64,000 nucleotides of DNA from Pseudomonadota bacterium (GTDB lineage Bacteria; Desulfobacterota; Desulfobacteria; Desulfobacterales; RPRI01): assembly GCA_043825875.1 (NCBI GenBank), contig JBDRRF010000031.1, positions 32,001-96,000 of the forward strand. The letters run 5' to 3'. Positions 1-64,000 of this stretch are shown here, piece after piece; positions within the stretch are counted from its first letter, which is position 1, and each line of letters opens with the position of its first letter. The notes under the pieces were generated by a model. The model searched no databases. It saw only the letters and a program-made list of their open reading frames with translations, and was not told where the DNA came from. A program made the position numbers and the translations under genes.

Positions 1-678
1 TTACTGATCACGCTGGATGCCCTGATGCTGGAAGCTATTACAACACCGGTAAGCAATATGTTAAACTTAATACTGAAAGTCTTGCCAAGCATTTTTGCAG
101 CGATTTTGATAATTTCCATTTCTTATATAATCGCTAAACTGGTATCAAAATTGGTTAGCAGTTTACTGGCCGGTGCTGGATTTGATAAATTTGCAATTAA
201 TTTGGGAGTTATGAAAGAATCAAAAGAAGATGGTCATAAAGCATCAAATATTGTCGGATACCTAACACTTATTGCTATTTTATTCTTTGCGGTTATTGAA
301 GCATTTGAAGTATTAGGTTTTACACAAATTTCAGAAATTGTCGCAAAATTTACGGTTTTTTCCGGAAATATATTACTGGGCATTATCATCTTTGGACTTG
401 GTCTTTTTCTGGCCAATATCGTTTCCAATAAAATACTGACAAAAGAAACTGCCCAGCTTAAATTAACTTCTTTAATTACCCGCGTGGCTATCTTGTTTAT
501 TGCCGGAGCTATGGCTTTGCAGCAAATGGGAATTGGCTCTGAAATCGTTACTCTTGCTTTTGGATTGATTTTGGGTGCGATTGCAATTGCAGTTGCTGTT
601 GCTTTTGGTATCGGCGGACGTGATATAGCTTCAAAGCATTTACTTGAATGGTCTAATAAACTCGAAACAAAAGAATAA
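1..678 (+). CDS. Mechanosensitive channel MscS/CmpX-like TM-helix repeat membrane protein (5' partial)
   Basis: Frame open from position 1; multiple TM segments; C-terminal AVAFGIGGRDIA motif typical of the TM_helix/CmpX family. Confidence 0.75.
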   Translation, partial: LLITLDALMLEAITTPVSNMLNLILKVLPSIFAAILIISISYIIAKLVSKLVSSLLAGAGFDKFAINLGVMKESKEDGHKASNIVGYLTLIAILFFAVIEAFEVLGFTQISEIVAKFTVFSGNILLGIIIFGLGLFLANIVSNKILTKETAQLKLTSLITRVAILFIAGAMALQQMGIGSEIVTLAFGLILGAIAIAVAVAFGIGGRDIASKHLLEWSNKLETKE

Positions 679-698
679 TATTTTCTGATAACCCAATG

Positions 699-747
699 CA
701 AATAAAAGAATCCGGTAAGTTTAATTACTGCCGGATTCTTTTATTTG
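699..747. terminator. Rho-independent (probably bidirectional) terminator
   Basis: 17-bp inverted repeat CAAATAAAAGAATCCGG...CCGGATTCTTTTATTTG just after the stop at 678; A- and T-rich arms. Confidence 0.75.
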
Positions 748-869
748 ACTCTTTATTGAATTTATATATGACAAATGCCATAGTAATGATTATTGTTAAT
801 ACATTCTCATGCACCGATATTAAATTTCAATTACAGTCTTACGAATACTATATAATTTAAAAGGTCTTC

Positions 870-1730
870 ATGATTAATATTATTAAATGGCTTCTTGAAG
901 TTGAGAATCTGGCAAATAAAATTTATCTGCAAGCCGCAAAAATTTATGCCCATGATCCAACATTTAAAATGTTTCTTGAGAGCGCCGCTGAAGATGAAGC
1001 ATGGCATTACCATATCTTGAAAAGTGCGGAAAAATATTTAGTATCAAAACCGGCTCCAAGTCCGGCTATTTCAATTGATAAAGTAACCCGTGATAAAATT
1101 GCTAAATACTTTACCGATCTGCAAAATGGTTTAGAAAATAATTCACTCTCAAGAGATGAACTAATCGAAAAGATCGTTGAGGGAGAACTTTCCGAATGGA
1201 ATAACGTCTTTCTCTACGTTATTAATGTGCTGAAAGAACATGTTGGTGAGTTCAAATATTGTGCAGCAAGAATCCAAGCCCACATAAAAAAAATTGAATA
1301 CTTTTTGGAAACGATAGAAAATCGCCCTGAAGCATTAAAAAAATTAACTGGCTTACCTTCTGTATGGGTTGAAAATATCTTAATTGTAGATGATGATCAA
1401 TTGATTACAGAGCTTTTACAAGCTATCCTGAACCGCTCAGGCAAAATTGATATTGCTCATAATGGCCAAGAAGCACTCAAGCTGATGGATGAAAAATTTT
1501 ATAAATTAATAATATCTGACGTTGATATGCCTGTAATGAATGGGATCTCCTTTTTCAAAGAAGCCGTGGCAAAATTTCCTAAACTAAAAAACCGGTTTCT
1601 TTTTATAACCGGTTATGTTTCTCCACAAAATCAGTCTTTTTTTAATGAATACAATTTAAAATATTTAGCGAAACCAATGAGAATAAATGCGTTAAGAGAA
1701 AAAGCCTCAAAGATAATTCTTTCTTCGTAA
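870..1730 (+). CDS. Rubrerythrin/ferritin-like domain fused to C-terminal response-regulator receiver
   Basis: N-term E..A..IY and EDEAWH diiron-type motif; C-term ILIVDDD...ISDVDMPVMNG...FITG...LAKP. Confidence 0.75.
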   Translation: MINIIKWLLEVENLANKIYLQAAKIYAHDPTFKMFLESAAEDEAWHYHILKSAEKYLVSKPAPSPAISIDKVTRDKIAKYFTDLQNGLENNSLSRDELIEKIVEGELSEWNNVFLYVINVLKEHVGEFKYCAARIQAHIKKIEYFLETIENRPEALKKLTGLPSVWVENILIVDDDQLITELLQAILNRSGKIDIAHNGQEALKLMDEKFYKLIISDVDMPVMNGISFFKEAVAKFPKLKNRFLFITGYVSPQNQSFFNEYNLKYLAKPMRINALREKASKIILSS

Positions 1731-1761
1731 ACTATTTGAAATAAATAAGCCCGGAGGTTTT

Positions 1762-2556
1762 ATGGATTGGAGCGATGAAGCAAAGGAGGCTGTTTCACGA
1801 ATACCTTTTTTTGTGAGAAAAAAAGTAAGAAAGAAAGTGGAAGAAGAAGCAACAGAATACGGTGCTGCTTTGGTGACAATAGAACATGTACGTTCATGCC
1901 AGAATAAATTTCTTAACAAAATGGAAGATGAACTCAAAGGGTATCAGTTAGAAACATGCTTTGGCATGGGAAACTGTCCGCATTGCGTTATATCTTCTGA
2001 AATAATTATTAAAAAGCTGGAAGAGACCTTAAAGAAAAGAGACCTGAAGTCTTTTTTAAAAAAAAGGACTGGCGGGTCACTGAAAATGCACCATGAACTT
2101 AGAGTTTCCATTTCAGATTGCCCAAGTTCATGTTCGCGTCCCCAGATTGCTGACATCGGGCTTATCGGTGCCTGTATTCCAAAAATAACGGATGCCGATT
2201 GTAATTTGTGCGAAACTTGTATAGAAACCTGTAAAGAGGGTGCAATTTCCTTATATAATGACAGGCCGGTAATAGATGAAAAAAAGTGCCTTTACTGCGG
2301 GCAATGCATAGATGTATGTCCAAACGGCGTGCTTGAAAAAGGCAAAACAGGATACAGAATTCAACTTGGAGGAAAACTGGGAAGACATCCGAGACTTGCC
2401 GAAGAATTGACTGGAATCTTTGAACCTGATGATACAGTAAGGATAGTAAAAAGATGTTTAGACTACTATCAGATGCATAACAAACAAGGAGAACGCTTAG
2501 GTGTGATTCTGGAAATAAACGGTTTAAATGAATTGAAGAGTTTTATAAAAAATTAA
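1762..2556 (+). CDS. PCP-reductase-like N-terminal domain + nitrite/sulfite reductase 4Fe-4S domain with inserted 2x[4Fe-4S] ferredoxin
   Basis: WSDEAKEAVSRIPFFVRKKVR; CFGMGNC and DCPSSCSRPQIADIG; CNLCETCIETC and CLYCGQCIDVC; LGGKLGRHP; GER. Confidence 0.75.
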   Translation: MDWSDEAKEAVSRIPFFVRKKVRKKVEEEATEYGAALVTIEHVRSCQNKFLNKMEDELKGYQLETCFGMGNCPHCVISSEIIIKKLEETLKKRDLKSFLKKRTGGSLKMHHELRVSISDCPSSCSRPQIADIGLIGACIPKITDADCNLCETCIETCKEGAISLYNDRPVIDEKKCLYCGQCIDVCPNGVLEKGKTGYRIQLGGKLGRHPRLAEELTGIFEPDDTVRIVKRCLDYYQMHNKQGERLGVILEINGLNELKSFIKN

Positions 2557-2564
2557 AGGAGAGT

Positions 2565-4118
2565 ATGACAAGAAATTTCCGGAATGATCTGTTAGATCCG
2601 AATCATTTTGTTATAACAATGGAGCTTGTTCCAAAAGCCGAATCAACAGGAAGGTCGATTAACACGATACTGGAATTTTCCAAACAGGCTTTAATCGACG
2701 GGAGATTATCGGCAGTAAGCATTACAGATAATCCGGGAGGAAACCCTTCGCTTAGTCCTGACGTGCTTGGCAAAGAAGTCCTTGATAGCGGCATAGATGT
2801 TATAGTGCATGTTACATGCAGAGACATGAACAGAATGGGAATTGAAAGCCGGGCATTACAATTGCGCCGGATGGGCATGAAAAACGTATTGGCGCTTACC
2901 GGTGACTATTCGGGAAAAGGCTTCGGAGGCCAGGGTGCGCCGGTCTTTGATCTTGATTCTGCAAGCCTACTTTGTTTCTTTAACCTGATGAACAACAAGG
3001 CAGCAGTGAACGATCATTTTTTTAAAGGATGCGCCGTCTCGCCTTTCAAATGGACAGAACCCGAATGCTATGCACAATACTATAAACTTAAAAAGAAAAT
3101 ATCCTCAGGCGCAGATTATATAATTACTCAACTTGGATATGACGTACGAAAGTACTATGAGCTTATCCGGTTTTTAAAAATAAATGATTTAAAAATTCCG
3201 GCATTGGCCTCTGTCTACTTATTAACCCCGCGTGTTGCCCGTGTAATGAATTCAGGCAGAGTCCCAGGTGCAGTTGTTAGCAAAGAGCTTTATGCCAAGA
3301 TTTTAGAAGAGTGGAAATCCGACAAAAGTGCAGGTTATTTTGCTTCTGTTGAACGTGCTGCAAAACTTGCTGCTATTTGTAAAGGACTGGGATATCGGGG
3401 TATACACATTGGTGGAGTACATCGCAGTTTTAAGACGGTTAAAAGAATTCTTGATCGTATGGCCGAAATTGAACACAATTGGCAGGATTTTTTAAATGAG
3501 TTTGATTACTCGCAGCCGGATCATTTCTATATGTTTCAAAAAGACGATCCATCAGCACTATCATCGGATATTTTAACCCCTAAAAAAAGTAAAGCCGGTT
3601 TATTGCAAAAATTGCATTTTGAATTTCTCCATTATATGCATAACAGTTTTTTTACTGTCAATGCTCCGTTTGCAGGGATTTATAAAAAAATTTCGAGACA
3701 ATTGTATCAAAATCATGGGACCGGATATCATCTCGTAAAGTTTTTTGAAGATGTAACAAAAAAAATTCTGCTTAATTGCCGGCAATGCGGCGATTGCGGT
3801 ATTGAATATCCTGGTTTTTTATGTCCGGAATCCAGGTGCCCTAAACACATACGAAACGGAGCCTGCGGTGGAAGCAGACAAGGCAGATGCGAAGTATATC
3901 CCGACAGATATTGTGTATGGTATCTTGCTTATCAAAGACTTGCCCTGATAGGAAAGACAGAAAACATGACTACGGTTTGCGCTCCTCCACGCATGTGGGA
4001 GTTAAACAATACTTCTTCATGGATTAATTTTCATCTTGGAAGAGATCACCATACCAAGCTATGTTCTATAGCAGGTGACTGTAATACCGGGCTTTGCTCA
4101 CACAAAAAGCAAAGTTAA
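2565..4118 (+). CDS. metF: Methylenetetrahydrofolate reductase with fused Cys-rich MetV-like C-terminal domain
   Basis: SITDNPGG, HVTCRDMNR, LALTGDY, YIITQLGYD; C-term CRQCGDC...CPESRCPK..RNGACGGS..GRCEVYPDRYCVW. Confidence 0.8.
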   Translation: MTRNFRNDLLDPNHFVITMELVPKAESTGRSINTILEFSKQALIDGRLSAVSITDNPGGNPSLSPDVLGKEVLDSGIDVIVHVTCRDMNRMGIESRALQLRRMGMKNVLALTGDYSGKGFGGQGAPVFDLDSASLLCFFNLMNNKAAVNDHFFKGCAVSPFKWTEPECYAQYYKLKKKISSGADYIITQLGYDVRKYYELIRFLKINDLKIPALASVYLLTPRVARVMNSGRVPGAVVSKELYAKILEEWKSDKSAGYFASVERAAKLAAICKGLGYRGIHIGGVHRSFKTVKRILDRMAEIEHNWQDFLNEFDYSQPDHFYMFQKDDPSALSSDILTPKKSKAGLLQKLHFEFLHYMHNSFFTVNAPFAGIYKKISRQLYQNHGTGYHLVKFFEDVTKKILLNCRQCGDCGIEYPGFLCPESRCPKHIRNGACGGSRQGRCEVYPDRYCVWYLAYQRLALIGKTENMTTVCAPPRMWELNNTSSWINFHLGRDHHTKLCSIAGDCNTGLCSHKKQS

Positions 4119-4140
4119 AATAGATATGGGAAATAGATAA

Positions 4141-4875
4141 ATGGATGAACTCAAATCGCTCAAACAAATTTCAAAATTTATCTCATATATACTTGAACGT
4201 AAACCGGACGAGTTCGGTCTTGTGCCGGATGAAAATGGATATATAAAAATAAAATCTTTGCTTTTTGCAATAAATGAAGAAGAAGGTTTTAAATTTGTAA
4301 GGCGGCATCATATTTATGATATTTTGTCTTTTCTGCCTGAATCTCAACTTGAAATAAATGATGACAAGATACGCTCAAAATACCGTGATAATCTGCCGAA
4401 ACAATCCATTTCCGATACACCACCGAAGCTTCTTTATACCTGTATTAGAAAAAAAGCTCATAGTTTTACTCTGGAAAAAGGAATTTTTCCCGTCGGCAAT
4501 AACAAGGTAGTTTTATCTCCTGTAAAAGAAATGGCACTAAGAATTGGAAAACGTTTTAATCAATCACCTGTTGTTCTGACGGTAAATACACAAAAAGCTT
4601 TAGAAACCAATGTAATTTTTTACAATTCAGGAGATCTGTATTTCGCAGAAACTATTCCTCCAGACTGCTTTACAGCACCACCACTTCCGAAACAAAAAGA
4701 AGAACCCGCACATGCCAAAAAACAAAAGGAAATTACCCCAAAGCATATGCCCGGCAGTTATATTTTAAACATTGAAATTGCTGAAGAGGAAAAAAAGAGA
4801 ACAAAGCTGCAAAGAAAGAAAAAAGAAATCAGCTGGAAAAAAGAAAGAAAGCGCATGAGCAGAGTTAAAATTTAA
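4141..4875 (+). CDS. kptA: RNA 2'-phosphotransferase (Tpt1/KptA)-like protein, divergent active site
   Basis: ISKFISYIL..KPDEFGLVPDENGY; PPKLLY; MALRIGKR...PVVLTV; FYNSGDLYFAETIPP; basic C-tail. Confidence 0.7.
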   Translation: MDELKSLKQISKFISYILERKPDEFGLVPDENGYIKIKSLLFAINEEEGFKFVRRHHIYDILSFLPESQLEINDDKIRSKYRDNLPKQSISDTPPKLLYTCIRKKAHSFTLEKGIFPVGNNKVVLSPVKEMALRIGKRFNQSPVVLTVNTQKALETNVIFYNSGDLYFAETIPPDCFTAPPLPKQKEEPAHAKKQKEITPKHMPGSYILNIEIAEEEKKRTKLQRKKKEISWKKERKRMSRVKI

Positions 4876-4938
4876 GTCCTTTCCGGCAGGCCCTCTAAGC
4901 AACTGTTGCAACATTTTGCAAATGCAGTCATAAAAAAA

Positions 4939-4967
4939 TTGACAAGCTATATCAAAGCAGGTATGAG
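4939..4967 (+). promoter_or_regulatory. Possible sigma70 promoter for the tRNA
   Basis: Perfect TTGACA, 17-nt spacer, weak -10 TATGAG, about 55 nt upstream of the tRNA. Confidence 0.4.
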
Positions 4968-5023
4968 CATACCAGTTTCATCTGTTTTTCCAAGAAAGTT
5001 TATTTCTTAAAAAACTGAAAGCA

Positions 5024-5100
5024 GGGCCGTTAGCTCAACTAGGCAGAGCACCTGACTCTTAATCAGTAGGTTATTGGTTCGATTCCAATACGGCCCACCA
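5024..5100 (+). tRNA. tRNA-Lys (anticodon CTT)
   Basis: GGGCCGT/ACGGCCC acceptor stem, TAGCTCA D arm, anticodon loop CT-CTT-AA, GGTTCGATTCC T arm, encoded CCA. Confidence 0.96.
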
Positions 5101-5159
5101 ATTAAAATCAACACTAAAGTTATCTCCTCAATATTCTGCAAGAACTTTTTAAAAGTTTT

Positions 5160-7316
5160 TCATTTGCAAAGTTCATACTTGACGGCAACCCCCATTTCTT
5201 TGATGGTATATGGTTTCTTTATATACGTGCCTGCACCCAACTCCTGGGTAGCCTTAACCCTGTGTGTTTCTGAAAATCCGCTAACTATAATTGCTTTTTG
5301 TCCCGGATTTATTTCCGAAATTTTCTGATATGTAACCAGCCCGTCAATTCCAGGCTCCATAATCATGTCTAAAATCAGCAAATCGGCTTTGTTATCTTTC
5401 AGATATTCAACAGCTTTTTCACCACTTGAAACAGAATTTACTGAATAACCAAGTTTAGTTAATATTTCAGTAGCGATTTCAAGCTGTTGTTTCACATCAT
5501 CCACAATCAAAATCGACTCCCCTTTTCCCATATAATCTTCAATGAAATTATTAGAAATGTTTTCTGTGAATGATTCGCGTGTCATTGGTAAGTATAGCGT
5601 AATTGTGGTTCCTTTTCCAACTATGCTTTGAACATCGATATACCCTTTATGGTCAATAACGGTTCCCCATACTACCGCCATACCAAGGCCTGTTCCACTC
5701 CTTCCCATTTTCTTTTTTGTGTAAAATGGTTCAAATATTTTTTCTATGTGTTCCTCAGGAATTCCTATTCCATCATCGCTGACCTTTAAAACAGCATAGT
5801 CTCCTTCGTTAACAATATCAAAACGTTTGATTGGTCTGTCTATATATTGATTATCAACTGATATTGTAATTGTCCCTCTATGGTCTATTGCTTCGGCGGC
5901 ATTTGATACCAAATTCATTATGGTTTTTGACAGATGAACAGGTGAGCCCATAATATTGAACAAATCAGGCTTATGAAAAGTTTTAATTTCAATATCAGGA
6001 TAGAATAATTTTAGTTTCTTATACTCGGCGCTATCCAGATAGTCTTTTACAATATCATTAAGATTTACTATCTCATTTACTACAACGCCTCTGCGTGCCA
6101 AAGTCAACAAATCCTGAACTATAGCAGCCGCTTTCTCTCCGGATTGTTGAATGGTTATTATCTGTTTTCTTAGTGGGCTTTCTTCTTCAAGGTCCAATAA
6201 TATCAGCTCAGGATAATTTATAATAGCACTTAAAATATTGTTGAGATCATGTGCAACACCACCGGCCAGTATACCAATGGCTTCTATCTTCTCCGAACGC
6301 CGTAATTGCAATAACAATTTCTCTTTTTCCTCAAGCGCCTTATTGCGGAACGTTATATCTCTGTCGAAAGTCAGAACATACTTTTTATTTCCAAGTTCAA
6401 GCATGCTGGAATTGCTTTCAACCGTAAACAGGCTGCCATCTTTCCGATAATGTTGAACTTCTACATCAATCCGGTTACCTTTAAACAGGCATTGAGTTAT
6501 ATTAGGTATTTTATTTGCGGTATCAGGGGTGTTTAAATCTATTATGTTTAATTTTAAAAGTTGATCAACAGTATAACCGTGCATAATAGCCGCAGCTCTG
6601 TTTGCAGCAACAATTTTACCGGGATTTTTGCCTTCGGCTTCAATTAAAAAAATTGCTTCAGCAGCATTTTCGAATAGCATTCGATAACGTTTCTCGCTAT
6701 CTTTAAGCTCTTTTTCAATAACTTTTCTCTCTTCCATTTCCGCCAGTAGTCGTTTGTTCGTTTGCAATAGTGCTTGAGTTTTATCTATGATTCTATTTTC
6801 CAAAGTTTTACGGGTTTCTATAAGTTCACGCTCAACTTGCCATTTGGAACAAAGAGCAAATGCAAACTGGCAAATTTCCTGTGAGGAAAAAGGTTTTTGA
6901 ATAAAAAGCAGCTTATGGTCAGGCGGAATGAGCTGAACAATATTTTGGGGCAAACTGTTGGTATCTGCCGTAACAATTACGATCTCAATATCAGGATCCA
7001 ATACCCTGATCTGCTGGGCTGTTGAAATGCCATCTATACCCGGCGGCATTCGAATATCAAGAAATGCTAAAGCGAAAGGAAGCTTTTCTTCAAGAGATTT
7101 TTTTACAGCCTCAACAGCTTCATCTCCCTGGCGGCAAGTTATTAGATCGAATAATTTTATTGTGTTGTTTGGAGTGTTTCCTACGGAAAGACTATCCCCT
7201 GCTGTTTCTGCCTTTGAAGAAAGAAATTCACTTATTTCATCGGAAGACAATATCTGTCTGTATAACTCCAATGTATATAGTTCATCGTCTGCTGCAAGTA
7301 TTTTAAAGGTTTTCAT
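5160..7316 (-). CDS. Hybrid sensor histidine kinase (REC-PAS-HisKA-HATPase-REC)
   Basis: ILAADD/LDIRMPPGIDG receiver; PAS; GVAHDLNN H-box; NLVSNA, DDGIG, FYTKK, GTGLG; C-term LDMIMEPG. ATG 7316 has a GGGAG RBS. Confidence 0.9.
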   Translation of the reverse strand: MKTFKILAADDELYTLELYRQILSSDEISEFLSSKAETAGDSLSVGNTPNNTIKLFDLITCRQGDEAVEAVKKSLEEKLPFALAFLDIRMPPGIDGISTAQQIRVLDPDIEIVIVTADTNSLPQNIVQLIPPDHKLLFIQKPFSSQEICQFAFALCSKWQVERELIETRKTLENRIIDKTQALLQTNKRLLAEMEERKVIEKELKDSEKRYRMLFENAAEAIFLIEAEGKNPGKIVAANRAAAIMHGYTVDQLLKLNIIDLNTPDTANKIPNITQCLFKGNRIDVEVQHYRKDGSLFTVESNSSMLELGNKKYVLTFDRDITFRNKALEEKEKLLLQLRRSEKIEAIGILAGGVAHDLNNILSAIINYPELILLDLEEESPLRKQIITIQQSGEKAAAIVQDLLTLARRGVVVNEIVNLNDIVKDYLDSAEYKKLKLFYPDIEIKTFHKPDLFNIMGSPVHLSKTIMNLVSNAAEAIDHRGTITISVDNQYIDRPIKRFDIVNEGDYAVLKVSDDGIGIPEEHIEKIFEPFYTKKKMGRSGTGLGMAVVWGTVIDHKGYIDVQSIVGKGTTITLYLPMTRESFTENISNNFIEDYMGKGESILIVDDVKQQLEIATEILTKLGYSVNSVSSGEKAVEYLKDNKADLLILDMIMEPGIDGLVTYQKISEINPGQKAIIVSGFSETHRVKATQELGAGTYIKKPYTIKEMGVAVKYELCK

Positions 7317-7978
7317 GTTATGCTCCCATGCAATCTTTATTGAAAGATATTTATATAACAAAAAAAAACTTTAAGACAAATAAATCCTTTTCAAAAAAAA
7401 TGGCATTCAAAGTTGAACTCTTTTTTATCAATTTGTATTTTTTAATAAAAGAATCAGTTAATCTTTTTATGGTACATAAAAAAACAATAAATATTTTCTA
7501 CAAATAAAATCAGAAGGAAATAGTCATACAATCTTTCAAATAATCCACAAGAAAATATTGACTATTTTGTTTTATAATTGTAGTCAATTTCAAGTCATTC
7601 TCACATCTAATTTTTTATAGTTATTCAATATGATACAAGAAAACTATTTACTTCAAGCACTTAATTGGTCAAAAAAACTCAACAAAAATGGGGAAAAGCT
7701 GGTGGGCTCAAAAACCCGGCGTGTGCACAAAACTTTTTTATTCCGTATTTGCTGATTTTCAAAGAGGCGGATAAATTCTATCACAAAATATTTGTTACAT
7801 ACTCTATGCGGGCTGGATAGCAGGAAAATTCTGATCTGTCCTGAGTTTATCCTGACTGCATCAGTAATAATATTTAAACCTTGTTTTATATTAAACTCTG
7901 ACTAAAAGAAAGGAGGTAACTAAAATTTAGAGTGAATGACAGTTTTTGATCTTTTAACATATTAGGGGAGGAAAGAAT

Positions 7979-9664
7979 ATGAAGAATAAGAGTATGTTTT
8001 TTATGGTGATTGTTACGATTGCAGCAGCTCTTTTCCTTAACTATGCTACCGAGGTAATAGCTGGTGAAAGCTTATTGGGGGATAAGGTAAGTATAACCGG
8101 ATTTATCGAGAACCAGACAGCCCTTCGCCTGGAAAACGGGGTAAATGATGATTACCAGCTTTCCAGAATGCGAAACACTTTACAGGTGGAAGGTGCAGTA
8201 AATATCACTGACTGGCTGAAGTTTAATACAATTGCAAGAGGATATTTCGATGCCGTTTATGAACTGGATCATACTATAAATGATTCGCCCAAACACAGGG
8301 CCAAGGTTCCTGAAGGACGCCACAATGAGTCATTATATGGCGACCGGAATATGGAGCAGGAAGTTGATTTGCGTGAATATTATTTTCGTGCTTTTTTCAA
8401 AAACTCTACTCTTAAAATAGGTAGGCAGCAGATAGTATGGGGGGAAGCGGATCTTTTCAGAATGTCTGATATCATTAATCCTCTGGATTTAAGCGCCGGA
8501 GGAACTTTTGTGCAGGATCTTGAAAATGTTAGGGTTCCCTTAAGAGCAATTGATTTTGTTCATGAGGTTCCCAACCAGCATGGTTTCAAGATTGAACTTG
8601 TTGCTATTCCCGAAGATTTCAGGCCAAACACTCTGTCTGCTCCGGGGGGAAACTGGGATCCTTTTTATGCTACCACACCTGACATAAATCTTGCAACATT
8701 TGCGCCTGCAGCCTGGCCACCGCCACCTCTAATTTTAGCGCCTCTTAATATAAATTGGAATAGGCAAGACATTGCCAATGCTCTAATCCAGGGCATGGAA
8801 CGTGACTTGAATGATTTTCAGGATGACAGCCATTTTCAAGGCGGTGCCAGACTGAGGGCAAGGTTTGGAGATTGGGACGGTTCAATGTTTTACTATTATT
8901 CGCGTGCTCAGGATGCGGTAATGACTCTTGATCGTAATGCCGAGGCTTTGGTGGAAGTAGCCACTAACTCGGCTCATCCCGCTTATAATCCTACTCTTAT
9001 ACACGGAATTGCGGCTATAGGGCCTTCTTTTGTCGGATCATCTCTTCATTTTTACTGGCCGAAAGTTCAGAATATCGGAATAACATTTAATGTCCCGGAA
9101 TCTCTAACCGATTCAATAATCAGGTTTGAATCCGCTTACACAATTGATCAGCCTTTTACAGTGGATTCACCAAATCAATGGGTTATCGGAATGCAAAGCA
9201 TGCTTGATCCATCGGGTTTATTAATATTTCCTGACACAGAATATACGGAAAAAGATGTTTTTGCATATATGATCGGCTTTGATCGCCCCACATTTATATC
9301 AGCCTTAAATCGTGACAAAACATTTTTTATTTCCGGGCAGTTATATCAAAAATTCGTAATTAATGCGGCGGACGGAATGAAAACCGGTTTGGGCCGGGAG
9401 GGCTACAGCAAACAGCAGACAATGGTTACACTGCTTATAAACAGTGAATATTTTGACGGAAGAATCACACCGGAAGTGCTCGGGGCTTATGATTTCAGCG
9501 CAAAAGCCGGGCTGACAAGAGCCACACTTACCTATAGTCCGACTTACAGGGCAAGCATAGCCTTAGGAGGAATATGGCTATATGCAAGAGAAAATACCGC
9601 GGCAATGGTCGGTCCCTTTCAGCGTGATGACGAAATTTTTCTTCATCTCAAATACACATTTTAA
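7979..9664 (+). CDS. DUF1302-family outer-membrane beta-barrel protein
   Basis: Signal peptide; LREYY...LKIGRQQIVWGEAD...DIINPLD motif; C-terminal LKYTF barrel signal. Confidence 0.8.
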   Translation: MKNKSMFFMVIVTIAAALFLNYATEVIAGESLLGDKVSITGFIENQTALRLENGVNDDYQLSRMRNTLQVEGAVNITDWLKFNTIARGYFDAVYELDHTINDSPKHRAKVPEGRHNESLYGDRNMEQEVDLREYYFRAFFKNSTLKIGRQQIVWGEADLFRMSDIINPLDLSAGGTFVQDLENVRVPLRAIDFVHEVPNQHGFKIELVAIPEDFRPNTLSAPGGNWDPFYATTPDINLATFAPAAWPPPPLILAPLNINWNRQDIANALIQGMERDLNDFQDDSHFQGGARLRARFGDWDGSMFYYYSRAQDAVMTLDRNAEALVEVATNSAHPAYNPTLIHGIAAIGPSFVGSSLHFYWPKVQNIGITFNVPESLTDSIIRFESAYTIDQPFTVDSPNQWVIGMQSMLDPSGLLIFPDTEYTEKDVFAYMIGFDRPTFISALNRDKTFFISGQLYQKFVINAADGMKTGLGREGYSKQQTMVTLLINSEYFDGRITPEVLGAYDFSAKAGLTRATLTYSPTYRASIALGGIWLYARENTAAMVGPFQRDDEIFLHLKYTF

Positions 9665-9739
9665 TGATCAACTGCTATTTGTTTGAGGCTTATGGGTTAA
9701 GTATTAATTAGGCTTTATAAGAATTTACGGAGGTAGGAT

Positions 9740-11056
9740 ATGTCAAAAAAACTTTTTATAAGCAGTATGCTTGCTTTGTTGATGATGTTTGTTCATCAAA
9801 GTAGTTGGGGCGAAGGCACAGGTTTACCTAAAGCTCCGAATTGGTCTTTCGGGGCGGAAATCCCTATCTTTAAGGAATTGGGGGTTACCTACAAAGGCCC
9901 GGCTAACGGTCCTAACCCGGCGATAGAAAATGCGAAGATCATAAATTCATGGGGCTACAAGGCCAAACCTATAGAGGAAATAAAGGATTTATTGCCGGAA
10001 GAATTCTATGAAGTTCTTAAAAATCCCAAAAAGTGGGGTGATTTCAGGATCAATGAAATCGCCGATATCCCCATTCCCACCAAAGGCACTCTGTATGAAA
10101 AATACTTGGCATTGACGGAAAAATATAAGGGTACATGTACATTGGATGCTAGGGGACAGTTGCAAAACTACGTTGGTGGCCGCCCCTTTCCCGGTGCCGA
10201 TCCTGAAAAAGATGTCATGAAATTGATGTGGAATTGGGAAAAGACGTATTATCGCGATGATATGCCAGCCGGGTTTTTGGCATCCAATATTGACGCATCA
10301 GGATTTACGCGAAATGCCTTTGCTGAAAAGTTGGTGATGCGTTTTGATACCAGGCTGGAAGCCGATCCAAACCCCCTTTACAAACCCAATCCCAAAGGTA
10401 TCGATAATATCCTAGCTTATGGTTATTCCGCCCCATACAATGTCGCCGGTATGATCCAGCTCACTTACCGGTATTATGATCCTGACAAGGAAGATGATAC
10501 ATGGATGTATATTCCGGCCATGCGAAGGGTGCGACGGATGTCAACGGCCCAAAGACAGGACCGGATGCCTGCCGGCATGAACTTCATCTACGATACCAAC
10601 GAAGGTTTCCAGGGAAAGCTGGCGCGCTGGCATTGGAAATACTTGGGGAAAAAGGTTATGCTTTCTCCTGCCAATGGTACGACCCAGCTTCAGATAGATC
10701 TGAAAGGTCATATGACAGGGGTGGATAACCGCTACTACCGCACAACCATGTATATAGTTGAAGGTACGCCGGAAAAGGCTATTACCGTTAGTAAAATCAA
10801 GCTGTATATTGATTCCGAACGCTTACTGATTCCTTATGCCGTCAACTACGATGTCAAGGGGAGACCCTGGTTTTTTCAATATTACGGCTATTCCCCCGAT
10901 GGCAAATGGATTCCCTGTCCTTACAACATGTTCTCAATCGACTTACAAAGAACTTACAGCACCCGGGCACTTCTTACTTCAACTGATTTTAATTTGGGTA
11001 TGAAACCGGAAGATTTCAGTATGGAAGTACTGAAGCGAAAATATCAGCAACGTTAA
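9740..11056 (+). CDS. DUF1329-family periplasmic protein (LolA-like lipoprotein-sorting fold)
   Basis: Signal peptide; NYVGGRPFP...LMWN; WMYIPAMRRVRR motif. Confidence 0.85.
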   Translation: MSKKLFISSMLALLMMFVHQSSWGEGTGLPKAPNWSFGAEIPIFKELGVTYKGPANGPNPAIENAKIINSWGYKAKPIEEIKDLLPEEFYEVLKNPKKWGDFRINEIADIPIPTKGTLYEKYLALTEKYKGTCTLDARGQLQNYVGGRPFPGADPEKDVMKLMWNWEKTYYRDDMPAGFLASNIDASGFTRNAFAEKLVMRFDTRLEADPNPLYKPNPKGIDNILAYGYSAPYNVAGMIQLTYRYYDPDKEDDTWMYIPAMRRVRRMSTAQRQDRMPAGMNFIYDTNEGFQGKLARWHWKYLGKKVMLSPANGTTQLQIDLKGHMTGVDNRYYRTTMYIVEGTPEKAITVSKIKLYIDSERLLIPYAVNYDVKGRPWFFQYYGYSPDGKWIPCPYNMFSIDLQRTYSTRALLTSTDFNLGMKPEDFSMEVLKRKYQQR

Positions 11057-11064
11057 TAAAATTC

Positions 11065-11099
11065 GGGGCAAATCCGGGGAAATTCCGCAGATTTGCTCC
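11065..11099 (+). terminator. Stem-loop after DUF1329 gene (terminator or mRNA stabiliser)
   Basis: GGGGCAAATC...GATTTGCTCC stem; no strong U-tract. Confidence 0.45.
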
Positions 11100-11134
11100 A
11101 CAAAGCTAATCGCGAAATTTAAAACCATATCATG

Positions 11135-11276
11135 GAGCCAGTTTCAAAACGCCCCATTTTGGCCGATCTCTGCGTTGAGCTCAAATTTCAATCCTCGAAA
11201 TACTAAATGTATTCCTGTGGGTGAAATTTTCTCCCGCCTTGAGCTTGACCAAACTGAAACGTTTTGAAAGTGGCTC
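11135..11276 (+). mobile_element. 142-bp MITE, family A, copy 1 (TSD CATG)
   Basis: TIRs GAGCCAGTTTCAAAACG / CGTTTTGAAAGTGGCTC; CATG at 11131-11134 and 11277-11280. Confidence 0.92.
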
Positions 11277-11303
11277 CATGTTATAAGAATTATTCAATAT
11301 ATC

Positions 11304-11435
11304 GAGGCAATTGCATAACGTTTTGTCATGCCCGAATGTTTTTGTCGGGCATCCATGATTTCAGTCAGTTACAAACTGGATTCCCACCCAGAAACGTTGC
11401 GGGAATGACAGAATAGGAAGTTTTGCAATTGGCTC
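11304..11435. mobile_element. 132-bp MITE, family B, with REP-like core (TSD TATC)
   Basis: TIRs GAGGCAATTGCATAAC / GTTTTGCAATTGGCTC; TATC at 11300-11303 and 11436-11439; internal GTCATGCCCGAA..TCGGGCATCC and GGATTCCC..CGGGAATGAC. Confidence 0.8.
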
Positions 11436-11464
11436 TATCTATCTCTTATTAATGGGAGGAACAG

Positions 11465-12523
11465 GTGGATAGTCCAAAGAAGTTCAAAGCAGTTAAGGTT
11501 GTAATCGTCGCCATATGCGCGATATTTATTTGTTTTATTACGGCAACAGGCGTATTCCCCGTAAATAATAAAAACGGAGCCCCGGAAGCCGTACCCTTCA
11601 ATCAGAGACTTTATCTGTATAATTTCTATGGACTATCAGCAGTAGTCGGAGGTCATATATGGGCGGCAGGCGCTTTTGGAACTATAATTTACTCCGGGGA
11701 TGGCGGGGAGACATTTCACAGGCAAGCATCCGGAATAAAATCGGAAATTTTTGATATAACTTTTCTTGATAGCGATAACGGCTATGCAGTTGGCCGTTTC
11801 GGGGTGATTCTTAATACAGTTGACGGAGGACATACGTGGACCCGTCAAGAAAGTGGTGTTACCAACACTCTTAGCAGCATTTGTTTTATAAACACAACTA
11901 CAGGTTGGATTGCGGGCGGATTTAACACTATATTGCATACCAAAGACGGCGGTAAAACCTGGGAGAAGATGGGGGAAAAGGTGGACAGGATGCTAAACCG
12001 CATATTTTTTGCCGATGCAAATCATGGTTGGGCAGTTGGAGAGTTCGGAACGATTTTAAAAACTACAGATGGCGGAACCAATTGGACCGAAACTAAAAAT
12101 CCTGAAGGGAAAAATCTTTTCGGTCTGTATTTTAATGATGCAACAAATGGATGGGCTGTTGGAATGGATGGTTGCATCATTACCACAAAAGATGGCGGAA
12201 CCAATTGGGAGATCACAAAAACGCCGGCAAATGAAACTCTCTATGGGATAACTATGAACGGCAAGAAGGGTTGTGCTGTTGGAATAAAAGGGATTTACTT
12301 CATCACGGAAGATGGAGGAGAAACCTGGGACATATCTCCTTATGATATCGGTGTGAGATCATGGCTGGGAGCAATAAAGTTTATTGATGAACAAAATGGT
12401 TTTGTATGCGGCGGTGGCGGAACAATCAAATTAACAAAAGACGGCGGTAAGACCTGGAATAGCCCGAAAGCCCTGTATCAGGATGAAGGTGTCTGCAATT
12501 TACCGGATAGGAAAAACACATAA
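11465..12523 (+). CDS. YCF48/BNR-repeat beta-propeller protein
   Basis: Repeated GWAVG..G.I..T.DGG.TW motifs; N-terminal hydrophobic anchor. Confidence 0.9.
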   Translation: MDSPKKFKAVKVVIVAICAIFICFITATGVFPVNNKNGAPEAVPFNQRLYLYNFYGLSAVVGGHIWAAGAFGTIIYSGDGGETFHRQASGIKSEIFDITFLDSDNGYAVGRFGVILNTVDGGHTWTRQESGVTNTLSSICFINTTTGWIAGGFNTILHTKDGGKTWEKMGEKVDRMLNRIFFADANHGWAVGEFGTILKTTDGGTNWTETKNPEGKNLFGLYFNDATNGWAVGMDGCIITTKDGGTNWEITKTPANETLYGITMNGKKGCAVGIKGIYFITEDGGETWDISPYDIGVRSWLGAIKFIDEQNGFVCGGGGTIKLTKDGGKTWNSPKALYQDEGVCNLPDRKNT

Positions 12524-12589
12524 AGTAAAACTTGGCATTAATCGACTTAAAATGGATCGGAGTATATTTTACAGGAGGTATCAGGGAAC

Positions 12590-14995
12590 ATGAGCCAAAA
12601 AGAGCGTATTACTTTAGAAGAACGAATGCTTGTATGGGTGGACTGGCTTGCACGATTTGTGGTGCGGAAAAAATTTTATATTGCCTGCATTAATATTGCC
12701 GTGACAGCTTTTTTCCTCTATCAGGCTTCTCATGTTCCCCTTCGCACCTATTTTCCTGATCTATTGCCGGGTCAGCATGCCTTCGTTAAGTTATTAAAAA
12801 AATATTCCGGTTTCGGAGGAACAAATCAGATTTTAATAGAGATTCGTGCCAAAAATGGAACAATTTTCAATAAAAAATCTCTCAATAAAATAATCAAGAT
12901 AAGTGACGAATTACTTCTTTTCCCGGGCATTGACCGAAACAAAATTATCTCTATTGGAGTAAGCAAGATTAAAAACTTCAAGGTTAGCTCCTGGGGGTTG
13001 GAATTCCCCTCTTTGATGTTTCCTGAACCACCGGCTACAGAAGAGGAAATGGAAGATCTGAAGCGCAATATTTATTCAAACACCCTGTATTTTGGCAAAC
13101 TGGTTTCTTTGGATTCAAAAGCGGCCATTATCACAGCTGGGTTTTTTGAAGAGGGTGTTGATTGCGATGTGATTTATGACAAAATCCAGCTAATAAAAAA
13201 GAAGTATGAAGATGAAAACGATGAGATTTTTGTCGTAGGCGAACCATATCTTTATGGTGTTATAAGTCATTATATCGGCCAGACTTTTAAGGTATTTATT
13301 ATAACGGGTATTGCCATCTTTTTAACAGCACTGCTTTATACTTCAAGTTTGCGCCTTGTACTACTCCCTTTTTTTTCAGCTGGAATCTGCGCCATTTGGG
13401 GAATCGGTTTTATCGGTTTCTGGGGTTATAATCTTGACCCCTTGATTCTTGTTGTGCCGCTGCTCTTATGCACAAGGGCACTTAGCCATTCTATGCAATT
13501 TAACTGGAGAATTAACGAAGAATATGCGGATGTGGGAGATATGCCGACCGCGGTTGCCAATACTATCAGGGGACTTTTTTATCCCGGCGTGTCGGGTATC
13601 ATTACAGATAGTTTTAGCATCCTGCTAATTGCTTTTGTCCCCATTCCCATTATGCAAAAACTTGGTATTATTTGTTTTTGCTGGGCCATGAGCATGATTG
13701 TAGTGTGTTTGATTCAAGACCCGGTTCTTTATCTATATCTTCCCTTCTCGGCGGAAAAGAATCGCAAGTGGAGAGATAAGAAACGAAGCGGCTGGCTTGA
13801 TCGGGCAATGGGAAAAGTGGCGGCTTGCAGCCAGGGAAAGGGGCTCTATGTTATAATAGTATTGTCAGTTACCTTAGTACTTGTTGCAGGATGGTACTCG
13901 CAGAGGGTCGAAGTTGGAGATATTTATCCTGGCACTCCCATTCTGCGAGCCAATTCGCCATACAATAAGGCATGCGGAGTGCTTGCAAGAGATTTTCCCG
14001 GTTCAATGGATCCTCTTATCATTGTTGCCAGTGGTAATAGGGAAAAAGGACTTGCCGACAGAGATTTAATGGAAAAGATATCGGAATTTCAATTTTATTT
14101 GATGCAAAATCCTTTGATCGAGGGGACTTCTTCCGTTTCCGACTTAATTAAGAACATGCAAATGAAGTACCAGGAAAATGATCCTAAGCAATACGTGTTA
14201 CCTGATAGTGATGCAGGTGTTGCGGCTGTCATGTTTTTAATGATGGGCGGAGGGGCAGAGCCGGGCGATTTTGATCAATACTATTCCGAACAATTGTCAG
14301 CAGCAAGTCTTGTGGCTTATTGCAAGGATCACACGGCTAAAACCATAAACAATGTTTTAAAGTATTGCCGTGATTTTATAGACTGTAATAAAGATAAAAA
14401 TATCCGGTTTGACTTGGCGGCAGGAATTATCGGCGTGGTTGCCGCCACCAATGATGCTGTTGCAAGAGATCAGATATTGCTGAGCGTAGCCGCTTTTGCT
14501 CTTACCTTCATATGTGTCAGCTTCTTTTTTCAATCCTTTGTTCCGGGCGCTATATTAATGATACCTCTTTTTGTGTCCAACCTTGCTGTATTTGGCTATA
14601 TGGGTATAGCCGGTCTTAGCCTTAATCTTCAAACTCTGGCGATCCCGCCCATTGCTGTCGGCATCGGAGTAGATTATGGTATTTATCTTTTCAGCCGGAT
14701 CAGGGAAGAAACCAACCGCCTGCAATCTTTTGAATTGGGGATAACGGAAGCAGTGCGTACCGCTGGTAATGCCGTTACCATTACTGCCTTGCTCATCATT
14801 GTGGGAGTTATTTTCTGGGTAATATCAGAAATCAAATTTCAGGCAGATATGGGATTACTGCTGGCTGTTGTAACTTTCTTTCATCTTTTGTGTACACTTT
14901 TCTTGCTTCCCGTACTTGTAAGGATAATAAAACCTAAAATTATCATGAATTGCCTGGCCTCTGGAAATGCTTGTGAAAATGTGGTTTTGAAATAA
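12590..14995 (+). CDS. RND superfamily (MMPL-like) transporter
   Basis: Two TM blocks with large periplasmic loops; VGIGVDYGIY, RIREE, TAGNAV motifs. Confidence 0.88.
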   Translation: MSQKERITLEERMLVWVDWLARFVVRKKFYIACINIAVTAFFLYQASHVPLRTYFPDLLPGQHAFVKLLKKYSGFGGTNQILIEIRAKNGTIFNKKSLNKIIKISDELLLFPGIDRNKIISIGVSKIKNFKVSSWGLEFPSLMFPEPPATEEEMEDLKRNIYSNTLYFGKLVSLDSKAAIITAGFFEEGVDCDVIYDKIQLIKKKYEDENDEIFVVGEPYLYGVISHYIGQTFKVFIITGIAIFLTALLYTSSLRLVLLPFFSAGICAIWGIGFIGFWGYNLDPLILVVPLLLCTRALSHSMQFNWRINEEYADVGDMPTAVANTIRGLFYPGVSGIITDSFSILLIAFVPIPIMQKLGIICFCWAMSMIVVCLIQDPVLYLYLPFSAEKNRKWRDKKRSGWLDRAMGKVAACSQGKGLYVIIVLSVTLVLVAGWYSQRVEVGDIYPGTPILRANSPYNKACGVLARDFPGSMDPLIIVASGNREKGLADRDLMEKISEFQFYLMQNPLIEGTSSVSDLIKNMQMKYQENDPKQYVLPDSDAGVAAVMFLMMGGGAEPGDFDQYYSEQLSAASLVAYCKDHTAKTINNVLKYCRDFIDCNKDKNIRFDLAAGIIGVVAATNDAVARDQILLSVAAFALTFICVSFFFQSFVPGAILMIPLFVSNLAVFGYMGIAGLSLNLQTLAIPPIAVGIGVDYGIYLFSRIREETNRLQSFELGITEAVRTAGNAVTITALLIIVGVIFWVISEIKFQADMGLLLAVVTFFHLLCTLFLLPVLVRIIKPKIIMNCLASGNACENVVLK

Positions 14996-15120
14996 GGATA
15001 ATCTCATTTATCCGACTGAAGAAAGAATCACCAACTACCAGCATAGATAGTGGTTTAATGAAAGACAATTAAAATATCATTATCAATGGAAGTATTATAC
15101 CAAACAATAAGGAGGGGCCT

Positions 15121-15930
15121 GTGAAATTTGAAAAAAACCGTTTTAACTATTCCGTCGACTCCATTGAGCGCTCCATTGTTATGGACAACCCTATAGGCAA
15201 CATATCGCCAAAAACAAAACAAAAACTATACAAGGACGCAATAGCAAAGTTATCAAAATATCCTGAGCTGGAGAAACTCATCGATATACGGCACATCCGT
15301 ACCTACCCCTTTGAAGGTGTAAAAAACTTTGTCAGAGCAGGCGCTCTGCCCAGCAAAATTGTTATTAGTGATCAAAGAATCAAGGATATGTGCCGAAACC
15401 CTTTTTGGTTTAGTCTTCCAAATGATGATGGAACTCAGGGTGAAATGAGATTTGAACCTTGTCCGTTTCTGAAAATACATTCATCATGCCCTTACCATTC
15501 TTCACTGTCAGCAGAGAAAGTTCGCGCTAAACTTGATAAATCGGATATACTTATTGTTATACAGACAAAACTCTTTAACCAAATTGATATACCTCCTTAT
15601 CAGTTCCCCATTCTTCATAAGTTAACAAAAGAGATCAAGAACATACTTGGCCCGAAGTCTGTTGTGCAAAAATTTGGTTGCGGGCATTGCAGGGCATGTA
15701 AGAAACCATGCCTCGGCAACGGAGATTGTCGTAGTCCCGAGTTGCAAATTTCTTCCTTTGAATCACAAGGTATTGCAGTTGGACAACTAACAAGGGATCT
15801 GGCTTTATTTTCCGGTAATAAAGCTTGGGAAGTCAAGTTTCTTAAGCATTTTGGAATGCCGAATATGACACCAAAGAAATGGAAATATTCAATCGGTCTG
15901 TCGATAAAACTCCCTGGCAATGGAAAGTAA
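15121..15930 (+). CDS. DUF2284-family predicted metal-binding protein
   Basis: C....SSCP and FGCGHCRACKKPC....CRSP...SSFESQGI Cys pattern. Confidence 0.65.
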   Translation: MKFEKNRFNYSVDSIERSIVMDNPIGNISPKTKQKLYKDAIAKLSKYPELEKLIDIRHIRTYPFEGVKNFVRAGALPSKIVISDQRIKDMCRNPFWFSLPNDDGTQGEMRFEPCPFLKIHSSCPYHSSLSAEKVRAKLDKSDILIVIQTKLFNQIDIPPYQFPILHKLTKEIKNILGPKSVVQKFGCGHCRACKKPCLGNGDCRSPELQISSFESQGIAVGQLTRDLALFSGNKAWEVKFLKHFGMPNMTPKKWKYSIGLSIKLPGNGK

Positions 15931-16107
15931 ACATAAAAGAGTTCCAAACAATAATAAAAGGAGAAATTATGAATGACGTGAGGCAATAGGTATCACGTCT
16001 TGAATAGTTAATTATTACAGATTGGAAAAGTAATATGTTCCGAAAGGCATATTTGCAATTAGGCTATGAATATCTCTGGCCCTTAGTACTCCATTTCACA
16101 ATCCCGA

Positions 16108-16183
16108 TGTCATATCGAACGGAGGAGGGAGCTTTTACCGGTTATAGTATCCATAAGGATTTCTTACTTCGTTCGAAATAACA
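16108..16183. repeat. Degenerate REP-like palindrome
   Basis: TGTCATATCGAACG ... GATTTCTTACTTCGTTCGAAATAACA imperfect inverted repeat. Confidence 0.5.
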
Positions 16184-16278
16184 AATACTCACCCGAATTA
16201 AGGTAAATGCTATATAAAGACTGATCAAATGAGTAACGACATCATATATAGTTGTTTCAGAAAATTTGAGAGGTAAAA

Positions 16279-17019
16279 ATGGTTGATTCTTTTTTTGATG
16301 CACTGCCTGAGTATTTAGAACTTATTATGGGATATATCCCTGTTCTTATAATAATAGCAATTCCCATTGCTGTGTTTATAGTGCGTCGGAAAACGCAAAA
16401 CGAAACAAACATTGCCAAACAAACCGCTGGCATGCTGGGACTTCGTTATATTAACGTAGCTGAAGAAATGAAAGATAAAAAGCCTGAAGATTCATTTTTA
16501 TTAGGTTTGCTTTCAGGCTGGTCTCCGTGGGCAATGGAAGGAACGTATAATAATATACCGGTAAGGGTAGAATCGATAGTAAAAGGCAAGCAGCAACGGT
16601 ATATCGCTCATAGTGACAGAGTCAGCGTCAGCAATCCAACCAGAACATCGTATTCAAGAGGTACAACATATGTCGCGTCTTTTGAAAAACCCTTGCCTTT
16701 TGATATCGCCATACATAAAAAAGTAAACATGCCTTTCGGTTTTCCACAGCTTCATGCAACCGATGCGATAGAAACAGGCGATGAAGAATTGGACCAAATG
16801 CTGGAAATATCGGGAAATGATAAAAGTAATATTCAGAAATGGCTGAATTTAAATCAGAGAAAAGATGTTTTGAAAAGGATGTTTCGGGCAAGTCTTTCGG
16901 TAAACATCAACAGCAAAGGCTTGCTTTTACATGATCTACACAGCAAAGCGGAATATGATCACGTGCGAAATAATTTAAAAACATTGAACGACACAATTTT
17001 AAAACTTCAGATGGATTGA
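16279..17019 (+). CDS. Hypothetical single-pass membrane protein
   Basis: GAGG RBS; N-terminal TM helix followed by a basic patch; IETGDEELD motif. Confidence 0.7.
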   Translation: MVDSFFDALPEYLELIMGYIPVLIIIAIPIAVFIVRRKTQNETNIAKQTAGMLGLRYINVAEEMKDKKPEDSFLLGLLSGWSPWAMEGTYNNIPVRVESIVKGKQQRYIAHSDRVSVSNPTRTSYSRGTTYVASFEKPLPFDIAIHKKVNMPFGFPQLHATDAIETGDEELDQMLEISGNDKSNIQKWLNLNQRKDVLKRMFRASLSVNINSKGLLLHDLHSKAEYDHVRNNLKTLNDTILKLQMD

Positions 17020-17036
17020 AGAAGGTATACCAGCAA

Positions 17037-17600
17037 ATGAACCGCAAAAACCCATGGAAGGCAATAAGTACAAAAACGATCTATGAAAACCCTTGGCTTC
17101 GCTTACGTGAAGATAAAGTCATCCGGCCTGATGGTAAAGATGGGATTTATGGTGTAGTAGAAATAAAGCCATCGATAGGAGTTGTAGCTATAAATGAGAA
17201 AGATGAAATTGCTATAGTCGGGCAATGGAGATATACGCTTAATAAATACTCATGGGAAATTCCAACCGGAGGATCTGCAACAGAAGATGAAACAATCCTT
17301 GATGCAGCAAAAAGAGAACTTGAAGAAGAAACCGGAATTCAAGCCGCAGAATGGACTGCTCTCGGTAGTATAGACAATAGTAATGGAGTAACAACTGATG
17401 TGGCGCATTTGTTTCTGGCAAAGCATCTTACCTGTGCCACTTCCAAGCAGGAACCAAATGAACAGATAGTCAATAAATGGATAAGCTCTGAACGTGCAGT
17501 GCAGATGGTAATGGAAGGAGAAATTACCGAATCATGCAGCGTAGCTGCTATTCTCAAAGTTGACAAACTGAAAGCAAATAACTTCCATTTTAGCATATGA
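17037..17600 (+). CDS. NUDIX hydrolase (ADP-ribose pyrophosphatase-like)
   Basis: WEIPTGG...AAKRELEEETG Nudix box; QWRY. Confidence 0.9.
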   Translation: MNRKNPWKAISTKTIYENPWLRLREDKVIRPDGKDGIYGVVEIKPSIGVVAINEKDEIAIVGQWRYTLNKYSWEIPTGGSATEDETILDAAKRELEEETGIQAAEWTALGSIDNSNGVTTDVAHLFLAKHLTCATSKQEPNEQIVNKWISSERAVQMVMEGEITESCSVAAILKVDKLKANNFHFSI

Positions 17601-17864
17601 AACAAATAAAGCGGCATTCTTATGGAGATATTAAAGACATTCAACACAATCTACTTTGAACTACTAACATCAGCCCACACTGCCAACTCATTGCCGCTGG
17701 GCTCTAAAAAATGAAAACGGCGCCCACCTGGAAATGAGAATATAGGCTTTAGTATTATACCACCAGCCTGTTTAACCTTAGCTTGAGTGGTCTCATTCAT
17801 TATTTATATTCATGCCACATAAAGTCAGAGCTTAGTTGTTTGGCACGCTTGCCTGCAAACCCTT

Positions 17865-18006
17865 GAGCCAGTTTCAAAACGCCCCATTTTGGCCGATCTC
17901 TGCGTTGGATGAAAATTATAATCCTCATAATCCTCAATGTATTCCTGCGGTTAAAATTTTCTCCCGCTTTGAGCTTGATCAAACTGAAACGTTTTGAAAG
18001 TGGCTC
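17865..18006 (+). mobile_element. 142-bp MITE, family A, copy 2 (TSD CCTT)
   Basis: Same TIRs; CCTT at 17861-17864 and 18007-18010. Confidence 0.92.
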
Positions 18007-18093
18007 CCTTAAATAAAGTTTTAATCGCAGTGCCTTTTCGCACACAAGGGCAGATCTGCAAGCGTGTCATGTCGACAAATAGTTTAAGAAGGA

Positions 18094-18666
18094 TCAACTG
18101 CCTATTTGATCATTTATAAATGATGTAAGAATATCATCTATAGCCAGTTTGGTTGATTGATCTACAGCATTCTTCATAGTAAATACGCCTCCTAAGAAAA
18201 CTTTTCCGCCTTGACTCTTTCCCTCTGCCGTATAAGTTTTTTCAGATACCGTCTTTGAATTGTCAATGCGCGTAATCTTAAGAGTAACAAATGTCCGGAA
18301 ATTTTCAAACCTATACTCTATCAAATCAAAAACCAATAAATTCCCTTGGGTATTATCTCCCGAGGCTTTTACTAATTTACCAAATGCGTTTTGAACATCC
18401 CTGGACTCTAAAGTATCCTCAAGTACTTTTCCAAATTCAACAATCCATGCATGCGCTAACCCGGCAGAAGCAGCACGAAATTTATAACTATGAGTTTTTG
18501 TATTCTCAGTTAATTTATATTGTGCCTCTAACGATGTTTTTGGAAAACTATTATTACCCTCATTGTTTATAAGATATTGCTGATAGTCCTTAGCGATATA
18601 ATGATTGAAACAACCTGTGAATACTAACAGCATAGATAAGGATAAAACCAACTTAAAAGTTTTCAT
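18094..18666 (-). CDS. Hypothetical lipoprotein
   Basis: GGAGG RBS; signal peptide with lipobox-like FTGC. Confidence 0.75.
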   Translation of the reverse strand: MKTFKLVLSLSMLLVFTGCFNHYIAKDYQQYLINNEGNNSFPKTSLEAQYKLTENTKTHSYKFRAASAGLAHAWIVEFGKVLEDTLESRDVQNAFGKLVKASGDNTQGNLLVFDLIEYRFENFRTFVTLKITRIDNSKTVSEKTYTAEGKSQGGKVFLGGVFTMKNAVDQSTKLAIDDILTSFINDQIGS

Positions 18667-19016
18667 ACTACCTCCGATTTTTCACAAAGATTAATATAGA
18701 TATATTTTACACAACAACTGAACGTGGGGAAAATAGACTAAATTTGTTTTGCATAAAGCATGTTAAAAACTATATGTCAATATAAAGAGAACGGCACTTT
18801 CTCCGGTGGCTAAGCTATGGAGTTAAATAAAAGATGGCTCAGAAATAAGAAGTTAAGGAATCAATGCTTCCCTTTTATGACTATTTTTAATATCGACAGT
18901 TCCGTTTTTTAAAATCCGATAATATCTTCTTCTGTTTTCTAACACTGGCTTAACCAAAGGTCCGGTTTTTTATAGCATAGCCATTTTTATTTTACTACCT
19001 TGGCAAATTTATTGCT

Positions 19017-19598
19017 CTACACGTTTAATTTTTTCAGCAAAAAAGCCATATTTCGGCCAAGCACTTTCATGGTCCCAAGTCCCCTCTCATCTTTCTCAAC
19101 ATCTCCTTTATCATTACCCAGGGCCATGTTGAAATAGTTTGCTCCCACAATAAACATTTCAAGGCATAAGAAGAAAGAATCCATCATCATTAATGCCTGG
19201 GTCGTTCCACTTACAGTGCCTACGCTGACACTAGCACCAGCTTTATGCCTTAACAATCCGGGATTTGCATATGCTACCAGGCCTGCTCTGTCAATAAACG
19301 CCTTCATTTCTGTTGTAACATTGCTAAAATAGGTAGGAGAGCCCAATATTATTCCATCAGCTTTGATCATCTTTTCAATGCATTCGTTAATGAAATCATC
19401 AATTGACAAACATTTGTACTCATTCTCTTTCTGTTCAAAACACTTATAACAAGCTATGCATCCTTTGATATCCTTTCCGGCCAGATTGACTACCTCTGTT
19501 TCGATTCCTTCTTTTTCCAACTCCTCGAATACTGTTTTTATCAATATTGATGTATTACCGTTTTTTCTTGGACTGCCATTAAATGCAACAACCTTCAT
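19017..19598 (-). CDS. Iron-sulfur flavoprotein / flavodoxin-like (NADPH-dependent FMN reductase family), copy 1
   Basis: NGSPRKNGNT; CIACYKC...C; LGSPTYF; MKAFIDR; GGAGG RBS before ATG 19598. Confidence 0.9.
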   Translation of the reverse strand: MKVVAFNGSPRKNGNTSILIKTVFEELEKEGIETEVVNLAGKDIKGCIACYKCFEQKENEYKCLSIDDFINECIEKMIKADGIILGSPTYFSNVTTEMKAFIDRAGLVAYANPGLLRHKAGASVSVGTVSGTTQALMMMDSFFLCLEMFIVGANYFNMALGNDKGDVEKDERGLGTMKVLGRNMAFLLKKLNV

Positions 19599-19622
19599 TT
19601 TAACCTCCATTTTTGATTTCAG

Positions 19623-19764
19623 GAGCCACTTTCAAAACGTTTTAGTTTGGTCAAGGTCAAGGCGGGTTAAAATTTTAACCGCAGGAATACATGTAGTATT
19701 TCGAGGATTAAAATTTTATCCCAACGCAGAGATCGGCCAAAATGGGACGTTTTGAAACTGGCTC
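19623..19764 (-). mobile_element. 142-bp MITE, family A, copy 3 (TSD TCAG)
   Basis: Reverse orientation; TCAG at 19619-19622 and 19765-19768. Confidence 0.92.
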
Positions 19765-19887
19765 TCAGGTTTATGTTTAAAAAGCCTACACATGGCGGCA
19801 GATAAAATGCCGTCCTACTATTTATAAATAGGAAGGATATTTTCAATTTCAGCAATCAGGCATTTTTTAAAGATATATGAATACCGT

Positions 19888-20259
19888 TTACTTTTTAGCA
19901 GGGATTATTTCAAGCCAGTATCCATCCGGATCTTCAATGAAATATATTCCCATTTCCTGGTTTTCATAACAGATACAGCCCATTTTTTTATGTTTGCCGT
20001 AAGCAGCTTCATAATCATCTGCAACAAATGCGAGATGCAGATCATTATCACCGTGGTTGTATGCTCCTTCCCGATCGCTTAACCATGTGAGTTCAATCTG
20101 GTAGTTGTTGGCTCCATCAGAAATATACACGAGCTTAAATTTACCGTCAGTCTGATCATAAGTACGCACTTGGCGTAACCCGAGCGCTTCCTGATAAAAA
20201 GCCAGACTTTTCTCAAGATCAAGAACATTAATATTTGTATGTGCTAATTTGAATTTCAT
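19888..20259 (-). CDS. gloA: Lactoylglutathione lyase (glyoxalase I, VOC family)
   Basis: HTNINVLDLEKSLAFY; IELTW; HLAF; YFIEDPDGYWLE. Confidence 0.85.
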   Translation of the reverse strand: MKFKLAHTNINVLDLEKSLAFYQEALGLRQVRTYDQTDGKFKLVYISDGANNYQIELTWLSDREGAYNHGDNDLHLAFVADDYEAAYGKHKKMGCICYENQEMGIYFIEDPDGYWLEIIPAKK

Positions 20260-20605
20260 TTTTAATCCCTCAATCCGGTTAATGAATTCCTATTTTTGAT
20301 ATTATGCTACGTTCCAACATTTCCCAGCAAGCTATATTTCTTTCTGCTGCGTCAAAACTATTTCACGGAGTGGAGCAGTTACAAAATGCATCTTATAAAT
20401 AGCCTTATTGATTGTAACCTATGACATTCTATGATATTTGAAAAAAACTGGGATTTTAAATAAGCCTGTCCATAATATGCTGTTTTTGTATAAAATGTCA
20501 CCTGATAAAATATATTTATTAATAAGATATCTCAACTCAAAAATAAAATACTCCATATAATTGATAAATAAAATATTCCGTTAGCTTATTTTAGGAGAAA
20601 GCAAA

Positions 20606-22579
20606 ATGACAAAACTATACGGATATACAGGTAAAATCTTAAGTGTAGATTTATCGTCCGGAAAGCTTACCTCCATACCAACTATGAATTATGCGGATAA
20701 ATATATTGGAGGCAGGGGGATTGCTGCAAAGATTTTCTGGGATGAAGTGCCACCGGAAGTTGGTGCATTTGATCCCCAAAACCGCTTGATATTTATGACC
20801 GGTCCCCTTGCAGGAATTCCCGGATTAGGTGCATCAAGGTGGACAGTATGTAGTAAATCTCCTGTTACTATCCCAGACCATTTTACCTACAGTAATTTTG
20901 GAGGAAGATGGGGTGCTCAGCTGAAATTCGCCGGTTATGATGGGATTGTGGTTTATGGCAAATCTGATAAACCCGTTTATCTTTTCATCAAGGATGGCGT
21001 AGCCGGAATAAAAGACGCCTCTCATTTATGGGGCAAAAGTACTCTGGCAACACGGGAGATTTTGAAGGGAGAACTAGGAGAAAAAGTGGCCGTGGTCGCA
21101 TGTGGCCCTGCCGGTGAAAACGGCGTAGTCTTTTCTACTCTTATTGCTGATAACGATGCCAGCGGCGCCAAGGGCTTCGCATCAGTTATGGGGGCTAAAA
21201 ATCTCAAGGCCATTGCTGTTATGGGTACAACAAAACCCGTTGTAGCTGATCCAAAGAGATTAAACGATCTGAGAAGATATTTTTTTAAATTGTGGGAGGG
21301 TTCACGTGCTCTTAACGACAGAAGAGCTGAAATCGGCAAGCTGAAAAAGGATAACTGTTACGGCTGTATCGGTGTTTGCAACAGATCCAAACGCGAATTA
21401 GAAGACGGCACAATGCATAAATCGCTTTGTGCACCTCCTACCGTGTTTTATATTGTTGGTTCAATGTATTATGGCGATATGAATAAGATGCCGGCTAATG
21501 AAATTCCGATGCGCGCCGTTAAATTGCTTGATGAATATGGTATCGATGTTCATTCTCTCCTGCCTATAATGATGTGGATCTTAAGTTGTGCAAAGGCGGG
21601 TATCTTAACTGAAAAAGAAATAGGACTTCCACTATCTAAATTCGGTAGCCTGGAATTTATAGAAGCCTTATTAAAAATGATTTCATACAGGGAAGGCTTT
21701 GGAGATATTCTTGCACAAGGACTTTTTCAAGCAGCCGAATCTGTTGGAAAGGGATCTGTGGAAGTACTCGAAAATTTGCCGTTTGCTTTTGGCATGGACG
21801 CACGTCTCATGCCTTATTGTCCAAGACAGTTCCCCGCGCATGGTCTTTTATATGCAATGGAGCCAACGCTGCCGATAGAACAGGTGCATGAAACGGCATT
21901 TATGATTTACAAGTGGATTTTCTGGGCTGACAGAAATTATGCGGACAAAAAAAGTCTTATAACCTACAGCGGAAATCCTAATGTTTCCAGTGAAGTATTT
22001 CGCAAAGTCGCCAAAAGGTTTTGGGGAAGTACGCAGGCCGCTGATTTTTCCACCTATGAGGGTAAGGCAATGGCTGCAAAAATGATACAGGACAGGTCAT
22101 ATTTAAAAGAAAGCCTGGGTCTTTGCGAATGGCTCTGGCCGGCGTTGACGACTAATTCGGGGGATTACGTCGGAGACCCTTCCGTTGAAAGCAAGGTCTA
22201 CTCGGCTGTTACAGGAAACAATGTTGATGAACAAGAACTTTATCGTATCGGCGAAAGAATCTTTAATCTCAGAAGAGCAATAACTACAAGAGAAGGAAGA
22301 AAAGGAAGAATATATGATACTATTCCCCGGGCAATGTTTTCCGTTCCGCTGAAGGAAGGTACCGACAATCCCAGAGCGCTGGCGCCGGGAAAGGAGGGGG
22401 AAATCATTTCCATGACCGGTGCTGTTGTAGACAAAGATAAGTTTGAAACCTTGAAAGATGAATATTATCAACTCAGGGGCTGGGATGTGGCGACCGGTCT
22501 CCAGACAAAGGCCAAGCTGGAAGAGCTTGATCTTCAAGACGTAGCCAAGGATCTGACTCAAAGGGGGCTTTTGAGTTAA
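20606..22579 (+). CDS. Aldehyde:ferredoxin oxidoreductase family (tungsten pterin) protein
   Basis: GYTGKILSVDLS; IGGRG; LKFAGYDGIV; GPAGEN; VMGAKNLKAI; CYGCIGVC; SLGLC; YYQLRGWD. Confidence 0.9.
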   Translation: MTKLYGYTGKILSVDLSSGKLTSIPTMNYADKYIGGRGIAAKIFWDEVPPEVGAFDPQNRLIFMTGPLAGIPGLGASRWTVCSKSPVTIPDHFTYSNFGGRWGAQLKFAGYDGIVVYGKSDKPVYLFIKDGVAGIKDASHLWGKSTLATREILKGELGEKVAVVACGPAGENGVVFSTLIADNDASGAKGFASVMGAKNLKAIAVMGTTKPVVADPKRLNDLRRYFFKLWEGSRALNDRRAEIGKLKKDNCYGCIGVCNRSKRELEDGTMHKSLCAPPTVFYIVGSMYYGDMNKMPANEIPMRAVKLLDEYGIDVHSLLPIMMWILSCAKAGILTEKEIGLPLSKFGSLEFIEALLKMISYREGFGDILAQGLFQAAESVGKGSVEVLENLPFAFGMDARLMPYCPRQFPAHGLLYAMEPTLPIEQVHETAFMIYKWIFWADRNYADKKSLITYSGNPNVSSEVFRKVAKRFWGSTQAADFSTYEGKAMAAKMIQDRSYLKESLGLCEWLWPALTTNSGDYVGDPSVESKVYSAVTGNNVDEQELYRIGERIFNLRRAITTREGRKGRIYDTIPRAMFSVPLKEGTDNPRALAPGKEGEIISMTGAVVDKDKFETLKDEYYQLRGWDVATGLQTKAKLEELDLQDVAKDLTQRGLLS

Positions 22580-22609
22580 AGCTTTGCAATTTAAATGGAG
22601 GGCATGACA

Positions 22610-23668
22610 ATGACAAAGGAAAGAGAAGCCAAAAGTGATGTGGAGTTAAGTGAAGAGATGAGTCACGCGGGGGAGTTGCGCCCGGGCGGTGACTTTCATG
22701 AGGTTCACGCCCAACTTTTCATGGGCGAGTCCCAGGGCTATGACATCTGTTTGGTGCCCAATGCCTGGCATGTTGGGGGTGGGAAAAAGGGAAAGTGGCG
22801 TGTTGATGACGCAATGATTTGCCAAACCACTTTTATTATAGTCCCAAAGGATTATCGGGGCAAGATGCATGATAACGACTTTATCAGTAACCGCCAGGAT
22901 GCCACCGAGTGGCAGGATGATGTTCGAATAGAAGAAAAGGGCGAAAGCGTAATCTGGCATGCGGGTAACCGCCAATACATCTCCCGCCCGCCTTATTGGG
23001 AGGTTAAAGGTGAGCATATGGGCGTGGATTGCGATTTGATTCTTGGAGGTCTGGGGAACACTACGCGAACCTTCGGAGCATGGTCTGACTTGAACAAGAA
23101 CGGGAAGGCCGGATACGACCATCGTTGTTGGGCTGAGGGCACAATAACCGTTGGAGGAAAGAAGCATACCCTTGAAAAGGGATTTGGCATCCACGAACTC
23201 ATGGCCTTCGGCAATTCATGGGATCAAATGGTAATCATGCGCAATCCCTATTACTGGATAGTCTCTATGAATGAATCAATGCAGATATATCTTGTGAATG
23301 TACCCGGTCTTGGTTTCAGTTATGGCCGCGTTTATCTGGATGACAAGGAGATCCCTTTTGGAAAGGGTGAAGTAACCATAGATGAGCTGGAGCTATGGAT
23401 TGACCCTAAGACAGGCATGCAAGCTCCAATCCGTTGGCATCTTAATATGAATTCTGCGCATGGCGTTTTGGACATGGAGATGACCGCCTACGCGAGGGGC
23501 TTGTACTGCGTCATGACTAGTGGGGGCTATACCATGCGCAATTGCTTTATGATACGCAGCAACGGTCGGTTTTTTCTTCCTACCGGACAAAGTGTTCCCA
23601 TTCAAGATATGATGACGTATATGGAATGGGGCAGATCCGCCATGCCTCTGGAAGGAGGAACAACTTAA
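22610..23668 (+). CDS. Hypothetical beta-rich protein (AttH/CrtC/tocopherol-cyclase-like fold suspected)
   Basis: Trp-rich, AEGTITVGG and WIDPKTG..P..W.L motifs; co-oriented within the AOR operon; visibly higher GC. Confidence 0.5.
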   Translation: MTKEREAKSDVELSEEMSHAGELRPGGDFHEVHAQLFMGESQGYDICLVPNAWHVGGGKKGKWRVDDAMICQTTFIIVPKDYRGKMHDNDFISNRQDATEWQDDVRIEEKGESVIWHAGNRQYISRPPYWEVKGEHMGVDCDLILGGLGNTTRTFGAWSDLNKNGKAGYDHRCWAEGTITVGGKKHTLEKGFGIHELMAFGNSWDQMVIMRNPYYWIVSMNESMQIYLVNVPGLGFSYGRVYLDDKEIPFGKGEVTIDELELWIDPKTGMQAPIRWHLNMNSAHGVLDMEMTAYARGLYCVMTSGGYTMRNCFMIRSNGRFFLPTGQSVPIQDMMTYMEWGRSAMPLEGGTT

Positions 23669-23710
23669 TACGGATTACATCTCATACTGTTGATATATGG
23701 AGAAAAGTAA

Positions 23711-24976
23711 ATGAGTTTTTCAAATGAGAAAGAACTTGAAATGGTTTTCAAGTACCCTCTGTTTGAGGCATTGGCGCACCGTAGAACGAGAAGGTTTCCC
23801 TTAGGGGGCACTCTTGCTAAAGGCTTGTTGCAACATAGTTCACAGCAAGAACCGCTGCCGCTAAATGATCTCGAAACAGCTTTGTTATGCTGGGCCGGAG
23901 CCGGTATAAACGGAACGGTTACCGGTGATTCCCCCACAGATATCGAGGACCAGGGAACTGCATGGGGAACATGGGTGGGAAGAACTGTTCCGGCAGCCTG
24001 TAATGTACAAAACACCAAGATCTTCTTTACAAACGATACGGGAACTTTTTTATACAATCCCCAAAAAGCCACCAAAGCAGTAGAAATTGAGACCGAGAAA
24101 GACCGGCAAAAAATCATGAACTATTTTAAAAATGATTGTGTCAAACTTTTCGATGGAAGAGCGGAATTTATTCCTGCCGGAGGTTATGGTGCGACAAATT
24201 GGAATATAGGCAAGCCGGGGACTACTGTTTTCATGCCCATAGTAGACCAGTCTGAAGAGTATCTTAATGTTTTGTTTGTTCTTTTTCAAAGTGAAGGTTA
24301 CAAAATAATAAATGACCTAAAGGGAGGAGAACCGGCAGGTATAGGAAAGTGGATTGAAAAAGGTGCAATCAAAGGTCCGGAAGTTCCTTTTTCTTCTTTT
24401 GAGTTCAATGCCCTGATGATCAATATTGCCCCGGTTTACGCTATGCTTCAGAACATAAGTCTGGCTGCCGAAGCAATGGGGCTTGGTCAGGTTGTATTCG
24501 CAGGTCATTCGGGAGTCATGATGCTCGGAATTACTCCGTTTACAAAAGGCCTTGGATTTCGATCCGCAAAAACCAAAGATGGAAATCTAAATGCTGTGGG
24601 GTTGGATGGTATTTTCCAGCCATACTGTCCGCCCTATTACAAGGATATGGGAGAGGCTGTGGATGCTTTTGTAGAAAAGAAGTTCGGTCATGGCGGAATA
24701 TTTGATTCGAATTATCCAGGTGCGGTACCGTTTAAAGATGATAAAGAGTTTCTTGCCAAATATGAAAAACCGTCTTCAGAGGTAATAAATATCGTAAAAG
24801 ACTATGCAAATTATGTATACGACAATTACGGCAGATTCCCCGGAACCTTTGATACTATACTTTTAAGGACGTGGATACAGGTTCATCATCTGGATCTGGA
24901 ATTTTACGACAAGCATATGGTTCCAGGCCTGATAAATGATACACACCGAAGCCATATGAAACATTGGCATAAATAA
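23711..24976 (+). CDS. Nitroreductase-like (FMN-binding) uncharacterised protein
   Basis: ALAHRRTRRF; PLPL...E...L.WAGAG; RTVPAA; MLQNISLAAEAMGLG. Confidence 0.65.
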   Translation: MSFSNEKELEMVFKYPLFEALAHRRTRRFPLGGTLAKGLLQHSSQQEPLPLNDLETALLCWAGAGINGTVTGDSPTDIEDQGTAWGTWVGRTVPAACNVQNTKIFFTNDTGTFLYNPQKATKAVEIETEKDRQKIMNYFKNDCVKLFDGRAEFIPAGGYGATNWNIGKPGTTVFMPIVDQSEEYLNVLFVLFQSEGYKIINDLKGGEPAGIGKWIEKGAIKGPEVPFSSFEFNALMINIAPVYAMLQNISLAAEAMGLGQVVFAGHSGVMMLGITPFTKGLGFRSAKTKDGNLNAVGLDGIFQPYCPPYYKDMGEAVDAFVEKKFGHGGIFDSNYPGAVPFKDDKEFLAKYEKPSSEVINIVKDYANYVYDNYGRFPGTFDTILLRTWIQVHHLDLEFYDKHMVPGLINDTHRSHMKHWHK

Positions 24977-25155
24977 CTGACATTTCCCAAAGCAACGTAA
25001 AATCTGAGCTTTTTGATTGAAAGGAATAAACTTTTTTAGTTTTTTAAATTGACGCTGTGTGTTTAATTAATTCCTGTTAAAGAACGGGTATTATTGCTGT
25101 AAGTAAAGATAAAATTACAACCTGCCATTTTATGCCAAATAATAAATAGTTAAGA

Positions 25156-25297
25156 GAGCCAGTTTCAAAACGTCCCATTTTGGCCGATCTCTGCGTTGGG
25201 CTCAAATTTCAATCCTCGAAATACTAAATGTATTCCTGTGGTTGAAATTTTCTCCCGCCTTGAGCTTGACCAAACTGAAACGTTTTGAAAGTGGCTC
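25156..25297 (+). mobile_element. 142-bp MITE, family A, copy 4 (TSD AAGA)
   Basis: Same TIRs; AAGA at 25152-25155 and 25298-25301; element end supplies part of the neighbour's stop codon. Confidence 0.92.
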
Positions 25298-26066
25298 AAG
25301 ATCTTGGCCTTTTAGCTCCTCTGTTAGCTCGATCATTCTTCGAATCTTTCTTGTTTGGCAGGCGCGGCTCGCCACCACCAGGGGGCAGAAGCTTCTTGTC
25401 CTCCGAAACAACCCATACAAAACGCGACTGCGCTTTACTTCCTTTATAGGCCGGAACCCTGAAACGGCGCACATGGAATCCGCACCAAATCAAGAGCCGC
25501 TCGAATTTCTTATTCGGCTCGGCCGACCACACAGACAGGCACCCCTGTTCGCTCAATGCATGACGGCAGGCCATGATTCCTTCACTGCTGTATAAACGCC
25601 GATTACGTGAATCAGTTATTGCACTGGGGCCATTATCGATATCTATCAGAATCGCATCGAATCTGCTTTTAGAACCTGAGATAAGCTCAACAATATCTCC
25701 CGTCTCAATAGTAACCCGTTCGTCCTTTAGGGGATGGTCGTTTAGTTTTCCGAAATACTCACGATTCCATTCTACTACAGCACCCAACAGTTCACCCACC
25801 AATACTTTGGCGTTGGGGTTAAGCATATCGAGAGCCTGGCGCAAAGTATAGCCCATACCCAAGCCACCGATTAGTATTCTGGGAGCCTTCTGACCAACCA
25901 GATGCGCACAACCCAGTCGCGCCAGCTCCAGTTCCGACTCATTTTGGCGGCTGTGCATCAAATCATGGCCGTTGATATGGATAGAGAAATCCAGACCATG
26001 CTGATAAAGCACCATCTCGCCTCCATCCGGGGTCCGGGTTGTATCTATTTTTACTCTCGGGTTCAT
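25296..26066 (-). CDS. Spermidine-synthase-like SAM-dependent methyltransferase-fold protein
   Basis: LMHSR...SELELA; ILIGGLGMGYTL; FDAILIDIDNGP; SVWSA. Confidence 0.8.
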   Translation of the reverse strand: MNPRVKIDTTRTPDGGEMVLYQHGLDFSIHINGHDLMHSRQNESELELARLGCAHLVGQKAPRILIGGLGMGYTLRQALDMLNPNAKVLVGELLGAVVEWNREYFGKLNDHPLKDERVTIETGDIVELISGSKSRFDAILIDIDNGPSAITDSRNRRLYSSEGIMACRHALSEQGCLSVWSAEPNKKFERLLIWCGFHVRRFRVPAYKGSKAQSRFVWVVSEDKKLLPPGGGEPRLPNKKDSKNDRANRGAKRPRS

Positions 26067-26098
26067 ATTGAAATCCTATTTTTTACAAGTTATTCATT

Positions 26099-26674
26099 CT
26101 ATCCGTTTAATTTTTTAAGAAGTAAAGCCATGTTCTGACCAAGCACTTTCATGATCTGTAATCCCCATGCATCTTTCTCAACATCTCCTTTTTCCATGCC
26201 CAGAGCCATATTAGGGTAATTTGATCCCACAATAAACATTTCATGGGATAAAAACAAAGTGTTCATCATCATCAATGCTTGAGTTGCTCCGGTTCTATTG
26301 GCTACAGATACGCTTGCACCTACCTTATGCCTCAATATTCCGGCATTTGCAAATGCTACCATTCCGGCTCTGTCAATCAATGCTTTCATTTCTGTTGAGA
26401 CATTGCAAAAATAGGTGGGAGAACCCAATAGAATACCATCGGCCTTGATCATCTTTTTAATGCATACATTAATAAAATCATCAATTGCCACACATTTGAA
26501 GTTTTTCTTTTCAAGGCACTTGAAACAAGCTACGCATCCTTTGATATCCTTTCCGGCCAGTTGTACTATTTCTGTTTCAATTCCTTCATTTTCGATTTCC
26601 TCTAATACTGTTTTAATCAGGATTGACGTATTACCCTTTTTTCTGGGACTACCGTTAAATGCAACAACCTTCAT
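26099..26674 (-). CDS. Iron-sulfur flavoprotein / flavodoxin-like, copy 2
   Basis: NGSPRKKGNT; CVACFKC...C; LGSPTYF; close paralogue of 19017-19598. Confidence 0.9.
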   Translation of the reverse strand: MKVVAFNGSPRKKGNTSILIKTVLEEIENEGIETEIVQLAGKDIKGCVACFKCLEKKNFKCVAIDDFINVCIKKMIKADGILLGSPTYFCNVSTEMKALIDRAGMVAFANAGILRHKVGASVSVANRTGATQALMMMNTLFLSHEMFIVGSNYPNMALGMEKGDVEKDAWGLQIMKVLGQNMALLLKKLNG

Positions 26675-26750
26675 TTTAACCTCCATTTTTGATTGCCGAT
26701 TTTGAGAGTGATTCATTTGAAAGTATATCAATCACCCTATCCCGCAACGA

Positions 26751-26879
26751 CTATAACTGCGACTCTATCTGTTTGACGCTTTTGTCAAGTACCTGTGTAC
26801 GCTGTCCGGTTGTGGCTTTGAATTCAATACGCTCAGATTCGCCTAACGCAACCAGTCTTTTTAATTCTCTTAGATTTAT
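26751..26879 (-). pseudogene. Truncated N-terminal fragment of AlbA_2/Schlafen-domain protein
   Basis: Translates (ATA start) INLRELKRLVALGESERIEFKATTGQRT, then diverges and stops; GESE.IEFK is the AlbA_2 signature. Confidence 0.55.
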
Positions 26880-27064
26880 AATCCGTTTCTGCTATTCCCC
26901 GGTATTTTGCTAAATTTGTTACAACTGATTTTTTGGCCATCGTAATCTGATAATATGAGAGTATTTAAAAAGTCATTTACAGCATTTTTTTTATCATCCA
27001 TCATAAAAACAAAACTATCAAAGAGAAAATTTCAAACTGGCGTTTTATACCGAATAGTAAATAG

Positions 27065-27490
27065 TTAAGATCCGACTCTGTCAGCTTTCTTAATTGAATT
27101 ATAATCTGGTTTATATAATATGTTATCTTTTTTAAATTTTATTTTTAAGCCTTTTTGCAAAATGAATACAGGAGGCAAGGATGTAACCACCTCACCTATA
27201 AAAACATTATTTTCTTTCATAATTATTTTTAAATCAAGATAACCACTTTCATATTCAACTTCATTATCAATTGGTTCAGATATTGCAAAAAATGCTCTCG
27301 TACTATAAATATTTCCCACTACAATTTCAAAGTTTCGATTGAAACTTGACAGTTTCGGTATTAATTTCAACAACTGTTTTGGGTAGTAATTCTTTGCCTT
27401 AGCTTTGCTTAAATCAAAGATGTGATATCTGTTTTTTATCAGATCTACTTGGAATAAATTTGGAATAGATATTTTTCGATTGTCTTCCAT
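27065..27490 (-). CDS. Hypothetical protein
   Basis: AT-rich ORF of about 141 aa, no recognised motif. Confidence 0.5.
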   Translation of the reverse strand: MEDNRKISIPNLFQVDLIKNRYHIFDLSKAKAKNYYPKQLLKLIPKLSSFNRNFEIVVGNIYSTRAFFAISEPIDNEVEYESGYLDLKIIMKENNVFIGEVVTSLPPVFILQKGLKIKFKKDNILYKPDYNSIKKADRVGS

Positions 27491-27715
27491 TATAATATTA
27501 CCCACGATTAATACTGATAAGTAAAGCCAATACTTCCGAATATGTTTGCGTTTGATCAATTAAGTATTGGTGAAAATCCATAGTTTCAAGTTAACCAGTT
27601 AAGAGCGTCCGCTCTCCCGACATTATATACAAATAACGTGTACATAAAATTAAATAATTTGGACACGTTTTATTGTCATATCCACAACATGGACATGTTA
27701 TTTTGAGAGAATCTT

Positions 27716-27787
27716 AAATATGCACTGCAATAGTGCATATTTTTCTAATATGCACTGATTATGCAAAAATCAGTGCATATTAGAAAA
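27716..27787. repeat. Tandem pair of perfect hairpins built from AATATGCACT at the fic 3' end
   Basis: 11-bp IR 27716-27742 and 20-bp IR 27741-27787 overlapping the fic stop. Confidence 0.8.
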
Positions 27788-28870
27788 GGTCTTAAACAAA
27801 TCATATAATCCGGTATTTATATAAAAAACATCCCGTCCAACCTTTTTTCTTTTTAAAATATTAATTGATTCAAGTTGGTTAAGATATCTTCCGGCTACAT
27901 TGCGGGAGGCAATATTCTTTCCCACCAAATGGTCTATTCTCGTATATACATTGGTAAAAAGTATTTCCACAAGTTCATGGGAATATACTTTTGGTAGTTT
28001 GTTTTGTATAGATTTACGGACATTTTCCATGAGCGTCACAATCTCTTTACTTAACCCCAAAGTGAAACAGGCTGTTTTTTCGACAGCCGTAAGCATAAAG
28101 TATATCCACTCTTCCCAACTATTTTCAGTAGTTACCTTTCTGAGTAACCTATAATAATCGTCTTTATGCTGAATAATATAACGGCTTAAATACAAAAGAG
28201 GTTCTGAAAGCAATCCTTTCATCACCAGATAGAGAACATTTATAATTCGTCCGGTTCTTCCGTTCCCGTCATAAAAAGGATGAATTGATTCAAACTGATA
28301 ATGAATAATGGCCAGCTTGATTAAGGGATGAAGGGTTTCTGTTTCCGTATTGATATATGTCTCAAGATTTGCAAGTAAATCCCGGATTGTTTTTTCATTT
28401 TCCGGCGGGGTATACATCACCTTACCGGTCTTGTCATTAACCAGTTTTGTCCCTGGAAGCTTTCTGATACCAGCCTTGTTTTGCTCCAGCTCTTCCTGGA
28501 CATTGACAATCGTATTGGTGGTTAACAGATTGTGTTCCTTTACCAGATGGAAGCCTTTGTAAAGGGCGCTGCGATAATTCAGGACTTCTTTTACCGCCGG
28601 TTCCGCTATTTTTCTATTGTCCGCCAATGCCCGGAACAATTGATCATGGGTTGTTACAATATTTTCTATTTCCGAGCTGTCTTTTGCTTCCTGCAATATA
28701 ATTGAATTAATAATAATGGCTTTGTTAGGCAGAAGTTCGGCATATCCTCTCAGCTCCGCAAGGAACTGGCTGGCAACCACTAGTTTTTTTAACACCTCTT
28801 TGGTTTCGATCTCCGCCTTTGGCGGCAAAAGAGGAAGATCGTTATAAGGTTTTTCCGGATCAAAACTCAT
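27770..28870 (-). CDS. Fic/DOC family protein (Fic_N + Fic + C-terminal HTH)
   Basis: HPFYDGNGRTGR catalytic motif; SSEIEN inhibitory motif; PYNDLPLLPP N-terminus. Confidence 0.92.
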   Translation of the reverse strand: MSFDPEKPYNDLPLLPPKAEIETKEVLKKLVVASQFLAELRGYAELLPNKAIIINSIILQEAKDSSEIENIVTTHDQLFRALADNRKIAEPAVKEVLNYRSALYKGFHLVKEHNLLTTNTIVNVQEELEQNKAGIRKLPGTKLVNDKTGKVMYTPPENEKTIRDLLANLETYINTETETLHPLIKLAIIHYQFESIHPFYDGNGRTGRIINVLYLVMKGLLSEPLLYLSRYIIQHKDDYYRLLRKVTTENSWEEWIYFMLTAVEKTACFTLGLSKEIVTLMENVRKSIQNKLPKVYSHELVEILFTNVYTRIDHLVGKNIASRNVAGRYLNQLESINILKRKKVGRDVFYINTGLYDLFKTFSNMH

Positions 28871-29018
28871 GATTTCGGCTCCTGAAAGTCAAATATTTCA
28901 CATTGCATAAAATCATCGGTGTTATTACTTCCCCCAAGTTTTTGTCTTGTTGATGCATACAAGTTGTATGCCTTATAACTGTTTTATTTCAGTCAAATTT
29001 TAAAGTGGAACCCCCAGT

Positions 29019-30947
29019 TTAGACAGTTTCTATTTTCCAGCCTATATTCGTCAACCTTTCTTCATGACCTGCGATACTATCTTTGTGTACTGCCAGACAA
29101 AGAACACTTTTAGGTCTGGACATTGCAACATATAGTTGTTTCATAAATTTTATATTTTGCTTTTTATCTTGTCTTTCTGCACTTGGATCAGAAAGGTTTT
29201 TGATTAGACTCCCTACATCCATGTTTTTTTTATATTTAGTTTCAAGTACTAATATTGCATCATGGGTCTGACCTTTAACACCATGAATTGTATCGAAGGC
29301 AACAGGGATTCCATTATCTTTCTTAATAATATTAACATTCTCAGTATTACTGAATTTTTTCAACTCCGCATTTGAAGGGTATGACCAAAAAGTATTGGTA
29401 GAAGATTTTGAAGTAAAATTGCTTAATACTGTATTTAAAACAGTCAACAGATTCTGAATTGCAATTTCCCAATTTTCTTTCGAAGGCAGCGTGTTTTCCA
29501 TTGCCCAGTTGCCAAACACTTTATTGAACTTTTCCAGACTTTCTTTTTCCTTTTTGAGAGCAGTAAGAAAATTAGTTTCGTTCAAATTGCTTTTTTCCCC
29601 TTCTATAATTATCTCAATATCCAAACCATACAAGTAATGCAAAAGGCAGTTTATAAGGAGTTCATAGTTATCCTTAACATTAGGGCTACTCTGTTGAACA
29701 GCGAACGCAGCACATTCATAAAGACAATCAAATTTGGGTGTTGAGGATTGTTTGGATTTGATAAAGTTTTTAAAGTACATATCAATTCTGACGTGTGATC
29801 CGTTTTCTGATCTCTTTCCAATGGCACCAACCGCCATAGCTTTGATATCTGTTCTATTTACTCCCTTAAATATCTGGGTTAAATGGTCAGAATAGAGCTG
29901 CGGTATTTGTTTCGCAGATTCATCATTATCATAAACATAAATCAAGTTCTTGCCGTAATTTTTACATTTAGCGTGATCACCTAAATTTATACATGTATGT
30001 GATGTGTTCAACTCCAATCTACTGAAACTCAACCCCCTAACTAAATGTGCAATGCAAGGACTAAACCGGTGAGAATCATTGATACGATATTTGCAAGCAT
30101 CCCAGTCATAACTCTTATTAGGCTCATCACTCATGCCGTCATAAATAGCCTGATCGGCATCACCGAATCTTTGAACAGGAGGCTCTTGTGCATTACGAGG
30201 AAAAATCTTTTCTATTAATTCATCTTGATGCTTTTGCGTATCCTGCATTTCATCGATAAACACCATTTTAAACCGGTTCTGTAATGCTTTTTTCAAGAAA
30301 GTGTTATGAAATAAGTTAGCCTCTGCAAATGCATACATTTCACGATATTGGAAGTATCCATTTTTTTGTAAATTTTCCTTTGCGCTAACTAAGTTTTTAT
30401 AAGAATCAGAATTTGAAGGTTTTGGAAACCCAGGAATTTTGAAAATTAATTTTGTATCTTCCCATTTTGTCATAAGGTCTAATTGAGAACAGTACTTTCT
30501 TTTAAGATATGCTTTAGTTTTATATTCGAGGTATAATTCACATTTTTTAAGATAAACTTCATTGTCGATAGATTTTATTGGTATTTGAATATTTCTTATG
30601 AAGGGTATTGCAATAAACTTATTAACAAATTCTTGGATGGTACCAATAAAATGGGGATATTCAAGAAATCGCCAACCGGTAGTATGATTTTTCAAAAGTT
30701 TTATTATTTCATTCTTTGCGACATTTGTGTGCGATAAAACACATACCCCATTTCTTGGCCATTCCCAATTATTTGAGAGTATTAAAAGTTTTGCTGCAAG
30801 CAAAGTAGTCTTACCGCTTCCTGGGCAGGCTTGAACATCAAACGAAGTATTGTCCCTTAAGATTTCACGTCTGGCTTTATCAAAAGTAATGCCTTCAAGC
30901 TCAGCTTCAACAGCATCAATGTCTGCTTCGGTAATCTCAAGCATCAT
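29019..30947 (-). CDS. gajB: UvrD/Rep-like SF1 helicase (Gabija GajB-like)
   Basis: ACPGSGKTT, LSHTN, GTIQEF, DEMQD, FGDADQAIY, SHR, TIHGVKG, LYVAMSRPK; overlaps upstream OLD gene. Confidence 0.8.
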   Translation of the reverse strand: MMLEITEADIDAVEAELEGITFDKARREILRDNTSFDVQACPGSGKTTLLAAKLLILSNNWEWPRNGVCVLSHTNVAKNEIIKLLKNHTTGWRFLEYPHFIGTIQEFVNKFIAIPFIRNIQIPIKSIDNEVYLKKCELYLEYKTKAYLKRKYCSQLDLMTKWEDTKLIFKIPGFPKPSNSDSYKNLVSAKENLQKNGYFQYREMYAFAEANLFHNTFLKKALQNRFKMVFIDEMQDTQKHQDELIEKIFPRNAQEPPVQRFGDADQAIYDGMSDEPNKSYDWDACKYRINDSHRFSPCIAHLVRGLSFSRLELNTSHTCINLGDHAKCKNYGKNLIYVYDNDESAKQIPQLYSDHLTQIFKGVNRTDIKAMAVGAIGKRSENGSHVRIDMYFKNFIKSKQSSTPKFDCLYECAAFAVQQSSPNVKDNYELLINCLLHYLYGLDIEIIIEGEKSNLNETNFLTALKKEKESLEKFNKVFGNWAMENTLPSKENWEIAIQNLLTVLNTVLSNFTSKSSTNTFWSYPSNAELKKFSNTENVNIIKKDNGIPVAFDTIHGVKGQTHDAILVLETKYKKNMDVGSLIKNLSDPSAERQDKKQNIKFMKQLYVAMSRPKSVLCLAVHKDSIAGHEERLTNIGWKIETV

Positions 30948-32868
30948 TTTTCTCTACAGGTGTTAGAACTTTACCAGACACGTGCTCATACATTTGGAGG
31001 ATATATTTTGGTAGCTTACACTTTAATTCTTCTGTATCCCTCGGTTTGTTGTTTTTTTTGTCCCAGTACTTATATTCTAGTATTCTTGCTAATTGATATG
31101 CCGTTTCTGATTTGGATTTACCTCCGGTCAGAGGTTTATAGATTCTTGCAGAAATTTCCGCATTTGTTCCTGTATTAATTTCTTCAAACGCGGTTTTTGT
31201 GCCAATAGCCTGATGCATTTCTTCTTTTAGACCACAGTGAGCGATGTCGTATTCAAGAGTCCAACTTGGTGAAACAAAAGTTTTAACATTTTGTCCATCA
31301 TTCTCTTTCTTTTTATTTATATACACATCAAGCTTCTTTTCCTCTATTGAACCATCATAAAATGATTCAAACGATGTTTTATTTTTATCTGTTTTCTTAA
31401 TATATTTAATATCACTTTTTTCACAATCTTCTTCAAAAGCAACAATATCCGGCCTTAAATCTCGGTCGGCCACACAAGCAACCATTATAGGCACTTGGCC
31501 ATCCTTATCTGGGTGCTCACGCTGTAAAATTCGCGAGAATCTAAAAAGCCCTGTATGTCCAACATTCACAATTGATATACCATTCTTTTCTAATGGACAA
31601 TCAAGCAATTTTGCGATTACCGGAAAAAGTATGTTTTCCGCGTCACCTTCAACGATGATTACACCTCTTGCAAAAAATAAATTAGCCTTCGTTGCGTCCA
31701 AGAACTTTTCGAGGAAATGGTAATCATCTTTATCCAGTCTTGTTTTTCCCTTACGCATATCAAAAACTTTGTTGTCTGCAAGTAAAAGCATGCTATCCAG
31801 CGGTACCTTTGAAGCTAGTATGGGACTATGGGTAGTAAGAATTGTTTTCACACCATTTTGAGATTTCAAGAATTCCAATAGTTGCAGTTGCATCTGTGGA
31901 TGAAGATGGGCTTCCGGCTCCTCAATAAGCAACAATGGTAAATTCTCACCTTTTTCTTGCTGTATTAAAAGCATCTCTGTTGCCATATACATCAGGTTAT
32001 TATAGCCAAGTCCATGAGCAGTAAAAACATCATTTTCACCTTCGGAAAGATTCAGGTTGAGACGTTCAAGTATTCGTTTTAAGAAAAGGTATTTTTGTGC
32101 GTCGTTAAGATCCTTACTAGACTTAACATCAGCCATCTTTATTTTAGTAGAAAGGTTGTCTTTTTCAAACCGAAGTTTTTGAAAATAATTATCATTGATA
32201 GTCTTCTCGGTATCGGCAATGACCTCATTTTTTTCAATGTTTTGATTAGCCTCAACCATGATGTCAATTAGTTTCTCTTTAGAGTCTTGTATCTTTTTAT
32301 GCCCAGCAAGAATCTGTGACAGGCGAGAACCGTGCCCTGAACTCATTTCTAATGCGGCATCACGAAGTGGTTTAAGGTAAGTAGTTCGTAAAAATGCACG
32401 GATTTCACCTTCAATGGAGTTACCCGTGCCATTTACACCACTCTTAATTGTTCTATCGATAAACCTTATTCCACGCATTTTTCGTTGAGTGATCTGAGCT
32501 AATAACGTAACATATAATATGGGTTTTCCCTCTTCCGTACTTAAATGCTCAACAAAAGGTGCACAGGTTTCAATAGCATTTTCATTCTCAGAAAATTTAA
32601 AGCAAGCCTCTATTCTCATACAGGTTACACCAACATGAAAATCATCCTCTGTAATCCATGTTCTCTCTTGTGAATTTGTATCAAGAAGATAACGAATCGC
32701 ATCTATGACAGCAGTTTTTCCAGAATCATTTTCTCCTACTAAAACATTTAAACCAGGTTGGAATTCTATCTTTAATCCAAAATTTTCATTGGTTATCTCC
32801 TTCTCTCCCTTCTTAGGACATAGCCCATATTTTCTAAAATTCCATAGTTTTAAATTATGGAGATACAT
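30937..32868 (-). CDS. gajA: OLD-family ATP-dependent endonuclease, ABC ATPase + TOPRIM (Gabija GajA-like)
   Basis: GENDSGKT, LKPLRDA, GLGYNNL, IEEPEAHLHP, TTHSP, VEGDAE, DRD, TLEYD. Confidence 0.85.
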   Translation of the reverse strand: MYLHNLKLWNFRKYGLCPKKGEKEITNENFGLKIEFQPGLNVLVGENDSGKTAVIDAIRYLLDTNSQERTWITEDDFHVGVTCMRIEACFKFSENENAIETCAPFVEHLSTEEGKPILYVTLLAQITQRKMRGIRFIDRTIKSGVNGTGNSIEGEIRAFLRTTYLKPLRDAALEMSSGHGSRLSQILAGHKKIQDSKEKLIDIMVEANQNIEKNEVIADTEKTINDNYFQKLRFEKDNLSTKIKMADVKSSKDLNDAQKYLFLKRILERLNLNLSEGENDVFTAHGLGYNNLMYMATEMLLIQQEKGENLPLLLIEEPEAHLHPQMQLQLLEFLKSQNGVKTILTTHSPILASKVPLDSMLLLADNKVFDMRKGKTRLDKDDYHFLEKFLDATKANLFFARGVIIVEGDAENILFPVIAKLLDCPLEKNGISIVNVGHTGLFRFSRILQREHPDKDGQVPIMVACVADRDLRPDIVAFEEDCEKSDIKYIKKTDKNKTSFESFYDGSIEEKKLDVYINKKKENDGQNVKTFVSPSWTLEYDIAHCGLKEEMHQAIGTKTAFEEINTGTNAEISARIYKPLTGGKSKSETAYQLARILEYKYWDKKNNKPRDTEELKCKLPKYILQMYEHVSGKVLTPVEKNDA

Positions 32869-33311
32869 ATTTATTAATTCCGTATTTTTTTATATTACAG
32901 ATTAGTGCCCAAGTTGATCGGTTTTGTTAACATGATAATAATACTAAAAGGATGTCTTATAATACTGTGAAATTCTGAACCTATCAATACCACAATTATG
33001 ATTATCGTGGCAACATCTATTCGATATTATTGTTATTACCAAACTTGTTCAACACACGATATATATTCTTAGTTAGTTAACTGTTCGATACTGCTGCGTC
33101 CTTGGCTGGCTCCTGCTCTTATGGAATTTGTTGCAATTCAAAGAACCTGGCACTTATGGCCTAAATGCCTTTGCATACTTTGTGAGAGATAAAACGAGGT
33201 AATCTTTCTTGCTGATTTAGGCTCAAAGCTATTTTCGATAATAAACATAAAGTATATCATGATCTCTTTATATTATAATAAAAGTATGTTAGAAGCATTT
33301 TTTGTTGTTTT

Positions 33312-33439
33312 TGTAAAGAAAACCGACGATTTTAGGGTTGCAGAAGATGTTTGTTGAATATAAATATAAAAAAATACATTAAATATAGGTAGTTGTATAA
33401 TATAATATTTTGTTCATAAAATTGTAAAGTATTCCGACA
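33312..33439 (+). promoter_or_regulatory. Two TGT-N11-ACA-type enhancer boxes
   Basis: TGTAAAGAAAACCGACG (33312-33328) and TGTAAAGTATTCCGACA (33423-33439). Confidence 0.5.
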
Positions 33440-33806
33440 GCTAAAAAGTGGTTGATGGAGAAAAAGCGGTTGTCAGTTGACAGTTTACAGTTTACGGTTA
33501 AAACAGTTCATAGGTTTTTGGGTTCATAACCTGAAAGATATGTATAACCATTTTGCTTCAGTTGGATGAACTGCTTTGTAAAAATTTTCATCTCAAAATT
33601 TTTACAAAAACTCTGAGAAATTTGTGTGCTCTGTGAGAGACAAAGTTATCTCATAAATTTATAAACTGATAAATAGGGTAAACATAGCATGTAACATATT
33701 AATATAGTATAAAAAATCATCTATTGATAACTTAACGGTATATATCCGGTAAGGAAAAGATCGGTGCTAACTTCGTAAATTAATTAAGATAAAGAAAAGA
33801 TTATCA

Positions 33807-33834
33807 TTGACTTATTGAGATAACATGATAAAGT
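33807..33834 (+). promoter_or_regulatory. Possible sigma70 promoter of the gsp operon
   Basis: TTGACT, 16-nt spacer, extended -10 TGn-TAAAGT. Confidence 0.35.
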
Positions 33835-33876
33835 TACACAGAATTATTAAGTTTGCTTGCCCTGGGGGGTCAAAAT

Positions 33877-34737
33877 ATGCTTTACCGAAAAGCAGATGCC
33901 TTGAGCATTATTAATGTAATAGTTTTAATTGTACTTATAGCTTTTGTGCTGGTTTGCGTAAGAACTTTCATTGCAAGAGTTTATAATGCTAAAGATGTTA
34001 AAACTCCGGCTCTTTTTCAGACTGCAAATTTTAAACATATAAAAAAAGGCCTGATGGAATATGAATCCATTCTAATTAACAACCCTTTTGGTTTTACAGC
34101 AGGTGCTTTAAAACCCTTAAGCGGTTCGTCTGTCAAACCACATTTTATTTCAGATATTAAACTTATAGGGACTATTTCGGGTGATGACATGTTTAGTTAT
34201 GCCGTATTTGCAGGCAGTGACGGCAAACAGGAAATATTTAAGTCAGGTGAATTCATACCGGGAAACGGCTTGCTAAAACAAGTGGAAAAAGACAAGGCTT
34301 TTATAGAATCAGAAGATGTGATCTCTGAAATTTCCATAGTGGAATCTATAGCTGCTGTGAATCAGAAAACAGCGCCCTCTAGTAATAACTTACCTTCTTA
34401 TGTAAATAAACTTGATAAAGGAGAGTATGTTATTGATCAGAAACTGGTTGAAAGTGCTTTGGAAAATCCGGGTCGTTTCCTTTCTAATATCAGGTTAATT
34501 CCAAATATGAAAAATAACCGGCAGGAAGGCTTCCTTCTAAGAGATATAAAAAAAGGTGAAATACAAGATAATCTGGGTTTAAAAAATGAAGATATTATTT
34601 TAAGAGTAAACAATTTTGATATTACAAACCCGGAAAATGCTCTTAAGGCTTTTACTGCCTTAAAGGGTACGAACAGGGTACGGCTTGATATCATAAGATC
34701 CGGTAAAAGAACTACAATGACCTATCAAATCAGGTAA
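33877..34737 (+). CDS. gspC: Type II secretion protein C with PDZ domain
   Basis: TM anchor; KLIGTI..D..FSYAVF HR domain; LGLKNEDIILRVN...LDIIRSG PDZ. Confidence 0.88.
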   Translation: MLYRKADALSIINVIVLIVLIAFVLVCVRTFIARVYNAKDVKTPALFQTANFKHIKKGLMEYESILINNPFGFTAGALKPLSGSSVKPHFISDIKLIGTISGDDMFSYAVFAGSDGKQEIFKSGEFIPGNGLLKQVEKDKAFIESEDVISEISIVESIAAVNQKTAPSSNNLPSYVNKLDKGEYVIDQKLVESALENPGRFLSNIRLIPNMKNNRQEGFLLRDIKKGEIQDNLGLKNEDIILRVNNFDITNPENALKAFTALKGTNRVRLDIIRSGKRTTMTYQIR

Positions 34738-34750
34738 GGATAAGGCGAGC

Positions 34751-36931
34751 ATGATCGGTAAAAAAATTAATTGGATGTTTTTATTGGCTGTATCTTTTAT
34801 ACTCATTATGGGTATTCTTCCGAATGGTTTTGCAGCATCAAAGGATACGGAGAAGATAAGCTTTAATTTTGTGGATATCGACCTTCCTGTAGTAGTAAAG
34901 TTTGTAAGTGAAATTACCGGAAAAAATTTTATTTTTGATGAGGATGTCAGGGGCAAGGTTACAATTATTGCTCCATCAAAAATCAGCATAAATGATGCAT
35001 TTGGCCTTTTTACGTCAGTGCTTGCATTAAAAGGCTATACAGTTATTCCAACCATAGCCGGTATGTATAAGATTATCCCTACTGCGAATGCAAGGCATAG
35101 CGGAATGGAAGTAACAAACGATGGGCTTCCGGCTAATGAAAATTATATAGCCAGACTTATTACGATCAAATATGTTTCTTCTGCAGAAACGCTTAAATTT
35201 ATTGCTCCCATGGTATCAAAAAATGGTTATGCATCAGTATTCGGGCCGGGCAATATGCTGCTTGTAATTGATTCAGGAATAAATATAAGAAAAATAGTAT
35301 CCATTATAGAATCAATCGACCAGCCGAGTGTGGGAGAGATGCCGGAAATTGTATATCTTAAATATGCCGGTGCTGAAGTTGTTGCCAAGACAATAAATGA
35401 TAATATCAGCAATCGTGGGATGCAAAACGGAATATCGTCTAATGCTTTGCCAGGCAGTGCAGGAAAGGCTGTTGCAGACCAGAGATTAAACGCAGTGATG
35501 CTGTTCGGGGATAAAGCAATGAAAGAATTAATGCGTTCCTTTATTTCCCTTCTTGATGTGCGCTCTCCTGATGCACAAGGTATGATCAATGTTTATTTCA
35601 TGGAGAATGCAGATGCAGTTGAACTTGCAAAAGTGTTGCAACTTCTTATACAAGCGGGACAGACAAAGCAGGCAGCTGCTTCCATGTCGGTGTTTGAAAC
35701 TGCCGGAGGCATTTCTATTACTGCGGATAAAGCGTCAAATGCTCTGGTAGTAGTTGCTACACCTACTGATTACCAGAATTTGTTACGAATCATAAAACAA
35801 CTTGATAAGAGAAGAAAGCAGGTTTTTGTGGAAGCCATGATTGCCGAGGTTTCTATTGGTAAATTGCTTGAACTTGGCTCAAAATGGCGCGCCGCAGTTA
35901 CAAAGGATGGAGAGCCTATCGTGGTGGGAGGAGTGGGAGAGGTAAATGCTTCAACTATAAGTTCCATCCTTTCCGGTATGACCGGTCTAACGCTGGGCGG
36001 TATGTCCAATTACTTCACGGTTCCGCAGGGTTTTGTACCTGGAGCAACTTCCGATGTTAAAGTTCCGGGAATTACTGCATTGTTTAGCATGAGTGAATTT
36101 AAAGATGCTGTAAATATTCTCTCAACACCGCAGATTCTTACTTCAGATAATATGGAGGCTGAAATCCTGGTTGGTGAAAATATACCTTTGATCTCATCGA
36201 GAGAAAGGGATATTAGTACCACCGCAACCGTTCTTACTTCCATAGAACGTAAAGATGTTGGTGTGCTTTTGAAGATTACACCTCAGATAAACGAGGGTGA
36301 ATATGTAAAACTGGATATATATCAGGAAATTTCGGCAGCGAAGGCAGATTCAGAAAATATTATAACATCAGTTGGTCCTACAATGACAAAAAGATCAACA
36401 AGAACATCCGTATCGGTAAAAGATAAGCAAACGGTTGTAATTGGTGGACTAATGGAAGAAAAAGATGAAGAATTAATTACAAAAGTTCCCTTTTTGGGAG
36501 ATATTCCCGTTTTGGGTTGGTTTTTTAAATTCAGGAGCACCAGCAGGACAAAGACAAATCTGTTAATATTTTTAACTCCTTATATTATTCATGAAGCTTC
36601 CGATCTTTCCACGCTTACTCAAAATAAATATAACGATTATATGCTTAATGGAATACAGTATGTCGAGGATGAATTGATGGTTCAATTTAAAGAAGGTATT
36701 CCCAAAGAAGTAATTCATAAAATATTGTCAGAACAAAAGGTGTCAAATATTGAAACCACCAGCAGCGGAGTTTATCATATTAAACTTGACAAGAATGTAG
36801 ATCTTAAGAAAGCGATAAATAAATATTCTTTAATTCCGGAAGTACAAAATGTTGAGCCTGTTCCGAGGATTAAGATTCAGGAATCAGGAGAGAAAAGCAG
36901 TAATCAGGAATCTGGGACAGCGGAACAATAA
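34751..36931 (+). CDS. gspD: Type II secretion secretin with extra C-terminal domain
   Basis: FNFVDIDL..VVKFVSEITGKNFI; QVFVEAMIAEV; NILSTPQILT; KVPFLGDIPVLGWFF; TNLLIFLTPYII. Confidence 0.95.
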   Translation: MIGKKINWMFLLAVSFILIMGILPNGFAASKDTEKISFNFVDIDLPVVVKFVSEITGKNFIFDEDVRGKVTIIAPSKISINDAFGLFTSVLALKGYTVIPTIAGMYKIIPTANARHSGMEVTNDGLPANENYIARLITIKYVSSAETLKFIAPMVSKNGYASVFGPGNMLLVIDSGINIRKIVSIIESIDQPSVGEMPEIVYLKYAGAEVVAKTINDNISNRGMQNGISSNALPGSAGKAVADQRLNAVMLFGDKAMKELMRSFISLLDVRSPDAQGMINVYFMENADAVELAKVLQLLIQAGQTKQAAASMSVFETAGGISITADKASNALVVVATPTDYQNLLRIIKQLDKRRKQVFVEAMIAEVSIGKLLELGSKWRAAVTKDGEPIVVGGVGEVNASTISSILSGMTGLTLGGMSNYFTVPQGFVPGATSDVKVPGITALFSMSEFKDAVNILSTPQILTSDNMEAEILVGENIPLISSRERDISTTATVLTSIERKDVGVLLKITPQINEGEYVKLDIYQEISAAKADSENIITSVGPTMTKRSTRTSVSVKDKQTVVIGGLMEEKDEELITKVPFLGDIPVLGWFFKFRSTSRTKTNLLIFLTPYIIHEASDLSTLTQNKYNDYMLNGIQYVEDELMVQFKEGIPKEVIHKILSEQKVSNIETTSSGVYHIKLDKNVDLKKAINKYSLIPEVQNVEPVPRIKIQESGEKSSNQESGTAEQ

Positions 36932-36975
36932 TAAGATGATAAGCAAAAAATAGACAATAGAATATATTAAAAATA

Positions 36976-38535
36976 ATGATCTGGACATTACTTGATGAAA
37001 AAATAGCTGCCCCGGCAGCAGGAACCACGATAAAACTTATCAAAGATAATGATGTGGATATTACTCTGTTAAGGCAGGTTCCCTACTTCTACTCAAAAAA
37101 CAATCTTATCATGCCATTAAGGATAAATGACGGTTTTTTGGTTGCCGCTGTATATGGTAACAACGGTCTTTTGGCTGCTGTTGAACTGGCGGGAAAATAC
37201 GGACTTAAAGCACATCCTTTAAGAGCGGAGCAAGGCATTATTACTGAGGCTATCAGTAAATTTTATGGCCAGATCAGTAATGCCGAAGAAGTTATGGACA
37301 ATATGGATGCAGAGGATCTGTCCTCTGTGGCCACCGAGTTTGAGAAGCCGCGGGATATCCTTGAGCTTACGGAAGATGCCCCTATCATAAGGCTTCTTAA
37401 TGCCCTTTTCCAGCAGGCATTCAAAGAAAGAGCAAGCGACATTCATATAGAGCCTTACGAAAAAGATCTTGAAGTCAGAATGCGAATTGACGGGATACTG
37501 CACAAGATTTTGCATCCTCCTAAAATTATCCAGGAAGCCCTGATAAGCAGGGTAAAAATTATGGCAAATCTTGATATTGCTGAAAAAAGACTTCCACAGG
37601 ATGGCCGGATAAGGCTTCTTATCGGAGGCCAGGATATCGATCTTAGAGTATCAATTATTCCTACATCATTTGGAGAAAGAGCAGTATTAAGGCTGCTCGA
37701 TAGAAAACAGGGGCTTATCGGTCTTTATGAAGTAGGTCTTGATAAAAAAGATGAGGTGAGATTTGAAAAACTGCTTGAAAATACAAGCGGTATCATCCTT
37801 GTAACCGGACCGACAGGAAGCGGCAAAACAACAACCCTTTATGCTGCTTTAAACAGAATCCATACTGAAGGAAGAAACATTATTACTGTAGAAGATCCTG
37901 TGGAGTATCAATTAAAGGGTATAGGGCAGATGCAGGTTAATCCAAAAATAGGCCTTACATTCGCATCCGGATTAAGATCAATATTAAGGCAGGACCCTGA
38001 TATTATAATGGTCGGTGAAATACGTGATTTTGAAACTGCTGAAATTGCAATCCAAGCCTCTCTTACGGGGCATCTTGTTTTAAGCACTCTTCATACCAAT
38101 GATGCTGTAGCAGCACTTGCACGGCTTGCCGATATGGGAATGGAGCCTTTCCTTGTTTCTTCTTCCCTTGTTGCTGTTGTTGCCCAGCGGCTTGTCAGAA
38201 CTATTTGCCCTCATTGCAAAGAAGTTTATCAGCCGCCATCTTCGGAAACGGCGTATTTCCCTTTACCTGTTAAACAATTATACAAAGGTAAAGGATGCAG
38301 TGAATGCAGACAAAGCGGCTATCTTGGAAGAACGGGGATTTATGAAATTCTTTCCATAGATAATAAACTTAGACAAATGATTGCGGCGCGTGTTGATGCG
38401 CAGACTATCAAAGATTATGCTGTTTCCAAAGGAATGAGAACCCTTTATTCGGAAGGCGTTGATAAGGTTATGAAAGGCATTACTACATTGCAGGAAATCT
38501 TGAGAGCTACGCAGAAAGACTATGCCGATATTTAA
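36976..38535 (+). CDS. gspE: Type II secretion ATPase
   Basis: ASDIHIEP; LDIAEKRLPQDGRI; GPTGSGKTTT; LRQDPDIIMVGEIRD; CPHC...CSEC. Confidence 0.95.
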   Translation: MIWTLLDEKIAAPAAGTTIKLIKDNDVDITLLRQVPYFYSKNNLIMPLRINDGFLVAAVYGNNGLLAAVELAGKYGLKAHPLRAEQGIITEAISKFYGQISNAEEVMDNMDAEDLSSVATEFEKPRDILELTEDAPIIRLLNALFQQAFKERASDIHIEPYEKDLEVRMRIDGILHKILHPPKIIQEALISRVKIMANLDIAEKRLPQDGRIRLLIGGQDIDLRVSIIPTSFGERAVLRLLDRKQGLIGLYEVGLDKKDEVRFEKLLENTSGIILVTGPTGSGKTTTLYAALNRIHTEGRNIITVEDPVEYQLKGIGQMQVNPKIGLTFASGLRSILRQDPDIIMVGEIRDFETAEIAIQASLTGHLVLSTLHTNDAVAALARLADMGMEPFLVSSSLVAVVAQRLVRTICPHCKEVYQPPSSETAYFPLPVKQLYKGKGCSECRQSGYLGRTGIYEILSIDNKLRQMIAARVDAQTIKDYAVSKGMRTLYSEGVDKVMKGITTLQEILRATQKDYADI

Positions 38536-39697
38536 ATATAAAGGGTATAATTCCAAGGGATCGGAAATAACAGGTACTATAGAAGCACAGGGGCGTTTTG
38601 ATGCCATTTCTGCTTTAAAGGCAAAACTGATCTTTCCAACAGATGTCCTGGAGGTAACCAAAAAGCCGATAAGAAGTATATTTCAGAAAAAAGATGATAC
38701 TTTTCTTCCGGATTTTACAAGAAATCTTTCGATGCTTCTTGCTTCCGGAGTTCAGTTGATGGATGCTCTGCAATCACTTTCTGATGAATATACCGGATAT
38801 TACGGGGATTTGCTGGTTCAAATAAAAGAAAGAGTATCTGCCGGCATGAGTCTGCATAAAGCACTGGAGGTTTATGGGGATTTTTTTCCGGAGTATTATA
38901 TTAATATGGTTCAGGCCGGCGAGACAAGTGGCTCTTTAGATATGGTTCTTGTAAAGATTGCCGATTTTCTTGAAACGCAGGCTTTCATTAAAGCAAAAGT
39001 TAGATCGGCAACTGCATACCCTCTTTTAATGGCCGGTGTAAGCTTATTGATTCTCTTCTTTCTGTTTTCTTTTGTAATGCCGAAGATTGTAAGAATATTT
39101 TCAGAAACAGGCGGTTCTCTGCCTTTTCTTACAGCAGCAATTATTGCGGTGAGCAATATTTTTTCCAAATACTGGTGGGCAATCATTGCGATATTTTTTT
39201 CGACAGCCTGGTTGTTAAGAAAGTTATTTAAAAAATACAGAACACAAATTGATGGCATTATTTTAAAACTGCCCGGTAATATTATTCAGAGCCTGTATTA
39301 TGCTAGATTTGCAAGGACAATGGGTGCTCTTCTTGAAGGGGGTATTCCATTACTTAAAGCGCTCAAACTTTCTGCAAAATCTATTGGCAACAGAAAACTG
39401 GAGCTTAATGTTCTCGATTCCGTAGAAAAGGTAGCAGGCGGACAGCAGATGTCTTCTTCTCTCTCCGGATTTCCGCCGCTTTTATTAAGACTTATATCTA
39501 CCGGTGAAAAAAGTGGCAATCTTGCTCAGACAATAAACAGAGCGGCTTTGTCTTATGAACAGCAATTTGCCAGAAAAATTGAAAAGGCATTATCTCTTTT
39601 TGAACCTGCAATGGTACTTTCAATGGGGGTTGTGGTTTGTATTATTGTTCTTGCTGTTTTACTTCCAATCTTTCAGATGAATCAATTGGTAAAATAA
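38522..39697 (+). CDS. gspF: Type II secretion inner-membrane platform protein
   Basis: MVQAGETSGSLD; AYP; GEKSGNL; FEP; LLPIFQMN. Confidence 0.93.
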   Translation: MPIFKYKGYNSKGSEITGTIEAQGRFDAISALKAKLIFPTDVLEVTKKPIRSIFQKKDDTFLPDFTRNLSMLLASGVQLMDALQSLSDEYTGYYGDLLVQIKERVSAGMSLHKALEVYGDFFPEYYINMVQAGETSGSLDMVLVKIADFLETQAFIKAKVRSATAYPLLMAGVSLLILFFLFSFVMPKIVRIFSETGGSLPFLTAAIIAVSNIFSKYWWAIIAIFFSTAWLLRKLFKKYRTQIDGIILKLPGNIIQSLYYARFARTMGALLEGGIPLLKALKLSAKSIGNRKLELNVLDSVEKVAGGQQMSSSLSGFPPLLLRLISTGEKSGNLAQTINRAALSYEQQFARKIEKALSLFEPAMVLSMGVVVCIIVLAVLLPIFQMNQLVK

Positions 39698-39698
39698 T

Positions 39699-39840
39699 GA
39701 GCCAGTTTCAAAACGTCCCATTTTGGCCGATCTCTGCGTTGGTTGAAAATTTTAATCCTCGAAATACTCCATGTATTCCTGCGGTTAAAATTTTCACCCG
39801 CCTTGATCTTGACCAAACTGAAACGTTTTGAAAGTGGCTC
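39699..39840 (+). mobile_element. 142-bp MITE, family A, copy 5 (TSD TAAT)
   Basis: TAAT at 39695-39698 (includes gspF stop) and 39841-39844. Confidence 0.92.
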
Positions 39841-39877
39841 TAATGCTTAGGATTTTACGTAATTATTGGGGTGAGAA

Positions 39878-40318
39878 ATGCAAAAAAAATATATTTCGAT
39901 AAAAGGCTTTACTTTAATTGAACTTGTTGTTGTGGTTTTTATTCTAAGTCTTTTAGCAGCGATAGTAGCTCCAAAGATTATCGGAAGAACTGATGATGCA
40001 CGCATTACAGAAGCAAAAGTACAAATTAAAAATTTTGAGACTGCCTTAAAACTTTTTAAAATTGATAATGGCTTTTATCCGGATACTCAACAGGGACTTG
40101 ATGCTCTTTCTATAAAGCCTGAGACAGGTCGAATACCCAATAACTACAGAACGGGCGGATACCTGGAACAGAAAAAGATACCGCTTGATCCGTGGGGGAA
40201 TTCATACATGTACATATCTCCAGGCATAAACGGAGATTTTGATATCATGAGTTTCGGAGATGATGGCAAAGAGGGCGGAGAAGGCAAGGATGCGGATATT
40301 AAAAATTGGGAAATGTAA
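39878..40318 (+). CDS. gspG: Major pseudopilin
   Basis: GFTLIEL; YPDTQQGLDAL; DPWGNSY; SFGDDGKEGGEGKDADI. Confidence 0.95.
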   Translation: MQKKYISIKGFTLIELVVVVFILSLLAAIVAPKIIGRTDDARITEAKVQIKNFETALKLFKIDNGFYPDTQQGLDALSIKPETGRIPNNYRTGGYLEQKKIPLDPWGNSYMYISPGINGDFDIMSFGDDGKEGGEGKDADIKNWEM

Positions 40319-40760
40319 GGATAGAGGTTTTACTCTTATAGAATTGATCGTTGTAGTTTTTATCATTTCTGTAATGCTCATGGTATCTTTCCCATATATT
40401 GGCTTCCGTGAAAGCGGCAAGTTAAAATCCGAAGCAGCGGTTTTAGCATCGGTTCTGCGTTATCTTAATGATAGTGCAGTGACTATGAAAGAAACATATG
40501 CGGTTAAATTTGATCTGGGCCAAAAAACAATCAGATATAAAGGCCCTGAAGGTGTAAAAACAGAGAAAATTGATGATCTTTCAAGTGTTTTGTTGCAAAC
40601 CAGAGGTATAATATCCGATGGAGAAGTAATTGTATTTTATACTCCATTGGGTGCTTCAGAAAGTTTTATGATTAATTTAAAACGTGATGATTATACTATT
40701 TCCGTTAGTTCAAATTCTCTGAGTGGCAGAATAAGTATAATAACACAGCATAAGGTTTGA
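40290..40760 (+). CDS. gspH: Minor pseudopilin H
   Basis: RGFTLIEL prepilin site; follows gspG. Confidence 0.8.
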   Translation: MRILKIGKCKDRGFTLIELIVVVFIISVMLMVSFPYIGFRESGKLKSEAAVLASVLRYLNDSAVTMKETYAVKFDLGQKTIRYKGPEGVKTEKIDDLSSVLLQTRGIISDGEVIVFYTPLGASESFMINLKRDDYTISVSSNSLSGRISIITQHKV

Positions 40761-41098
40761 TGATGCACAAAGGGTTCACTTTCCTTGAAATCATGATAAG
40801 CCTCGCAATTATAGGAGGACTTCTTTTTACCCTGATTTCTTCCCTTAATTACCATCTCGGTGTAGCTGAGAAGCAGATAGTCTTAACTACTATCGATAGG
40901 TTGGCACATGATAAGATCTATGAAATGGAGAAGAATCCTTCCGAAGATCGCGGAAATTTTCCAAAACCTTTTTCCGACATTCAATATGAAACCAGGGTGT
41001 CGGATTCAACATTTCCGGGTATGCTGGAAATCGGAGTAACTGTAATAAGTGGGAAAGAAAAACTTATACTATCTGAAATAATAACCGGGAAAAGATAG
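40757..41098 (+). CDS. gspI: Minor pseudopilin I
   Basis: KGFTFLEIMISLAII; operon position. Confidence 0.8.
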   Translation: MMMHKGFTFLEIMISLAIIGGLLFTLISSLNYHLGVAEKQIVLTTIDRLAHDKIYEMEKNPSEDRGNFPKPFSDIQYETRVSDSTFPGMLEIGVTVISGKEKLILSEIITGKR

Positions 41099-41117
41099 TT
41101 GCAGAGAAAGGGGCAAG

Positions 41118-41756
41118 GTGAAAGAATCAAGGACTAAAGGTTTCACATTATTAGAAATCCTGATATCGATAGCCATATTGTCTGTGGTACTTACAGCTCT
41201 TTATAATACCTTTTTTCTTTCTCACAAAGCGCTTGCAGCCGTTGATGGAACCCTGCTTAAACTTCAGGAATCCCGTGCTTTCGTTGATATATTAAAAAGA
41301 GAGATAGAATCCGTAATTTATTCTCGTGATAACAGCTACACTGTGTTCAGGATGGATGACAGAGATTATTATGGTCGTCAGGCCTCCCAGCTTACCATGA
41401 GCTCATTGTCTCCTTTAACAAACGGTATGGCTAAAATAAACTATACCACGGAAGAAAGAGATGGCAGATTGATTATAACAAAAGAAATAAAATCAGCATT
41501 TTTACAACCGGATTTATCTCAAAAAACACAAAGCCATAAAATTGATATGATAGAAGATGTTCAATCTTTTACCGTAGAGTGCAAATATGGGAACCGCTGG
41601 GTAAAAACATGGGACAGCGCATTGACAAAAAATGTTCCGAACGAGATAAAAATTTCAGTTACGTTTTATATTTCAAATAAAGAAACACGGGATAATACCG
41701 GCAGACTATTTGTGATTTCCGATATAGCAAAACCCAGAATAGGGAAGAACTTATAA
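41118..41756 (+). CDS. gspJ: Minor pseudopilin J
   Basis: KGFTLLEILISIAILS; WVKTWDS...P..IKI. Confidence 0.85.
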   Translation: MKESRTKGFTLLEILISIAILSVVLTALYNTFFLSHKALAAVDGTLLKLQESRAFVDILKREIESVIYSRDNSYTVFRMDDRDYYGRQASQLTMSSLSPLTNGMAKINYTTEERDGRLIITKEIKSAFLQPDLSQKTQSHKIDMIEDVQSFTVECKYGNRWVKTWDSALTKNVPNEIKISVTFYISNKETRDNTGRLFVISDIAKPRIGKNL

Positions 41757-42668
41757 ATGGCTTCCAATAAGGGTATGGCTCTTATACTGACGCTGATGAT
41801 CCTTGCGATAATGACAACAATGGTTGTTGAGTTTGTGCATGAAGTATATTCAACCAATGCAATTTTAAATAACTGGAGAATCAGCCGCCAACTTTCGTTA
41901 ACTGCAAAATCAGGAATTACTATTGTTAAAAAAATAATTTCCGATAATCAGTCACGTTATGCATATACATATCCGGGTAAATATGAAGTTCCTTTGGGAA
42001 ACATATTTGGTGAAAATGCTGATGGGTCCGGCGGCAAGGTTTTTGTGAATGTTGAGGATGAGAACGCAAAATTTAATGTAAACAGTATTGTCTGGCCTAA
42101 TGGAACTACTAATGAATCTTCAATAGATTCATTTAAAAGGCTTTTAAAAAATATTAAGCTTGATGAGCAAGTTGCATACAGGGTTGCTGACTGGATAGAT
42201 CCTGACAGCGAATCAAGGATGGGAAGATCCGAGCAGGGTGCTAAAAACGCTTATCTGGACAGCATTGATGAGCTAAAACTTATAAATGGAATGGATTCTA
42301 AAACGTACGAAGTATTAAAGCCTTTTATTACGGTATATGGTGCTGAAGGTGTTACATCTAATATTATAAATATCAATAGTGCACCATTGCCGGTAATTAT
42401 GGCCCTGAATGCCGAAATCACTAAAGATCTTGCAGAAAGAATTATAAAGTACAGAGGTCTTGAGCCTCTCGAAACTCCAAGTGATCTGGTTAAAATAGCA
42501 GGCTTTGAAGGTTCTTTGGGGCAGTCACTTATCGGTATGCTTATAGTAAAAGCCGTAAATTTTAAAATAACATCATTTGCAGAGGATAATAAGATAAAGA
42601 GAATTATAGAATGTGTTGTGGAAAATAAAGGCGATAAATTTTTAACCAAATACTGGTGTGAAAGGTGA
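41757..42668 (+). CDS. gspK: Minor pseudopilin K
   Basis: KGMALIL; EDENAKFNVN; ADWIDPD; SIDELKLINGM; ININSAP. Confidence 0.9.
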   Translation: MASNKGMALILTLMILAIMTTMVVEFVHEVYSTNAILNNWRISRQLSLTAKSGITIVKKIISDNQSRYAYTYPGKYEVPLGNIFGENADGSGGKVFVNVEDENAKFNVNSIVWPNGTTNESSIDSFKRLLKNIKLDEQVAYRVADWIDPDSESRMGRSEQGAKNAYLDSIDELKLINGMDSKTYEVLKPFITVYGAEGVTSNIININSAPLPVIMALNAEITKDLAERIIKYRGLEPLETPSDLVKIAGFEGSLGQSLIGMLIVKAVNFKITSFAEDNKIKRIIECVVENKGDKFLTKYWCER

Positions 42669-42701
42669 AAATAGCCAAATCGTGAATAACGTTATAATCA
42701 T

Positions 42702-42843
42702 GAGCCAGTTTCAAAACGCCCCATTTTGGCCGATCTCTGCGTTGGGCTCAAATTTCAATCCTCGAAATACTCGATGTATTCCTGTGGTTGAAATTTTCGC
42801 CCGCCTTGAGCTTGACCAAACTGAAACGTTTTGAAAGTGGCTC
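42702..42843 (+). mobile_element. 142-bp MITE, family A, copy 6 (TSD TCAT)
   Basis: TCAT at 42698-42701 and 42844-42847. Confidence 0.92.
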
Positions 42844-42862
42844 TCATGCAAATTGGAGCATT

Positions 42863-43975
42863 ATGAAAAAAATCGGTTTTATTGATATTCATCCGGGCGG
42901 TTCTATTTCTACTTTTTGCATAAAACAGGATGAAAGTGAGAAATGGCAGGATAATACTCTTGTTTATATTTTCAAAGAGCATTCCGGAAAAATTGAGCTT
43001 GACAAAACACTTGAATATTCATCCGATGAGAATTTAGAGGATATCAATGATTTTTATTTGAGTATCCCCATGGAGTTATTAAATTTCAGGATAATTAATC
43101 TTCCATATTCAGATAAGGAAAAATTGGGTAAAGCAATCCCTTTAGAACTTGGAAGCCTTATTGAAGGTGGTGATCCTGAAGATATTGTTTTTGAAACAGT
43201 TGTTCTTAAAAACACCGATTCCGGATTTGATATACTGATAGTTTATGCCGACAAAAGCTGCATTAATGCTGTAATTGAAAAGCTTGCTCTGAAAAATATT
43301 GATCCACGTATTATAACATCAATAGATCTTGCTAATATCATTCAAATGGGTGAAGGCACACTTTCTTTTGTTGAACGCCTCGCAAGTAAGGAAAATAAGG
43401 AAGAAATTGACAGAACAGGTTCAGCAGCAAATGAACTTTTTCACCCGACCATAAATTTAAGATCCGGTCCTTTAGCCTATACAAAAGATATTGCCAGAAG
43501 AAAACGTATACTGAAAAAAACAGTGATTTTAAGTTTTTTACTGGCATTTATTATAAATGCCAACATTGTTATCAATCTGACAATAACAAATAAAGATATT
43601 TCTTCACAGAAGAAAAGTTTAAGGAAAATGTATGCAGCTTTGTTTCCGGAAGAAAAGAAAATAGTTAATGAAGTATATCAGTTAAAATCTCATATCAAAG
43701 AGTTGAAAAAAAAGAGTGATGCCTTAACAGGAGTAAATCCAATCGATTTTCTTCTAAAACTTTCTCACGAACAAATAGGAGGAGTTGTATATAACGAGAT
43801 CTGGTTCGAAAAAGGATTTATTAAAATGAAGGCCGAAGCAGTTTCAATGGAAGTTGTTGACAAGGCCAGGGGGAAGTACTCAAAATACTTATCAGATGTT
43901 TTGATCACAGATATTAAACCGGCAACCGACGGAAAGGTTTTTTTTACTGTTGTTGCTAAAGAAAGGCCTGAATAA
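42863..43975 (+). CDS. gspL: Type II secretion protein L
   Basis: Actin-like FIDI / FRIINLPY..KEKL..AIPLEL; INLRSGPLAY; single TM; GGAG RBS before ATG 42863. Confidence 0.8.
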   Translation: MKKIGFIDIHPGGSISTFCIKQDESEKWQDNTLVYIFKEHSGKIELDKTLEYSSDENLEDINDFYLSIPMELLNFRIINLPYSDKEKLGKAIPLELGSLIEGGDPEDIVFETVVLKNTDSGFDILIVYADKSCINAVIEKLALKNIDPRIITSIDLANIIQMGEGTLSFVERLASKENKEEIDRTGSAANELFHPTINLRSGPLAYTKDIARRKRILKKTVILSFLLAFIINANIVINLTITNKDISSQKKSLRKMYAALFPEEKKIVNEVYQLKSHIKELKKKSDALTGVNPIDFLLKLSHEQIGGVVYNEIWFEKGFIKMKAEAVSMEVVDKARGKYSKYLSDVLITDIKPATDGKVFFTVVAKERPE

Positions 43976-43977
43976 AA

Positions 43978-44526
43978 ATGGACCTAAGGCAAATTCCCGA
44001 AAAATTATCGCAAAATATCAGTAGAACATATTCGCGTAATGATATTATTATACTATTTCTTCTTCTATGTTTATTTCTTCTTATTATTCCTATGCACATG
44101 CTTAATAAAAAAGCAGAAAAAGAACTATCAGCTCTAAAAATAAGGCAAAATGATTTTTATACCTTAAGCAATGAATACAAGAAGCTGAATGTACACGTTA
44201 GCGCTATTGAAAGCAAAAGATCTTTGTCAAAGGCCGACAGTATTATTTATGCTTTAGATGAAGTATTTTTGCCGCTTGGTATTAAAGGGAAAATAAAATC
44301 TATAAAAGGTTTTGAGGATAGAGAAATAGAAGGCATGATGAATGAAAAAAGCGCTGAGGTTATGATAGAACAGATCAGTCTCAATGAACTGGTAAATATT
44401 TTTTATAAAATTGAAAATGTACCTATGCTTCTTAAGATAAATAACGCATCTATAAAAAAATCATTTGCATTCCCTGAACTTTTAGATATTTCTATGAGTA
44501 TATCTTTATTTACCGAAAAAGTTTAA
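43978..44526 (+). CDS. gspM: Type II secretion protein M
   Basis: TM + coiled coil; ISLNELVNIFYKIEN ferredoxin-like domain; operon position. Confidence 0.75.
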   Translation: MDLRQIPEKLSQNISRTYSRNDIIILFLLLCLFLLIIPMHMLNKKAEKELSALKIRQNDFYTLSNEYKKLNVHVSAIESKRSLSKADSIIYALDEVFLPLGIKGKIKSIKGFEDREIEGMMNEKSAEVMIEQISLNELVNIFYKIENVPMLLKINNASIKKSFAFPELLDISMSISLFTEKV

Positions 44527-44563
44527 TTAGCCCATATAAAACGGATAACAAGTTTAACTAAAA

Positions 44564-45322
44564 ATGAAAAAAGCAGCCCTTTTTATCGCAGTTGCATTCT
44601 TTGTCTTTTGGGGGCTATGGATAATAGCAATCCCAAAAAAAATTGTGTCGGATTATATCTCAAACTCTCTGAAAAAATATAGCATTATTATAGATTTGGA
44701 TGGTTTTGAAAAAGGACTTTTTTATAGCATAAAAAAACAAAATGTTCAGGTAAGCAGTACTGATGGTACTTTGATTTTAGTAATAAATAATCTAAAAGCC
44801 GGAATAAATTTTGCTTCTTTTTTAAAATTATCTCCGACTATAGATTTTCATTGCAATATCAATCAAGGAGATGTTGATGGAAATGTCGGTTTTAAAAAAG
44901 GTACCGGCCTTGTTGCACGAATTAAGGGAAGTGGTATTGATATTAAAGACTTGCCTGTAGTTGAAAGTTTATATGGAATCAGCGGTACAGGAGATATTAA
45001 TTTTGATTTTTTGAAAATAAAAGATAAAAGTAATATTAAGTTTTCTATAAATAATGCAGATATAAAAAGTATCGGACTTATTCCGTTTGATTTGTTTAAA
45101 AAAATGCGTGGAGAAATGTTTGAGGAGAATGGATTAATTACCGTAAAATCTTTGGCAATGGAGGGAAATGGAATATACGCCAGGGCCAAAGGTTATATAA
45201 AAGGAAATAATAGAGATTTGAAAATGGAGATAATGGTGAATTCTTCTTCTGATATGAAACCGTCATATCTTGGAGCTCTTGAAAAATACAGGGTTTCACC
45301 CGGTTATTATGTAATCAGATGA
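44564..45322 (+). CDS. gspN: Type II secretion protein N
   Basis: N-terminal anchor, beta-rich body, last gene after gspM. Confidence 0.65.
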   Translation: MKKAALFIAVAFFVFWGLWIIAIPKKIVSDYISNSLKKYSIIIDLDGFEKGLFYSIKKQNVQVSSTDGTLILVINNLKAGINFASFLKLSPTIDFHCNINQGDVDGNVGFKKGTGLVARIKGSGIDIKDLPVVESLYGISGTGDINFDFLKIKDKSNIKFSINNADIKSIGLIPFDLFKKMRGEMFEENGLITVKSLAMEGNGIYARAKGYIKGNNRDLKMEIMVNSSSDMKPSYLGALEKYRVSPGYYVIR

Positions 45323-45328
45323 AAGGTG

Positions 45329-46687
45329 CTATTCTTTCGGGATTTCAAACTTTTCCATAAGATCATATAAAGTCGGGCGGCTTATGCCAAGCTCACAAGC
45401 AGCTTTTGTCAGATTGCTGTTGTTTTTGAAAAGTGCTTTTAAAATAAGTTCTTTTTCTAAAGCTTCGCGTGCTTCTTTGAGCCCCATACCTTCAAATTTA
45501 GCAGGTGCAGAAGATTTCATCTCAAGATCTTCAGGGCTTATTTTACCGCCTTCAGCCATTATAACGGCACGTTTTATACGGTTTTCAAGTTCTCTGATAT
45601 TTCCCGGCCATTCATATTGCTCAATAGCATTGATTGCATCAGATGTGTAGCCTTTTATTTTTTTTCTGTTTTCATCTGTATATCGCTCAAGAAAAGCTTT
45701 AGCCAAAAGCAATACATCTCCTTTTCTTTCTCTTAAAGGAGGAAGTGCTATGGAAATTACTCCCAGACGATAATATAGATCATTTCTGAAACTTCCATCT
45801 TTCATTGCCTCTTCCAGATCGCGGTTTGTAGCAGAAAGAACACGGGTATCAACTTCAATTTCTTCCCTTCCTCCTACTCGTTCGATAACTTTTTCCTGAA
45901 GGAATCGCAGAAGTTTAACTTGAAGAGAGAGCGGGAGTTCGCCTATTTCATCTAAGAACAGGGTACCCCCTTCAGCCATTTCAATACGGCCTTTACGTTG
46001 CGTATGAGCACCTGTGAAAGATCCCTTTTCATGTCCGAAAAGCTCACTTTCAAGAAGATTTTCAGGTATGGCGCCGCAGTTAATAGCAATAAAAGAATTG
46101 GATTTGCGGTTACTAAGACTGTGAATAGCACGGGCGACCAGTTCCTTGCCCGTACCACTTTCTCCTGTTATAAGAACAGGTGCATCTGTTGTTGACACCT
46201 TTTTTATAGTTGAAAACACTTCCTGTATTTTGGGGCAGGTGCCAAGCATGCCTTCAAAGGAGTTGCCGCTCAACCGGCTCTGTAGTATACGCTGTTCCTG
46301 CTCAAGATAAGATACATAAAAAGCGCGTTTTAAAACAACCTTAAGTTCATCTATTTGTATCGGTTTGTAGAAAAAATCATATGCACCTTGTGCTACAGCG
46401 CGCAGGGCGTTTTCTTTTTCTCCGCGTCCGGTAATGATAATTACCTTGAGCTGTCTGTTTTCGGTAAGGATTTCAGACAAGGTCAGAAAGCCTTCTTCCA
46501 CACCTGCCGGATGTGGAGGCAACCCAAGATCAAGTGTAATAACAGCTGGGGTTTCCTTTTTAAATAAAGCAAGAGCGCTCTTTCGATCTTCGGCCAGAAA
46601 AACTCTGTAGTCATTGGATAGAGCCCACTTCATCTGCGTTCTCAAATCTTCATCATCATCTACTATCAGTAATTTTGGTTTTTTCAT
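45329..46687 (-). CDS. prsR: PEP-CTERM-box sigma54-dependent response regulator
   Basis: LDLGLPPHP..VEEG receiver typical of PrsR; GESGTGKE; GSFTGA; WPGNIRELEN; LGISRPTLYDLM. Confidence 0.88.
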   Translation of the reverse strand: MKKPKLLIVDDDEDLRTQMKWALSNDYRVFLAEDRKSALALFKKETPAVITLDLGLPPHPAGVEEGFLTLSEILTENRQLKVIIITGRGEKENALRAVAQGAYDFFYKPIQIDELKVVLKRAFYVSYLEQEQRILQSRLSGNSFEGMLGTCPKIQEVFSTIKKVSTTDAPVLITGESGTGKELVARAIHSLSNRKSNSFIAINCGAIPENLLESELFGHEKGSFTGAHTQRKGRIEMAEGGTLFLDEIGELPLSLQVKLLRFLQEKVIERVGGREEIEVDTRVLSATNRDLEEAMKDGSFRNDLYYRLGVISIALPPLRERKGDVLLLAKAFLERYTDENRKKIKGYTSDAINAIEQYEWPGNIRELENRIKRAVIMAEGGKISPEDLEMKSSAPAKFEGMGLKEAREALEKELILKALFKNNSNLTKAACELGISRPTLYDLMEKFEIPKE

Positions 46688-46743
46688 CCCTTGTCCTTAA
46701 ATATTGTGACTATATATCCTGACAATATATGAACCGTTTTTCT

Positions 46744-48849
46744 TTATTTACTGCTTATCGGCAAAAACACCCTAAACATTGACCAGTTATTTTCTTTACT
46801 TTCAACCTCTATCCTGCCGCCATGAGCTTCAACAATTGTTTTACAGTGAAACAGACCGATTCCCATGCCCTGTTTTTTTGTTGTCCTGAAAGGCCGGAAC
46901 AGATCTTTTGCTATAAATTCCTCAGACATTCCGCAACCATTGTCATAGATAGAGATTTGTGCCCAATTTTCTTTACAGGCAGTTTCAACTATAATTTTAC
47001 CATCCTGTTCTATGGCATCACAGGCATTCATAAGAAGATTCTCGAGTACTTTATTAATTTGTTCAGGATCTATAAAAAGCAAAGGAACATTGTTTAAGTT
47101 TTGCAAAACAGACCCTTGGGTATATCCTTTAATATCAGATACGGCAGATGTAATCATCTCATTAAGATCAGTCTTTTGTACAGAAAGTTCCAGCTTTTGG
47201 CTTAAAAGAGAGAGGCGGCTGCTCATGCTGTTTATCTTTGATACGCTTTGTGAAATTGTTTTAAGAGCATCGGCACGAAATTCAGGGTTATCTATAAGAA
47301 CAGGTAGGTTCTGTGTTACAAGAGAAAGTTTTGTCGCAAGATTTTTCAGGTCATGCATAAAAAAAGCAGACATGGCCTGGAATGCCTCTAGCTCTTTTAC
47401 TTTGCGAAGATGTTCCGAAAGCCTCAAATTCTGCAAGATAGCAGCCGCCTGATCGGCAATGGTTCTAACAAGTTCAGTTTCTTCAAAAGAAAGGGGCTCA
47501 TAAAAAACTTTTTCGCTTAACGTCATAATCCCGATAAGTTGACCTGCGGCATTTAGCGGGACACAGTATCTTATACTCGATTCGCGTGTTTCTGCATCAT
47601 AGATGCGGTTTAGAGACTTCACCCAGCTGGCTGTATTTCCTTTAAGATCAAGCAAAACAGATTGTTCTTCCATTGTGCGGATAAGATCAGCAATATTATA
47701 ACCTGAAAAACTCATTGTATCTGCTTTTGCATCCGTAAATACTGTTGAACCTTCTAAAGACATCCTTTCCTGTTTCTCATCAACTATCCAGATGCTTACG
47801 GATAGAATCTCCATTGTTTCAGAGACCATGTTTACAATAATGCTGCAAAGATCTTTTGTTTGTGTAACAGAAGCGGTTCTGTTTGTAAAATCTCCCCAGA
47901 TTTTCCGGTAGTCATATTGGGGCCGTTTGAAATGACGGCTTATAAAACGTTTTCTTTTTACCCGCAGACGGTCTGAAAGCAGCAGACTTATTATTACGAT
48001 TAAAGCTACAAATGCTAAAAATATTATTAGATAAGTATTATCGATCCATGCAAAATGAACGGAAAGCCATGTCAGTGTTCCTACTAATATAAAGTAGATG
48101 CCCGCGATAAGCATTGTAAATGAATTATATAAAAGCTGATGGGAAAGCTGAATACTGGCATTAAGAGGTTTCCCACGTAATAGTGACCGTAAAATAAGGA
48201 TTGCGGCTACAAGAAGCGCTCCTTGATTAATAACATAAAGACCTGTAGTTACACCTTTGAAAAGCAGTACATAGCTATATGTGAAAAGTCGTATTCCTAT
48301 CATAGCTCCCAAGCCGAGAAACATAAATTTGGTTTGCCAGCGTATATGACCTGTGGAATGTCGGAATGTTCTTTCAAAATTCATCAGAATCAGGATTGCA
48401 GATAATATCCAGATAAGATGCCATATATATCCTGAATTTCCGATTGCTATAAAAAGTTCTGAGGTTTTTGTTAAAACGGGTTCTCCCGAAAAGAAAGAGT
48501 TTCTGAAAAAAATGGCTATTAATACAGGCAGAATAAAAAATGAAATAATGACCCATTTCCATTTTGATATCTGTTCCATATAATTAGCTCGGGCAAAGCT
48601 TATGCTGAAAAGAAGCCAGACAGATGGCAGAAATGAAGCGGTTATTGACTGGAAATGCTGTCGAATTAAAAAATTATCTATAGATAATGACTGGAAAAGA
48701 AACCCGGTTAATGCGGCATTTACTGAACATAAAATCATGCCTGCTGCAAAAATACGATGAATAAAAGAGCGAGGTTCTCGCCACAGCGCAAGAAGCGCAA
48801 TTCCTGCTGCTACCGCAGCCGCTACATATGAGATAGTTAAGGTAAACAT
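46744..48849 (-). CDS. prsK: PEP-CTERM system histidine kinase
   Basis: Multi-TM N-term; RFISRHF...YDYR..W; GAF; SAFFMHDLKN; FRPFRTTK..GMGIGL. Confidence 0.88.
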   Translation of the reverse strand: MFTLTISYVAAAVAAGIALLALWREPRSFIHRIFAAGMILCSVNAALTGFLFQSLSIDNFLIRQHFQSITASFLPSVWLLFSISFARANYMEQISKWKWVIISFFILPVLIAIFFRNSFFSGEPVLTKTSELFIAIGNSGYIWHLIWILSAILILMNFERTFRHSTGHIRWQTKFMFLGLGAMIGIRLFTYSYVLLFKGVTTGLYVINQGALLVAAILILRSLLRGKPLNASIQLSHQLLYNSFTMLIAGIYFILVGTLTWLSVHFAWIDNTYLIIFLAFVALIVIISLLLSDRLRVKRKRFISRHFKRPQYDYRKIWGDFTNRTASVTQTKDLCSIIVNMVSETMEILSVSIWIVDEKQERMSLEGSTVFTDAKADTMSFSGYNIADLIRTMEEQSVLLDLKGNTASWVKSLNRIYDAETRESSIRYCVPLNAAGQLIGIMTLSEKVFYEPLSFEETELVRTIADQAAAILQNLRLSEHLRKVKELEAFQAMSAFFMHDLKNLATKLSLVTQNLPVLIDNPEFRADALKTISQSVSKINSMSSRLSLLSQKLELSVQKTDLNEMITSAVSDIKGYTQGSVLQNLNNVPLLFIDPEQINKVLENLLMNACDAIEQDGKIIVETACKENWAQISIYDNGCGMSEEFIAKDLFRPFRTTKKQGMGIGLFHCKTIVEAHGGRIEVESKENNWSMFRVFLPISSK

Positions 48850-49038
48850 TTTTAAGTTAGATTAAAGATTTAAGTATCTTTGTTGATATATCCGATTTGA
48901 ATTTTTATATATCTGGGTTTTTGACTCTCCATTATAGTCAACAATGTGCAGACTTTATAGCATACAGCACGGGAATGCAAGTGTCATTTTAATGTTATAA
49001 TTCAGGCAGGATTATTATTTCTTATTTTCTTCTAATCA

Positions 49039-49068
49039 TTGACCTTTTATCTTCTTATGTGGTAATAA
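49039..49068 (+). promoter_or_regulatory. Possible sigma70 promoter for thiolase
   Basis: TTGACC, 18-nt spacer, TGG-TAATAA. Confidence 0.35.
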
Positions 49069-49162
49069 TCTCCCGGCTTAATTTTTCAAAGATGCATGAA
49101 TCGTTTTAATAAAACGATATTTTCTGATGATTAATTAATAAACATGTTAAACAAAAATATTA

Positions 49163-49304
49163 GAGCCACTTTCAAAACGTTTCAGTTTGGTCAAGGTCAA
49201 GGCGGGTGATAATTTTAACCGCAGGAATACATGGAGTATTTCGAGGATTAAAATTTTCACCCAACGCAGAGATCGGCCAAAATGGGACGTTTTGAAACTG
49301 GCTC
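49163..49304 (-). mobile_element. 142-bp MITE, family A, copy 7 (TSD ATTA)
   Basis: Reverse orientation; ATTA at 49159-49162 and 49305-49308. Confidence 0.92.
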
Positions 49305-49368
49305 ATTAGTACTTTAAAACCTGACGGTTGCATTATTTCAAGCCGTCAAAATCAGGAGGTTTTTTTAT

Positions 49369-50658
49369 ATGAAAGAAGTTGTAATAGTTGGAGGAGCAAG
49401 AACTGCTGTAGGTTCATTTGGTGGAAGCTTAAAAGATGTTTCAGTTATTGACTTAGGAGGTCTGGTTATAAAAGATGCTCTTAAAAGAACAGGGCTTAGG
49501 CCTGTTGTTGGAGCAAATACATTGGAAAATGCTCCCGAAACATTGAAAGATAAGGGAATAACCGAGCTTGAAAGCAAATATTCTGATTGGGATGATTCAA
49601 AACAACCAATTGAAATTGATGAAGTTATAATGGGAAATGTACTTCAGGCCGGATTGGGGCAAAATCCTGCAAGACAGTCAATGATACGTGGCGGTATTCC
49701 GAAGGAAACGCCTGCTTTTACCATTAATAAAGTATGCAGCTCAGGACTTCGGGCGATTGCTTTGGGGGCAACTTCCATAATGGCCGGACAGGCTGATGTT
49801 ATAATAGCCGGTGGGCAGGAAAACATGAGCCTTGTACCTATGGCGCTTCAAAAAGCCCGCTGGGGTTACAGAATGGAAATCACAGGAAACGGCCAGATCC
49901 AGGATTTAATGGTTTTGGATGGATTATATGAGATATTTTACGGCTATCACATGGGATTAACAGCTGAAAATATTGCTGCTATGTATGGGATCAGCAGAGA
50001 AGAGCAGGATCAACTTGGCGCACTTAGCCATGAAAGAGCTATGGCTGCAATAAAAAACGGCATATTTGCCCAGGAAATAACACCTGTTGTTATAAAGACG
50101 CGAAAAGGTGACACGATAGTTGATACGGATGAGCGCCCAATGGAAACAAGCGTTGAAAAAATGGGAAAATTAAGACCGGCATTCAAAAAAGACGGAACCG
50201 TGACAGCCGGAAATGCCTCCGGAATAAATGATGGTGCTGCGGCTGTTGTTATGATGAGCCTTGATAAGGCAAAAGAGCTTGGGCTTGAGCCTATTGTCTA
50301 TGTCAAGTCCTTTGCATCAGGCGGTGTTGATCCGGCATATATGGGTCTTGGACCTGTTCCTGCTATTAAAAAAGCATTAAAAACAGCCGGCATGGCATTG
50401 CAAGATATTGACATGATAGAATTAAATGAAGCATTTGCGTCCCAGGCTATCGGTTGTATGCGCGAACTTGGTATTGATAATGACAGGCCGAATGAACTGG
50501 GAAGCGGCATTTCTTTGGGGCATCCCATTGGCTGTACAGGTGCTCGCCAAATGGTTTCGGGAATGAACCAGATGAAAAGAAAAGGATATTCTACAGGCCT
50601 TATTTCCATGTGCATTGGCGGTGGTATGGGAATGGCCATGGTCATTGAAAGAAAGTAA
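49369..50658 (+). CDS. Acetyl-CoA C-acetyltransferase (thiolase)
   Basis: [41 protein letters not shown]. Confidence 0.95.
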
Positions 50659-50733
50659 TTTGGATATCGATTTTCACCGTTTTATATTTGGGTTTTGCGA
50701 TTTGATTATTGGGTTTTTTTGAGGGGTTGTAAG

Positions 50734-50892
50734 ATGGATCTTAGCAGAAAACTCGGGATTCTCATTTTTTGTGGTGTACCTGCCATAGTTGGCGGGGGTA
50801 TAGCATATGCTGTGTTTGGCAGTTATGCTTATGTGATTGCTTATGAAATCATTCTTATACTTGTTGCCGGAGTATTTGTCGGCAAAGCATAA
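50734..50892 (+). CDS. Small two-TM membrane protein
   Basis: GAGGGG RBS; 52-aa hydrophobic ORF. Confidence 0.6.
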   Translation: MDLSRKLGILIFCGVPAIVGGGIAYAVFGSYAYVIAYEIILILVAGVFVGKA

Positions 50893-50945
50893 AGAACAGA
50901 TATCTATTCCGGTAGTAAACTTTAAACAAAAGGTTTTGTATTATT

Positions 50946-53369
50946 ATGCAAACTGAAGAACTACATGAGATCGACTTAGAGACAGAGATGAAAAAGTCTT
51001 ATCTCGATTACGCTATGAGCGTTATTATCGGGAGGGCTTTGCCTGATGTTCGCGATGGCCTTAAGCCTGTCCATCGTCGCATTCTTTACGCCATGCGCGA
51101 GCTTAAGAATGATTGGAATAAACCGTATAAAAAATCAGCCAGAATAGTCGGTGATGTAATAGGTAAATATCATCCGCATGGTGATACGGCAGTTTATGAT
51201 ACTATTGTTCGAATGGCCCAGGATTTTTCATTAAGGTATCTGCTTGTTGATGGCCAGGGCAATTTCGGCTCTGTAGATGGAGATCCCCCTGCAGCAATGC
51301 GTTATACTGAAATCAGAATGACGCGCCTTGCCCATGAAATGATGGAAGATATCGACAAAGAGACCGTTGATGTTGTGCCGAATTATGATGAGTCTTTAAC
51401 CGAGCCTTCAATACTGCCTGCTAAAATACCATGTCTTCTGATTAACGGATCTTCAGGTATTGCTGTCGGAATGGCGACAAGTATTCCACCGCATAATCTT
51501 ACCGAAGTAATAGAAGCAATAAAAAGTCTTATAGATAACCCCGATATTACATGTGAAGAGCTTATTAAAATAGTACCGGGGCCTGATTTTCCTACAGCCG
51601 GTATAATCTACGGGAGAAGCGGAATATATGATGCTTATTCCACCGGAAGAGGTAAAGTAAAGGTTCGTGCACGAGTTCTTGTGGAAGTGGATAAAAAGAG
51701 TCAGAGCGAAACTATAGTGGTTACAGAGCTTCCATATATGGTCAATAAAGCAACCCTTATTGAAAAAATTGCCGAAATGATCCGTGACAAGCAGATAGAA
51801 GGAATAAAGTATGTACGGGATGAATCCGACAGACAAGGGATGCGGATCGCTCTTGGTCTTAAGAAAGACCAGATGGCAAAAATTATCATCAATCAACTTT
51901 ATAAGCATACCCGGATGCAAAGCACATTCGGTATCATCTTCCTTGCTGTTGTAAATAACAGACCGGAAGTACTGACATTAAAGGAAATCCTTGAGTATTT
52001 CGTACTGCACCGCAAGGATATTATTATAAAGCGGACTAAATTTGAGCTAAAGAAGGCTGAAGCACGGGCTCATATACTTGAAGGGCTCAAGATAGCGATA
52101 GATAATATTGATGCAGTAATTACATTGATTAAAAGCTCTAAATCTCCCACAGAGGCTAAACAAGCGCTTATATCTAAATTCGATATGACTCCTATTCAGT
52201 CTCAGGCTGTGTTGGATATGCGTCTTCAAAGACTTACCGGCCTTGAGCGGGAAAAGATAATTGAAGAATATGATAATATAATAAAAGATATTGCAAAGTA
52301 CAGGGCAATACTTTCCAGCGAAACTCTGGTATTAAATATCATAAAAGATGAACTTACCCTGATAAAAAGCGAATACGCCGATGTACGACGTACTGAAATT
52401 ACGGATGAAACGGAAGATATTTCAATTGAGGATTTAATCGTTGAAGAGGATATGGTTGTTACTGTTTCCAAGGATGGATATATTAAGCGGACACCCGCAA
52501 GTATATATAATGCGCAAAGTCGCGGAGGAAAAGGTAAAACTGCGATGGCAACAAAAGAAGAGGATTTTGTTTCATTGCTTTTTGTTGCATCTACTCACCA
52601 CCATTTTCTGTTTTTTACAAATCAGGGGAAAGTCTACTGGTGTAAAGTTTATGATATTCCTGAAGCCGGACGGACAAGCCGGGGTAAGGCTATAGTTAAT
52701 TTATTAAACTTTGCACAAGGTGAAAAACTTACTACCGTTCTTGCTGTAAAGGATTTTGAGCCGGGGTCTTTTGTGATCATGGCAACAAAGCGGGGGCAGG
52801 TTAAAAGGACGGATATCATGGCATACAGCCGGCCAAGAGTAGGAGGAATCAAGGCTTTAAAACTTGATGATGGAGATGAGCTTATAGCAGTGCGTATTAC
52901 TGATGGTACGCTTAATGTTTTTGTTTGTTCAGCTTCGGGGAAATCTATTCGTTTCCATGAATCGGATATACGGGCAACTGGCCGTGTTACCGGAGGAATG
53001 CGGGGGATGCGTTTGTCCAAGGATGACCGGATTGTGGGAATGGAGGTTTTAAGCCATGGACAGACGCTTTTTGCGGTTACGGAAAACGGTTTCGGCAAAA
53101 GGACATCTATTGATGAATATCCTGTTCATAAAAGAGGAGGAAAGGGTGTCATATGTATAAAAACCAGTGAAAGAAACGGCCAGGTTGTAACAATAATTAT
53201 TGTAGATGAGGATGATGACCTTATGCTTATGACAGACTCCGGTAAAATTATTCGTACTCCCATAAGCGGTATTTCGGTTATCAGCCGCAATACTCAGGGA
53301 GTCAAGCTTATGAACAGAGAAGAGCCTGAAAAAGTTATCGGAGCGGTGAGGCTTGCTGAAAAAGACTAG
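50946..53369 (+). CDS. gyrA: DNA gyrase subunit A
   Basis: [24 protein letters not shown]; GyrA-box QSRGGKG; C-terminal pinwheel repeats. Confidence 0.98.
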
Positions 53370-53418
53370 TACAGGGTCGGGAGAATATACCATATAAGAG
53401 GATATGGATGAATTTTAG

Positions 53419-54450
53419 ATGATGGATATATCAGATATAAATAATGCTAATATAGGTGTGATTGGGGCAGGAAGCTGGGGTACTGCGCTTGCCAATCTTT
53501 TAGGTAATAAAGGATTTAAGGTTGATTTCTGGGTTTTTGAAAAGGAAATAAAAGAACAGATCGAAGAATTTCGCGAGAATAAGGTTTTTCTTCCGGATAT
53601 AGTACTTTCTTCAAATATTATTCCTTCAAATAATATTGCCTATGCTGTTAAAGAAAAAGATCTTGTTCTTATAGTTGTGCCATCCCATGTGATGCGCGAA
53701 ACAGCTATGAAAATTTCGGGCTTGATTGATAAAAAAACAATTATAGTTACTGCTTCAAAGGGAATAGAAAATGGTACATATCTTACCATGACTGGTGTTC
53801 TCAAGGAGTGTATCACTAATATTTGTGAAGATAATTTTGCTGTTCTTTCAGGGCCGAGTTTTGCAAAGGAAGTAGCAAAAAACTTGCCTACGGCAGTAAC
53901 AGCGGCATCAAAAAGTCCGGATGTTGCAGCTTTTGTTCAGCTCCTGTTTGCAACTCCATTTTTCAGGGTATATACCAATGATGATATAATAGGGGTTGAA
54001 TTGGGAGGTGCAGTCAAAAATGTTATAGCTATTGCTGCAGGAATTATAGACGGTCTTGATCTGGGATTAAATACCAGAGCAGCACTTATAACAAGAGGAC
54101 TGGCAGAGCTAAAGCGACTAGGGCTTGCAATGGGTGCAAAGCCTGAAACATTTACAGGTCTTGCCGGTGTCGGTGACCTGGTTCTTACCTGTACAGGCGA
54201 TTTAAGCAGAAATCATATGATTGGCAAAAAAATAGGCGAAAACAAGAAACTAAAGGAAATCCTTTCCGAAATGCGTATGGTTGCAGAAGGTGTAAATACT
54301 ACAAAGTCGGTTTATAATCTTTCTAAAAAACTTGGTGTTGAAATGCCTATCACCGATCAGATTTACAGCATATTATACGAAGATGTTTCTCCGAAGGAGG
54401 CTCTCCTTAATCTTATGACGCGTGATCTTAAGCAGGAAGTGGATGAGTAA
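53419..54450 (+). CDS. gpsA: NAD(P)H-dependent glycerol-3-phosphate dehydrogenase
   Basis: GAGSWGTALA; SGPSFAKEV; GGAVKNVIAI; GDLVLTCT..LSRN. Confidence 0.96.
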   Translation: MMDISDINNANIGVIGAGSWGTALANLLGNKGFKVDFWVFEKEIKEQIEEFRENKVFLPDIVLSSNIIPSNNIAYAVKEKDLVLIVVPSHVMRETAMKISGLIDKKTIIVTASKGIENGTYLTMTGVLKECITNICEDNFAVLSGPSFAKEVAKNLPTAVTAASKSPDVAAFVQLLFATPFFRVYTNDDIIGVELGGAVKNVIAIAAGIIDGLDLGLNTRAALITRGLAELKRLGLAMGAKPETFTGLAGVGDLVLTCTGDLSRNHMIGKKIGENKKLKEILSEMRMVAEGVNTTKSVYNLSKKLGVEMPITDQIYSILYEDVSPKEALLNLMTRDLKQEVDE

Positions 54451-55195
54451 AGACAGAATACAGGAAAAAGGCGAAGGCCACAGGCAAAGGCTTCGAGATA
54501 AATTCCTGTCGTCAGGCCTTTCCGGTTTTCATGATTATGAAGTAATAGAACTTTTACTGACTCTTGCTACCCCACGCAAAGACTGCAAGGAATCTGCAAA
54601 GGCGGCTTTAAACAAATTTAAGACTTTTCAGGCAGTCCTTGAAGCTTCCCCCTCTGAATTGTGTAAGATAAAAGGCATAGGGCCTGTAAATCTTTTTGGG
54701 ATCAAGCTTGTTAATGATGTTGCAAACAGGTATCTTGAAAAGAAATTGATTAATAAAGATCCTATAAACAATTCCAAAGAATTGTTCGATTATCTTAATC
54801 ATAATCTAAGGGACAAAAACATTGAGTGCTTTGAGGTGATTTTTCTTGATGCCAAGAACAAAGTCATAAGAGCCGAAACCCTTTTTAAGGGTTCGCTTAC
54901 TTCAAGTTCCGTATATCCAAGAGAAGTAGCACGGGCTGCACTAGATTATCATGCAGCAGCTCTTATTTTCGCACATAACCATCCGTCAGGTGATCCTGAA
55001 CCTTCTGCCGAAGACATTGCAGTAACAAGACAGCTTGTTTTTGCATGCAAGGTAATGGGTGTTTCCGTCCATGAACATATTATAATAGGCGACAATAAAT
55101 ATTACAGCTTTGCAGATCATGGTTATATTGAAAAGATTAACCTGGAATTTAATTTGCAGACAAAAGAATTTGAAGCAAAAAATTTGCCGAAATGA
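54443..55195 (+). CDS. radC: RadC/JAB-domain protein
   Basis: GHRQRLR; IKGIG; VYPREV; AHNHPSGDPEPSAED; HEHIIIG. Confidence 0.95.
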   Translation: MSKDRIQEKGEGHRQRLRDKFLSSGLSGFHDYEVIELLLTLATPRKDCKESAKAALNKFKTFQAVLEASPSELCKIKGIGPVNLFGIKLVNDVANRYLEKKLINKDPINNSKELFDYLNHNLRDKNIECFEVIFLDAKNKVIRAETLFKGSLTSSSVYPREVARAALDYHAAALIFAHNHPSGDPEPSAEDIAVTRQLVFACKVMGVSVHEHIIIGDNKYYSFADHGYIEKINLEFNLQTKEFEAKNLPK

Positions 55196-55467
55196 ATGCT
55201 GACCACAAAAAACATCCGGATTGTTTTGGGAAAATGGACATTGTTTTTCCAATGGCCGATGACGGCTTAAGATGTTCGCCGGAGTCCTGTCTTGCATGCG
55301 ATTTAAAGACCGATTGCTTAAAAACAGCTATGAATCAGAAAGAAGGTTTAAAAGCGCAAGAAGAATTTACCGACAGGTTTTATGAAGCAGGCATGATCGG
55401 CTTTTTAAAAAGATGGTCTGATAAGAAAATTCTTCACCGCAAGATTAATAAAAAGAATAAGGAGTAA
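55192..55467 (+). CDS. Small Cys-containing hypothetical protein
   Basis: PDCFG...C.AC..KTDCL; translationally coupled between radC and pgk. Confidence 0.7.
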
Positions 55468-55471
55468 AGTT

Positions 55472-56668
55472 TTGAAAACTATAAAAGACATTAACCTTTC
55501 GGGCAAACGTGTGTTTATAAGAGTTGATTTTAATGTGCCTTTAGATGAAAAGCTTAATATAACTGATGATACCAGAATAAGTTTTGCACTTCCTTCCTTA
55601 AAATACGCGATAGAAAATAAAGCAAAGCTTATTGTTGCATCTCATCTTGGCAGACCGAAAGGAAAAGTTTCTCCACAGTTTAGTCTTTTGCCGGTAGCAA
55701 AACGCCTTAGTTCTTATTTGGACAAAGAAGTTAAGATGGCTTCCGACTGTATAGGGCCTGATGTTGATTCTTTAATATCTTCAATGTCTGAAGCAGATGT
55801 GTTGCTTCTTGAAAACTTAAGATTTCATCCGGAAGAAGAAAAAAATGACGATAATTTTGCAAAAGAACTGGCCAAGCTTTGTGATGTATATGTTAATGAT
55901 GCATTTGCAGTATCTCATAGGGCGAATGCTTCTGTTGCCGCAATAACAGAGCATGCAACAGTGTCGGTTGCAGGATTATTACTTGAAAAAGAGCTGGAAT
56001 ACTTTGAAAAAGCCATGACAAACCCAAAGCGACCGCTTGTGGCAGTGGTTGGAGGGGCGAAAGTTTCAAGCAAGTTGGCTGCTCTTGAAAATATGATTTT
56101 GCGCGTGGATAAACTGATAATAGGCGGTGCAATGGCAAATACTTTCTTAAAAAGCCAGGGCATTGATGTTGGGGATTCAAAGGTTGAAGAAGATCTTCTT
56201 GAAGTTGCCGCATCTATAATGAAAAAAGCTTCTGAAAAAGGTGTTAAATTTTATCTTCCGGTTGATGGAATTGTTGCTGATTCTTTTTCTCCCGATGCAG
56301 CGACAAAAATTGTGCCTGTAGCCAAAATACCGGCAAAGTGGATGATGCTTGATATAGGGCCTGAGTCATCTCTGCTTTTTTCAAAAGCTTTAAAGGATGC
56401 AGGAACAATAATCTGGAACGGCCCTCTCGGGGCATTTGAAATGGAAGCTTTTGCCAAAGGTACAATGTCTATGGCAAATGATCTGGCAAATTCGAAAGCA
56501 TTGACCATAGTTGGCGGAGGAGATACTGATTCGGCTGTCCATAAAGCAGGTAAAGCAGGCAGTATAACTTTTATTTCAACAGGAGGCGGTGCTTTTCTTG
56601 AGCTGCTTGAAGGCAAGACTTTGCCTGCTGTTGCAGCTTTGGCCAAAGCTCAACAAAAAACAGTATAA
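55472..56668 (+). CDS. pgk: Phosphoglycerate kinase
   Basis: [43 protein letters not shown]. Confidence 0.98.
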
Positions 56669-56689
56669 AAACAAAAGCTGTTTTTACCT

Positions 56690-57394
56690 ATGAAAAATCT
56701 CAGTTCTCATAAATTGGGTATGCTGATTGGTGTCTGTATTATTGCTGTTGCAGTGGTAATATATATTTTCAGGACTCCCTTGTGGGATTTGACTCTTTTT
56801 TATTGGAATCTTTTATCCGACAGGGAACAGATTAAAACATTTATTACATCGTTTGGAATTCTCGCCCCTATAGCTTTTATAGCTATCCAGATCCTTCAGG
56901 TAATTTTTGCTCCTGTTCCTGGTGAAGCAACGGGCTTTATCGGCGGATATCTTTTTGGTGCTTTACAGGGTTTTATTTATTCAAGCATAGGACTTGCAGT
57001 TGGATCGTGGATAAATTTTCTTATAGGTCGTTTTTTAGGCAAGCGGGTCATCAGAAAAATAATCCCTTCAAACTATCTGACTAAATTTGATTCTACAATT
57101 AAGCACCAGGGGGTTTTAGTGCTTTTTGTTCTGTTTGTTTTTCCCGGTTTTCCCAAAGATTATCTTTGCCTGTTTCTTGGCATAAGTGCTCTTCCGATTA
57201 AAGTATTTATTCTTCTCGCCACTATAGGGCGCATGCCCGGAACTTTGATGTTAAGTTTTCAGGGAGCATCCCTTTATGATAAAGCGTACGGGCCCTTTAT
57301 AATTATAACGGTAATTTGTATTGTCTTTATGGCCATTGGATATAAATACCGCGATGCTATTTATCAGTGGGTTGATAAAGTTAACAACAAGTAA
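56690..57394 (+). CDS. TVP38/TMEM64 (VTT/DedA) family membrane protein
   Basis: QVIFAPVPGE; GGYLFG; FPGFPKDYL; GRMPG. Confidence 0.88.
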   Translation: MKNLSSHKLGMLIGVCIIAVAVVIYIFRTPLWDLTLFYWNLLSDREQIKTFITSFGILAPIAFIAIQILQVIFAPVPGEATGFIGGYLFGALQGFIYSSIGLAVGSWINFLIGRFLGKRVIRKIIPSNYLTKFDSTIKHQGVLVLFVLFVFPGFPKDYLCLFLGISALPIKVFILLATIGRMPGTLMLSFQGASLYDKAYGPFIIITVICIVFMAIGYKYRDAIYQWVDKVNNK

Positions 57395-57521
57395 TACTTC
57401 AGCTCGCATTACTTATGGCGGGTAAGAATGGGTGTGGAGCTGCAAGCCCGTTATCGAAGTATGATGCAATGAAAAAGACAATGCCTAAGAAAAAATATAT
57501 AACACAGAACTGCAACTAACT

Positions 57522-57758
57522 TTGAACCACGTTAAAAAATTGCAGGGACTTCTTCCAATTTGTGCTTCATGTAAGAAAATTAAAGATGACAAAGGTTATT
57601 GGAATCAGATTGAATCCTACATTGTAGAGCATTCTGAGGTTCAATTTAGTCATGGACTTTGTGAGGAATGTTCTGAAAAGCTTTATGGTAAAGAAGATTG
57701 GTATAAAAAATTGAAAAGAAAAAGTGAACCATATAATCGGATAGCCGGAGATTTTTAA
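57522..57758 (+). pseudogene. Orphan C-terminal Cys/His (putative zinc-binding) domain of a PAS/receiver signalling protein, 5' truncated
   Basis: LQGLLPICASCKKIKDDKGYWNQIESYI..HS...FSHGLC..C; upstream domains missing, stop codon immediately upstream. Confidence 0.7.
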
Positions 57759-57806
57759 ACTAAAAAAGCCTCTTCGCCTTCTCGGTTACTGTGCAGAATA
57801 ATGTTC

Positions 57807-58190
57807 TTATGCGATCCCTTTCCCCTTTTTATATAATACCCAATGACATTCGCCCTGGCGCTGGTAATGCTGTGCGCTAAATGCACCAATAAGATGTATT
57901 CTCCAGTCATAATCTGGCTCTGAAACTGCCAACTCTTCAGCTTCAGCCACGGATATATAATCATTGCAGCTTTGCGCTTGCTTTTCCGAATATACACACT
58001 CACCATTTTTAGTCAGTAATGCATTGCCGAACCCAACTGCAATTACTTCTTGCATGGACAGGGATATATGTTTGCATCCACATAAAGGGCATATCTCATT
58101 TTTTGCTTCAATACAGGGAAGATATTTAAATTCCGTTAAGGGTTCAGACGAAAACCTATCTGACTTTGGTAGAATTTTACAGTTATTCAT
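57807..58190 (-). CDS. Hypothetical protein with CxxC
   Basis: AAGGA RBS; CPLCGC; AVGFG; DWRIHL. Confidence 0.65.
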   Translation of the reverse strand: MNNCKILPKSDRFSSEPLTEFKYLPCIEAKNEICPLCGCKHISLSMQEVIAVGFGNALLTKNGECVYSEKQAQSCNDYISVAEAEELAVSEPDYDWRIHLIGAFSAQHYQRQGECHWVLYKKGKGIA

Positions 58191-58567
58191 AGAGGTCCTT
58201 TTTATTGCAAGTAATAGTAATTATAATGATATTGGTCTAATTCTTATAGCTTATAACTTTACAGGAAATGCCCTTTTTTGATACGCTTCCTTATTTACTA
58301 CAGAACAACTTACAAATAGCATACAGATTGACTGAATAATGATTTTTTTACTGTTTTTTTTAATTAAAAGCGTATGAGGCATATTTTTTTATACTTGACG
58401 CATTAATTTTTATTATGATAATGATAACTTCGGTCGTGTTGCTCGTATCATTTTTCTATAGACATCGGGCCAAAAGACTATTTTCTACTTCCCTGTCTTT
58501 GGTTTTCCCGAAAGCAAATCCTTTTTAAGCGATAAGCTGCTTTTAGAGGATTGGAAGATTATTTTTC

Positions 58568-61500
58568 ATGAAAGGAACCAACGCCTCAATATCCAAAATA
58601 TCGCGGCCCGCGCTCACGAATGTCTTTCATAGAACAAGACTGTTTGAGGCGTTGGAGATTGGCAGCAAACCCATTGTCTGGATCTCTGGCCCTGCGGGCT
58701 CAGGAAAGACCACGTTTGCTGCGAGCTATTTGGATTACACAGGAATTCCGTGTCTTTGGTATCGTGTGGACAAAAGCGATTCTGACATAGAGAATTTTTT
58801 CTATTATATGGGGCTAGCGGCAAAGAAAGCAGCTCCACGTTTCAAAAAGCCGCTTGAAACTTTAAGACCTGAATATCTACAGGGAATACCGGTTTTCACA
58901 CAAAGATTCTTCGAAGACCTTTATCGCAGGCTGAAACCTCCTTTTGTAATTATTTTGGACGATTACCAGGAAGCACTTGAAACCTCCGACTTTCATGAGA
59001 TTGTTAATATAGGCTTGTCTGATGTACCTGACGGTACGCGTGTTTTTATTCTAAGCAGGAATGAACCGCCCCCGGCTCATATCGGGCTGCGTGCAGGTAA
59101 CAAGATGCATTTTATCAGATGGGATGATCTTCGCTTTACACTCGATGAATCGAAACAGTTCACGCAAATTGTCGGAAAGCAAGAGCTGACGGACAATGAA
59201 ATCACAGGCATGCACAACAGCATCGAAGGCTGGGCTGCAGGTCTTGTTTTGCTTATGGAAAACAATGCCTACGCGGCAACAGCACTGAAACCTCCCCAAA
59301 AACCATTGCGGAAAGATGTGTTTAGCTATTTTGCGAGGGAGGTTTTCGACAGGCTTGATGAAAAGATGCAAGGTTTTTTGTTAAAGACAGCATTGCTACC
59401 GGTAATACCGGCGAAGATTGCGGAAAGGCTGGCTGGAAAGGGTGCTGAAGATATGCTTGAAACTCTTAGAGGCAGCCATTTTTTTACTGAGCTAAATTTG
59501 ACACCTAAACCTGTATACAGATATCACTCCCTGTTCAGAGATTTTCTGATTGCCCGCATGAGAGAATCTTTTAGCCCGGAAGATATCTTTCAGGAGCAAA
59601 GGCGTGCTGCATCGCTGCTTGAGGAATCAGGTCAGGTGGAACATGCAGCGGATCTTTGGATTGAATGTGAAGATTGGGAGGCACTTTCGGCCCTTATATT
59701 GAAAAACGCTGAAATACTTCTTGGTCAGGGCAGGATCCAATCTCTGGCCGGCTGGCTTAACAGGCTACCTGATGAAGCACTTTCTAAATCCCCATGGCTC
59801 TTTTATTGGCTGGGTATGTGCCGCCTTTTATTTGATCCTGCTTCTGCAAGACAATATCTTGAAAAAGCGTTTGATGAGTTTAATAAAGCCGACAACCTTG
59901 CGGGGGCCTTGCTTTCATGGTCTTTTATTATAGAGAGTTTCGGTTATGAGTTTGCTGATTTTACCCCGCTTCAGATGTGGATCAAGCGCCTATATAAATT
60001 AATGGGCAGGAGGCGACTAAACTTTCCCTCAGTCCAAATTGAGACCAGAGTAGCTGCCGGTATGGTGTTTGCTATGACAACCGCATGGCCTTGGCACGCC
60101 GATATGGAAGATTGGATAAAAAGGTCGCTTAAATTAGCAAGAGAATGTGGTGACCAAACACTTTGCTGTACAGCTTTTTTTTCGGTTTGTCTTCATTACG
60201 CATTATCCGGAGATTTTAAAAAATTCTCCTTATTGATGGAAGAAATGCGCAATATGGCCAGGAGGTCCGGAGCTAGTCTGTTTGTAAAAGCTATATTTAT
60301 TGTACTTGAAGCCCATCTTTGCCTTGCCTTTCATATTGGTTCTGATCATAGAGATGCGGCAAAAATTATTTCAGCAGCACTTGAATTCTCTGCCAAAACA
60401 GGCATCCATTATTTTGATTACCTTGTTTTATATACAAAGGCTTTTGTCGAGTTCGAAGCCGGAGATCTTGCGGCAGGAGATGAAAGCTTGCGTGCTCTTG
60501 AAGCTATATTGGATCCCAGGCAAAGACTTCGTGTTGCATTTTTTCATCGTCTTTTAGCTTATCGTGAGTTTGTGGCAGGAAATTTCTCTAAGGCATTGAC
60601 TCGTGCCGAAGAAGCACTCAAAATCTCAGAAAAGGGTGGGTATGTCTATGTGACGGCAAACAGCCATTTGGCGATTGCCCGAGTCCTGCATGTAATAAAG
60701 CAGACTGATAAGGCCCAAAACCATATCCGGTCGGCTATGGATCTTTCATGCGGGTCGAAGCTATTTTATTTTATGTGCATTCTTGCCCAGGCACACTTTG
60801 CTTTCGACACGGGCAAAGAGGAAGAAGGTCTGAGTCTGTTGCGGCAGGGTTTTCTAATCGGAAGAGAGCAAAATTATATGGGTTTTGTATACTGGTGGGA
60901 GCCAAAAATTATGGCTTTTCTTTGTGCAAAAGCTCTTAGCGCAGGTATAGAAACTGACTATGTCAGACAATTCGTTAGCAATAGGAAACTCATAGAATAC
61001 CAAGTCCCGGTAGAATTGGAAGGCTGGCCCTGGCCACTTAAGATTTATACATTTAGCGAGTTCAGGATTGAACGGGATGGAAATAATCTGGATTTCAAAG
61101 GCAAGGCTCCCCAGAAGCCCTTGGCACTTCTTAAGGTGCTGATTTGCCTCGATCACAATAATGTACCTGAAGAAGATATTGCGGACGCACTTTGGCCTGA
61201 AACCGACGGAGATTTGGCCCATAAATCCTGTGAAATAACACTTCTGCGTCTCCGAAATATCATAGGAAAAGAGGTTGTTTCGGTCAATGGAGGGTTGGTC
61301 TCGCTGCACAAAAAATATTGCTGGACAGATCTTAGAGCGATCAGGAGCCTGTTGGATCAGGCTGAGAGCTCATGGGCAAAGGCAAAGAGAGAGCGGGAAT
61401 TCAAAGCAGCCATAGACTTGACCGGCAGGGCTATGGGCCTGTACAAAGGAGACTTCCTTCCGGGGGACTCTACAAAGAGCTGGGTTATGACTGTCCGTGA

Positions 61501-61780
61501 GAACATAAGAAACAGGCTTCTTGACCTTGTAATCAACACCGGAAAATACTGGCAGAAAACCGGTCAATTTGAAAAGGCAATAGAACAGTACAAACGGGGG
61601 CTGATACTGGATAACCTGGTGGAGGAGCTCTATCAATATCTGATGCTCTGCCAAATCAACCTTGGGCGCAGGGCCGAGGCTGCAAGAATTTACGAAAAAT
61701 GCAAAGCTGTTCTTTCAAAAACCTTGAGCATATCCCCATCCGAAAAAACAAACACGATATACAAGTCCATAACTTCTTAA
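58568..61780 (+). CDS. MalT-like STAND NTPase-TPR regulator with C-terminal SARP (wHTH + BTAD) module
   Basis: GPAGSGKTT; ILDDYQ; LRFTLDE; EGWAAGL; YRYHSLFRDFL; LWPETDGD; LYKGDFL; EELYQYLM; L.ISPSEKT. Confidence 0.88.
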   Translation: MKGTNASISKISRPALTNVFHRTRLFEALEIGSKPIVWISGPAGSGKTTFAASYLDYTGIPCLWYRVDKSDSDIENFFYYMGLAAKKAAPRFKKPLETLRPEYLQGIPVFTQRFFEDLYRRLKPPFVIILDDYQEALETSDFHEIVNIGLSDVPDGTRVFILSRNEPPPAHIGLRAGNKMHFIRWDDLRFTLDESKQFTQIVGKQELTDNEITGMHNSIEGWAAGLVLLMENNAYAATALKPPQKPLRKDVFSYFAREVFDRLDEKMQGFLLKTALLPVIPAKIAERLAGKGAEDMLETLRGSHFFTELNLTPKPVYRYHSLFRDFLIARMRESFSPEDIFQEQRRAASLLEESGQVEHAADLWIECEDWEALSALILKNAEILLGQGRIQSLAGWLNRLPDEALSKSPWLFYWLGMCRLLFDPASARQYLEKAFDEFNKADNLAGALLSWSFIIESFGYEFADFTPLQMWIKRLYKLMGRRRLNFPSVQIETRVAAGMVFAMTTAWPWHADMEDWIKRSLKLARECGDQTLCCTAFFSVCLHYALSGDFKKFSLLMEEMRNMARRSGASLFVKAIFIVLEAHLCLAFHIGSDHRDAAKIISAALEFSAKTGIHYFDYLVLYTKAFVEFEAGDLAAGDESLRALEAILDPRQRLRVAFFHRLLAYREFVAGNFSKALTRAEEALKISEKGGYVYVTANSHLAIARVLHVIKQTDKAQNHIRSAMDLSCGSKLFYFMCILAQAHFAFDTGKEEEGLSLLRQGFLIGREQNYMGFVYWWEPKIMAFLCAKALSAGIETDYVRQFVSNRKLIEYQVPVELEGWPWPLKIYTFSEFRIERDGNNLDFKGKAPQKPLALLKVLICLDHNNVPEEDIADALWPETDGDLAHKSCEITLLRLRNIIGKEVVSVNGGLVSLHKKYCWTDLRAIRSLLDQAESSWAKAKREREFKAAIDLTGRAMGLYKGDFLPGDSTKSWVMTVRENIRNRLLDLVINTGKYWQKTGQFEKAIEQYKRGLILDNLVEELYQYLMLCQINLGRRAEAARIYEKCKAVLSKTLSISPSEKTNTIYKSITS

Positions 61781-61849
61781 CAATATTCATATAAATATGT
61801 ATTCCGAAGGCCCTTTATATAATCCGGCATTTTTTTGTAAAATCCGTAA

Positions 61850-61885
61850 TCTGTAGGCTATCTGTAGCTGCTTGTCTGTTATGAT
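61850..61885 (+). promoter_or_regulatory. SARP-type heptamer direct repeats with extended -10
   Basis: TCTGTAG-N4-TCTGTAG (61850-61867) then TG-T-TATGAT (61877-61885). Confidence 0.5.
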
Positions 61886-61998
61886 ATTTGTTATAAGCAA
61901 ACAATTACATATTGAGTCAAAATATTATTTTGACAAACGCTATAAAATCCACTGCAAAAGTTTAAATAGTTATGAATGAGTTGTAAAAGGGGGGAGTT

Positions 61999-62196
61999 GT
62001 GGAGTGCTACATAATACGTATTTACAGAAGAGATAAAAAAAACCCGGACATTGTTTCTGGAATAGCCGAAATATCTGGCGTTGAAAAGCCCGTTATTTTC
62101 TCAAGCATGAAAGAACTTGAAAATATATTAAAGAATCGCTCTGAAGAGATGTGTTCGGTTGGTCTAAAATCCCCACGCAAATCTGCCGGTAAATAA
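61999..62196 (+). CDS. Small hypothetical protein
   Basis: GGGGGAG RBS, GTG start; YIIRIYR...SGIAE...FSSMKEL. Confidence 0.6.
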   Translation: MECYIIRIYRRDKKNPDIVSGIAEISGVEKPVIFSSMKELENILKNRSEEMCSVGLKSPRKSAGK

Positions 62197-63009
62197 ATAT
62201 CCTTGAGAAGTATTTCTGACACCAAATTCGGATAGGGCGCTAAGGGTTATGCAAAGTCTATTCCCTGTATTCCAGTATATGGAGGGGCCGACCTGAAAGC
62301 GTCTTATGCCTGAATCATGGATTTTGTGTCCGTTTACTGTCTTGTTCACTCCGAATGTGGCGTTGAAGTTTCCCCCTGCCAATAGGCCGGGGTAAATCAT
62401 ATATCCAACATAAACTTCCAAAATCGTTTCATTGCCTTCTTTTGTGTTTGTATCATTATTTTCAGTAAATATATTATAAAAAAGAGCTGTCTCAATATTA
62501 AATTTACCCAATTGTTTTGCCATACCCAAAACTGGCCTTATTTTCCATACATTCTCTCCCATATTTACTATTCTATTTTTGTTATAATCTCCTGTTGGAA
62601 TATCCAAAAATGAACCTAAGACAAAATATGTTTTTGATACCGGATCATCTATAAACCAATATCCAAGACCAACCGTTAAATCCCCTATGCCCAGATCATG
62701 TTCGCCGCGCAGATCCTTACGTCCGGCATGCAATAAAAGTGTGAAACCCAATGTATTAGGCAAGAATGACTTATTGTACGTTGTAAATTTGAGAACAGTT
62801 TCATAAACCCTTGCATCTATGTTTATAAGCAATGTTTTTCCTTTGTTATTTTTTAACTTGGATGCTGTGTAATACACGGGATAAAGTGAAAAATATGATC
62901 CTGGCAATGCCCAATTATCATAAGGATTTATAGCATGACAGGGACTAATTTGAAAAAAATATGCATATATGAATATAATGAACCCTACAAAATATAATTT
63001 CCTATTCAA
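62164..63009 (-). CDS. Outer-membrane transporter, SphA/phenol MetA-pathway-like beta-barrel
   Basis: Signal peptide; GIGDL; PTGDYN....NMGENVW; GP; C-terminal aromatic residue. Confidence 0.75.
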   Translation of the reverse strand: MNRKLYFVGFIIFIYAYFFQISPCHAINPYDNWALPGSYFSLYPVYYTASKLKNNKGKTLLINIDARVYETVLKFTTYNKSFLPNTLGFTLLLHAGRKDLRGEHDLGIGDLTVGLGYWFIDDPVSKTYFVLGSFLDIPTGDYNKNRIVNMGENVWKIRPVLGMAKQLGKFNIETALFYNIFTENNDTNTKEGNETILEVYVGYMIYPGLLAGGNFNATFGVNKTVNGHKIHDSGIRRFQVGPSIYWNTGNRLCITLSALSEFGVRNTSQGYLFTGRFAWGF

Positions 63010-63090
63010 AAGGCCTCCGTATTTTATTCTATCCGAATTTTGACAAATACTATATTTTAATTCTTTGGCTAATAGATATACTGTAGTAAT

Positions 63091-64000
63091 TTAATCTGTA
63101 GCCGGCAATTTCCTGAAACGAGAGAACAAAGCTAAAAAATCTTCCAGCAACATATACAGGCATGGAATCAAAAGCAGTGTAATAAAAGTAGCAAATAGTA
63201 CTCCAAACCCAAGGCTTATTGCCATAGGAGTTATGAATCTTGCCTGTATGCTTTTTTCCAGCATAATAGGTGTTAAACCGGCAAAAGTAGTCAAAGATGT
63301 AAGGATAATAGCCCGGAATCTTAGTTTGGCTGCTTTTATTACCGCATCATAAGCGTTATAATTGTCTTCCGTCCTTAATCTGTTTGTGCGGTCTATAAGT
63401 ACCAGCGAGTCGTTTACGACAACCCCTGAAAGACCCACCATGCCCATAAGACTCATCATACTTAAGTTGAAACCAAGAAGAATATGACCGATTACTGCTC
63501 CCACTAGTCCGAAGGGAATTGCAGCCATGACAACAAGGGGTTGTGAAAAGGAGCGAAACGGAATAGCCAGAAGTGCAAATATGCCAAACAGAGCAAAAAT
63601 GAACCCTCTTTTGATATCGGCTAATGACTCGTTTTGTTCCCTGCCTTCTCCTTCAAGGGTATAACGTAGTCCCGAATAGCGGTTCAGCAGGTTCGGAATA
63701 AACCGCTCAGTAAGATCGTTTCGAATGTCATTGGCATTTCCAACTTTTTCATTAACATCTGCTGTTACCTTGATAACCCTTCGGCGCTGGGCTCTTTCAA
63801 TTGTGGCATATCCCTGTTTCATTTCTATTTCCGCTACAAGATTGAAAGGCACCTCATGGCCTGAAGGTGTGCGAATCCTCATTTCTTCAGTATTGGCAAG
63901 GGACTTTCGTTCAGACTCCGGATATCGCACTAAAACTTTCACTTCATCATTATCCAGCTGCAACCGAAGGGCTTCGGCGCCGTAAAAAGCGCTTCTTACC
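63091..64000 (-). CDS. AcrB/AcrD/AcrF-family RND efflux permease (C-terminal part, 5' partial)
   Basis: FRSFSQPL..MAAIPFG; GVVVNDSLVL; RFRAIILTSLTTFAGL.P; frame open to window edge. Confidence 0.92.
   Translation of the reverse strand, partial: VRSAFYGAEALRLQLDNDEVKVLVRYPESERKSLANTEEMRIRTPSGHEVPFNLVAEIEMKQGYATIERAQRRRVIKVTADVNEKVGNANDIRNDLTERFIPNLLNRYSGLRYTLEGEGREQNESLADIKRGFIFALFGIFALLAIPFRSFSQPLVVMAAIPFGLVGAVIGHILLGFNLSMMSLMGMVGLSGVVVNDSLVLIDRTNRLRTEDNYNAYDAVIKAAKLRFRAIILTSLTTFAGLTPIMLEKSIQARFITPMAISLGFGVLFATFITLLLIPCLYMLLEDFLALFSRFRKLPATD

Follow-up and report, generated by a model that had tools for sequence, protein, structure and literature searches.

The short repeat that recurs seven times in the window (the whole 64,000-nucleotide stretch of a Desulfobacterales genome that was analysed) is very probably a MITE with inverted ends and 4-bp target duplications, moved by a DDE transposase made elsewhere, and one branch of a superfamily whose members share an inner module. 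As a MITE it is selfish DNA of an ordinary kind, save that its inner hairpin recurs across the phylum between quite different transposon ends.

Copies in the window and in the genome

A search of the window with the end pattern GAGCCASTTTCAAAACG found 14 exact matches where shuffled sequence would give 0.05, and these form seven inverted pairs of 142 bp each. The terminal inverted repeats, GAGCCA[G/C]TTTCAAAACG, are 17 bp long and exact at 14 of 14 ends. When the seven copies are aligned with their flanks, identity breaks off precisely at the element ends, and every copy (7/7) is bounded by its own exact 4-bp direct repeat, which differs from copy to copy. The original prediction had described seven 142-bp copies with 17-bp inverted ends and had named a duplication for each; coordinates, ends and all seven tetramers agree with the alignment.

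11135..11276, plus strand, MITE copy, 142 bp, duplication CATG (11131-11134 and 11277-11280)
17865..18006, plus strand, MITE copy, 142 bp, duplication CCTT
19623..19764, minus strand, MITE copy, 142 bp, duplication TCAG
25156..25297, plus strand, MITE copy, 142 bp, duplication AAGA
39699..39840, plus strand, MITE copy, 142 bp, duplication TAAT
42702..42843, plus strand, MITE copy, 142 bp, duplication TCAT
49163..49304, minus strand, MITE copy, 142 bp, duplication ATTA

The base at position 7, G or C, places copies 19623 and 49163 in the opposite orientation. Over its whole length the element forms a single long imperfect palindrome, and copy 39699 folds into a single hairpin of -57.8 kcal/mol (z = -10). 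The element has no coding capacity, the ORFs that cross copies being only short and spurious. The bodies of the long ORFs in the window are free of copies (0/7), as had been claimed. Copy 11135 lies 79 bp downstream of the stop codon of ORF 9740-11056 and copy 42702 lies 34 bp downstream of that of ORF 41757-42668, while copy 39699 begins 2 bp past the stop of ORF 38522-39697. Copies at gene ends sometimes supply part of the stop codon itself: the TGA of the minus-strand ORF 25296-26066 is made of the last two bases of copy 25156 and the A that follows.

Searching the host genome (4.77 Mb, 39% GC) with blastn returned 371 hits, 279 of them full length, which merge into 304 loci, or about one per 16 kb. 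The expectation of hundreds of copies per genome was therefore sound, but the density in the window from which it was drawn, one per 9 kb, is higher than the genome average. Most common are lengths of 142 or 143 bp (158 copies), with further classes at 164 or 165 bp (26 copies) and 186 to 188 bp (11 copies). Among 191 copies with paired ends, the duplication is an exact 4 bp in 127, 4 bp with a single mismatch in 32 and 5 bp in 7; when the comparison is displaced by offsets of 1 to 4, only 0 to 2 copies match. The duplications show no requirement for TA, and the insertion targets are AT-rich without a fixed sequence. The copies also break the assembly, 60 of its 236 contig ends falling within one.

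A crude ORF caller placed 152 of the 191 copies between genes, with coding sequence making up 86% of the genome, and the median distance is 32 bp to a gene 3′ end and 144 bp to a 5′ end; the 11 copies scored as inside an ORF come down to spurious short ORFs or to start calls extended too far. The copies showed no preferred orientation with respect to neighbouring genes. Divergent intergenic regions gave a skew of 11:33, which we treat as chance, since in arbitrarily oriented contigs it cannot be biological. Private mutations across 145 aligned copies are evenly spread, at 0.68 to 0.78 per column, and the apex (7 in 20 columns) forms only a weak dip. There is thus little sign of constraint on individual copies, and selection at the level of the copy, as a candidate explanation, is unsupported.

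The original prediction did not recognize the repeat as a named element, and this holds for the resources searched. At the gathering score, Rfam matched only a tRNA (5024-5097) in the whole window, and at E <= 10 it matched nothing on the element at the seven loci; the plasmid collection contained no match, and our literature searches found no published description. A scan of 39500-43100 detected no sigma-70-like promoter or intrinsic terminator in copies 39699 and 42702, the counts equalling shuffled expectation. Mimicry of a CRISPR repeat was considered and rejected, the repeats of the two CRISPR arrays in the host genome (C88 and C108) being unlike the inner module.

Empty sites in related genomes

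The element is mobile, lineage-specific insertions included, as the empty sites of relatives show. At the position of copy 25156 the sister species (G008) carries GTTAAGA|TCTTGG, in which AAGA occurs only once, and the gene that takes its TGA stop from the copy ends there in TAA. At copy 49163 the flanks abut in G008, with 146 nt missing and one tetramer left (AATA, where the host genome has ATTA), and two other relatives, G011 and G013, are likewise without the element. Copy 19623 is present at the same site in G008 (141/142 identical), and an empty site whose length matches is found in G013; copy 42702 is also shared with G008 (140/142 identical), while the matching intergenic region of G011 and G013 has no element. 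Copy 11135 is missing from G008, whose own copy lies 26 bp further along and is inverted. Copy 39699 is missing from a related strain: in another run (X2), a contig of 9152 nt that is about 97% identical passes from 39697 to 39861 with no element between. For copy 17865 a G008 copy (88% identical) lies in the corresponding intergenic region, the left flank alone being matched.

A further 17 copies of the host genome were compared with G008; both flanks fell on one contig for 11, the other 6 being unresolved. Five of the 11 have exact empty sites with a single tetramer (CCCT, TGTA, TCAA, ATTA and TATT), four are empty with indels, one carries an element in the other orientation and one is unclear. 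Nine of the 11 resolvable copies are thus missing from the sister species and mark very recent genome change. The reduction of relatives to one tetramer, proposed as a check on transposition, holds at copies 25156 and 49163 and at these five elsewhere; together with the duplications counted genome-wide, it bears out the view of a transposon that is non-autonomous and duplicates 4 bp of its target. In the two copies common to the host genome and G008, 3 of 284 nt differ, against 46 of 943 nt in their flanks.

We envisage the following cycle. A DDE transposase supplied elsewhere, an enzyme that we infer, would bind the 17-bp inverted ends, excise or copy the element and join it to a target cut with a 4-bp stagger, and repair of the stagger would give the 4-bp duplication. 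The insertions that survive would be those between genes, mostly just past stop codons. The inner module may act as a chassis, kept because it aids propagation; it could do so, for example, by drawing the two ends towards each other or by binding a factor.

Candidate transposases

The nearest likenesses to the ends come from insertion sequences of the IS5 family. A 942-bp IS in another genome of the genus (G002) has ends, GAGCCCATTTCAAAACC, that match the MITE at 14 of 17 positions. An intact relative, L195, encodes DUF4096 (4e-29) and DDE_Tnp_1 (5e-19) in two ORFs and has an A-run slippery site. Metagenomic members number 64, are 863 to 960 bp long and have ends (C)TAGAAGCYRTTTCAWA, including GAGCCGGTTTCATA; none of the 64 carries the exact MITE ends, the IS of L253 matching at 12 of 14 positions. 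Three examples with DUF4096 and DDE_Tnp_1 are as follows.

L195:1027-1968, look-alike insertion sequence, DUF4096 + DDE_Tnp_1
L017:841-1782, look-alike insertion sequence, DUF4096 + DDE_Tnp_1
L229:177-1103, look-alike insertion sequence, DUF4096 + DDE_Tnp_1

These IS ends, GA(A)GCC.KTTTCAAAAC in general form, resemble those of the MITE, and both come from the same order. The insertion sequences are about 860 to 960 bp long and code for transposase, whereas the MITE is non-coding and 142 bp long. The likeness ends after some 17 to 20 nt, and the inner module was unmatched inside any IS that we examined. Sister MITEs point in the same direction: the ends of type E (L132) are identical to those of these insertion sequences at 20 of 20 positions, and 14 of 18 positions agree between the ends of type C and those of a DUF4096 IS in the genome that carries it. 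Since the MITE ends resemble theirs, we favour as the likeliest partner an IS5-family transposase of the small kind with two ORFs (DUF4096 + DDE_Tnp_1, IS427/IS1031-like), a choice that sequence likeness makes probable. The true partner must nevertheless differ from the look-alikes, since these are flanked by TA..TA and the MITE duplicates 4 bp. The suggestion of an IS5-like partner in the original prediction is partly supported: the ends in G002 and L253 come close to those of the MITE and are not identical to them, no full element sharing its ends turned up, and the look-alikes have TA flanks instead of a 4-bp duplication.

No full-length element with type A ends (GAGCCAGTTTCAAAACG) was found in any genome or IS set searched, the four sister genomes included, and the statement that the window has no transposase extends, for one with these ends, to the rest of the assembly. 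The eight DDE_Tnp_1 loci of the host genome are all without MITE ends. A scan of that genome for end pairs 250 to 6000 bp apart with a 4-bp duplication gave only five pairs, at chance level. Solo ends were considered as the edge of a longer element and rejected; the 33 in the host genome are truncated copies or fragments (<=80 nt), and none leads into a transposase. The DUF4096 ORF had no match at E <= 0.1 in the MITE-rich genomes (the host, G008, G011, G013 and G016), from whose assemblies the IS427/IS1031-like group is absent, and PF13586, absent from the host, was found in 1 of 17 genomes of the genus. The host assembly contains no contigs under about 2 kb, so a multicopy IS of 1 kb may simply be missing; failure to find the partner is explicable on this ground and proves nothing. 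Many accepted MITEs likewise have no known partner. An IS630/Tc1-mariner origin was rejected in view of the 4-bp, non-TA duplications and of the unrelated ends borne by IS630-type loci in sister-branch genomes. An IS630 partner was also rejected for the sister branches flanked by TA, the ends being unrelated at the IS630-type loci of three of five such genomes.

A conserved inner module and competing readings

The inner 100 nt or so of the element are common to elements with at least seven types of ends, among which duplications of 2, 4, 5 and 6 bp occur, and the module is present in 53 of 401 sampled Desulfobacterota genomes. Two sister branches have duplications of 5 bp (16/26 exact) and 6 bp (9/10 exact), and type B (L112) is the commonest branch. 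Sequence comparison thus places the present element as one branch, type A, of a Desulfobacterota-wide superfamily with a conserved, slightly asymmetric hairpin module; the original prediction identified the MITE correctly and missed this wider family. In the hairpin alignment, both partners of a pair have changed in 47 cells; shuffled alignments gave 10.3 +/- 2.7 (0 of 500 reached 47), and sliding the partners gave at most 12. The pattern indicates that compensatory changes maintain the hairpin. Pairing at one conserved T.G position is confined to one strand, and the module keeps both its sequence and its asymmetry between the at least seven end types.

The usual picture of a MITE is of two ends of one IS with filler between. 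Here it is the filler that is conserved and the ends that vary, across many Desulfobacterota families. We speculate, tentatively, that the hairpin, about 100 nt long, is a conserved cargo or chassis, refitted repeatedly with the ends of different IS lineages and so able to ride several transposases across the phylum, and that it is kept for a sequence-specific role, either protein binding or an RNA made from one strand. If so, this would be a modular, end-swapping MITE and not a decayed IS, a natural system for learning how MITEs acquire ends, how non-autonomous elements switch partner transposases and whether such hairpins serve transposition or the host.

The same conservation could be read in another way, the inner module being itself the functional unit, whether as a structured small RNA or as DNA recognised by a protein of the host, with transposon spread secondary and the copies serving the host, for example as mRNA 3′-end hairpins like REP or Correia. 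Retention of the module between so many end types and in so many genomes agrees with this, as do the pairing on one strand only, the median position 32 bp past stop codons and, over only 284 nt, the lower divergence of the copies shared with G008 relative to their flanks. The compensatory changes also agree, but they are equally expected of a DNA hairpin needed for transposition only. A host function sits poorly with the absence of orientation bias, of a promoter or terminator in the two copies scanned and of any Rfam match even at E <= 10, and with the nearly even distribution of private mutations; the copies missing from the sister species are recent and dispensable. We regard this reading as unlikely. 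Far less credible, to the point of being nearly dismissed, is that the repeats are REP/BIME palindromes mobilised by a RAYT (Y1) enzyme, or products of recombination, instead of elements that move by cut-and-paste or copy-and-paste transposition. The element is indeed a long imperfect palindrome, intergenic and very abundant, but it has sharp ends, differing 4-bp duplications in the window (7/7) and the genome (127/191), and exactly one tetramer in its empty sites.

If transposition is accepted, the mover could still be a transposase from outside the IS5 family, the likeness to IS427-like ends being convergent or ancestral. Families with 4-bp duplications include IS701, IS1380, ISH3 and ISAzo13 (ISfinder family tables). 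A 4-bp duplication without TA, set against TA flanks on every look-alike IS, speaks for such an enzyme, as do the sister branches with 5-bp and 6-bp duplications, lengths that are unusual for IS5. Against it, the ends begin with GAG and match IS5-family ends at 12 to 14 positions, the ends of types E and C match DUF4096 insertion sequences, and the IS630-type loci of genomes that carry types C, D or F bear unrelated ends. An enzyme from outside the family is a minority view in our judgement, and the IS5-family two-ORF transposase remains the partner that we prefer.

Several known repeats bear comparison. REP/BIME sequences are likewise abundant intergenic palindromes, often just past genes. 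REPs are 20 to 40 nt long, lack duplications and an inverted-end signature, and cluster around a RAYT (Y1) gene; the 142-bp size, inverted ends and duplications of the present element contradict membership. Correia elements (CREE/NEMIS) are about 100 to 155 bp long, with inverted ends, a target duplication, a long hairpin and hundreds of intergenic copies and no known partner transposase in their Neisseria host. Compared by description, they resemble the type A MITE in size, hairpin and intergenic abundance. Correia elements have 26-bp ends, a TA duplication and an IHF site and are restricted to Neisseria, whereas type A has 17-bp ends, a 4-bp duplication without fixed sequence and a host in another phylum; the non-TA 4-bp duplication speaks against Correia/NEMIS membership. 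ERIC, RUP, Nezha and other bacterial MITEs are also small, non-coding, multicopy and intergenic, with inverted repeats. These families are each known with a single set of ends; the present module is carried between at least seven end types, with duplications of 2, 4, 5 and 6 bp. In practice, the element offers a ready marker for strain typing and calls for caution in the binning of sulfate-reducer metagenomes.

The element in the window and in its genome

Fourteen exact matches to the end motif occur in the window, against 0.05 expected from shuffles, and they resolve into seven inverted pairs, each bounding an element of 142 bp. When the seven copies are aligned with 20-bp flanks, the limits of identity fall precisely at GAGCC...GGCTC. 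The original prediction of seven 142-bp copies, each within its own 4-bp duplication, is recovered in full.

Copies of the element in the window, named by start position
11135, + orientation, 4-bp direct repeat CATG
17865, + orientation, 4-bp direct repeat CCTT
19623-19764, opposite orientation, 4-bp direct repeat TCAG
25156, + orientation, 4-bp direct repeat AAGA
39699, + orientation, 4-bp direct repeat TAAT
42702-42843, + orientation, 4-bp direct repeat TCAT
49163, opposite orientation, 4-bp direct repeat ATTA

Single-stranded, the element is predicted to form a single long hairpin with imperfect pairing (-57.8 kcal/mol; z = -10 relative to shuffles). No Rfam family matched it, nor did any sequence in a plasmid collection. 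The window also holds a tRNA gene at 5024-5097 (68.2 bits).

The source assembly (G000) comprises 4.77 Mb in 118 contigs at 39% GC. A blastn search with the element returned 371 matches, 279 of them full length, which merge into 304 loci; the extrapolation from the window to hundreds per genome was therefore correct. Copies enclose 60 of the 236 contig ends, indicating that the element breaks the assembly. By pairing ends we identified 199 complete copies, of 142/143 bp (n = 158), 164/165 bp (n = 26), 186-188 bp (n = 11) and odd sizes (n = 4); in the long forms the left arm is extended by a 22-bp insert, present as one or two units. Among the 191 copies with enough flank, the 4-bp duplication is exact in 127, has one mismatch in 32 and is 5 bp long in 7, while the same test displaced by 1-4 bases gave 0-2 copies. 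The duplicated 4-mers are AT-rich and have no consensus.

In the 186-188-bp variants, such as those at C31:12710 (186 bp; the window's contig) and C38:41879 (187 bp), the insert contains CATAAGCGCTAAC. These 13 nt also open the 17-nt inverted ends, CATAAGCGCTAACTTAA, of a 1377-bp insertion sequence (L002:1237-2613, on G000 contig C33) that encodes a 407-aa DDE_Tnp_1 transposase. Judged by this likeness, the insert may be a nested remnant of the end of that IS.

With genes called by a crude ORF caller, 152 of the 191 copies fall between genes, coding sequence making up 86% of the genome; the 11 copies placed inside an ORF trace to spurious short ORFs or to starts called too far upstream. The median distance is 32 bp to a gene 3′ end and 144 bp to a 5′ end. 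Genome-wide, 12 stop codons overlap an end of the element, taking in its outermost one or two bases. At copy 25156, for example, a minus-strand ORF (25296-26066) ends TCT-TGA, its stop codon (25296-25298) being made of GA from the element and one flanking base; in the relative G008, where the site is empty, the same gene ends TCT-TAA, so that TGA has replaced TAA. Orientation of the copies relative to neighboring genes shows no bias in G000. Between divergent gene pairs, orientation in contig coordinates is 11 '+' to 33 '-', a skew that is probably due to chance, since symmetry predicts an even split.

Empty and shared sites in relatives

G008, the closest sampled relative, belongs to the same genus, and its aligned blocks are 84-97% identical to the source genome. 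Comparison with relatives was expected to reveal empty sites carrying a single 4-mer, and such sites were found. At copy 25156 the G008 sequence reads GTTAAGATCTTGG, with one AAGA; at copy 49163 the flanks adjoin in G008, with 146 nt absent (142 + 4) and a single 4-mer remaining. The site of copy 11135 is likewise empty in G008, which has a copy of its own 26 bp away in inverted orientation. Copy 19623 is present in G008, and its site is empty in G013; copy 42702 is common to G008 and absent from G011 and G013. Copy 39699 is absent from a strain about 97% identical (another sequencing run), in which a 9-kb contig spans the site. For copy 17865, G008 has an 88%-identical copy in the corresponding intergenic region, placed there by its left flank.

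We compared 17 further copies, from four other contigs, with G008, and for 11 both flanks lie on one G008 contig. Ten of these 11 sites could be read: five are exact one-4-mer empty sites (CCCT, TGTA, TCAA, ATTA, TATT), and four are empty with small indels. At one, L320:401-542 (G000 contig C79), G008 has a longer copy at the same point in opposite orientation (L328, contig C125), which reflects either a second hit on one site or inversion of a near-palindromic element. The empty sites in G008 indicate that most insertions are younger than the split of the two species. Near-identical copies also occur by the hundreds in relatives (first-look candidates number about 300 in G008 and 395 in G011); the element is recently active in several lineages, and the interpretation of the repeats as transposable elements holds.

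The two window copies shared with G008 (19623-19764 and 42702-42843, compared with L020 and L317) differ at 3 of 284 nt, their flanks at 46 of 943. Constraint, gene conversion or recent exchange could explain this low divergence equally well. Between copies 19623 and 25156, about 4.8 kb of the window (approximately 20295-25062), containing an aldehyde:ferredoxin oxidoreductase-like gene (20606-22579) and its neighbors, is absent from G008, which has 74 bp there instead.

One inner module between different ends

When the element of G000 is compared with other genomes, matching is confined to its inner part. With a 23-letter core motif as query and each species represented by one genome, a scan yielded at least 114 loci; this selection builds in the invariance of those 23 letters, but not the conservation of the roughly 70 letters that surround them. 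Almost all of the matches listed come from records whose titles name Desulfobacterales, Desulfobacteraceae, Thermodesulfobacteriota or Deltaproteobacteria. An inner module of about 100 nt recurs between different ends, in elements with a total length of 138-152 bp.

Branches of the element by end sequence
Type A; ends GAGCCAGTTTCAAAACG; 4-bp duplication, 6 of 8 exact in other genomes
Type B; ends GAGACCTTTGCAAAACG; 5-bp duplication, 16 of 26 exact and 4 with one mismatch
Type C; ends GTGCCCATCCATAAATGG; 6-bp TAnnTA duplication, 9 of 10 exact for C and D together
Type D; ends GTGCCTGAACGAAAACTG; 6-bp TAnnTA duplication, counted with type C
Type E; ends GAAGCCGTTTTAAAAACG; TA-flanked
Type F; ends GGAGGCTGTCCGAGAATGG
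Type G; ends GAAGCTAACCCAGATAG

A search with the module stripped of its ends located it in 53 of 401 genomes sampled from the phylum, and some of these have 150-300 candidates. The 260 cores of G000 comprise 212 of type A, 8 of type B and 40 unclassified, the last, by eye, being mostly type A at contig ends or long variants. Three older type B copies (C64:2359, C76:114160 and C91:35265) have in their left arm the 22-bp insert seen in the long type A forms, a shared feature that suggests exchange or recombination between the two branches.

We are dealing with a real, recently active MITE family, and elements of this kind are well known. The listings and abstract openings from a full-text literature search contained no description of such an element. 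A conserved module between exchangeable ends, with differing duplication lengths, is an unusual variant, and one that merits proper description.

The transposase partner and the role of the module

A search for a full insertion sequence with the same ends came up empty in G000: no element combining type A ends with a transposase gene was found, and all 8 DDE_Tnp_1 loci of that genome lack the MITE ends. Looking for ends paired at a spacing of 250-6000 bp and bracketed by a 4-bp duplication gave five cases, about the chance level, in each of which one end departs from the motif at 5 of 17 positions. All 33 solo ends belong to truncated copies or to short fragments. Contigs shorter than about 2 kb are missing from the assembly, and a multicopy 1-kb IS may have dropped out with them.

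One candidate comes from G002, a genome of the same genus, where a decayed 942-bp IS has ends (GAGCCCATTTCAAAACC) matching the MITE at 14 of 17 positions. Of 301 genomes sampled from the order, 59 contain relatives of its DDE ORF. An intact copy (L195) encodes a DUF4096 ORF (4e-29), an A-run, and then a DDE_Tnp_1/DDE_Tnp_1_2 ORF (5e-19); it is of the small two-ORF IS5-family type, which we take to be IS427/IS1031-like. Sixty-four metagenomic members measure 863-960 bp and have ends (C)TAGAAGCYRTTTCAWA, with variants such as GAGCCGGTTTCATA. All members of this related DUF4096 group have TA on both flanks and no 4-bp duplication, and G000, G008, G011, G013 and G016 contain no match to their ORF. 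Type E ends are identical to those of the group at 20 of 20 positions, and type C ends agree at 14 of 18 with those of a 927-bp DUF4096 IS from the genome that carries them; none of the ISs examined contains a match to the module itself. An IS5-like partner, as originally proposed, is thus favored by the likeness of the ends, whereas the missing full element and the TA flanks count against it. Assignment to the IS5 family is reasonable, not proven, and because the related ISs are TA-flanked and the MITE duplicates 4 bp, the true partner must differ in target-cut spacing. For types C and D the MITE and IS footprints disagree again (10 MITE copies, one IS): the MITE loci L114, L122, L155, L049, L052, L123, L092, L096 and L151 have the 6-bp TAnnTA, and a similar-ended DUF4096 IS (L229) is TTA-flanked.

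Compensatory changes maintain the hairpin of the module. In 47 alignment cells both members of a pair have changed; shuffles give 10.3 ± 2.7 (none of 500 reaches 47), and sliding the pairing partners gives at most 12. Within G000, the paired columns 57/92 read C-G 100 times, T-A 34, T-G 6 and C-A 3. The asymmetry of the apex, AATCCTCGAAATAC...GTATTCCT, is conserved, and one T.G position pairs on a single strand. Our favored reading, to which we would give about an even chance, is that the module serves propagation of the element itself. We rank second, as rather improbable, an RNA or protein-binding function useful to the host. The 3 differences in 284 nt between copies shared by G000 and G008, against 46 in 943 in the flanks, would point to some constraint, in a small sample. 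Private mutations, however, are spread evenly along the element (0.68-0.78 per column, with 7 in the 20 columns of the apex), which argues against a host function for the individual copies, as do the unbiased orientation of the copies, the lack of any promoter or terminator pattern within them, and the youth and dispensability of most of them.

At two other loci of G000, C5:64864-64917 and C79:172105-172304, a type A end leads into a different sequence of 40-60 nt; the two are 87% alike over 54 nt and could be what is left of a second small element that uses this end. The genome also contains two CRISPR arrays (C88:23853-25204 and C108:14017-15367) with repeats of the GTTCCCCAC...GTGGGG type.

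Follow-up and report, generated by a model that had tools for sequence, protein, structure and literature searches.

The 142-bp repeat at positions 11,135 to 11,276 of the window (the whole stretch of DNA that was analysed, 64,000 nucleotides) pairs with itself far beyond its terminal inverted repeats, and the question that it raises is what keeps its two arms complementary. The window is positions 32,001 to 96,000 of contig 31 in an assembly of 4.77 Mb, 118 contigs and 39% G+C, here called the source genome. The positions given hold exactly one copy of the element, GAGCC...GGCTC, abutted on both sides by the direct repeat CATG. Seven full copies were recognized in the window with an HMM made from genome copies, five direct and two reverse in the repeat search, at distances of 1.8-14.5 kb. 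The terminal repeats are 15-17 nt long, and a perfect 4-bp direct repeat flanks all seven copies in the aligned rows. A summary of the features is shown in Table 1.

Table 1. Copies of the element in the window, and parts of copy 1
Feature	Position in the window	Strand	Remarks
MITE copy 1	11135..11276	+	long imperfect hairpin; C:G at element 55:89 (window 11189/11223)
Target duplication of copy 1, left, CATG	11131..11134		direct repeat; single CATG at the empty site in G008 (L130)
Target duplication of copy 1, right, CATG	11277..11280		direct repeat; empty site in G008
Left terminal inverted repeat GAGCCAGTTTCAAAACG	11135..11151	+	copy 1
Right terminal inverted repeat CGTTTTGAAAGTGGCTC	11260..11276	+	copy 1
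Apical module, element 58-86	11192..11220	+	conserved asymmetric internal loop, 7-bp stem AATAC../..GTATT, hypervariable 5-nt loop
MITE copy 2	17865..18006	+	T:A at 55:89; target duplication CCTT
MITE copy 3	19623..19764	-	T:A at 55:89; target duplication CTGA
MITE copy 4	25156..25297	+	C:G at 55:89; target duplication AAGA
MITE copy 5	39699..39840	+	T:A at 55:89; target duplication TAAT
MITE copy 6	42702..42843	+	C:G at 55:89; GGGC/GCCC; target duplication TCAT
MITE copy 7	49163..49304	-	T:A at 55:89; GGGTGA/TCACCC; target duplication TAAT

The 142-bp element is a non-autonomous DNA transposon (MITE) with a 4-bp target duplication. It has terminal inverted repeats and a duplication of fixed length, is small and present in many copies without a transposase gene, and is present or absent at an orthologous site. 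In the source genome blastn gave 331 matches at 288 merged places and nhmmer 304 non-overlapping matches, 248 of them full length, dispersed over most contigs. For 187 full copies the sequence extends 15 nt beyond either end; a perfect direct repeat of 4 bp borders 123 of these, whereas shuffled flanks would give 2.9. The duplication is constant in length but not in sequence, and the target site looks palindromic: 80 copies have C at position -5, 80 have G at +5, and 138 have A at -8. The start GAGCC is found in 168 of the 187 and the end GGCTC likewise in 168. Long forms of 164-187 bp (31 of the 187) contain a conserved insert of 22-23 nt in place of two bases at element positions 55-56. At the one site compared in a congener (G008), the place of copy 1 is unoccupied, a single CATG standing between flanks that are 95% identical. 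The element would have been moved in trans, and was probably active recently. The copies are intergenic, 22 of the 187 overlapping a called ORF by more than 20 nt; 28 of the 110 copies in tandem contexts lie no more than 7 nt from the upstream stop.

The family is found at 78-99% identity in 30 of 41 related genomes, the source genome included; all 16 genomes of the same genus have it, and of 25 genera sampled from the order 14 do. A search with only the 86-nt interior in a phylum-wide sample of 151 genomes gave 12 carriers, again with the source genome included, and the distribution of the interior there is patchy. A pattern scan of named genome records gave at least 107 stretches. Nearly all carriers among the matches listed are MAGs labelled Desulfobacterales, Desulfobacteraceae or 'Deltaproteobacteria', and one is Desulfobacterium sp. 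N47. Two stretches among the matches listed sit on 3-kb contigs of archaeal bins, which were taken as mis-binned.

The ends of the element point to an insertion sequence. The commoner end type in other genomes is GAGACCTTTGCAAAACG. A repeat of this type (2 differences in 17 nt) lies in the source genome to the left of a frameshifted transposase gene (L124), the pieces of which match DUF772 (E 6e-23) and DDE_Tnp_1 (E 3.3e-11). Another genus contains a 1,323-bp insertion sequence (L136) with an intact frame of 375 aa and a repeat of the same type at both ends, which agree mutually for 13 nt; its site has no 4-bp duplication (GTCC vs TGCC). When a majority-type copy of the MITE (L033) was compared with L136, only the ends matched, over 15 and 13 nt at 100%, and nothing else below E 0.07. 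The combination of DUF772 and DDE_Tnp_1, GA/GG ends and a 4-bp duplication is what we take to mark the IS5 group of the IS5 family (ISfinder criteria). The MITE shares with IS5-family insertion sequences the 4-bp duplication and the ends starting GA/GG; it differs from the IS5-type L136 in having no gene and an unrelated interior. From these sequence matches, the ends of the MITE are probably borrowed from an IS5-type element, and the other approximately 110 nt would not be derived from the insertion sequence. No autonomous element with exact GAGCCAG.. ends was found in the source genome. Its 50 orphan terminal-repeat sites have no adjoining transposase, and a paired-end search up to 3.5 kb gave only short elements or two neighbouring MITE copies. 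The eight DDE_Tnp_1 loci in the source genome were rejected as parent for their other ends; one of them, L121, is IS1182-like, 1,750 bp long, with GAGACTGTGTCATAAT at its ends and a direct repeat of 3 bp.

Copy 1 was predicted to fold into a hairpin over its whole length on both strands, with -61.8 kcal/mol (z -8.9) on the + strand and -70.4 kcal/mol (z -9.5) on the - strand; 0 of 200 shuffles were as good in either case. The fold of the genome consensus has -53.5 (+) and -63.2 (-). The first-pass annotation had described the MITE as one long hairpin, which holds with a z of about -9 on both strands, and the interior stems that it listed (TTTGG/CCAAA, AAATTTCAA/TTGAAATTT and AATAC/GTATT) are present in the computed fold. 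It had also remarked that C-A mismatches become G-U pairs on the opposite strand. The genome consensus agrees, with five C-A (A-C) oppositions on the + strand, at element columns 18:125, 19:124, 20:123, 29:114 and 64:80, read as G-U on the - strand, and two G-T oppositions on the + strand.

The two strands are also unequal in the changes that they accept. Across genomes, among the matches listed, 81 events led from a Watson-Crick pair to a - strand wobble and 32 to a + strand wobble (p 4.5e-6); the copies of the source genome gave 97 and 60 (p 0.004). When the count was restricted to consensus Watson-Crick columns, which balances base composition, G>A plus T>C stood against C>T plus A>G at 91 vs 58 across genomes among the matches listed (p 0.0085) and at 104 vs 71 in the source genome (p 0.015). 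Of the 108 aligned relatives, 105 have their more stable RNA fold on the - strand, or by end type 19/19, 61/61, 10/12, 12/13 and 3/3, all among the matches listed; the 10/12 and 3/3 belong to families with unrelated outer arms. The same is true of 181 of the 187 copies of the source genome with RNA parameters and of 151 of the 187 with DNA parameters, and the mean gap between strands falls from 8.3 to 1.5 kcal/mol. RNA energies make this asymmetry large and DNA energies leave it small, for which reason we lean towards RNA and not single-stranded DNA as the molecule that folds, as far as modelled energies can tell.

Replication-linked mutation bias does not account for the direction of the asymmetry: if anything, the + strand may be slightly more often the G-rich one, which would favour C>T there and not G>A. 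As the GC-skew cut-off was raised, this orientation was found in 117/207 copies (p 0.07), then 103/177 (p 0.035), then 90/150 (p 0.018), p values that are to be read with caution because three cut-offs were tried. The orientation of the MITE followed the local gene-strand majority in 100 of 207.

Copies 1, 4 and 6 read AAATTTCAATCC...GGTTGAAATT (copy 1 with GGGTG), and copies 3, 5 and 7, and also copy 2, read AAATTTTAATCC...GGTTAAAATT. The exchange of C:G in the former three for T:A in copies 3, 5 and 7, as noticed previously, is real; it is located at element 55:89, and copy 2 also has T:A. The exchange reported for the next stem (GGGC..GCCC in copy 6, GGGTGA..TCACCC in copy 7) is equally real. 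The 'two subfamilies' that were built on these states are too simple a division: both states of 55:89 exist, but T:A is found on several backgrounds. The 187 copies of the source genome have CG 129, TA 39, CA 10, TG 7, CT 1 and AG 1 at this pair, and an earlier alignment of 154 copies has CG 106, TA 36, TG 7, CA 3, AG 1 and CT 1. T:A is the commoner state across other genomes (50 of 57 among the matches listed). TG was rejected as a stepping stone between the two, as five of its seven occurrences are new single changes on a C:G-type background.

Because counts of cells inherit the relatedness of the copies, events were counted instead: trees were built from the 142 columns with FastTree, each column was reconstructed by Fitch parsimony, and a co-change was scored where one branch carried changes of both partners; the trees are rough, and the 142 columns include those tested. 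The 187 copies of the source genome (541 events) gave 17 co-changes, compared with 4.5 +/- 2.0 after re-pairing of the columns (0 of 2,000 re-pairings reach 17). A standard pair is the outcome in 11 of the 17, and 5 of these 11 lie on single tip branches. The cross-genome set consisted of 73 unique full copies of the GAGCC/GAGAC type (461 events) out of 108 aligned, 35 rows having been dropped as truncated, of other end types or with more than 6 gaps; the copies were drawn from the matches listed, and were gathered with a pattern that fixes 26 columns in the apical region. Among these matches listed, 44 co-changes were counted in the 73 copies vs 6.8 +/- 2.6, and 34 co-changes ending in a standard pair vs 2.6 +/- 1.7, neither number being reached in any of 3,000 re-pairings. 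With the partners slid by 1-3 columns, the same 73 copies (among the matches listed) gave 6-15 co-changes and 0-4 standard-pair endings. Covariation, the point on which a tree-based check had been proposed, therefore exceeds the re-paired and slid controls in two nearly independent sets. Several events occurred repeatedly (26:117 TA->CG three times; 31:112 AT->GC, 45:99 GC->AT and 5:138 CG->GC twice each), and pair 35:108 shows three pair types, U-A, C-G and A-U. Many of the co-changes are found at columns 26-55, inward of the 15-nt match to the insertion sequence.

Pairs were also counted directly in a gap-free alignment of the 57 insert-free copies of the 73, drawn from the matches listed and written in - strand orientation. 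In these 57 rows, among the matches listed, 85.5% of 3,591 cells are paired. Both sides have changed in 26 of 63 pairs (shuffles 14.9 +/- 1.6, slid 7-14), double-change cells number 150 (shuffles 50 +/- 5), and the covariation score is 0.172 (shuffles 0.097, slid 0.021-0.072); 0 of 500 shuffles reach any of these measures. The covarying pairs comprise 18 of the outer helix and 8 of the middle helix, and the seven apical pairs show no covariation, 26 columns there being fixed by the search pattern. The RNAalifold analysis proposed earlier was run on the + strand of a mixed 108-row MAFFT alignment, and recovered only 9 apical pairs and no covariation. That alignment combined truncated copies and families with unrelated arms, and was replaced by the 57-row alignment and the event counts.

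The position of changes on the trees indicates where the constraint acts. In the source genome, changes that break a pair on the - strand are found 160 times on tips and 35 times on internal branches, whereas those that keep or make a pair divide 127:59 (OR 2.1, p 0.002) and those at unpaired columns 67:43 (OR 2.9 vs breaking, p 7e-5). The contrast between tips and internal branches is weaker across genomes (89:23 vs 139:62, p 0.06, among the matches listed). The 5-nt loop (element 70-74) has 8.4 tip changes per column; the arms have 2.5-2.8, and the apical module, which is conserved in sequence besides its pairing, has 1.67. Since pair-breaking changes lie mostly on tips, selection would act in lineages that keep transposing and not on each inserted copy. 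It seems that inserted copies decay freely, and that the lineages which leave descendants keep the fold.

The reading that we prefer, and to which we would give about an even chance, is that natural selection maintains the interior pairing of this MITE with IS5-type ends, acting on the - strand folded as a single strand, in lineages that are still transposing. The terminal repeats and the interior of approximately 110 nt, which is foreign to the insertion sequence, would together form one long hairpin. A copy with a pair-breaking change would be a dead end, and the changes passed on would be those by which a pair is kept or regained, G-U on the - strand among them. The enrichment of breaks on tips, the variable loop and the random orientation relative to genes (given below) are more in keeping with a fold that the element would need for its own cycle than with a function as host RNA at each site. 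DDE transposition is not known to require a single-stranded intermediate of the whole element. An internal promoter able to yield the whole hairpin was not evident in the element, and transcription of a whole-hairpin - strand RNA must start outside it. With random orientation, read-through RNA would be of the + strand half of the time, yet G-U pairs are tolerated only on the - strand. A sigma-54 promoter in the 22-nt insert was considered and rejected by eye against the consensus for this factor: some relatives have TGGCACG with the GC of the -12 element one base off register, and the form of the source genome is CGCACG.

A serious rival, although a clearly less probable one, is copying from arm to arm, by template switching within a strand (the alternative that the first-pass annotation had itself raised) or by mismatch repair in a transient hairpin or cruciform, during replication or transposition, which would keep a near-palindrome complementary and produce covariation as a by-product of a fold with no function. 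Some of the double changes look as such copying would make them. The block change CTC->TGA at 46-48 perfects the stem (TGA/TCA 13, CTC/TCT 91 and CTC/TCG 41 of 187 copies); the five compensatory doubles on single tip branches occur on branches that carry about two changes each; and transversion doubles without a stable intermediate are found at 5:138 (CG->GC, twice), 10:133 (GC->TA, twice) and 35:108 (TA->AT). Unbiased correction of this kind should erase mismatches, however, and the same C-A oppositions and internal loops persist across families and genomes: at pairs 18:125, 19:124 and 29:114 only 4, 2 and 0 of 57 copies, respectively, depart from U-G, C-G or U-A on the - strand, among the matches listed. 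Templated repair also predicts no strand asymmetry, which was seen in two data sets, nor does it predict that internal branches carry a smaller share of the pair-breaking changes than of the changes at unpaired columns. From this evidence we infer that the main cause would be selection and not templated repair, and that the folded molecule would be RNA; selection and repair may well act together.

Rather improbable, in our estimate, is the more specific idea that the interior of about 95-110 nt encodes a structured RNA on its - strand and moves as a module, acting as selected cargo in the life cycle of the element and taking its ends from at least three unrelated sets of terminal inverted repeats (GAGCC/GAGAC, TAGTGCC.. 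and TTTCGGAG..). In the aligned rows, among the matches listed, the conserved interior is carried between these three sets of ends. Such a module, with an apical internal loop of conserved sequence in its fold, might serve transposition as a cofactor or control it, or shield the element from its host, and would not be filler.

The first-pass annotation had attributed the fold to selection on an RNA or single-stranded DNA structure, for example an RNase III substrate or a structured non-coding RNA. Its general part is supported by the event-counted compensation, the extent of pairing into the interior, the strand asymmetry and the variable loop; its example of a host RNA is not. The suggestion that each copy is a structured RNA of relevance to the host, as an RNase III site or a non-coding RNA for neighbouring genes, with the fold kept by that selection, appears quite unlikely. 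It does have precedents, as far as the excerpted accounts of them extend, in Correia transcripts cut by RNase III and in bcr1 repeats that are transcribed and show compensatory changes. The predicted duplex of more than 20 bp is perfect enough in either orientation, the placement between genes would suit such a role, and short contigs of the core of related family members were present in two RNA libraries of one study, a weak hint, since DNA carry-over is possible there. The two contig sets contain 22 and 11 contigs, none 99% alike, confined to the core and derived from related family members; they were compared beside one DNA set, and they do not show strand, ends or true transcription. None of the contigs in the two sets covers the unique flanks of copy 1, and no RNA sequencing run that contains window positions 9740-12523 was found.

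Against a host function, the orientation of tandem-context copies to the flanking genes is random (53 co-directional vs 57 opposite, p 0.78; gene calls are longest-ORF calls, 3,989 ORFs on 86% of the genome). Copies decay in place, with 160 of the 195 pair-breaking changes in the source genome on tips, and copy 1 is absent from the same site in the congener. No Rfam match was found at the MITE. The scan of the window at gathering thresholds gave only a tRNA at 5024-5097, and an E-value scan of 11100-11460 gave a best E of 1.4, with 11-15 bits vs gathering thresholds of 55-144.

Just as unlikely is binding of a transposase or a host architectural protein to both arms of the duplex beyond the terminal repeats, which would force joint change with no single-stranded fold and would suit the covariation in the first 17 columns (GAGCC.. 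vs GAGAC.. types, pairs 4:139, 6:137 and 10:133) and the sequence conservation of the apical module: the insertion sequence shares only 13-15 nt, which makes simple two-sided recognition an improbable cause of interior covariation, the footprint need not reach columns 26-55 where many doubles lie, binding to duplex DNA gives no reason for the G-U/C-A asymmetry, and no IHF-type consensus was seen in the core when inspected by eye for the motif as generally known.

The family was compared with several known repeats. Integron attC sites stand at the 3' end of each cassette, in arrays with a spacing of approximately 0.5-1 kb, and have R''/R' core sites. The MITE was rejected as attC, as its copies are 1.8-14.5 kb apart and dispersed and have a target duplication, and no GTTRRRY/RYYYAAC was seen by eye at the base of the stem. 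Correia elements duplicate TA and carry an IHF site, whereas the present element has a 4-bp duplication without fixed sequence and no IHF-like motif seen by eye. Otherwise the Correia elements (NEMIS) of Neisseria resemble it, being MITEs of 100-155 bp whose transcript is a long hairpin, the model for the RNase III idea (PMC10969869, excerpted). The same excerpts describe cleavage by RNase III, at the terminal repeats, of transcripts that contain a Correia element, and stable stem-loops in the transcripts of MITEs (PMC10969869).

The bcr1 repeats of the Bacillus cereus group, in the excerpted description, are about 155 bp long, have 5-bp direct repeats, are transcribed, and keep their fold by compensatory changes (PMC3184786). 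They share with the MITE a length of around 150 bp, dispersal, short direct repeats (5 bp in bcr1, 4 bp here), compensation and a variable stability (PMC3184786, as excerpted). In the same excerpts bcr1 is cruciform-like with two stem-loops and is transcribed, whereas the MITE is one end-to-end hairpin, has a link to IS5-type terminal repeats and belongs to another phylum; the comparison was made with the published description of bcr1. Compensatory changes are also common in REPIN hairpins, where the palindromic doublet folds in single-stranded DNA or RNA and the hairpin is the replicative unit, as stated in the excerpted source (PMC3116915). REPINs, as excerpted there, have no target duplication and lie beside a RAYT gene (PMC3116915). 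The MITE differs from them in its 4-bp duplication at 123 of 187 copies. Membership in the REPIN/RAYT system was rejected on account of this duplication and of the Y1_Tnp matches, only 2 of 13 of which, both fragments, lie within 135 bp of a MITE copy.

Compensated hairpin MITEs were thus on record before (bcr1, REPINs), and the phenomenon itself is not new. A published description of this 142-bp family was not found in a literature search over titles on MITEs and Desulfobacterales. The family joins an already known kind of hairpin MITE, and goes somewhat beyond the usual description in three features: the many event-counted compensations, the strand asymmetry, and the interior moved between sets of ends. 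It represents an unusually clean data set on the question why many bacterial MITEs are complete hairpins, with copies in the hundreds in each genome, numerous carriers both inside and outside one order, and dozens of independent double changes. The interior is unrelated to the insertion sequence that lends the ends, the asymmetry is consistent, and spreading lineages can be contrasted with decaying copies. With these properties together, selection on a single-stranded fold can be tested directly against templated repair of a palindrome. For annotation, it is of practical use that the MITE breaks assemblies, 60 of the 331 BLAST matches in the source genome touching contig ends; the element is best masked in these genomes ahead of any search for intergenic RNA motifs.

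Among the aligned relatives of the 142-bp hairpin MITE (the main family), the interior of about 95 nt recurs in two groups of rows (see table) with outer arms, TAGTGCCTGAACGAAAAC.. and TTTCGGAGTCTCGC.., that are quite different. Judged from the alignment, it is the interior that has been transferred from one set of ends to another, the opposite of the usual MITE pattern. In the relatives L030, L050, L056, L084, L102, L113 and L116, several fixed points of the element hold nested small G+C-rich hairpins (for example CCCGCC..GGCGGG); small REP-like units appear to insert into the element. Two of the matches listed, L019 and L043, are found on ~3-kb contigs in archaeal bins (Iainarchaeum, Methanosarcinales), for which mis-binning is more likely than transfer.

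Long variants make up 31 of the 187 main-family copies analyzed in the own genome. In these, the CA at element positions 55-56 gives way to a conserved 22-23-nt insert, CGCACGAAGTGAAGCTTTAGCGCT, which is doubled in some long copies of about 187 bp. Even copies that have diverged strongly retain the insert, and so do other genomes, in which TGGCACG... is a frequent reading.

Coordinates and alignment rows of the features described
Feature	Location	Length	Remarks
Second, distinct MITE	window 11304-11435	132 bp	27 bp downstream of main-family copy 11135-11276
Long variants (examples)	C110:5129-5292; C79:262474-262637; C31:12710-12895		own-genome contigs
Frameshifted IS5-type transposase gene	G000:C110:35071-36200 (L124 739-1863)		behind GAGACCTTTGCATAACT end
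Intact insertion sequence	G000:C79:142686-144435 (L121 660-2409)	1750 bp	ends GAGACTGTGTCATAAT
Same interior, different arms, first group	L012, L014, L022, L048, L053, L068, L087, L091, L102, L105, L109	~95 nt	alignment rows
Same interior, different arms, second group	L028, L075, L110	~95 nt	alignment rows

The second window MITE and the main family have related ends (GAGGCAATTGCATAACG / AGTTTTGCAATTGGCTC in the former). The second MITE is flanked by the target site duplication TATC, and its + strand fold has an energy of -55 kcal/mol. In the own genome it is essentially single copy, the only near-full blastn match being the element itself. When a segment of the congener G008 (L130, G008:C10:1-2202) was compared with window 11277-11310, both window MITEs were absent from their sites, and a main-family copy in reverse orientation was located 3 bp from the position of the 132-bp MITE. 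On this comparison of sequences, the region is considered to be an insertion hot spot.

The IS5-type transposase gene consists of a DUF772 piece and a DDE_Tnp_1 piece in different frames; a right end matching its GAGACCTTTGCATAACT end was looked for, but none was found. The intact insertion sequence encodes a 483-aa DDE_Tnp_1 protein and is flanked by a 3-bp repeat (TTC); it is not the partner of the main-family MITE.

Main-family copies are over-represented in divergent intergenic regions (46 of 181, vs. 410 of 3,871 genome-wide), and 28 of the 110 copies in tandem context lie no more than 7 nt from the stop codon of the upstream ORF. Copies 3 and 4 in the window are adjoined by repeated stretches (19016-19618 and 26098-26694; repeat families D2 and D4), located 7.08 kb apart and sharing about 300 nt at 77% and about 190 nt at 87% identity, which probably represent a duplicated gene segment.

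Follow-up and report, generated by a model that had tools for sequence, protein, structure and literature searches.

The window (the whole 64,000-nt stretch analysed, to which all coordinates refer) very likely brings together three ordinary neighbours, namely a general type II secretion system (T2SS), the prsK-prsR pair and an orphaned PEP-CTERM enhancer. The parts are known and their arrangement is ordinary. In the genome under study, G000 (a 4.77-Mb draft assembly of 118 contigs), gspCDEFGHIJKLMN would be the ancestral general T2SS operon of the genus, transcribed from a sigma-70-type extended -10 promoter, while prsK-prsR would encode the two-component system that serves the PEP-CTERM/exosortase regulon. 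Two boxes that precede gspC would represent the distal pair of the enhancer of a PEP-CTERM gene that was once divergent from gspC, as it still is in the congeners G011 and G013. Since the boxes face away from gspC and appear to be leftovers of that lost gene, the T2SS looks ordinary and self-driven.

The gsp operon and its promoter

The ORF list contains a complete operon in the order gspC-D-E-F-G-H-I-J-K-L-M-N, with all genes on the plus strand:

33807-33834, plus strand: predicted sigma-70-type promoter of the gsp operon (TTGACT, 16 nt, TG-n-TAAAGT, an extended -10)
33877-34737, plus strand: gspC, with its likely start at ATG 33877 (the ORF opens at TTG 33853)
34751-36931, plus strand: gspD, secretin (TIGR02517, 496 bits; cut-off 351.35)
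36976-38535, plus strand: gspE, ATPase (TIGR02533, 688.7 bits; cut-off 630.25)
38522-39697, plus strand: gspF, platform protein (Pfam T2SSF, 193.4 bits)
39878-40318, plus strand: gspG, major pseudopilin (TIGR01710, 170.1 bits; cut-off 88.85)
40260-40760, plus strand: gspH, minor pseudopilin (N_methyl domain)
40757-41098, plus strand: gspI, minor pseudopilin (N_methyl domain)
41118-41756, plus strand: gspJ, minor pseudopilin (N_methyl domain)
41757-42668, plus strand: gspK (NF037980, 145.6 bits; cut-off 130)
42788-43975, plus strand: gspL, named by position and synteny (weak matches of about 20 bits, under cut-off)
43978-44526, plus strand: gspM, named by position and synteny (no family match)
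44564-45322, plus strand: gspN (TIGR04411, 77.6 bits; cut-off 50)

The T2SS core set is present (secretin GspD, ATPase GspE, platform protein GspF and major pseudopilin GspG), and GspD, GspE, GspG, GspK and GspN score over their NCBIfam cut-offs. GspC reaches 135.1 bits with NF041515 (GspC_delta), under the cut-off of 150, and 27.8 bits with Pfam T2SSC (cut-off 27); its N-terminus, MLYRKAD, is also found in the G013 ORF. GspF scores 361.7 bits with TIGR02120, under the cut-off of 424. The family matches of GspH and GspJ are weak and under cut-off, and GspI has the N-methylation domain only, so that gspH, gspI and gspJ are named partly by position. Compared with general T2SS models of the delta/Leptospira type (GspC_delta, GspN_Lepto), the operon has the same full C-to-N gene order, whereas its GspL and GspM have diverged beyond the reach of the models. 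This gene order is kept in seven congener operons. No prepilin peptidase gene was found inside the operon. As a separate observation, the C-terminal residues 634-703 of GspD match Fervidolysin_NPro-like.

The gspC gene appears to have its own conserved sigma-70-type promoter about 40 bp before ATG 33877, a consensus match supported by conservation. In the alignment, the promoter block is nearly invariant in G000, G008, G011 and G013, with 0-2 differences per 30 nt among the three relatives. The promoter scan overall was not above chance (8 sites versus 6.0 +/- 2.8 in shuffles).

The prsR-prsK pair

Two genes on the opposite strand follow gspN:

45329-46687, minus strand: prsR, sigma-54-dependent response regulator of the PEP-CTERM regulon (TIGR02915, 652.3 bits; cut-off 502.6)
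46744-48849, minus strand: prsK, histidine kinase (TIGR02916, 401.8 bits; cut-off 300)

PrsR contains the Pfam domains Response_reg, Sigma54_activat and HTH_8, and it is the only one of 102 TIGR02915 matches in the genome to exceed the cut-off (the runner-up reaches 429.5 bits). The prsK gene immediately precedes prsR in the same orientation. As both proteins exceed their family cut-offs, their identification as PrsK and PrsR in the initial annotation is upheld. The PEP-CTERM/exosortase context that it presumed is likewise present: the genome has two exosortases, one of them XrtD-type at 414.1 bits, and 11 PEP-CTERM domain matches. RpoN (452.3 bits) and a PrsT-like TPR protein (TIGR02917, 396.4 bits summed for the C54 frame) are also encoded. 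As an NtrC-type activator, phosphorylated PrsR would assemble on 17-bp motif-1 boxes and activate sigma-54 holoenzyme 60-150 nt further downstream, at a -24/-12 promoter.

The stop codon of gspN (TGA, 45320-45322) is separated by 6 bp from that of the convergent prsR (45329-45331, CTA on the plus strand), in agreement with the junction described initially. The corresponding distances, taken from tblastn match ends, are about 159, 140 and 234 bp in G008, G011 and G013, respectively; on these sequences, the 6-bp gap is peculiar to G000.

The boxes and the PEP-CTERM regulon

Two boxes were identified upstream of gspC:

33312-33328, minus strand: predicted PrsR box (motif 1) copy, TGTAAAGAAAACCGACG on the plus strand and CGTCGGTTTTCTTTACA on the minus strand, 24.6 bits
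33423-33439, minus strand: predicted PrsR box (motif 1) copy, TGTAAAGTATTCCGACA on the plus strand and TGTCGGAATACTTTACA on the minus strand, 27.1 bits

Both are exact copies of TGTAAAG-N4-CCGACR placed 111 bp apart, as had been noticed before, and their scores fall inside the training range of 19.5-27.7 bits. Allowing up to two mismatches, the window holds five box matches versus 1.37 +/- 1.16 in shuffles, and none of 100 shuffles reached five. The whole genome contains eight exact boxes, versus 0.21 expected from base composition; the six copies outside the window are located on contigs C42, C57 and C76, either in front of PEP-CTERM genes or at the end of contig C42. In all eight arrays examined, one or more boxes reading YGTCGG-N4-CTTTACA on the gene strand are followed by a -24/-12 element (at most three mismatches) and then by the gene. 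The sigma-54 sites of these arrays have PWM scores of 18.5-23.3 bits and lie 62-149 nt after the proximal box. Seven of the 11 PEP-CTERM genes detected have this arrangement in front of them, and one further array stands at a contig end. The genome-wide scan of PEP-CTERM promoters suggested by the initial annotation was therefore positive, with a sigma-54 promoter in all eight arrays.

These boxes are copies of motif 1, an enhancer already known from the PEP-CTERM regulon and predicted to be the PrsR site. As described in the excerpted text of Haft 2006 (PMC1569441), motif 1 comprises 17 nt ending in TTTACA, is sometimes repeated, and is followed after a spacer of about 63 nt (mean 62.8, range 32-92) by a -24/-12 element (motif 2); it was predicted there as the PrsR site, and PrsK, PrsR and PrsT were linked to the system. 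The cis-regions found here share with that description the 17-nt box, the -24/-12 element and the single PEP-CTERM gene, and their distribution tracks PrsR, whereas the spacers of 62-149 nt differ from its 32-92. Unlike the cis-region of Haft 2006, the box pair in the window has neither motif 2 nor a PEP-CTERM gene, and it is therefore considered an orphan. Exact boxes number 38 in G008, 9 in G011 and 17 in G013, all PrsR-positive congeners, versus 1 in G009 and 0 in G010, where PrsR does not exceed the cut-off among the best 22 candidates per genome. A control with the reversed pattern gave 0-1 copies in congeners.

According to the excerpted text of PMC9850573, pepA of Aquincola tertiaricarbonis is transcribed from a mapped RpoN-dependent -24/-12 promoter with a predicted enhancer upstream, and prsK, prsR and prsT are required for floc formation in this organism. 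That evidence is experimental and concerns a betaproteobacterium, whereas the present case rests on sequence and concerns a T2SS operon without such a promoter.

Position of the boxes relative to gspC

According to the initial annotation, PrsR binding to the two boxes would switch on the gsp operon, whose products would form a T2SS dedicated to exosortase-processed proteins and governed by PrsK/PrsR. The part of this model that assigns the boxes to the PEP-CTERM regulon stands, while the gsp operon as their target does not fit in orientation or for want of a -24/-12 element, and such activation is very improbable. In its favour, the boxes are true PrsR-regulon boxes that start 438 and 549 bp before ATG 33877, prsRK adjoin the operon in four congeners, and boxes lie upstream of gspC in three of these four. 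However, both window boxes read YGTCGG-N4-CTTTACA on the minus strand, opposite to gspC, while the gene-strand orientation is found in all 10 arrays with a promoter (eight in G000, one in G011 and one in G013).

Enhancers of sigma-54 activators can in principle work in either orientation, so that box orientation by itself still leaves room for an effect on gspC. The -24 (GG)/-12 (GC) element that membership of the PrsR regulon calls for between boxes and gene is also lacking. No GG-N10-GC pair occurs on either strand of the 1008-bp intergenic region 32869-33876, which bears out the caveat attached to the original proposal; no sigma-54 PWM match of at least 6 bits lies between the boxes and gspC, the top score downstream of the boxes being 1.8 bits, and no sigma-54 site was found in the internal gaps of the operon. 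Likewise, none of the four linkage-bearing genomes (G000, G008, G011 and G013) has a sigma-54 promoter facing gspC. The conserved putative sigma-70-type promoter ahead of gspC also speaks against activation by PrsR.

Nor is the linkage of boxes to gspC conserved. In G008, the closest relative, boxes are absent upstream of gspC, and in G011 and G013 they pair with a sigma-54 promoter and a PEP-CTERM gene on the other side. In G013 (locus L027), a PEP-CTERM gene (1599-2288, minus strand) is followed by boxes at 2504, 2841 and 2953 (plus strand) and by gspC from 3191 (plus strand), and the sigma-54 site AGGCATATTCATTGCA faces the divergent PEP-CTERM gene. In G011 (locus L025), gspC (2621-3532, minus strand) is followed by boxes at 3752 and 3863 (minus strand) and a PEP-CTERM gene (4074-4766, plus strand), with the sigma-54 site AGGCACGCAATTTGCT between the boxes and that gene. 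The divergent genes of G013 and G011 carry the PEP-CTERM domain (TIGR02595, 23.0 and 24.9 bits, respectively; cut-off 16).

The left flank in G000

The following features lie to the left of gspC:

33266-33438, minus strand: relic of a PEP-CTERM enhancer region, 74% identical (blastn) to L027 2795-2968, the homologous segment of G013 with its two distal boxes
32869-33265, no strand: spacer, unrelated by blastn to the intergenic sequence of either G013 or G011
30937-32868, minus strand: GajA (OLD-family ATPase and TOPRIM) of Gabija (PADLOC 645.6 bits; Pfam AAA_15, OLD-like_TOPRIM)
29019-30947, minus strand: GajB (UvrD-like helicase) of Gabija (PADLOC 590.6 bits; Pfam UvrD-helicase)
27770-28870, minus strand: SoFic-type Fic protein, a defence-island gene (PADLOC SoFic 379.4 bits; Pfam Fic_N, Fic, SoFic-like_C)

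Intergenic homology between G000 and G013 (blastn) is limited to 33266-33438 and the gspC promoter block. In comparison with L025 and L027, GajA stands where G011 and G013 have the PEP-CTERM gene. The GajA and GajB ORFs are adjacent on the same strand with an 11-nt overlap, as a Gabija pair. G000 would thus have lost the proximal box, the sigma-54 promoter and the PEP-CTERM gene, with homology breaking at about 33266, a position that rests on the 118-contig draft assembly, and with the Gabija (GajA/GajB) and SoFic defence island to the left of the break. With proximal box, promoter and gene gone, the boxes would form an orphaned enhancer that has no promoter to act on, and would serve at most as decoy sites for PrsR. 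Within the spacer, about 32961-33103 is a short dispersed repeat with further copies on contigs C45, C76, C79, C51, C10 and C84.

The boxes might instead still act leftward, with PrsR driving a minus-strand transcript (an unannotated small RNA or peptide, or the Gabija operon) from a non-consensus promoter. Their orientation is standard for a leftward target, their scores are as high as those of working copies, and GajA starts 444 bp to the left. We nevertheless regard this as highly unlikely: the minus strand of 32869-33876 has zero GG-N10-GC pairs, and NtrC-type activators are not known to act on anything but sigma-54 holoenzyme; 32869-33311 contains no ORF of at least 50 aa; and the DNA left of 33266 shows no blastn relationship to the promoters of the G011 and G013 PEP-CTERM genes. 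The perfect match of both boxes could reflect retained function or merely recent loss.

Distribution of the T2SS and PrsR

Among 61 relatives, GspN exceeds its cut-off in 46, an exosortase is present in 17, and PrsR exceeds its cut-off in 8; since only the best 22 candidates per genome were scored for PrsR, it could have been missed in some relatives. An orthologous gspC-N operon (35-80% amino acid identity) is found in G009, G010 and G015, where no PrsR over cut-off (best 22 candidates per genome), no exosortase and no prsRK within 4.5-5.5 kb downstream of the operon were detected; in G009 and G010, no boxes lie upstream of the operon. Phylogenetic profiling, which the initial annotation had put forward as a check, hence goes against its dedicated T2SS. 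G002 has PrsR without an orthologous gsp operon beside it. The conservation of the linkage fared no better, as PrsR stands beside a T2SS in 4 of the 26 loci examined, all within one genus (G000, G008, G011 and G013).

Functional coupling without transcriptional wiring was also considered, in which PEP-CTERM proteins, once processed by exosortase, leave through the outer membrane by way of the general T2SS, and selection clustered exosortase, prsKR and PEP-CTERM genes around it in a subclade. The excerpted text of PMC11980579 reports T2SS-dependent surface delivery for GlyGly-CTERM/rhombosortase (Vibrio) and MYXO-CTERM/myxosortase (Myxococcus), a precedent for outer-membrane translocation of C-terminally sorted proteins by a T2SS; these systems differ from exosortase/PEP-CTERM in both sorting enzyme and signal, they use a general T2SS and not a dedicated or co-regulated copy, and no comparable T2SS role is stated in that excerpt for exosortase/PEP-CTERM. 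GspN exceeds its cut-off in 16 of 17 exosortase-positive relatives versus 30 of 44 without exosortase, in genomes that are non-independent and whose size may confound the comparison.

Such coupling is nonetheless unlikely. In other phyla and classes, the flanks of 18 PrsK-PrsR loci contain no T2SS gene (the sequence downstream of prsR extends for 5.9 kb or more in 13 of them), and PrsR and GspN are on different contigs in G002, G035, G057 and G060. Across the 61 genomes, GspN has an exosortase nearby only in G011 and G013; elsewhere the shortest distance between the two on one contig is 328 kb (G052). Both flanking modules are already broken up in G000 and G008. The operon of G011 and G013 has exosortase-(small gene)-prsK-prsR as its neighbour at one end and the box-driven PEP-CTERM gene at the other, and this two-sided PEP-CTERM flanking fits selected clustering as well as chance.

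T2SS Operon and Convergent prsR-prsK Genes

The locus comprises a type II secretion system (T2SS) operon and, facing it, the genes of PrsK/PrsR, the two-component system of the PEP-CTERM/exosortase regulon:

33853/33877-45322, + strand, gspC to gspN, 12 ORFs (ORF calls)
45329-46687, - strand, prsR (TIGR02915, 652.3 bits, cut-off 502.6), convergent with gspN
46744-48849, - strand, prsK (TIGR02916, 401.8 bits, cut-off 300)

GspD, E, G, K, and N exceeded the NCBIfam cut-offs, GspC, F, H, I, J, and L gave below-cut-off or domain-only matches, and GspM was named by its position. PrsR was the sole match over cut-off among 102 in the genome (runner-up, 429.5 bits). The gspN-prsR-prsK arrangement is kept in three congeners, namely the closest relative G008 (89-99% amino acid identity), G011, and G013 (both 63-89%). 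Between their stop codons, gspN and prsR are indeed separated by 6 bp, as initially annotated, and this spacing is found in the window's genome (G000) alone among the genomes with the linkage.

The convergent genes of G000 leave no room for terminators. The gap is about 150 bp longer in G008 (window 45323-45328 vs positions 11314-11470 of the fetched G008 locus L019), and the extra DNA has a short direct repeat (..CAGATGA..), read by eye, at its borders, which points either to the gain of a small insert in G008 or to DNA deleted from G000. GspD (34751-36931) carries a C-terminal extension, unusual in a GspD, which matches Fervidolysin_NPro-like at residues 634-703 (34.9 bits) and also, weakly, Peptidase_S8_N. 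The sigma-54 regulatory repertoire of G000 is very large, with about 38 full-length activator homologues (E-values 1e-84 or better) and, among them, a single PrsR.

Boxes of the PrsR Regulon

Two exact copies of TGTAAAG-N4-CCGACR, 111 bp apart, are located upstream of gspC at 33312 and 33423, in agreement with the initial annotation. Matches with at most two mismatches numbered five in the window vs 1.37 +/- 1.16 in shuffles, and the whole genome contains eight exact copies vs 0.21 expected from base composition; the window boxes are beyond chance. The box-like match at 13590 lies in the coding sequence of an 801-aa ORF (12590-14995), and those at 38950 (gspF) and 48606 (prsK) are likewise coding.

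The remaining six exact copies map to contigs C42, C57, and C76, and copies with one mismatch to C42, C50, C57, C76, and C105, the contigs with box copies being those where the PEP-CTERM domain search located genes. All eight upstream regions that were laid out consist of one to three boxes, reading YGTCGG-N4-CTTTACA on the gene strand, then TGGYAY-N5-TTGCT, and then the gene; the sigma-54 element scores 18.5-23.3 bits by weight matrix and lies 62-149 nt past the proximal box. The proposed genome-wide scan of PEP-CTERM promoters was thus positive, with arrays at 7 of the 11 detected PEP-CTERM genes, plus one at the end of C42, where the contig stops before the gene. The search gave no box upstream of the PEP-CTERM genes at C9:27053, C9:30412, and C38:44260, and the upstream region of the one at C83:580 is off its contig. 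Five other orphan boxes were checked, four of which (C90:11749, C42:5462, C86:10531, and C103:97145) are inside long ORFs, and the fifth (C5:48917) is intergenic with a weak sigma-54 match of 7.4 bits.

This layout is that of the PEP-CTERM cis-regulatory region described by Haft et al. in 2006 (PMC1569441), in which a 17-nt motif 1, ending in TTTACA and repeated in some cases, is followed by a spacer of about 63 nt, motif 2 (-24/-12), and about 71 nt to the start codon. According to the same report, the arrangement is present upstream of 99 of 167 proteobacterial PEP-CTERM genes, its distribution matches that of PrsK, PrsR, and PrsT, and motif 1 was predicted to be the PrsR site. G000 also encodes RpoN, PrsT-like TPR proteins, and two exosortases. 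Exact boxes numbered 38 in G008, 9 in G011, and 17 in G013, all PrsR-positive congeners, as against 1 in G009 and 0 in G010, both PrsR-negative; a reversed-pattern control gave 0-1. Since the boxes lie upstream of PEP-CTERM genes and their counts track PrsR, they belong to the PrsR regulon; this tracking across species of one genus confirms, cleanly and on a small scale, the prediction of motif 1 as the PrsR site.

Adjacent boxes are mostly 99-112 bp apart in the arrays of G000, G011, and G013 (window 111, G011 111, G013 112; elsewhere in G000 110, 100, 99, 112, 112, and 108), roughly ten helical turns, which could be explained by phasing, or by a unit of about 110 bp having been duplicated in tandem. 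The C42 array (C42:16619-17256) holds three exact boxes and a top-scoring -24/-12 element, TGGTATATAAATTGCT (at 17218), the C50 array is likewise cut by a contig end, and the C83:580 gene begins beyond its contig; box arrays may have caused these assembly breaks.

Orientation of the Boxes and the Divergent PEP-CTERM Gene

The window boxes read YGTCGG..CTTTACA on the minus strand and face away from gspC. Their scores, 24.6 and 27.1 bits, are on par with those of working copies, and downstream of them no sigma-54 score exceeds 1.8 bits. The absence of a -24/-12 element, which had been entered as a caveat, was confirmed, as GG-N10-GC does not occur on either strand of the whole 1008-bp intergenic region. 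No usable sigma-54 promoter toward gspC was obtained by a consensus search with up to three mismatches or by a weight matrix trained on eight local promoters, and no -24/-12 toward gspC was found in G000, G008, G011, or G013. Inside the operon and prsRK, the sigma-54 search returned only coding-region matches with two to three mismatches, none of them in the internal gaps of the operon. A GG-N10-GC noticed by eye at 33866-33881 (four mismatches to the consensus) overlaps the gspC start codon and was rejected because the N-terminus there is protein-conserved in G013.

The boxes of G013 and G011 (fetched loci L027 and L025) accompany a gene divergent from gspC:

L027 1599-2288, - strand, G013 PEP-CTERM gene, 229 aa, divergent from gspC (3191, + strand)
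L025 2621-3532, - strand, G011 gspC
L025 4074-4766, + strand, G011 PEP-CTERM gene

Both divergent genes have a PEP-CTERM domain over cut-off. The G013 boxes (L027 2504, 2841, and 2953) are oriented in the standard way for this gene, at which the -24/-12 element AGGCATATTCATTGCA points; the G011 boxes (L025 3752 and 3863), together with AGGCACGCAATTTGCT, show the same arrangement and serve the PEP-CTERM gene. No boxes were found upstream of gspC in G008, where an SLT transglycosylase gene is present instead; a two-mismatch match (L026 4086-4102) sits within that type of ORF and was discarded.

The initial annotation had placed the T2SS under PrsR control, which is contradicted by boxes that face away and by the lack of a -24/-12 toward gspC in the four genomes; it was right about the nature of the boxes (PrsR regulon) and wrong about their target, which is not the gsp operon. 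For annotation, regulator boxes in divergent regions should be assigned by orientation and partner promoter, not to the nearest large operon. Every part of the locus is of a known kind (general T2SS, PrsKR, motif 1, Gabija), and the evidence says that it is not a PEP-CTERM-dedicated, PrsR-controlled T2SS. Such a system, if true, would have been a useful lead, as passage of PEP-CTERM proteins across the outer membrane appears unsettled in the literature consulted.

Candidate Promoter of the gsp Operon

A 30-nt block directly before gspC is nearly invariant in G000, G008, G011, and G013 (0-2 differences among the three relatives), and the remaining intergenic DNA has diverged. It provides a candidate promoter:

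33807-33834, + strand, candidate gspC promoter, TTGACT, 16 nt, TG-n-TAAAGT (promoter scan, block conservation)

This is the only site listed by the scan with an extended -10 TG, the scan overall being not above chance (8 sites vs 6.0 +/- 2.8). Downstream of the putative promoter are a G-rich ribosome site and the ATG at 33877, from which the GspC N-terminus is common to G013. We infer from these sequence features that the gsp operon is probably transcribed by sigma-70.

Left Flank and Defence Island

Homology between the window and G013 is limited to 33266-33438, which covers the distal two boxes, and to the gspC promoter block. Left of 33266 is unrelated repeat-bearing DNA, followed by three defence genes:

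30937-32868, - strand, GajA (Gabija), PADLOC 645.6 bits
29019-30947, - strand, GajB (Gabija), PADLOC 590.6 bits
27770-28870, - strand, SoFic-type Fic gene, PADLOC 379.4 bits

Gabija and SoFic make up a defence island immediately left of the T2SS (27770-32868). G008 carries SLT, FMN reductase, glyoxalase, a HepT/MNT pair, a YhcG nuclease, and Fic fragments in the same place; as the left flanks of G000 and G008 differ, the left flank of gspC is a variable spot. Genes flanking gspC in G011/G013 are found on C42 in G000 (FemAB-type protein, 74% identity; nucleotidyltransferase, 90%).

The simplest reading of the window boxes is a lost divergent PEP-CTERM promoter, of which they would be the remnant, the proximal box, sigma-54 site, and gene having been lost or moved. 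The arrangement is explained by local rearrangement beside the defence island, and the locus would be a case of an enhancer outliving both promoter and gene near an inserted defence island. The homology break lies 46 bp outside box 1, which makes it unlikely that the assembly was chimerically joined at the boxes.

Short repeats at 33462-33503 and 33582-33644 (about 40-65 nt, 77-94% identity) have further intergenic copies on C40 (polysaccharide-synthesis-like locus), C42, and C56 (near the second exosortase), and just past the G013 PEP-CTERM gene. A near-perfect inverted repeat, TTGTAAAAATTTT..AAAATTTTTACAA, is located at 33575-33608.

Distribution of the Linkage and Exosortase Neighbours

An orthologous gspC-N operon is present in the relatives G009, G010, and G015 (35-80% amino acid identity), with no prsRK within 4.5-5.5 kb downstream and, in G009 and G010, no boxes upstream; neither PrsR over cut-off nor exosortase was found in these three genomes. 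Of 61 genomes from the genus and order, 46 have GspN over cut-off, 17 exosortase, and 8 PrsR (best 22 candidates per genome scored for PrsR). PrsR and GspN are on separate contigs in G002, G035, G057, and G060, and the PrsR flanks fetched from these genomes are without a T2SS gene.

A related-locus scan with one genome per species yielded 80 loci, the first 22 of which were put through NCBIfam. Eighteen of them passed the curated PrsR cut-off (L045 and L047-L049 failed), and in all 18 a gene for PrsK directly precedes prsR; they come from Verrucomicrobiota, Acidobacteriota, Alpha-, Beta-, and Gammaproteobacteria, Malonomonas, and others. No T2SS genes were found in the flanks of these 18 loci (12 with 10 kb downstream of prsR, one with 5.9 kb). 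The remaining 58 loci (39-45% identity) are outside the PrsR count; L084, L089, and L093 among them have a GspE- or GspF-like match 3-9 kb from the regulator. With T2SS-free flanks elsewhere, PrsR-T2SS adjacency is limited to a single genus, with 4 of the 26 examined PrsR loci, and the linkage expected from the initial annotation is not conserved.

In G011 and G013, an exosortase gene is located upstream of prsK (G013:C135:19402-20124 in G013), with a small four-helix-bundle gene between in G011, and the T2SS operon sits between this exosortase-prsKR module and the PEP-CTERM gene. The subclade's ancestral T2SS operon might have come to be flanked by exosortase-prsK-prsR and box-driven PEP-CTERM genes because it is the outer-membrane route of exosortase-processed proteins, in which case the clustering would be functional, not co-transcription, and the orphaned boxes would mark where the defence island later broke the cluster; we consider this improbable. 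Surface delivery of GlyGly-CTERM and MYXO-CTERM proteins by a T2SS has been reported (PMC11980579), a precedent for such a route that makes a functional link without shared regulation conceivable, if at long odds. Among the papers listed by literature searches, no title or opening of an abstract tied PrsR or exosortase to a T2SS operon.

The G011 exosortase (L018 1122-4569 region) is short and of no named subtype, its best match being XrtC-like at 177.8 bits, far under the cut-off of 300. In G000 and G008, the orthologous exosortase lies on a different contig, and the gene after prsK encodes a thiolase.
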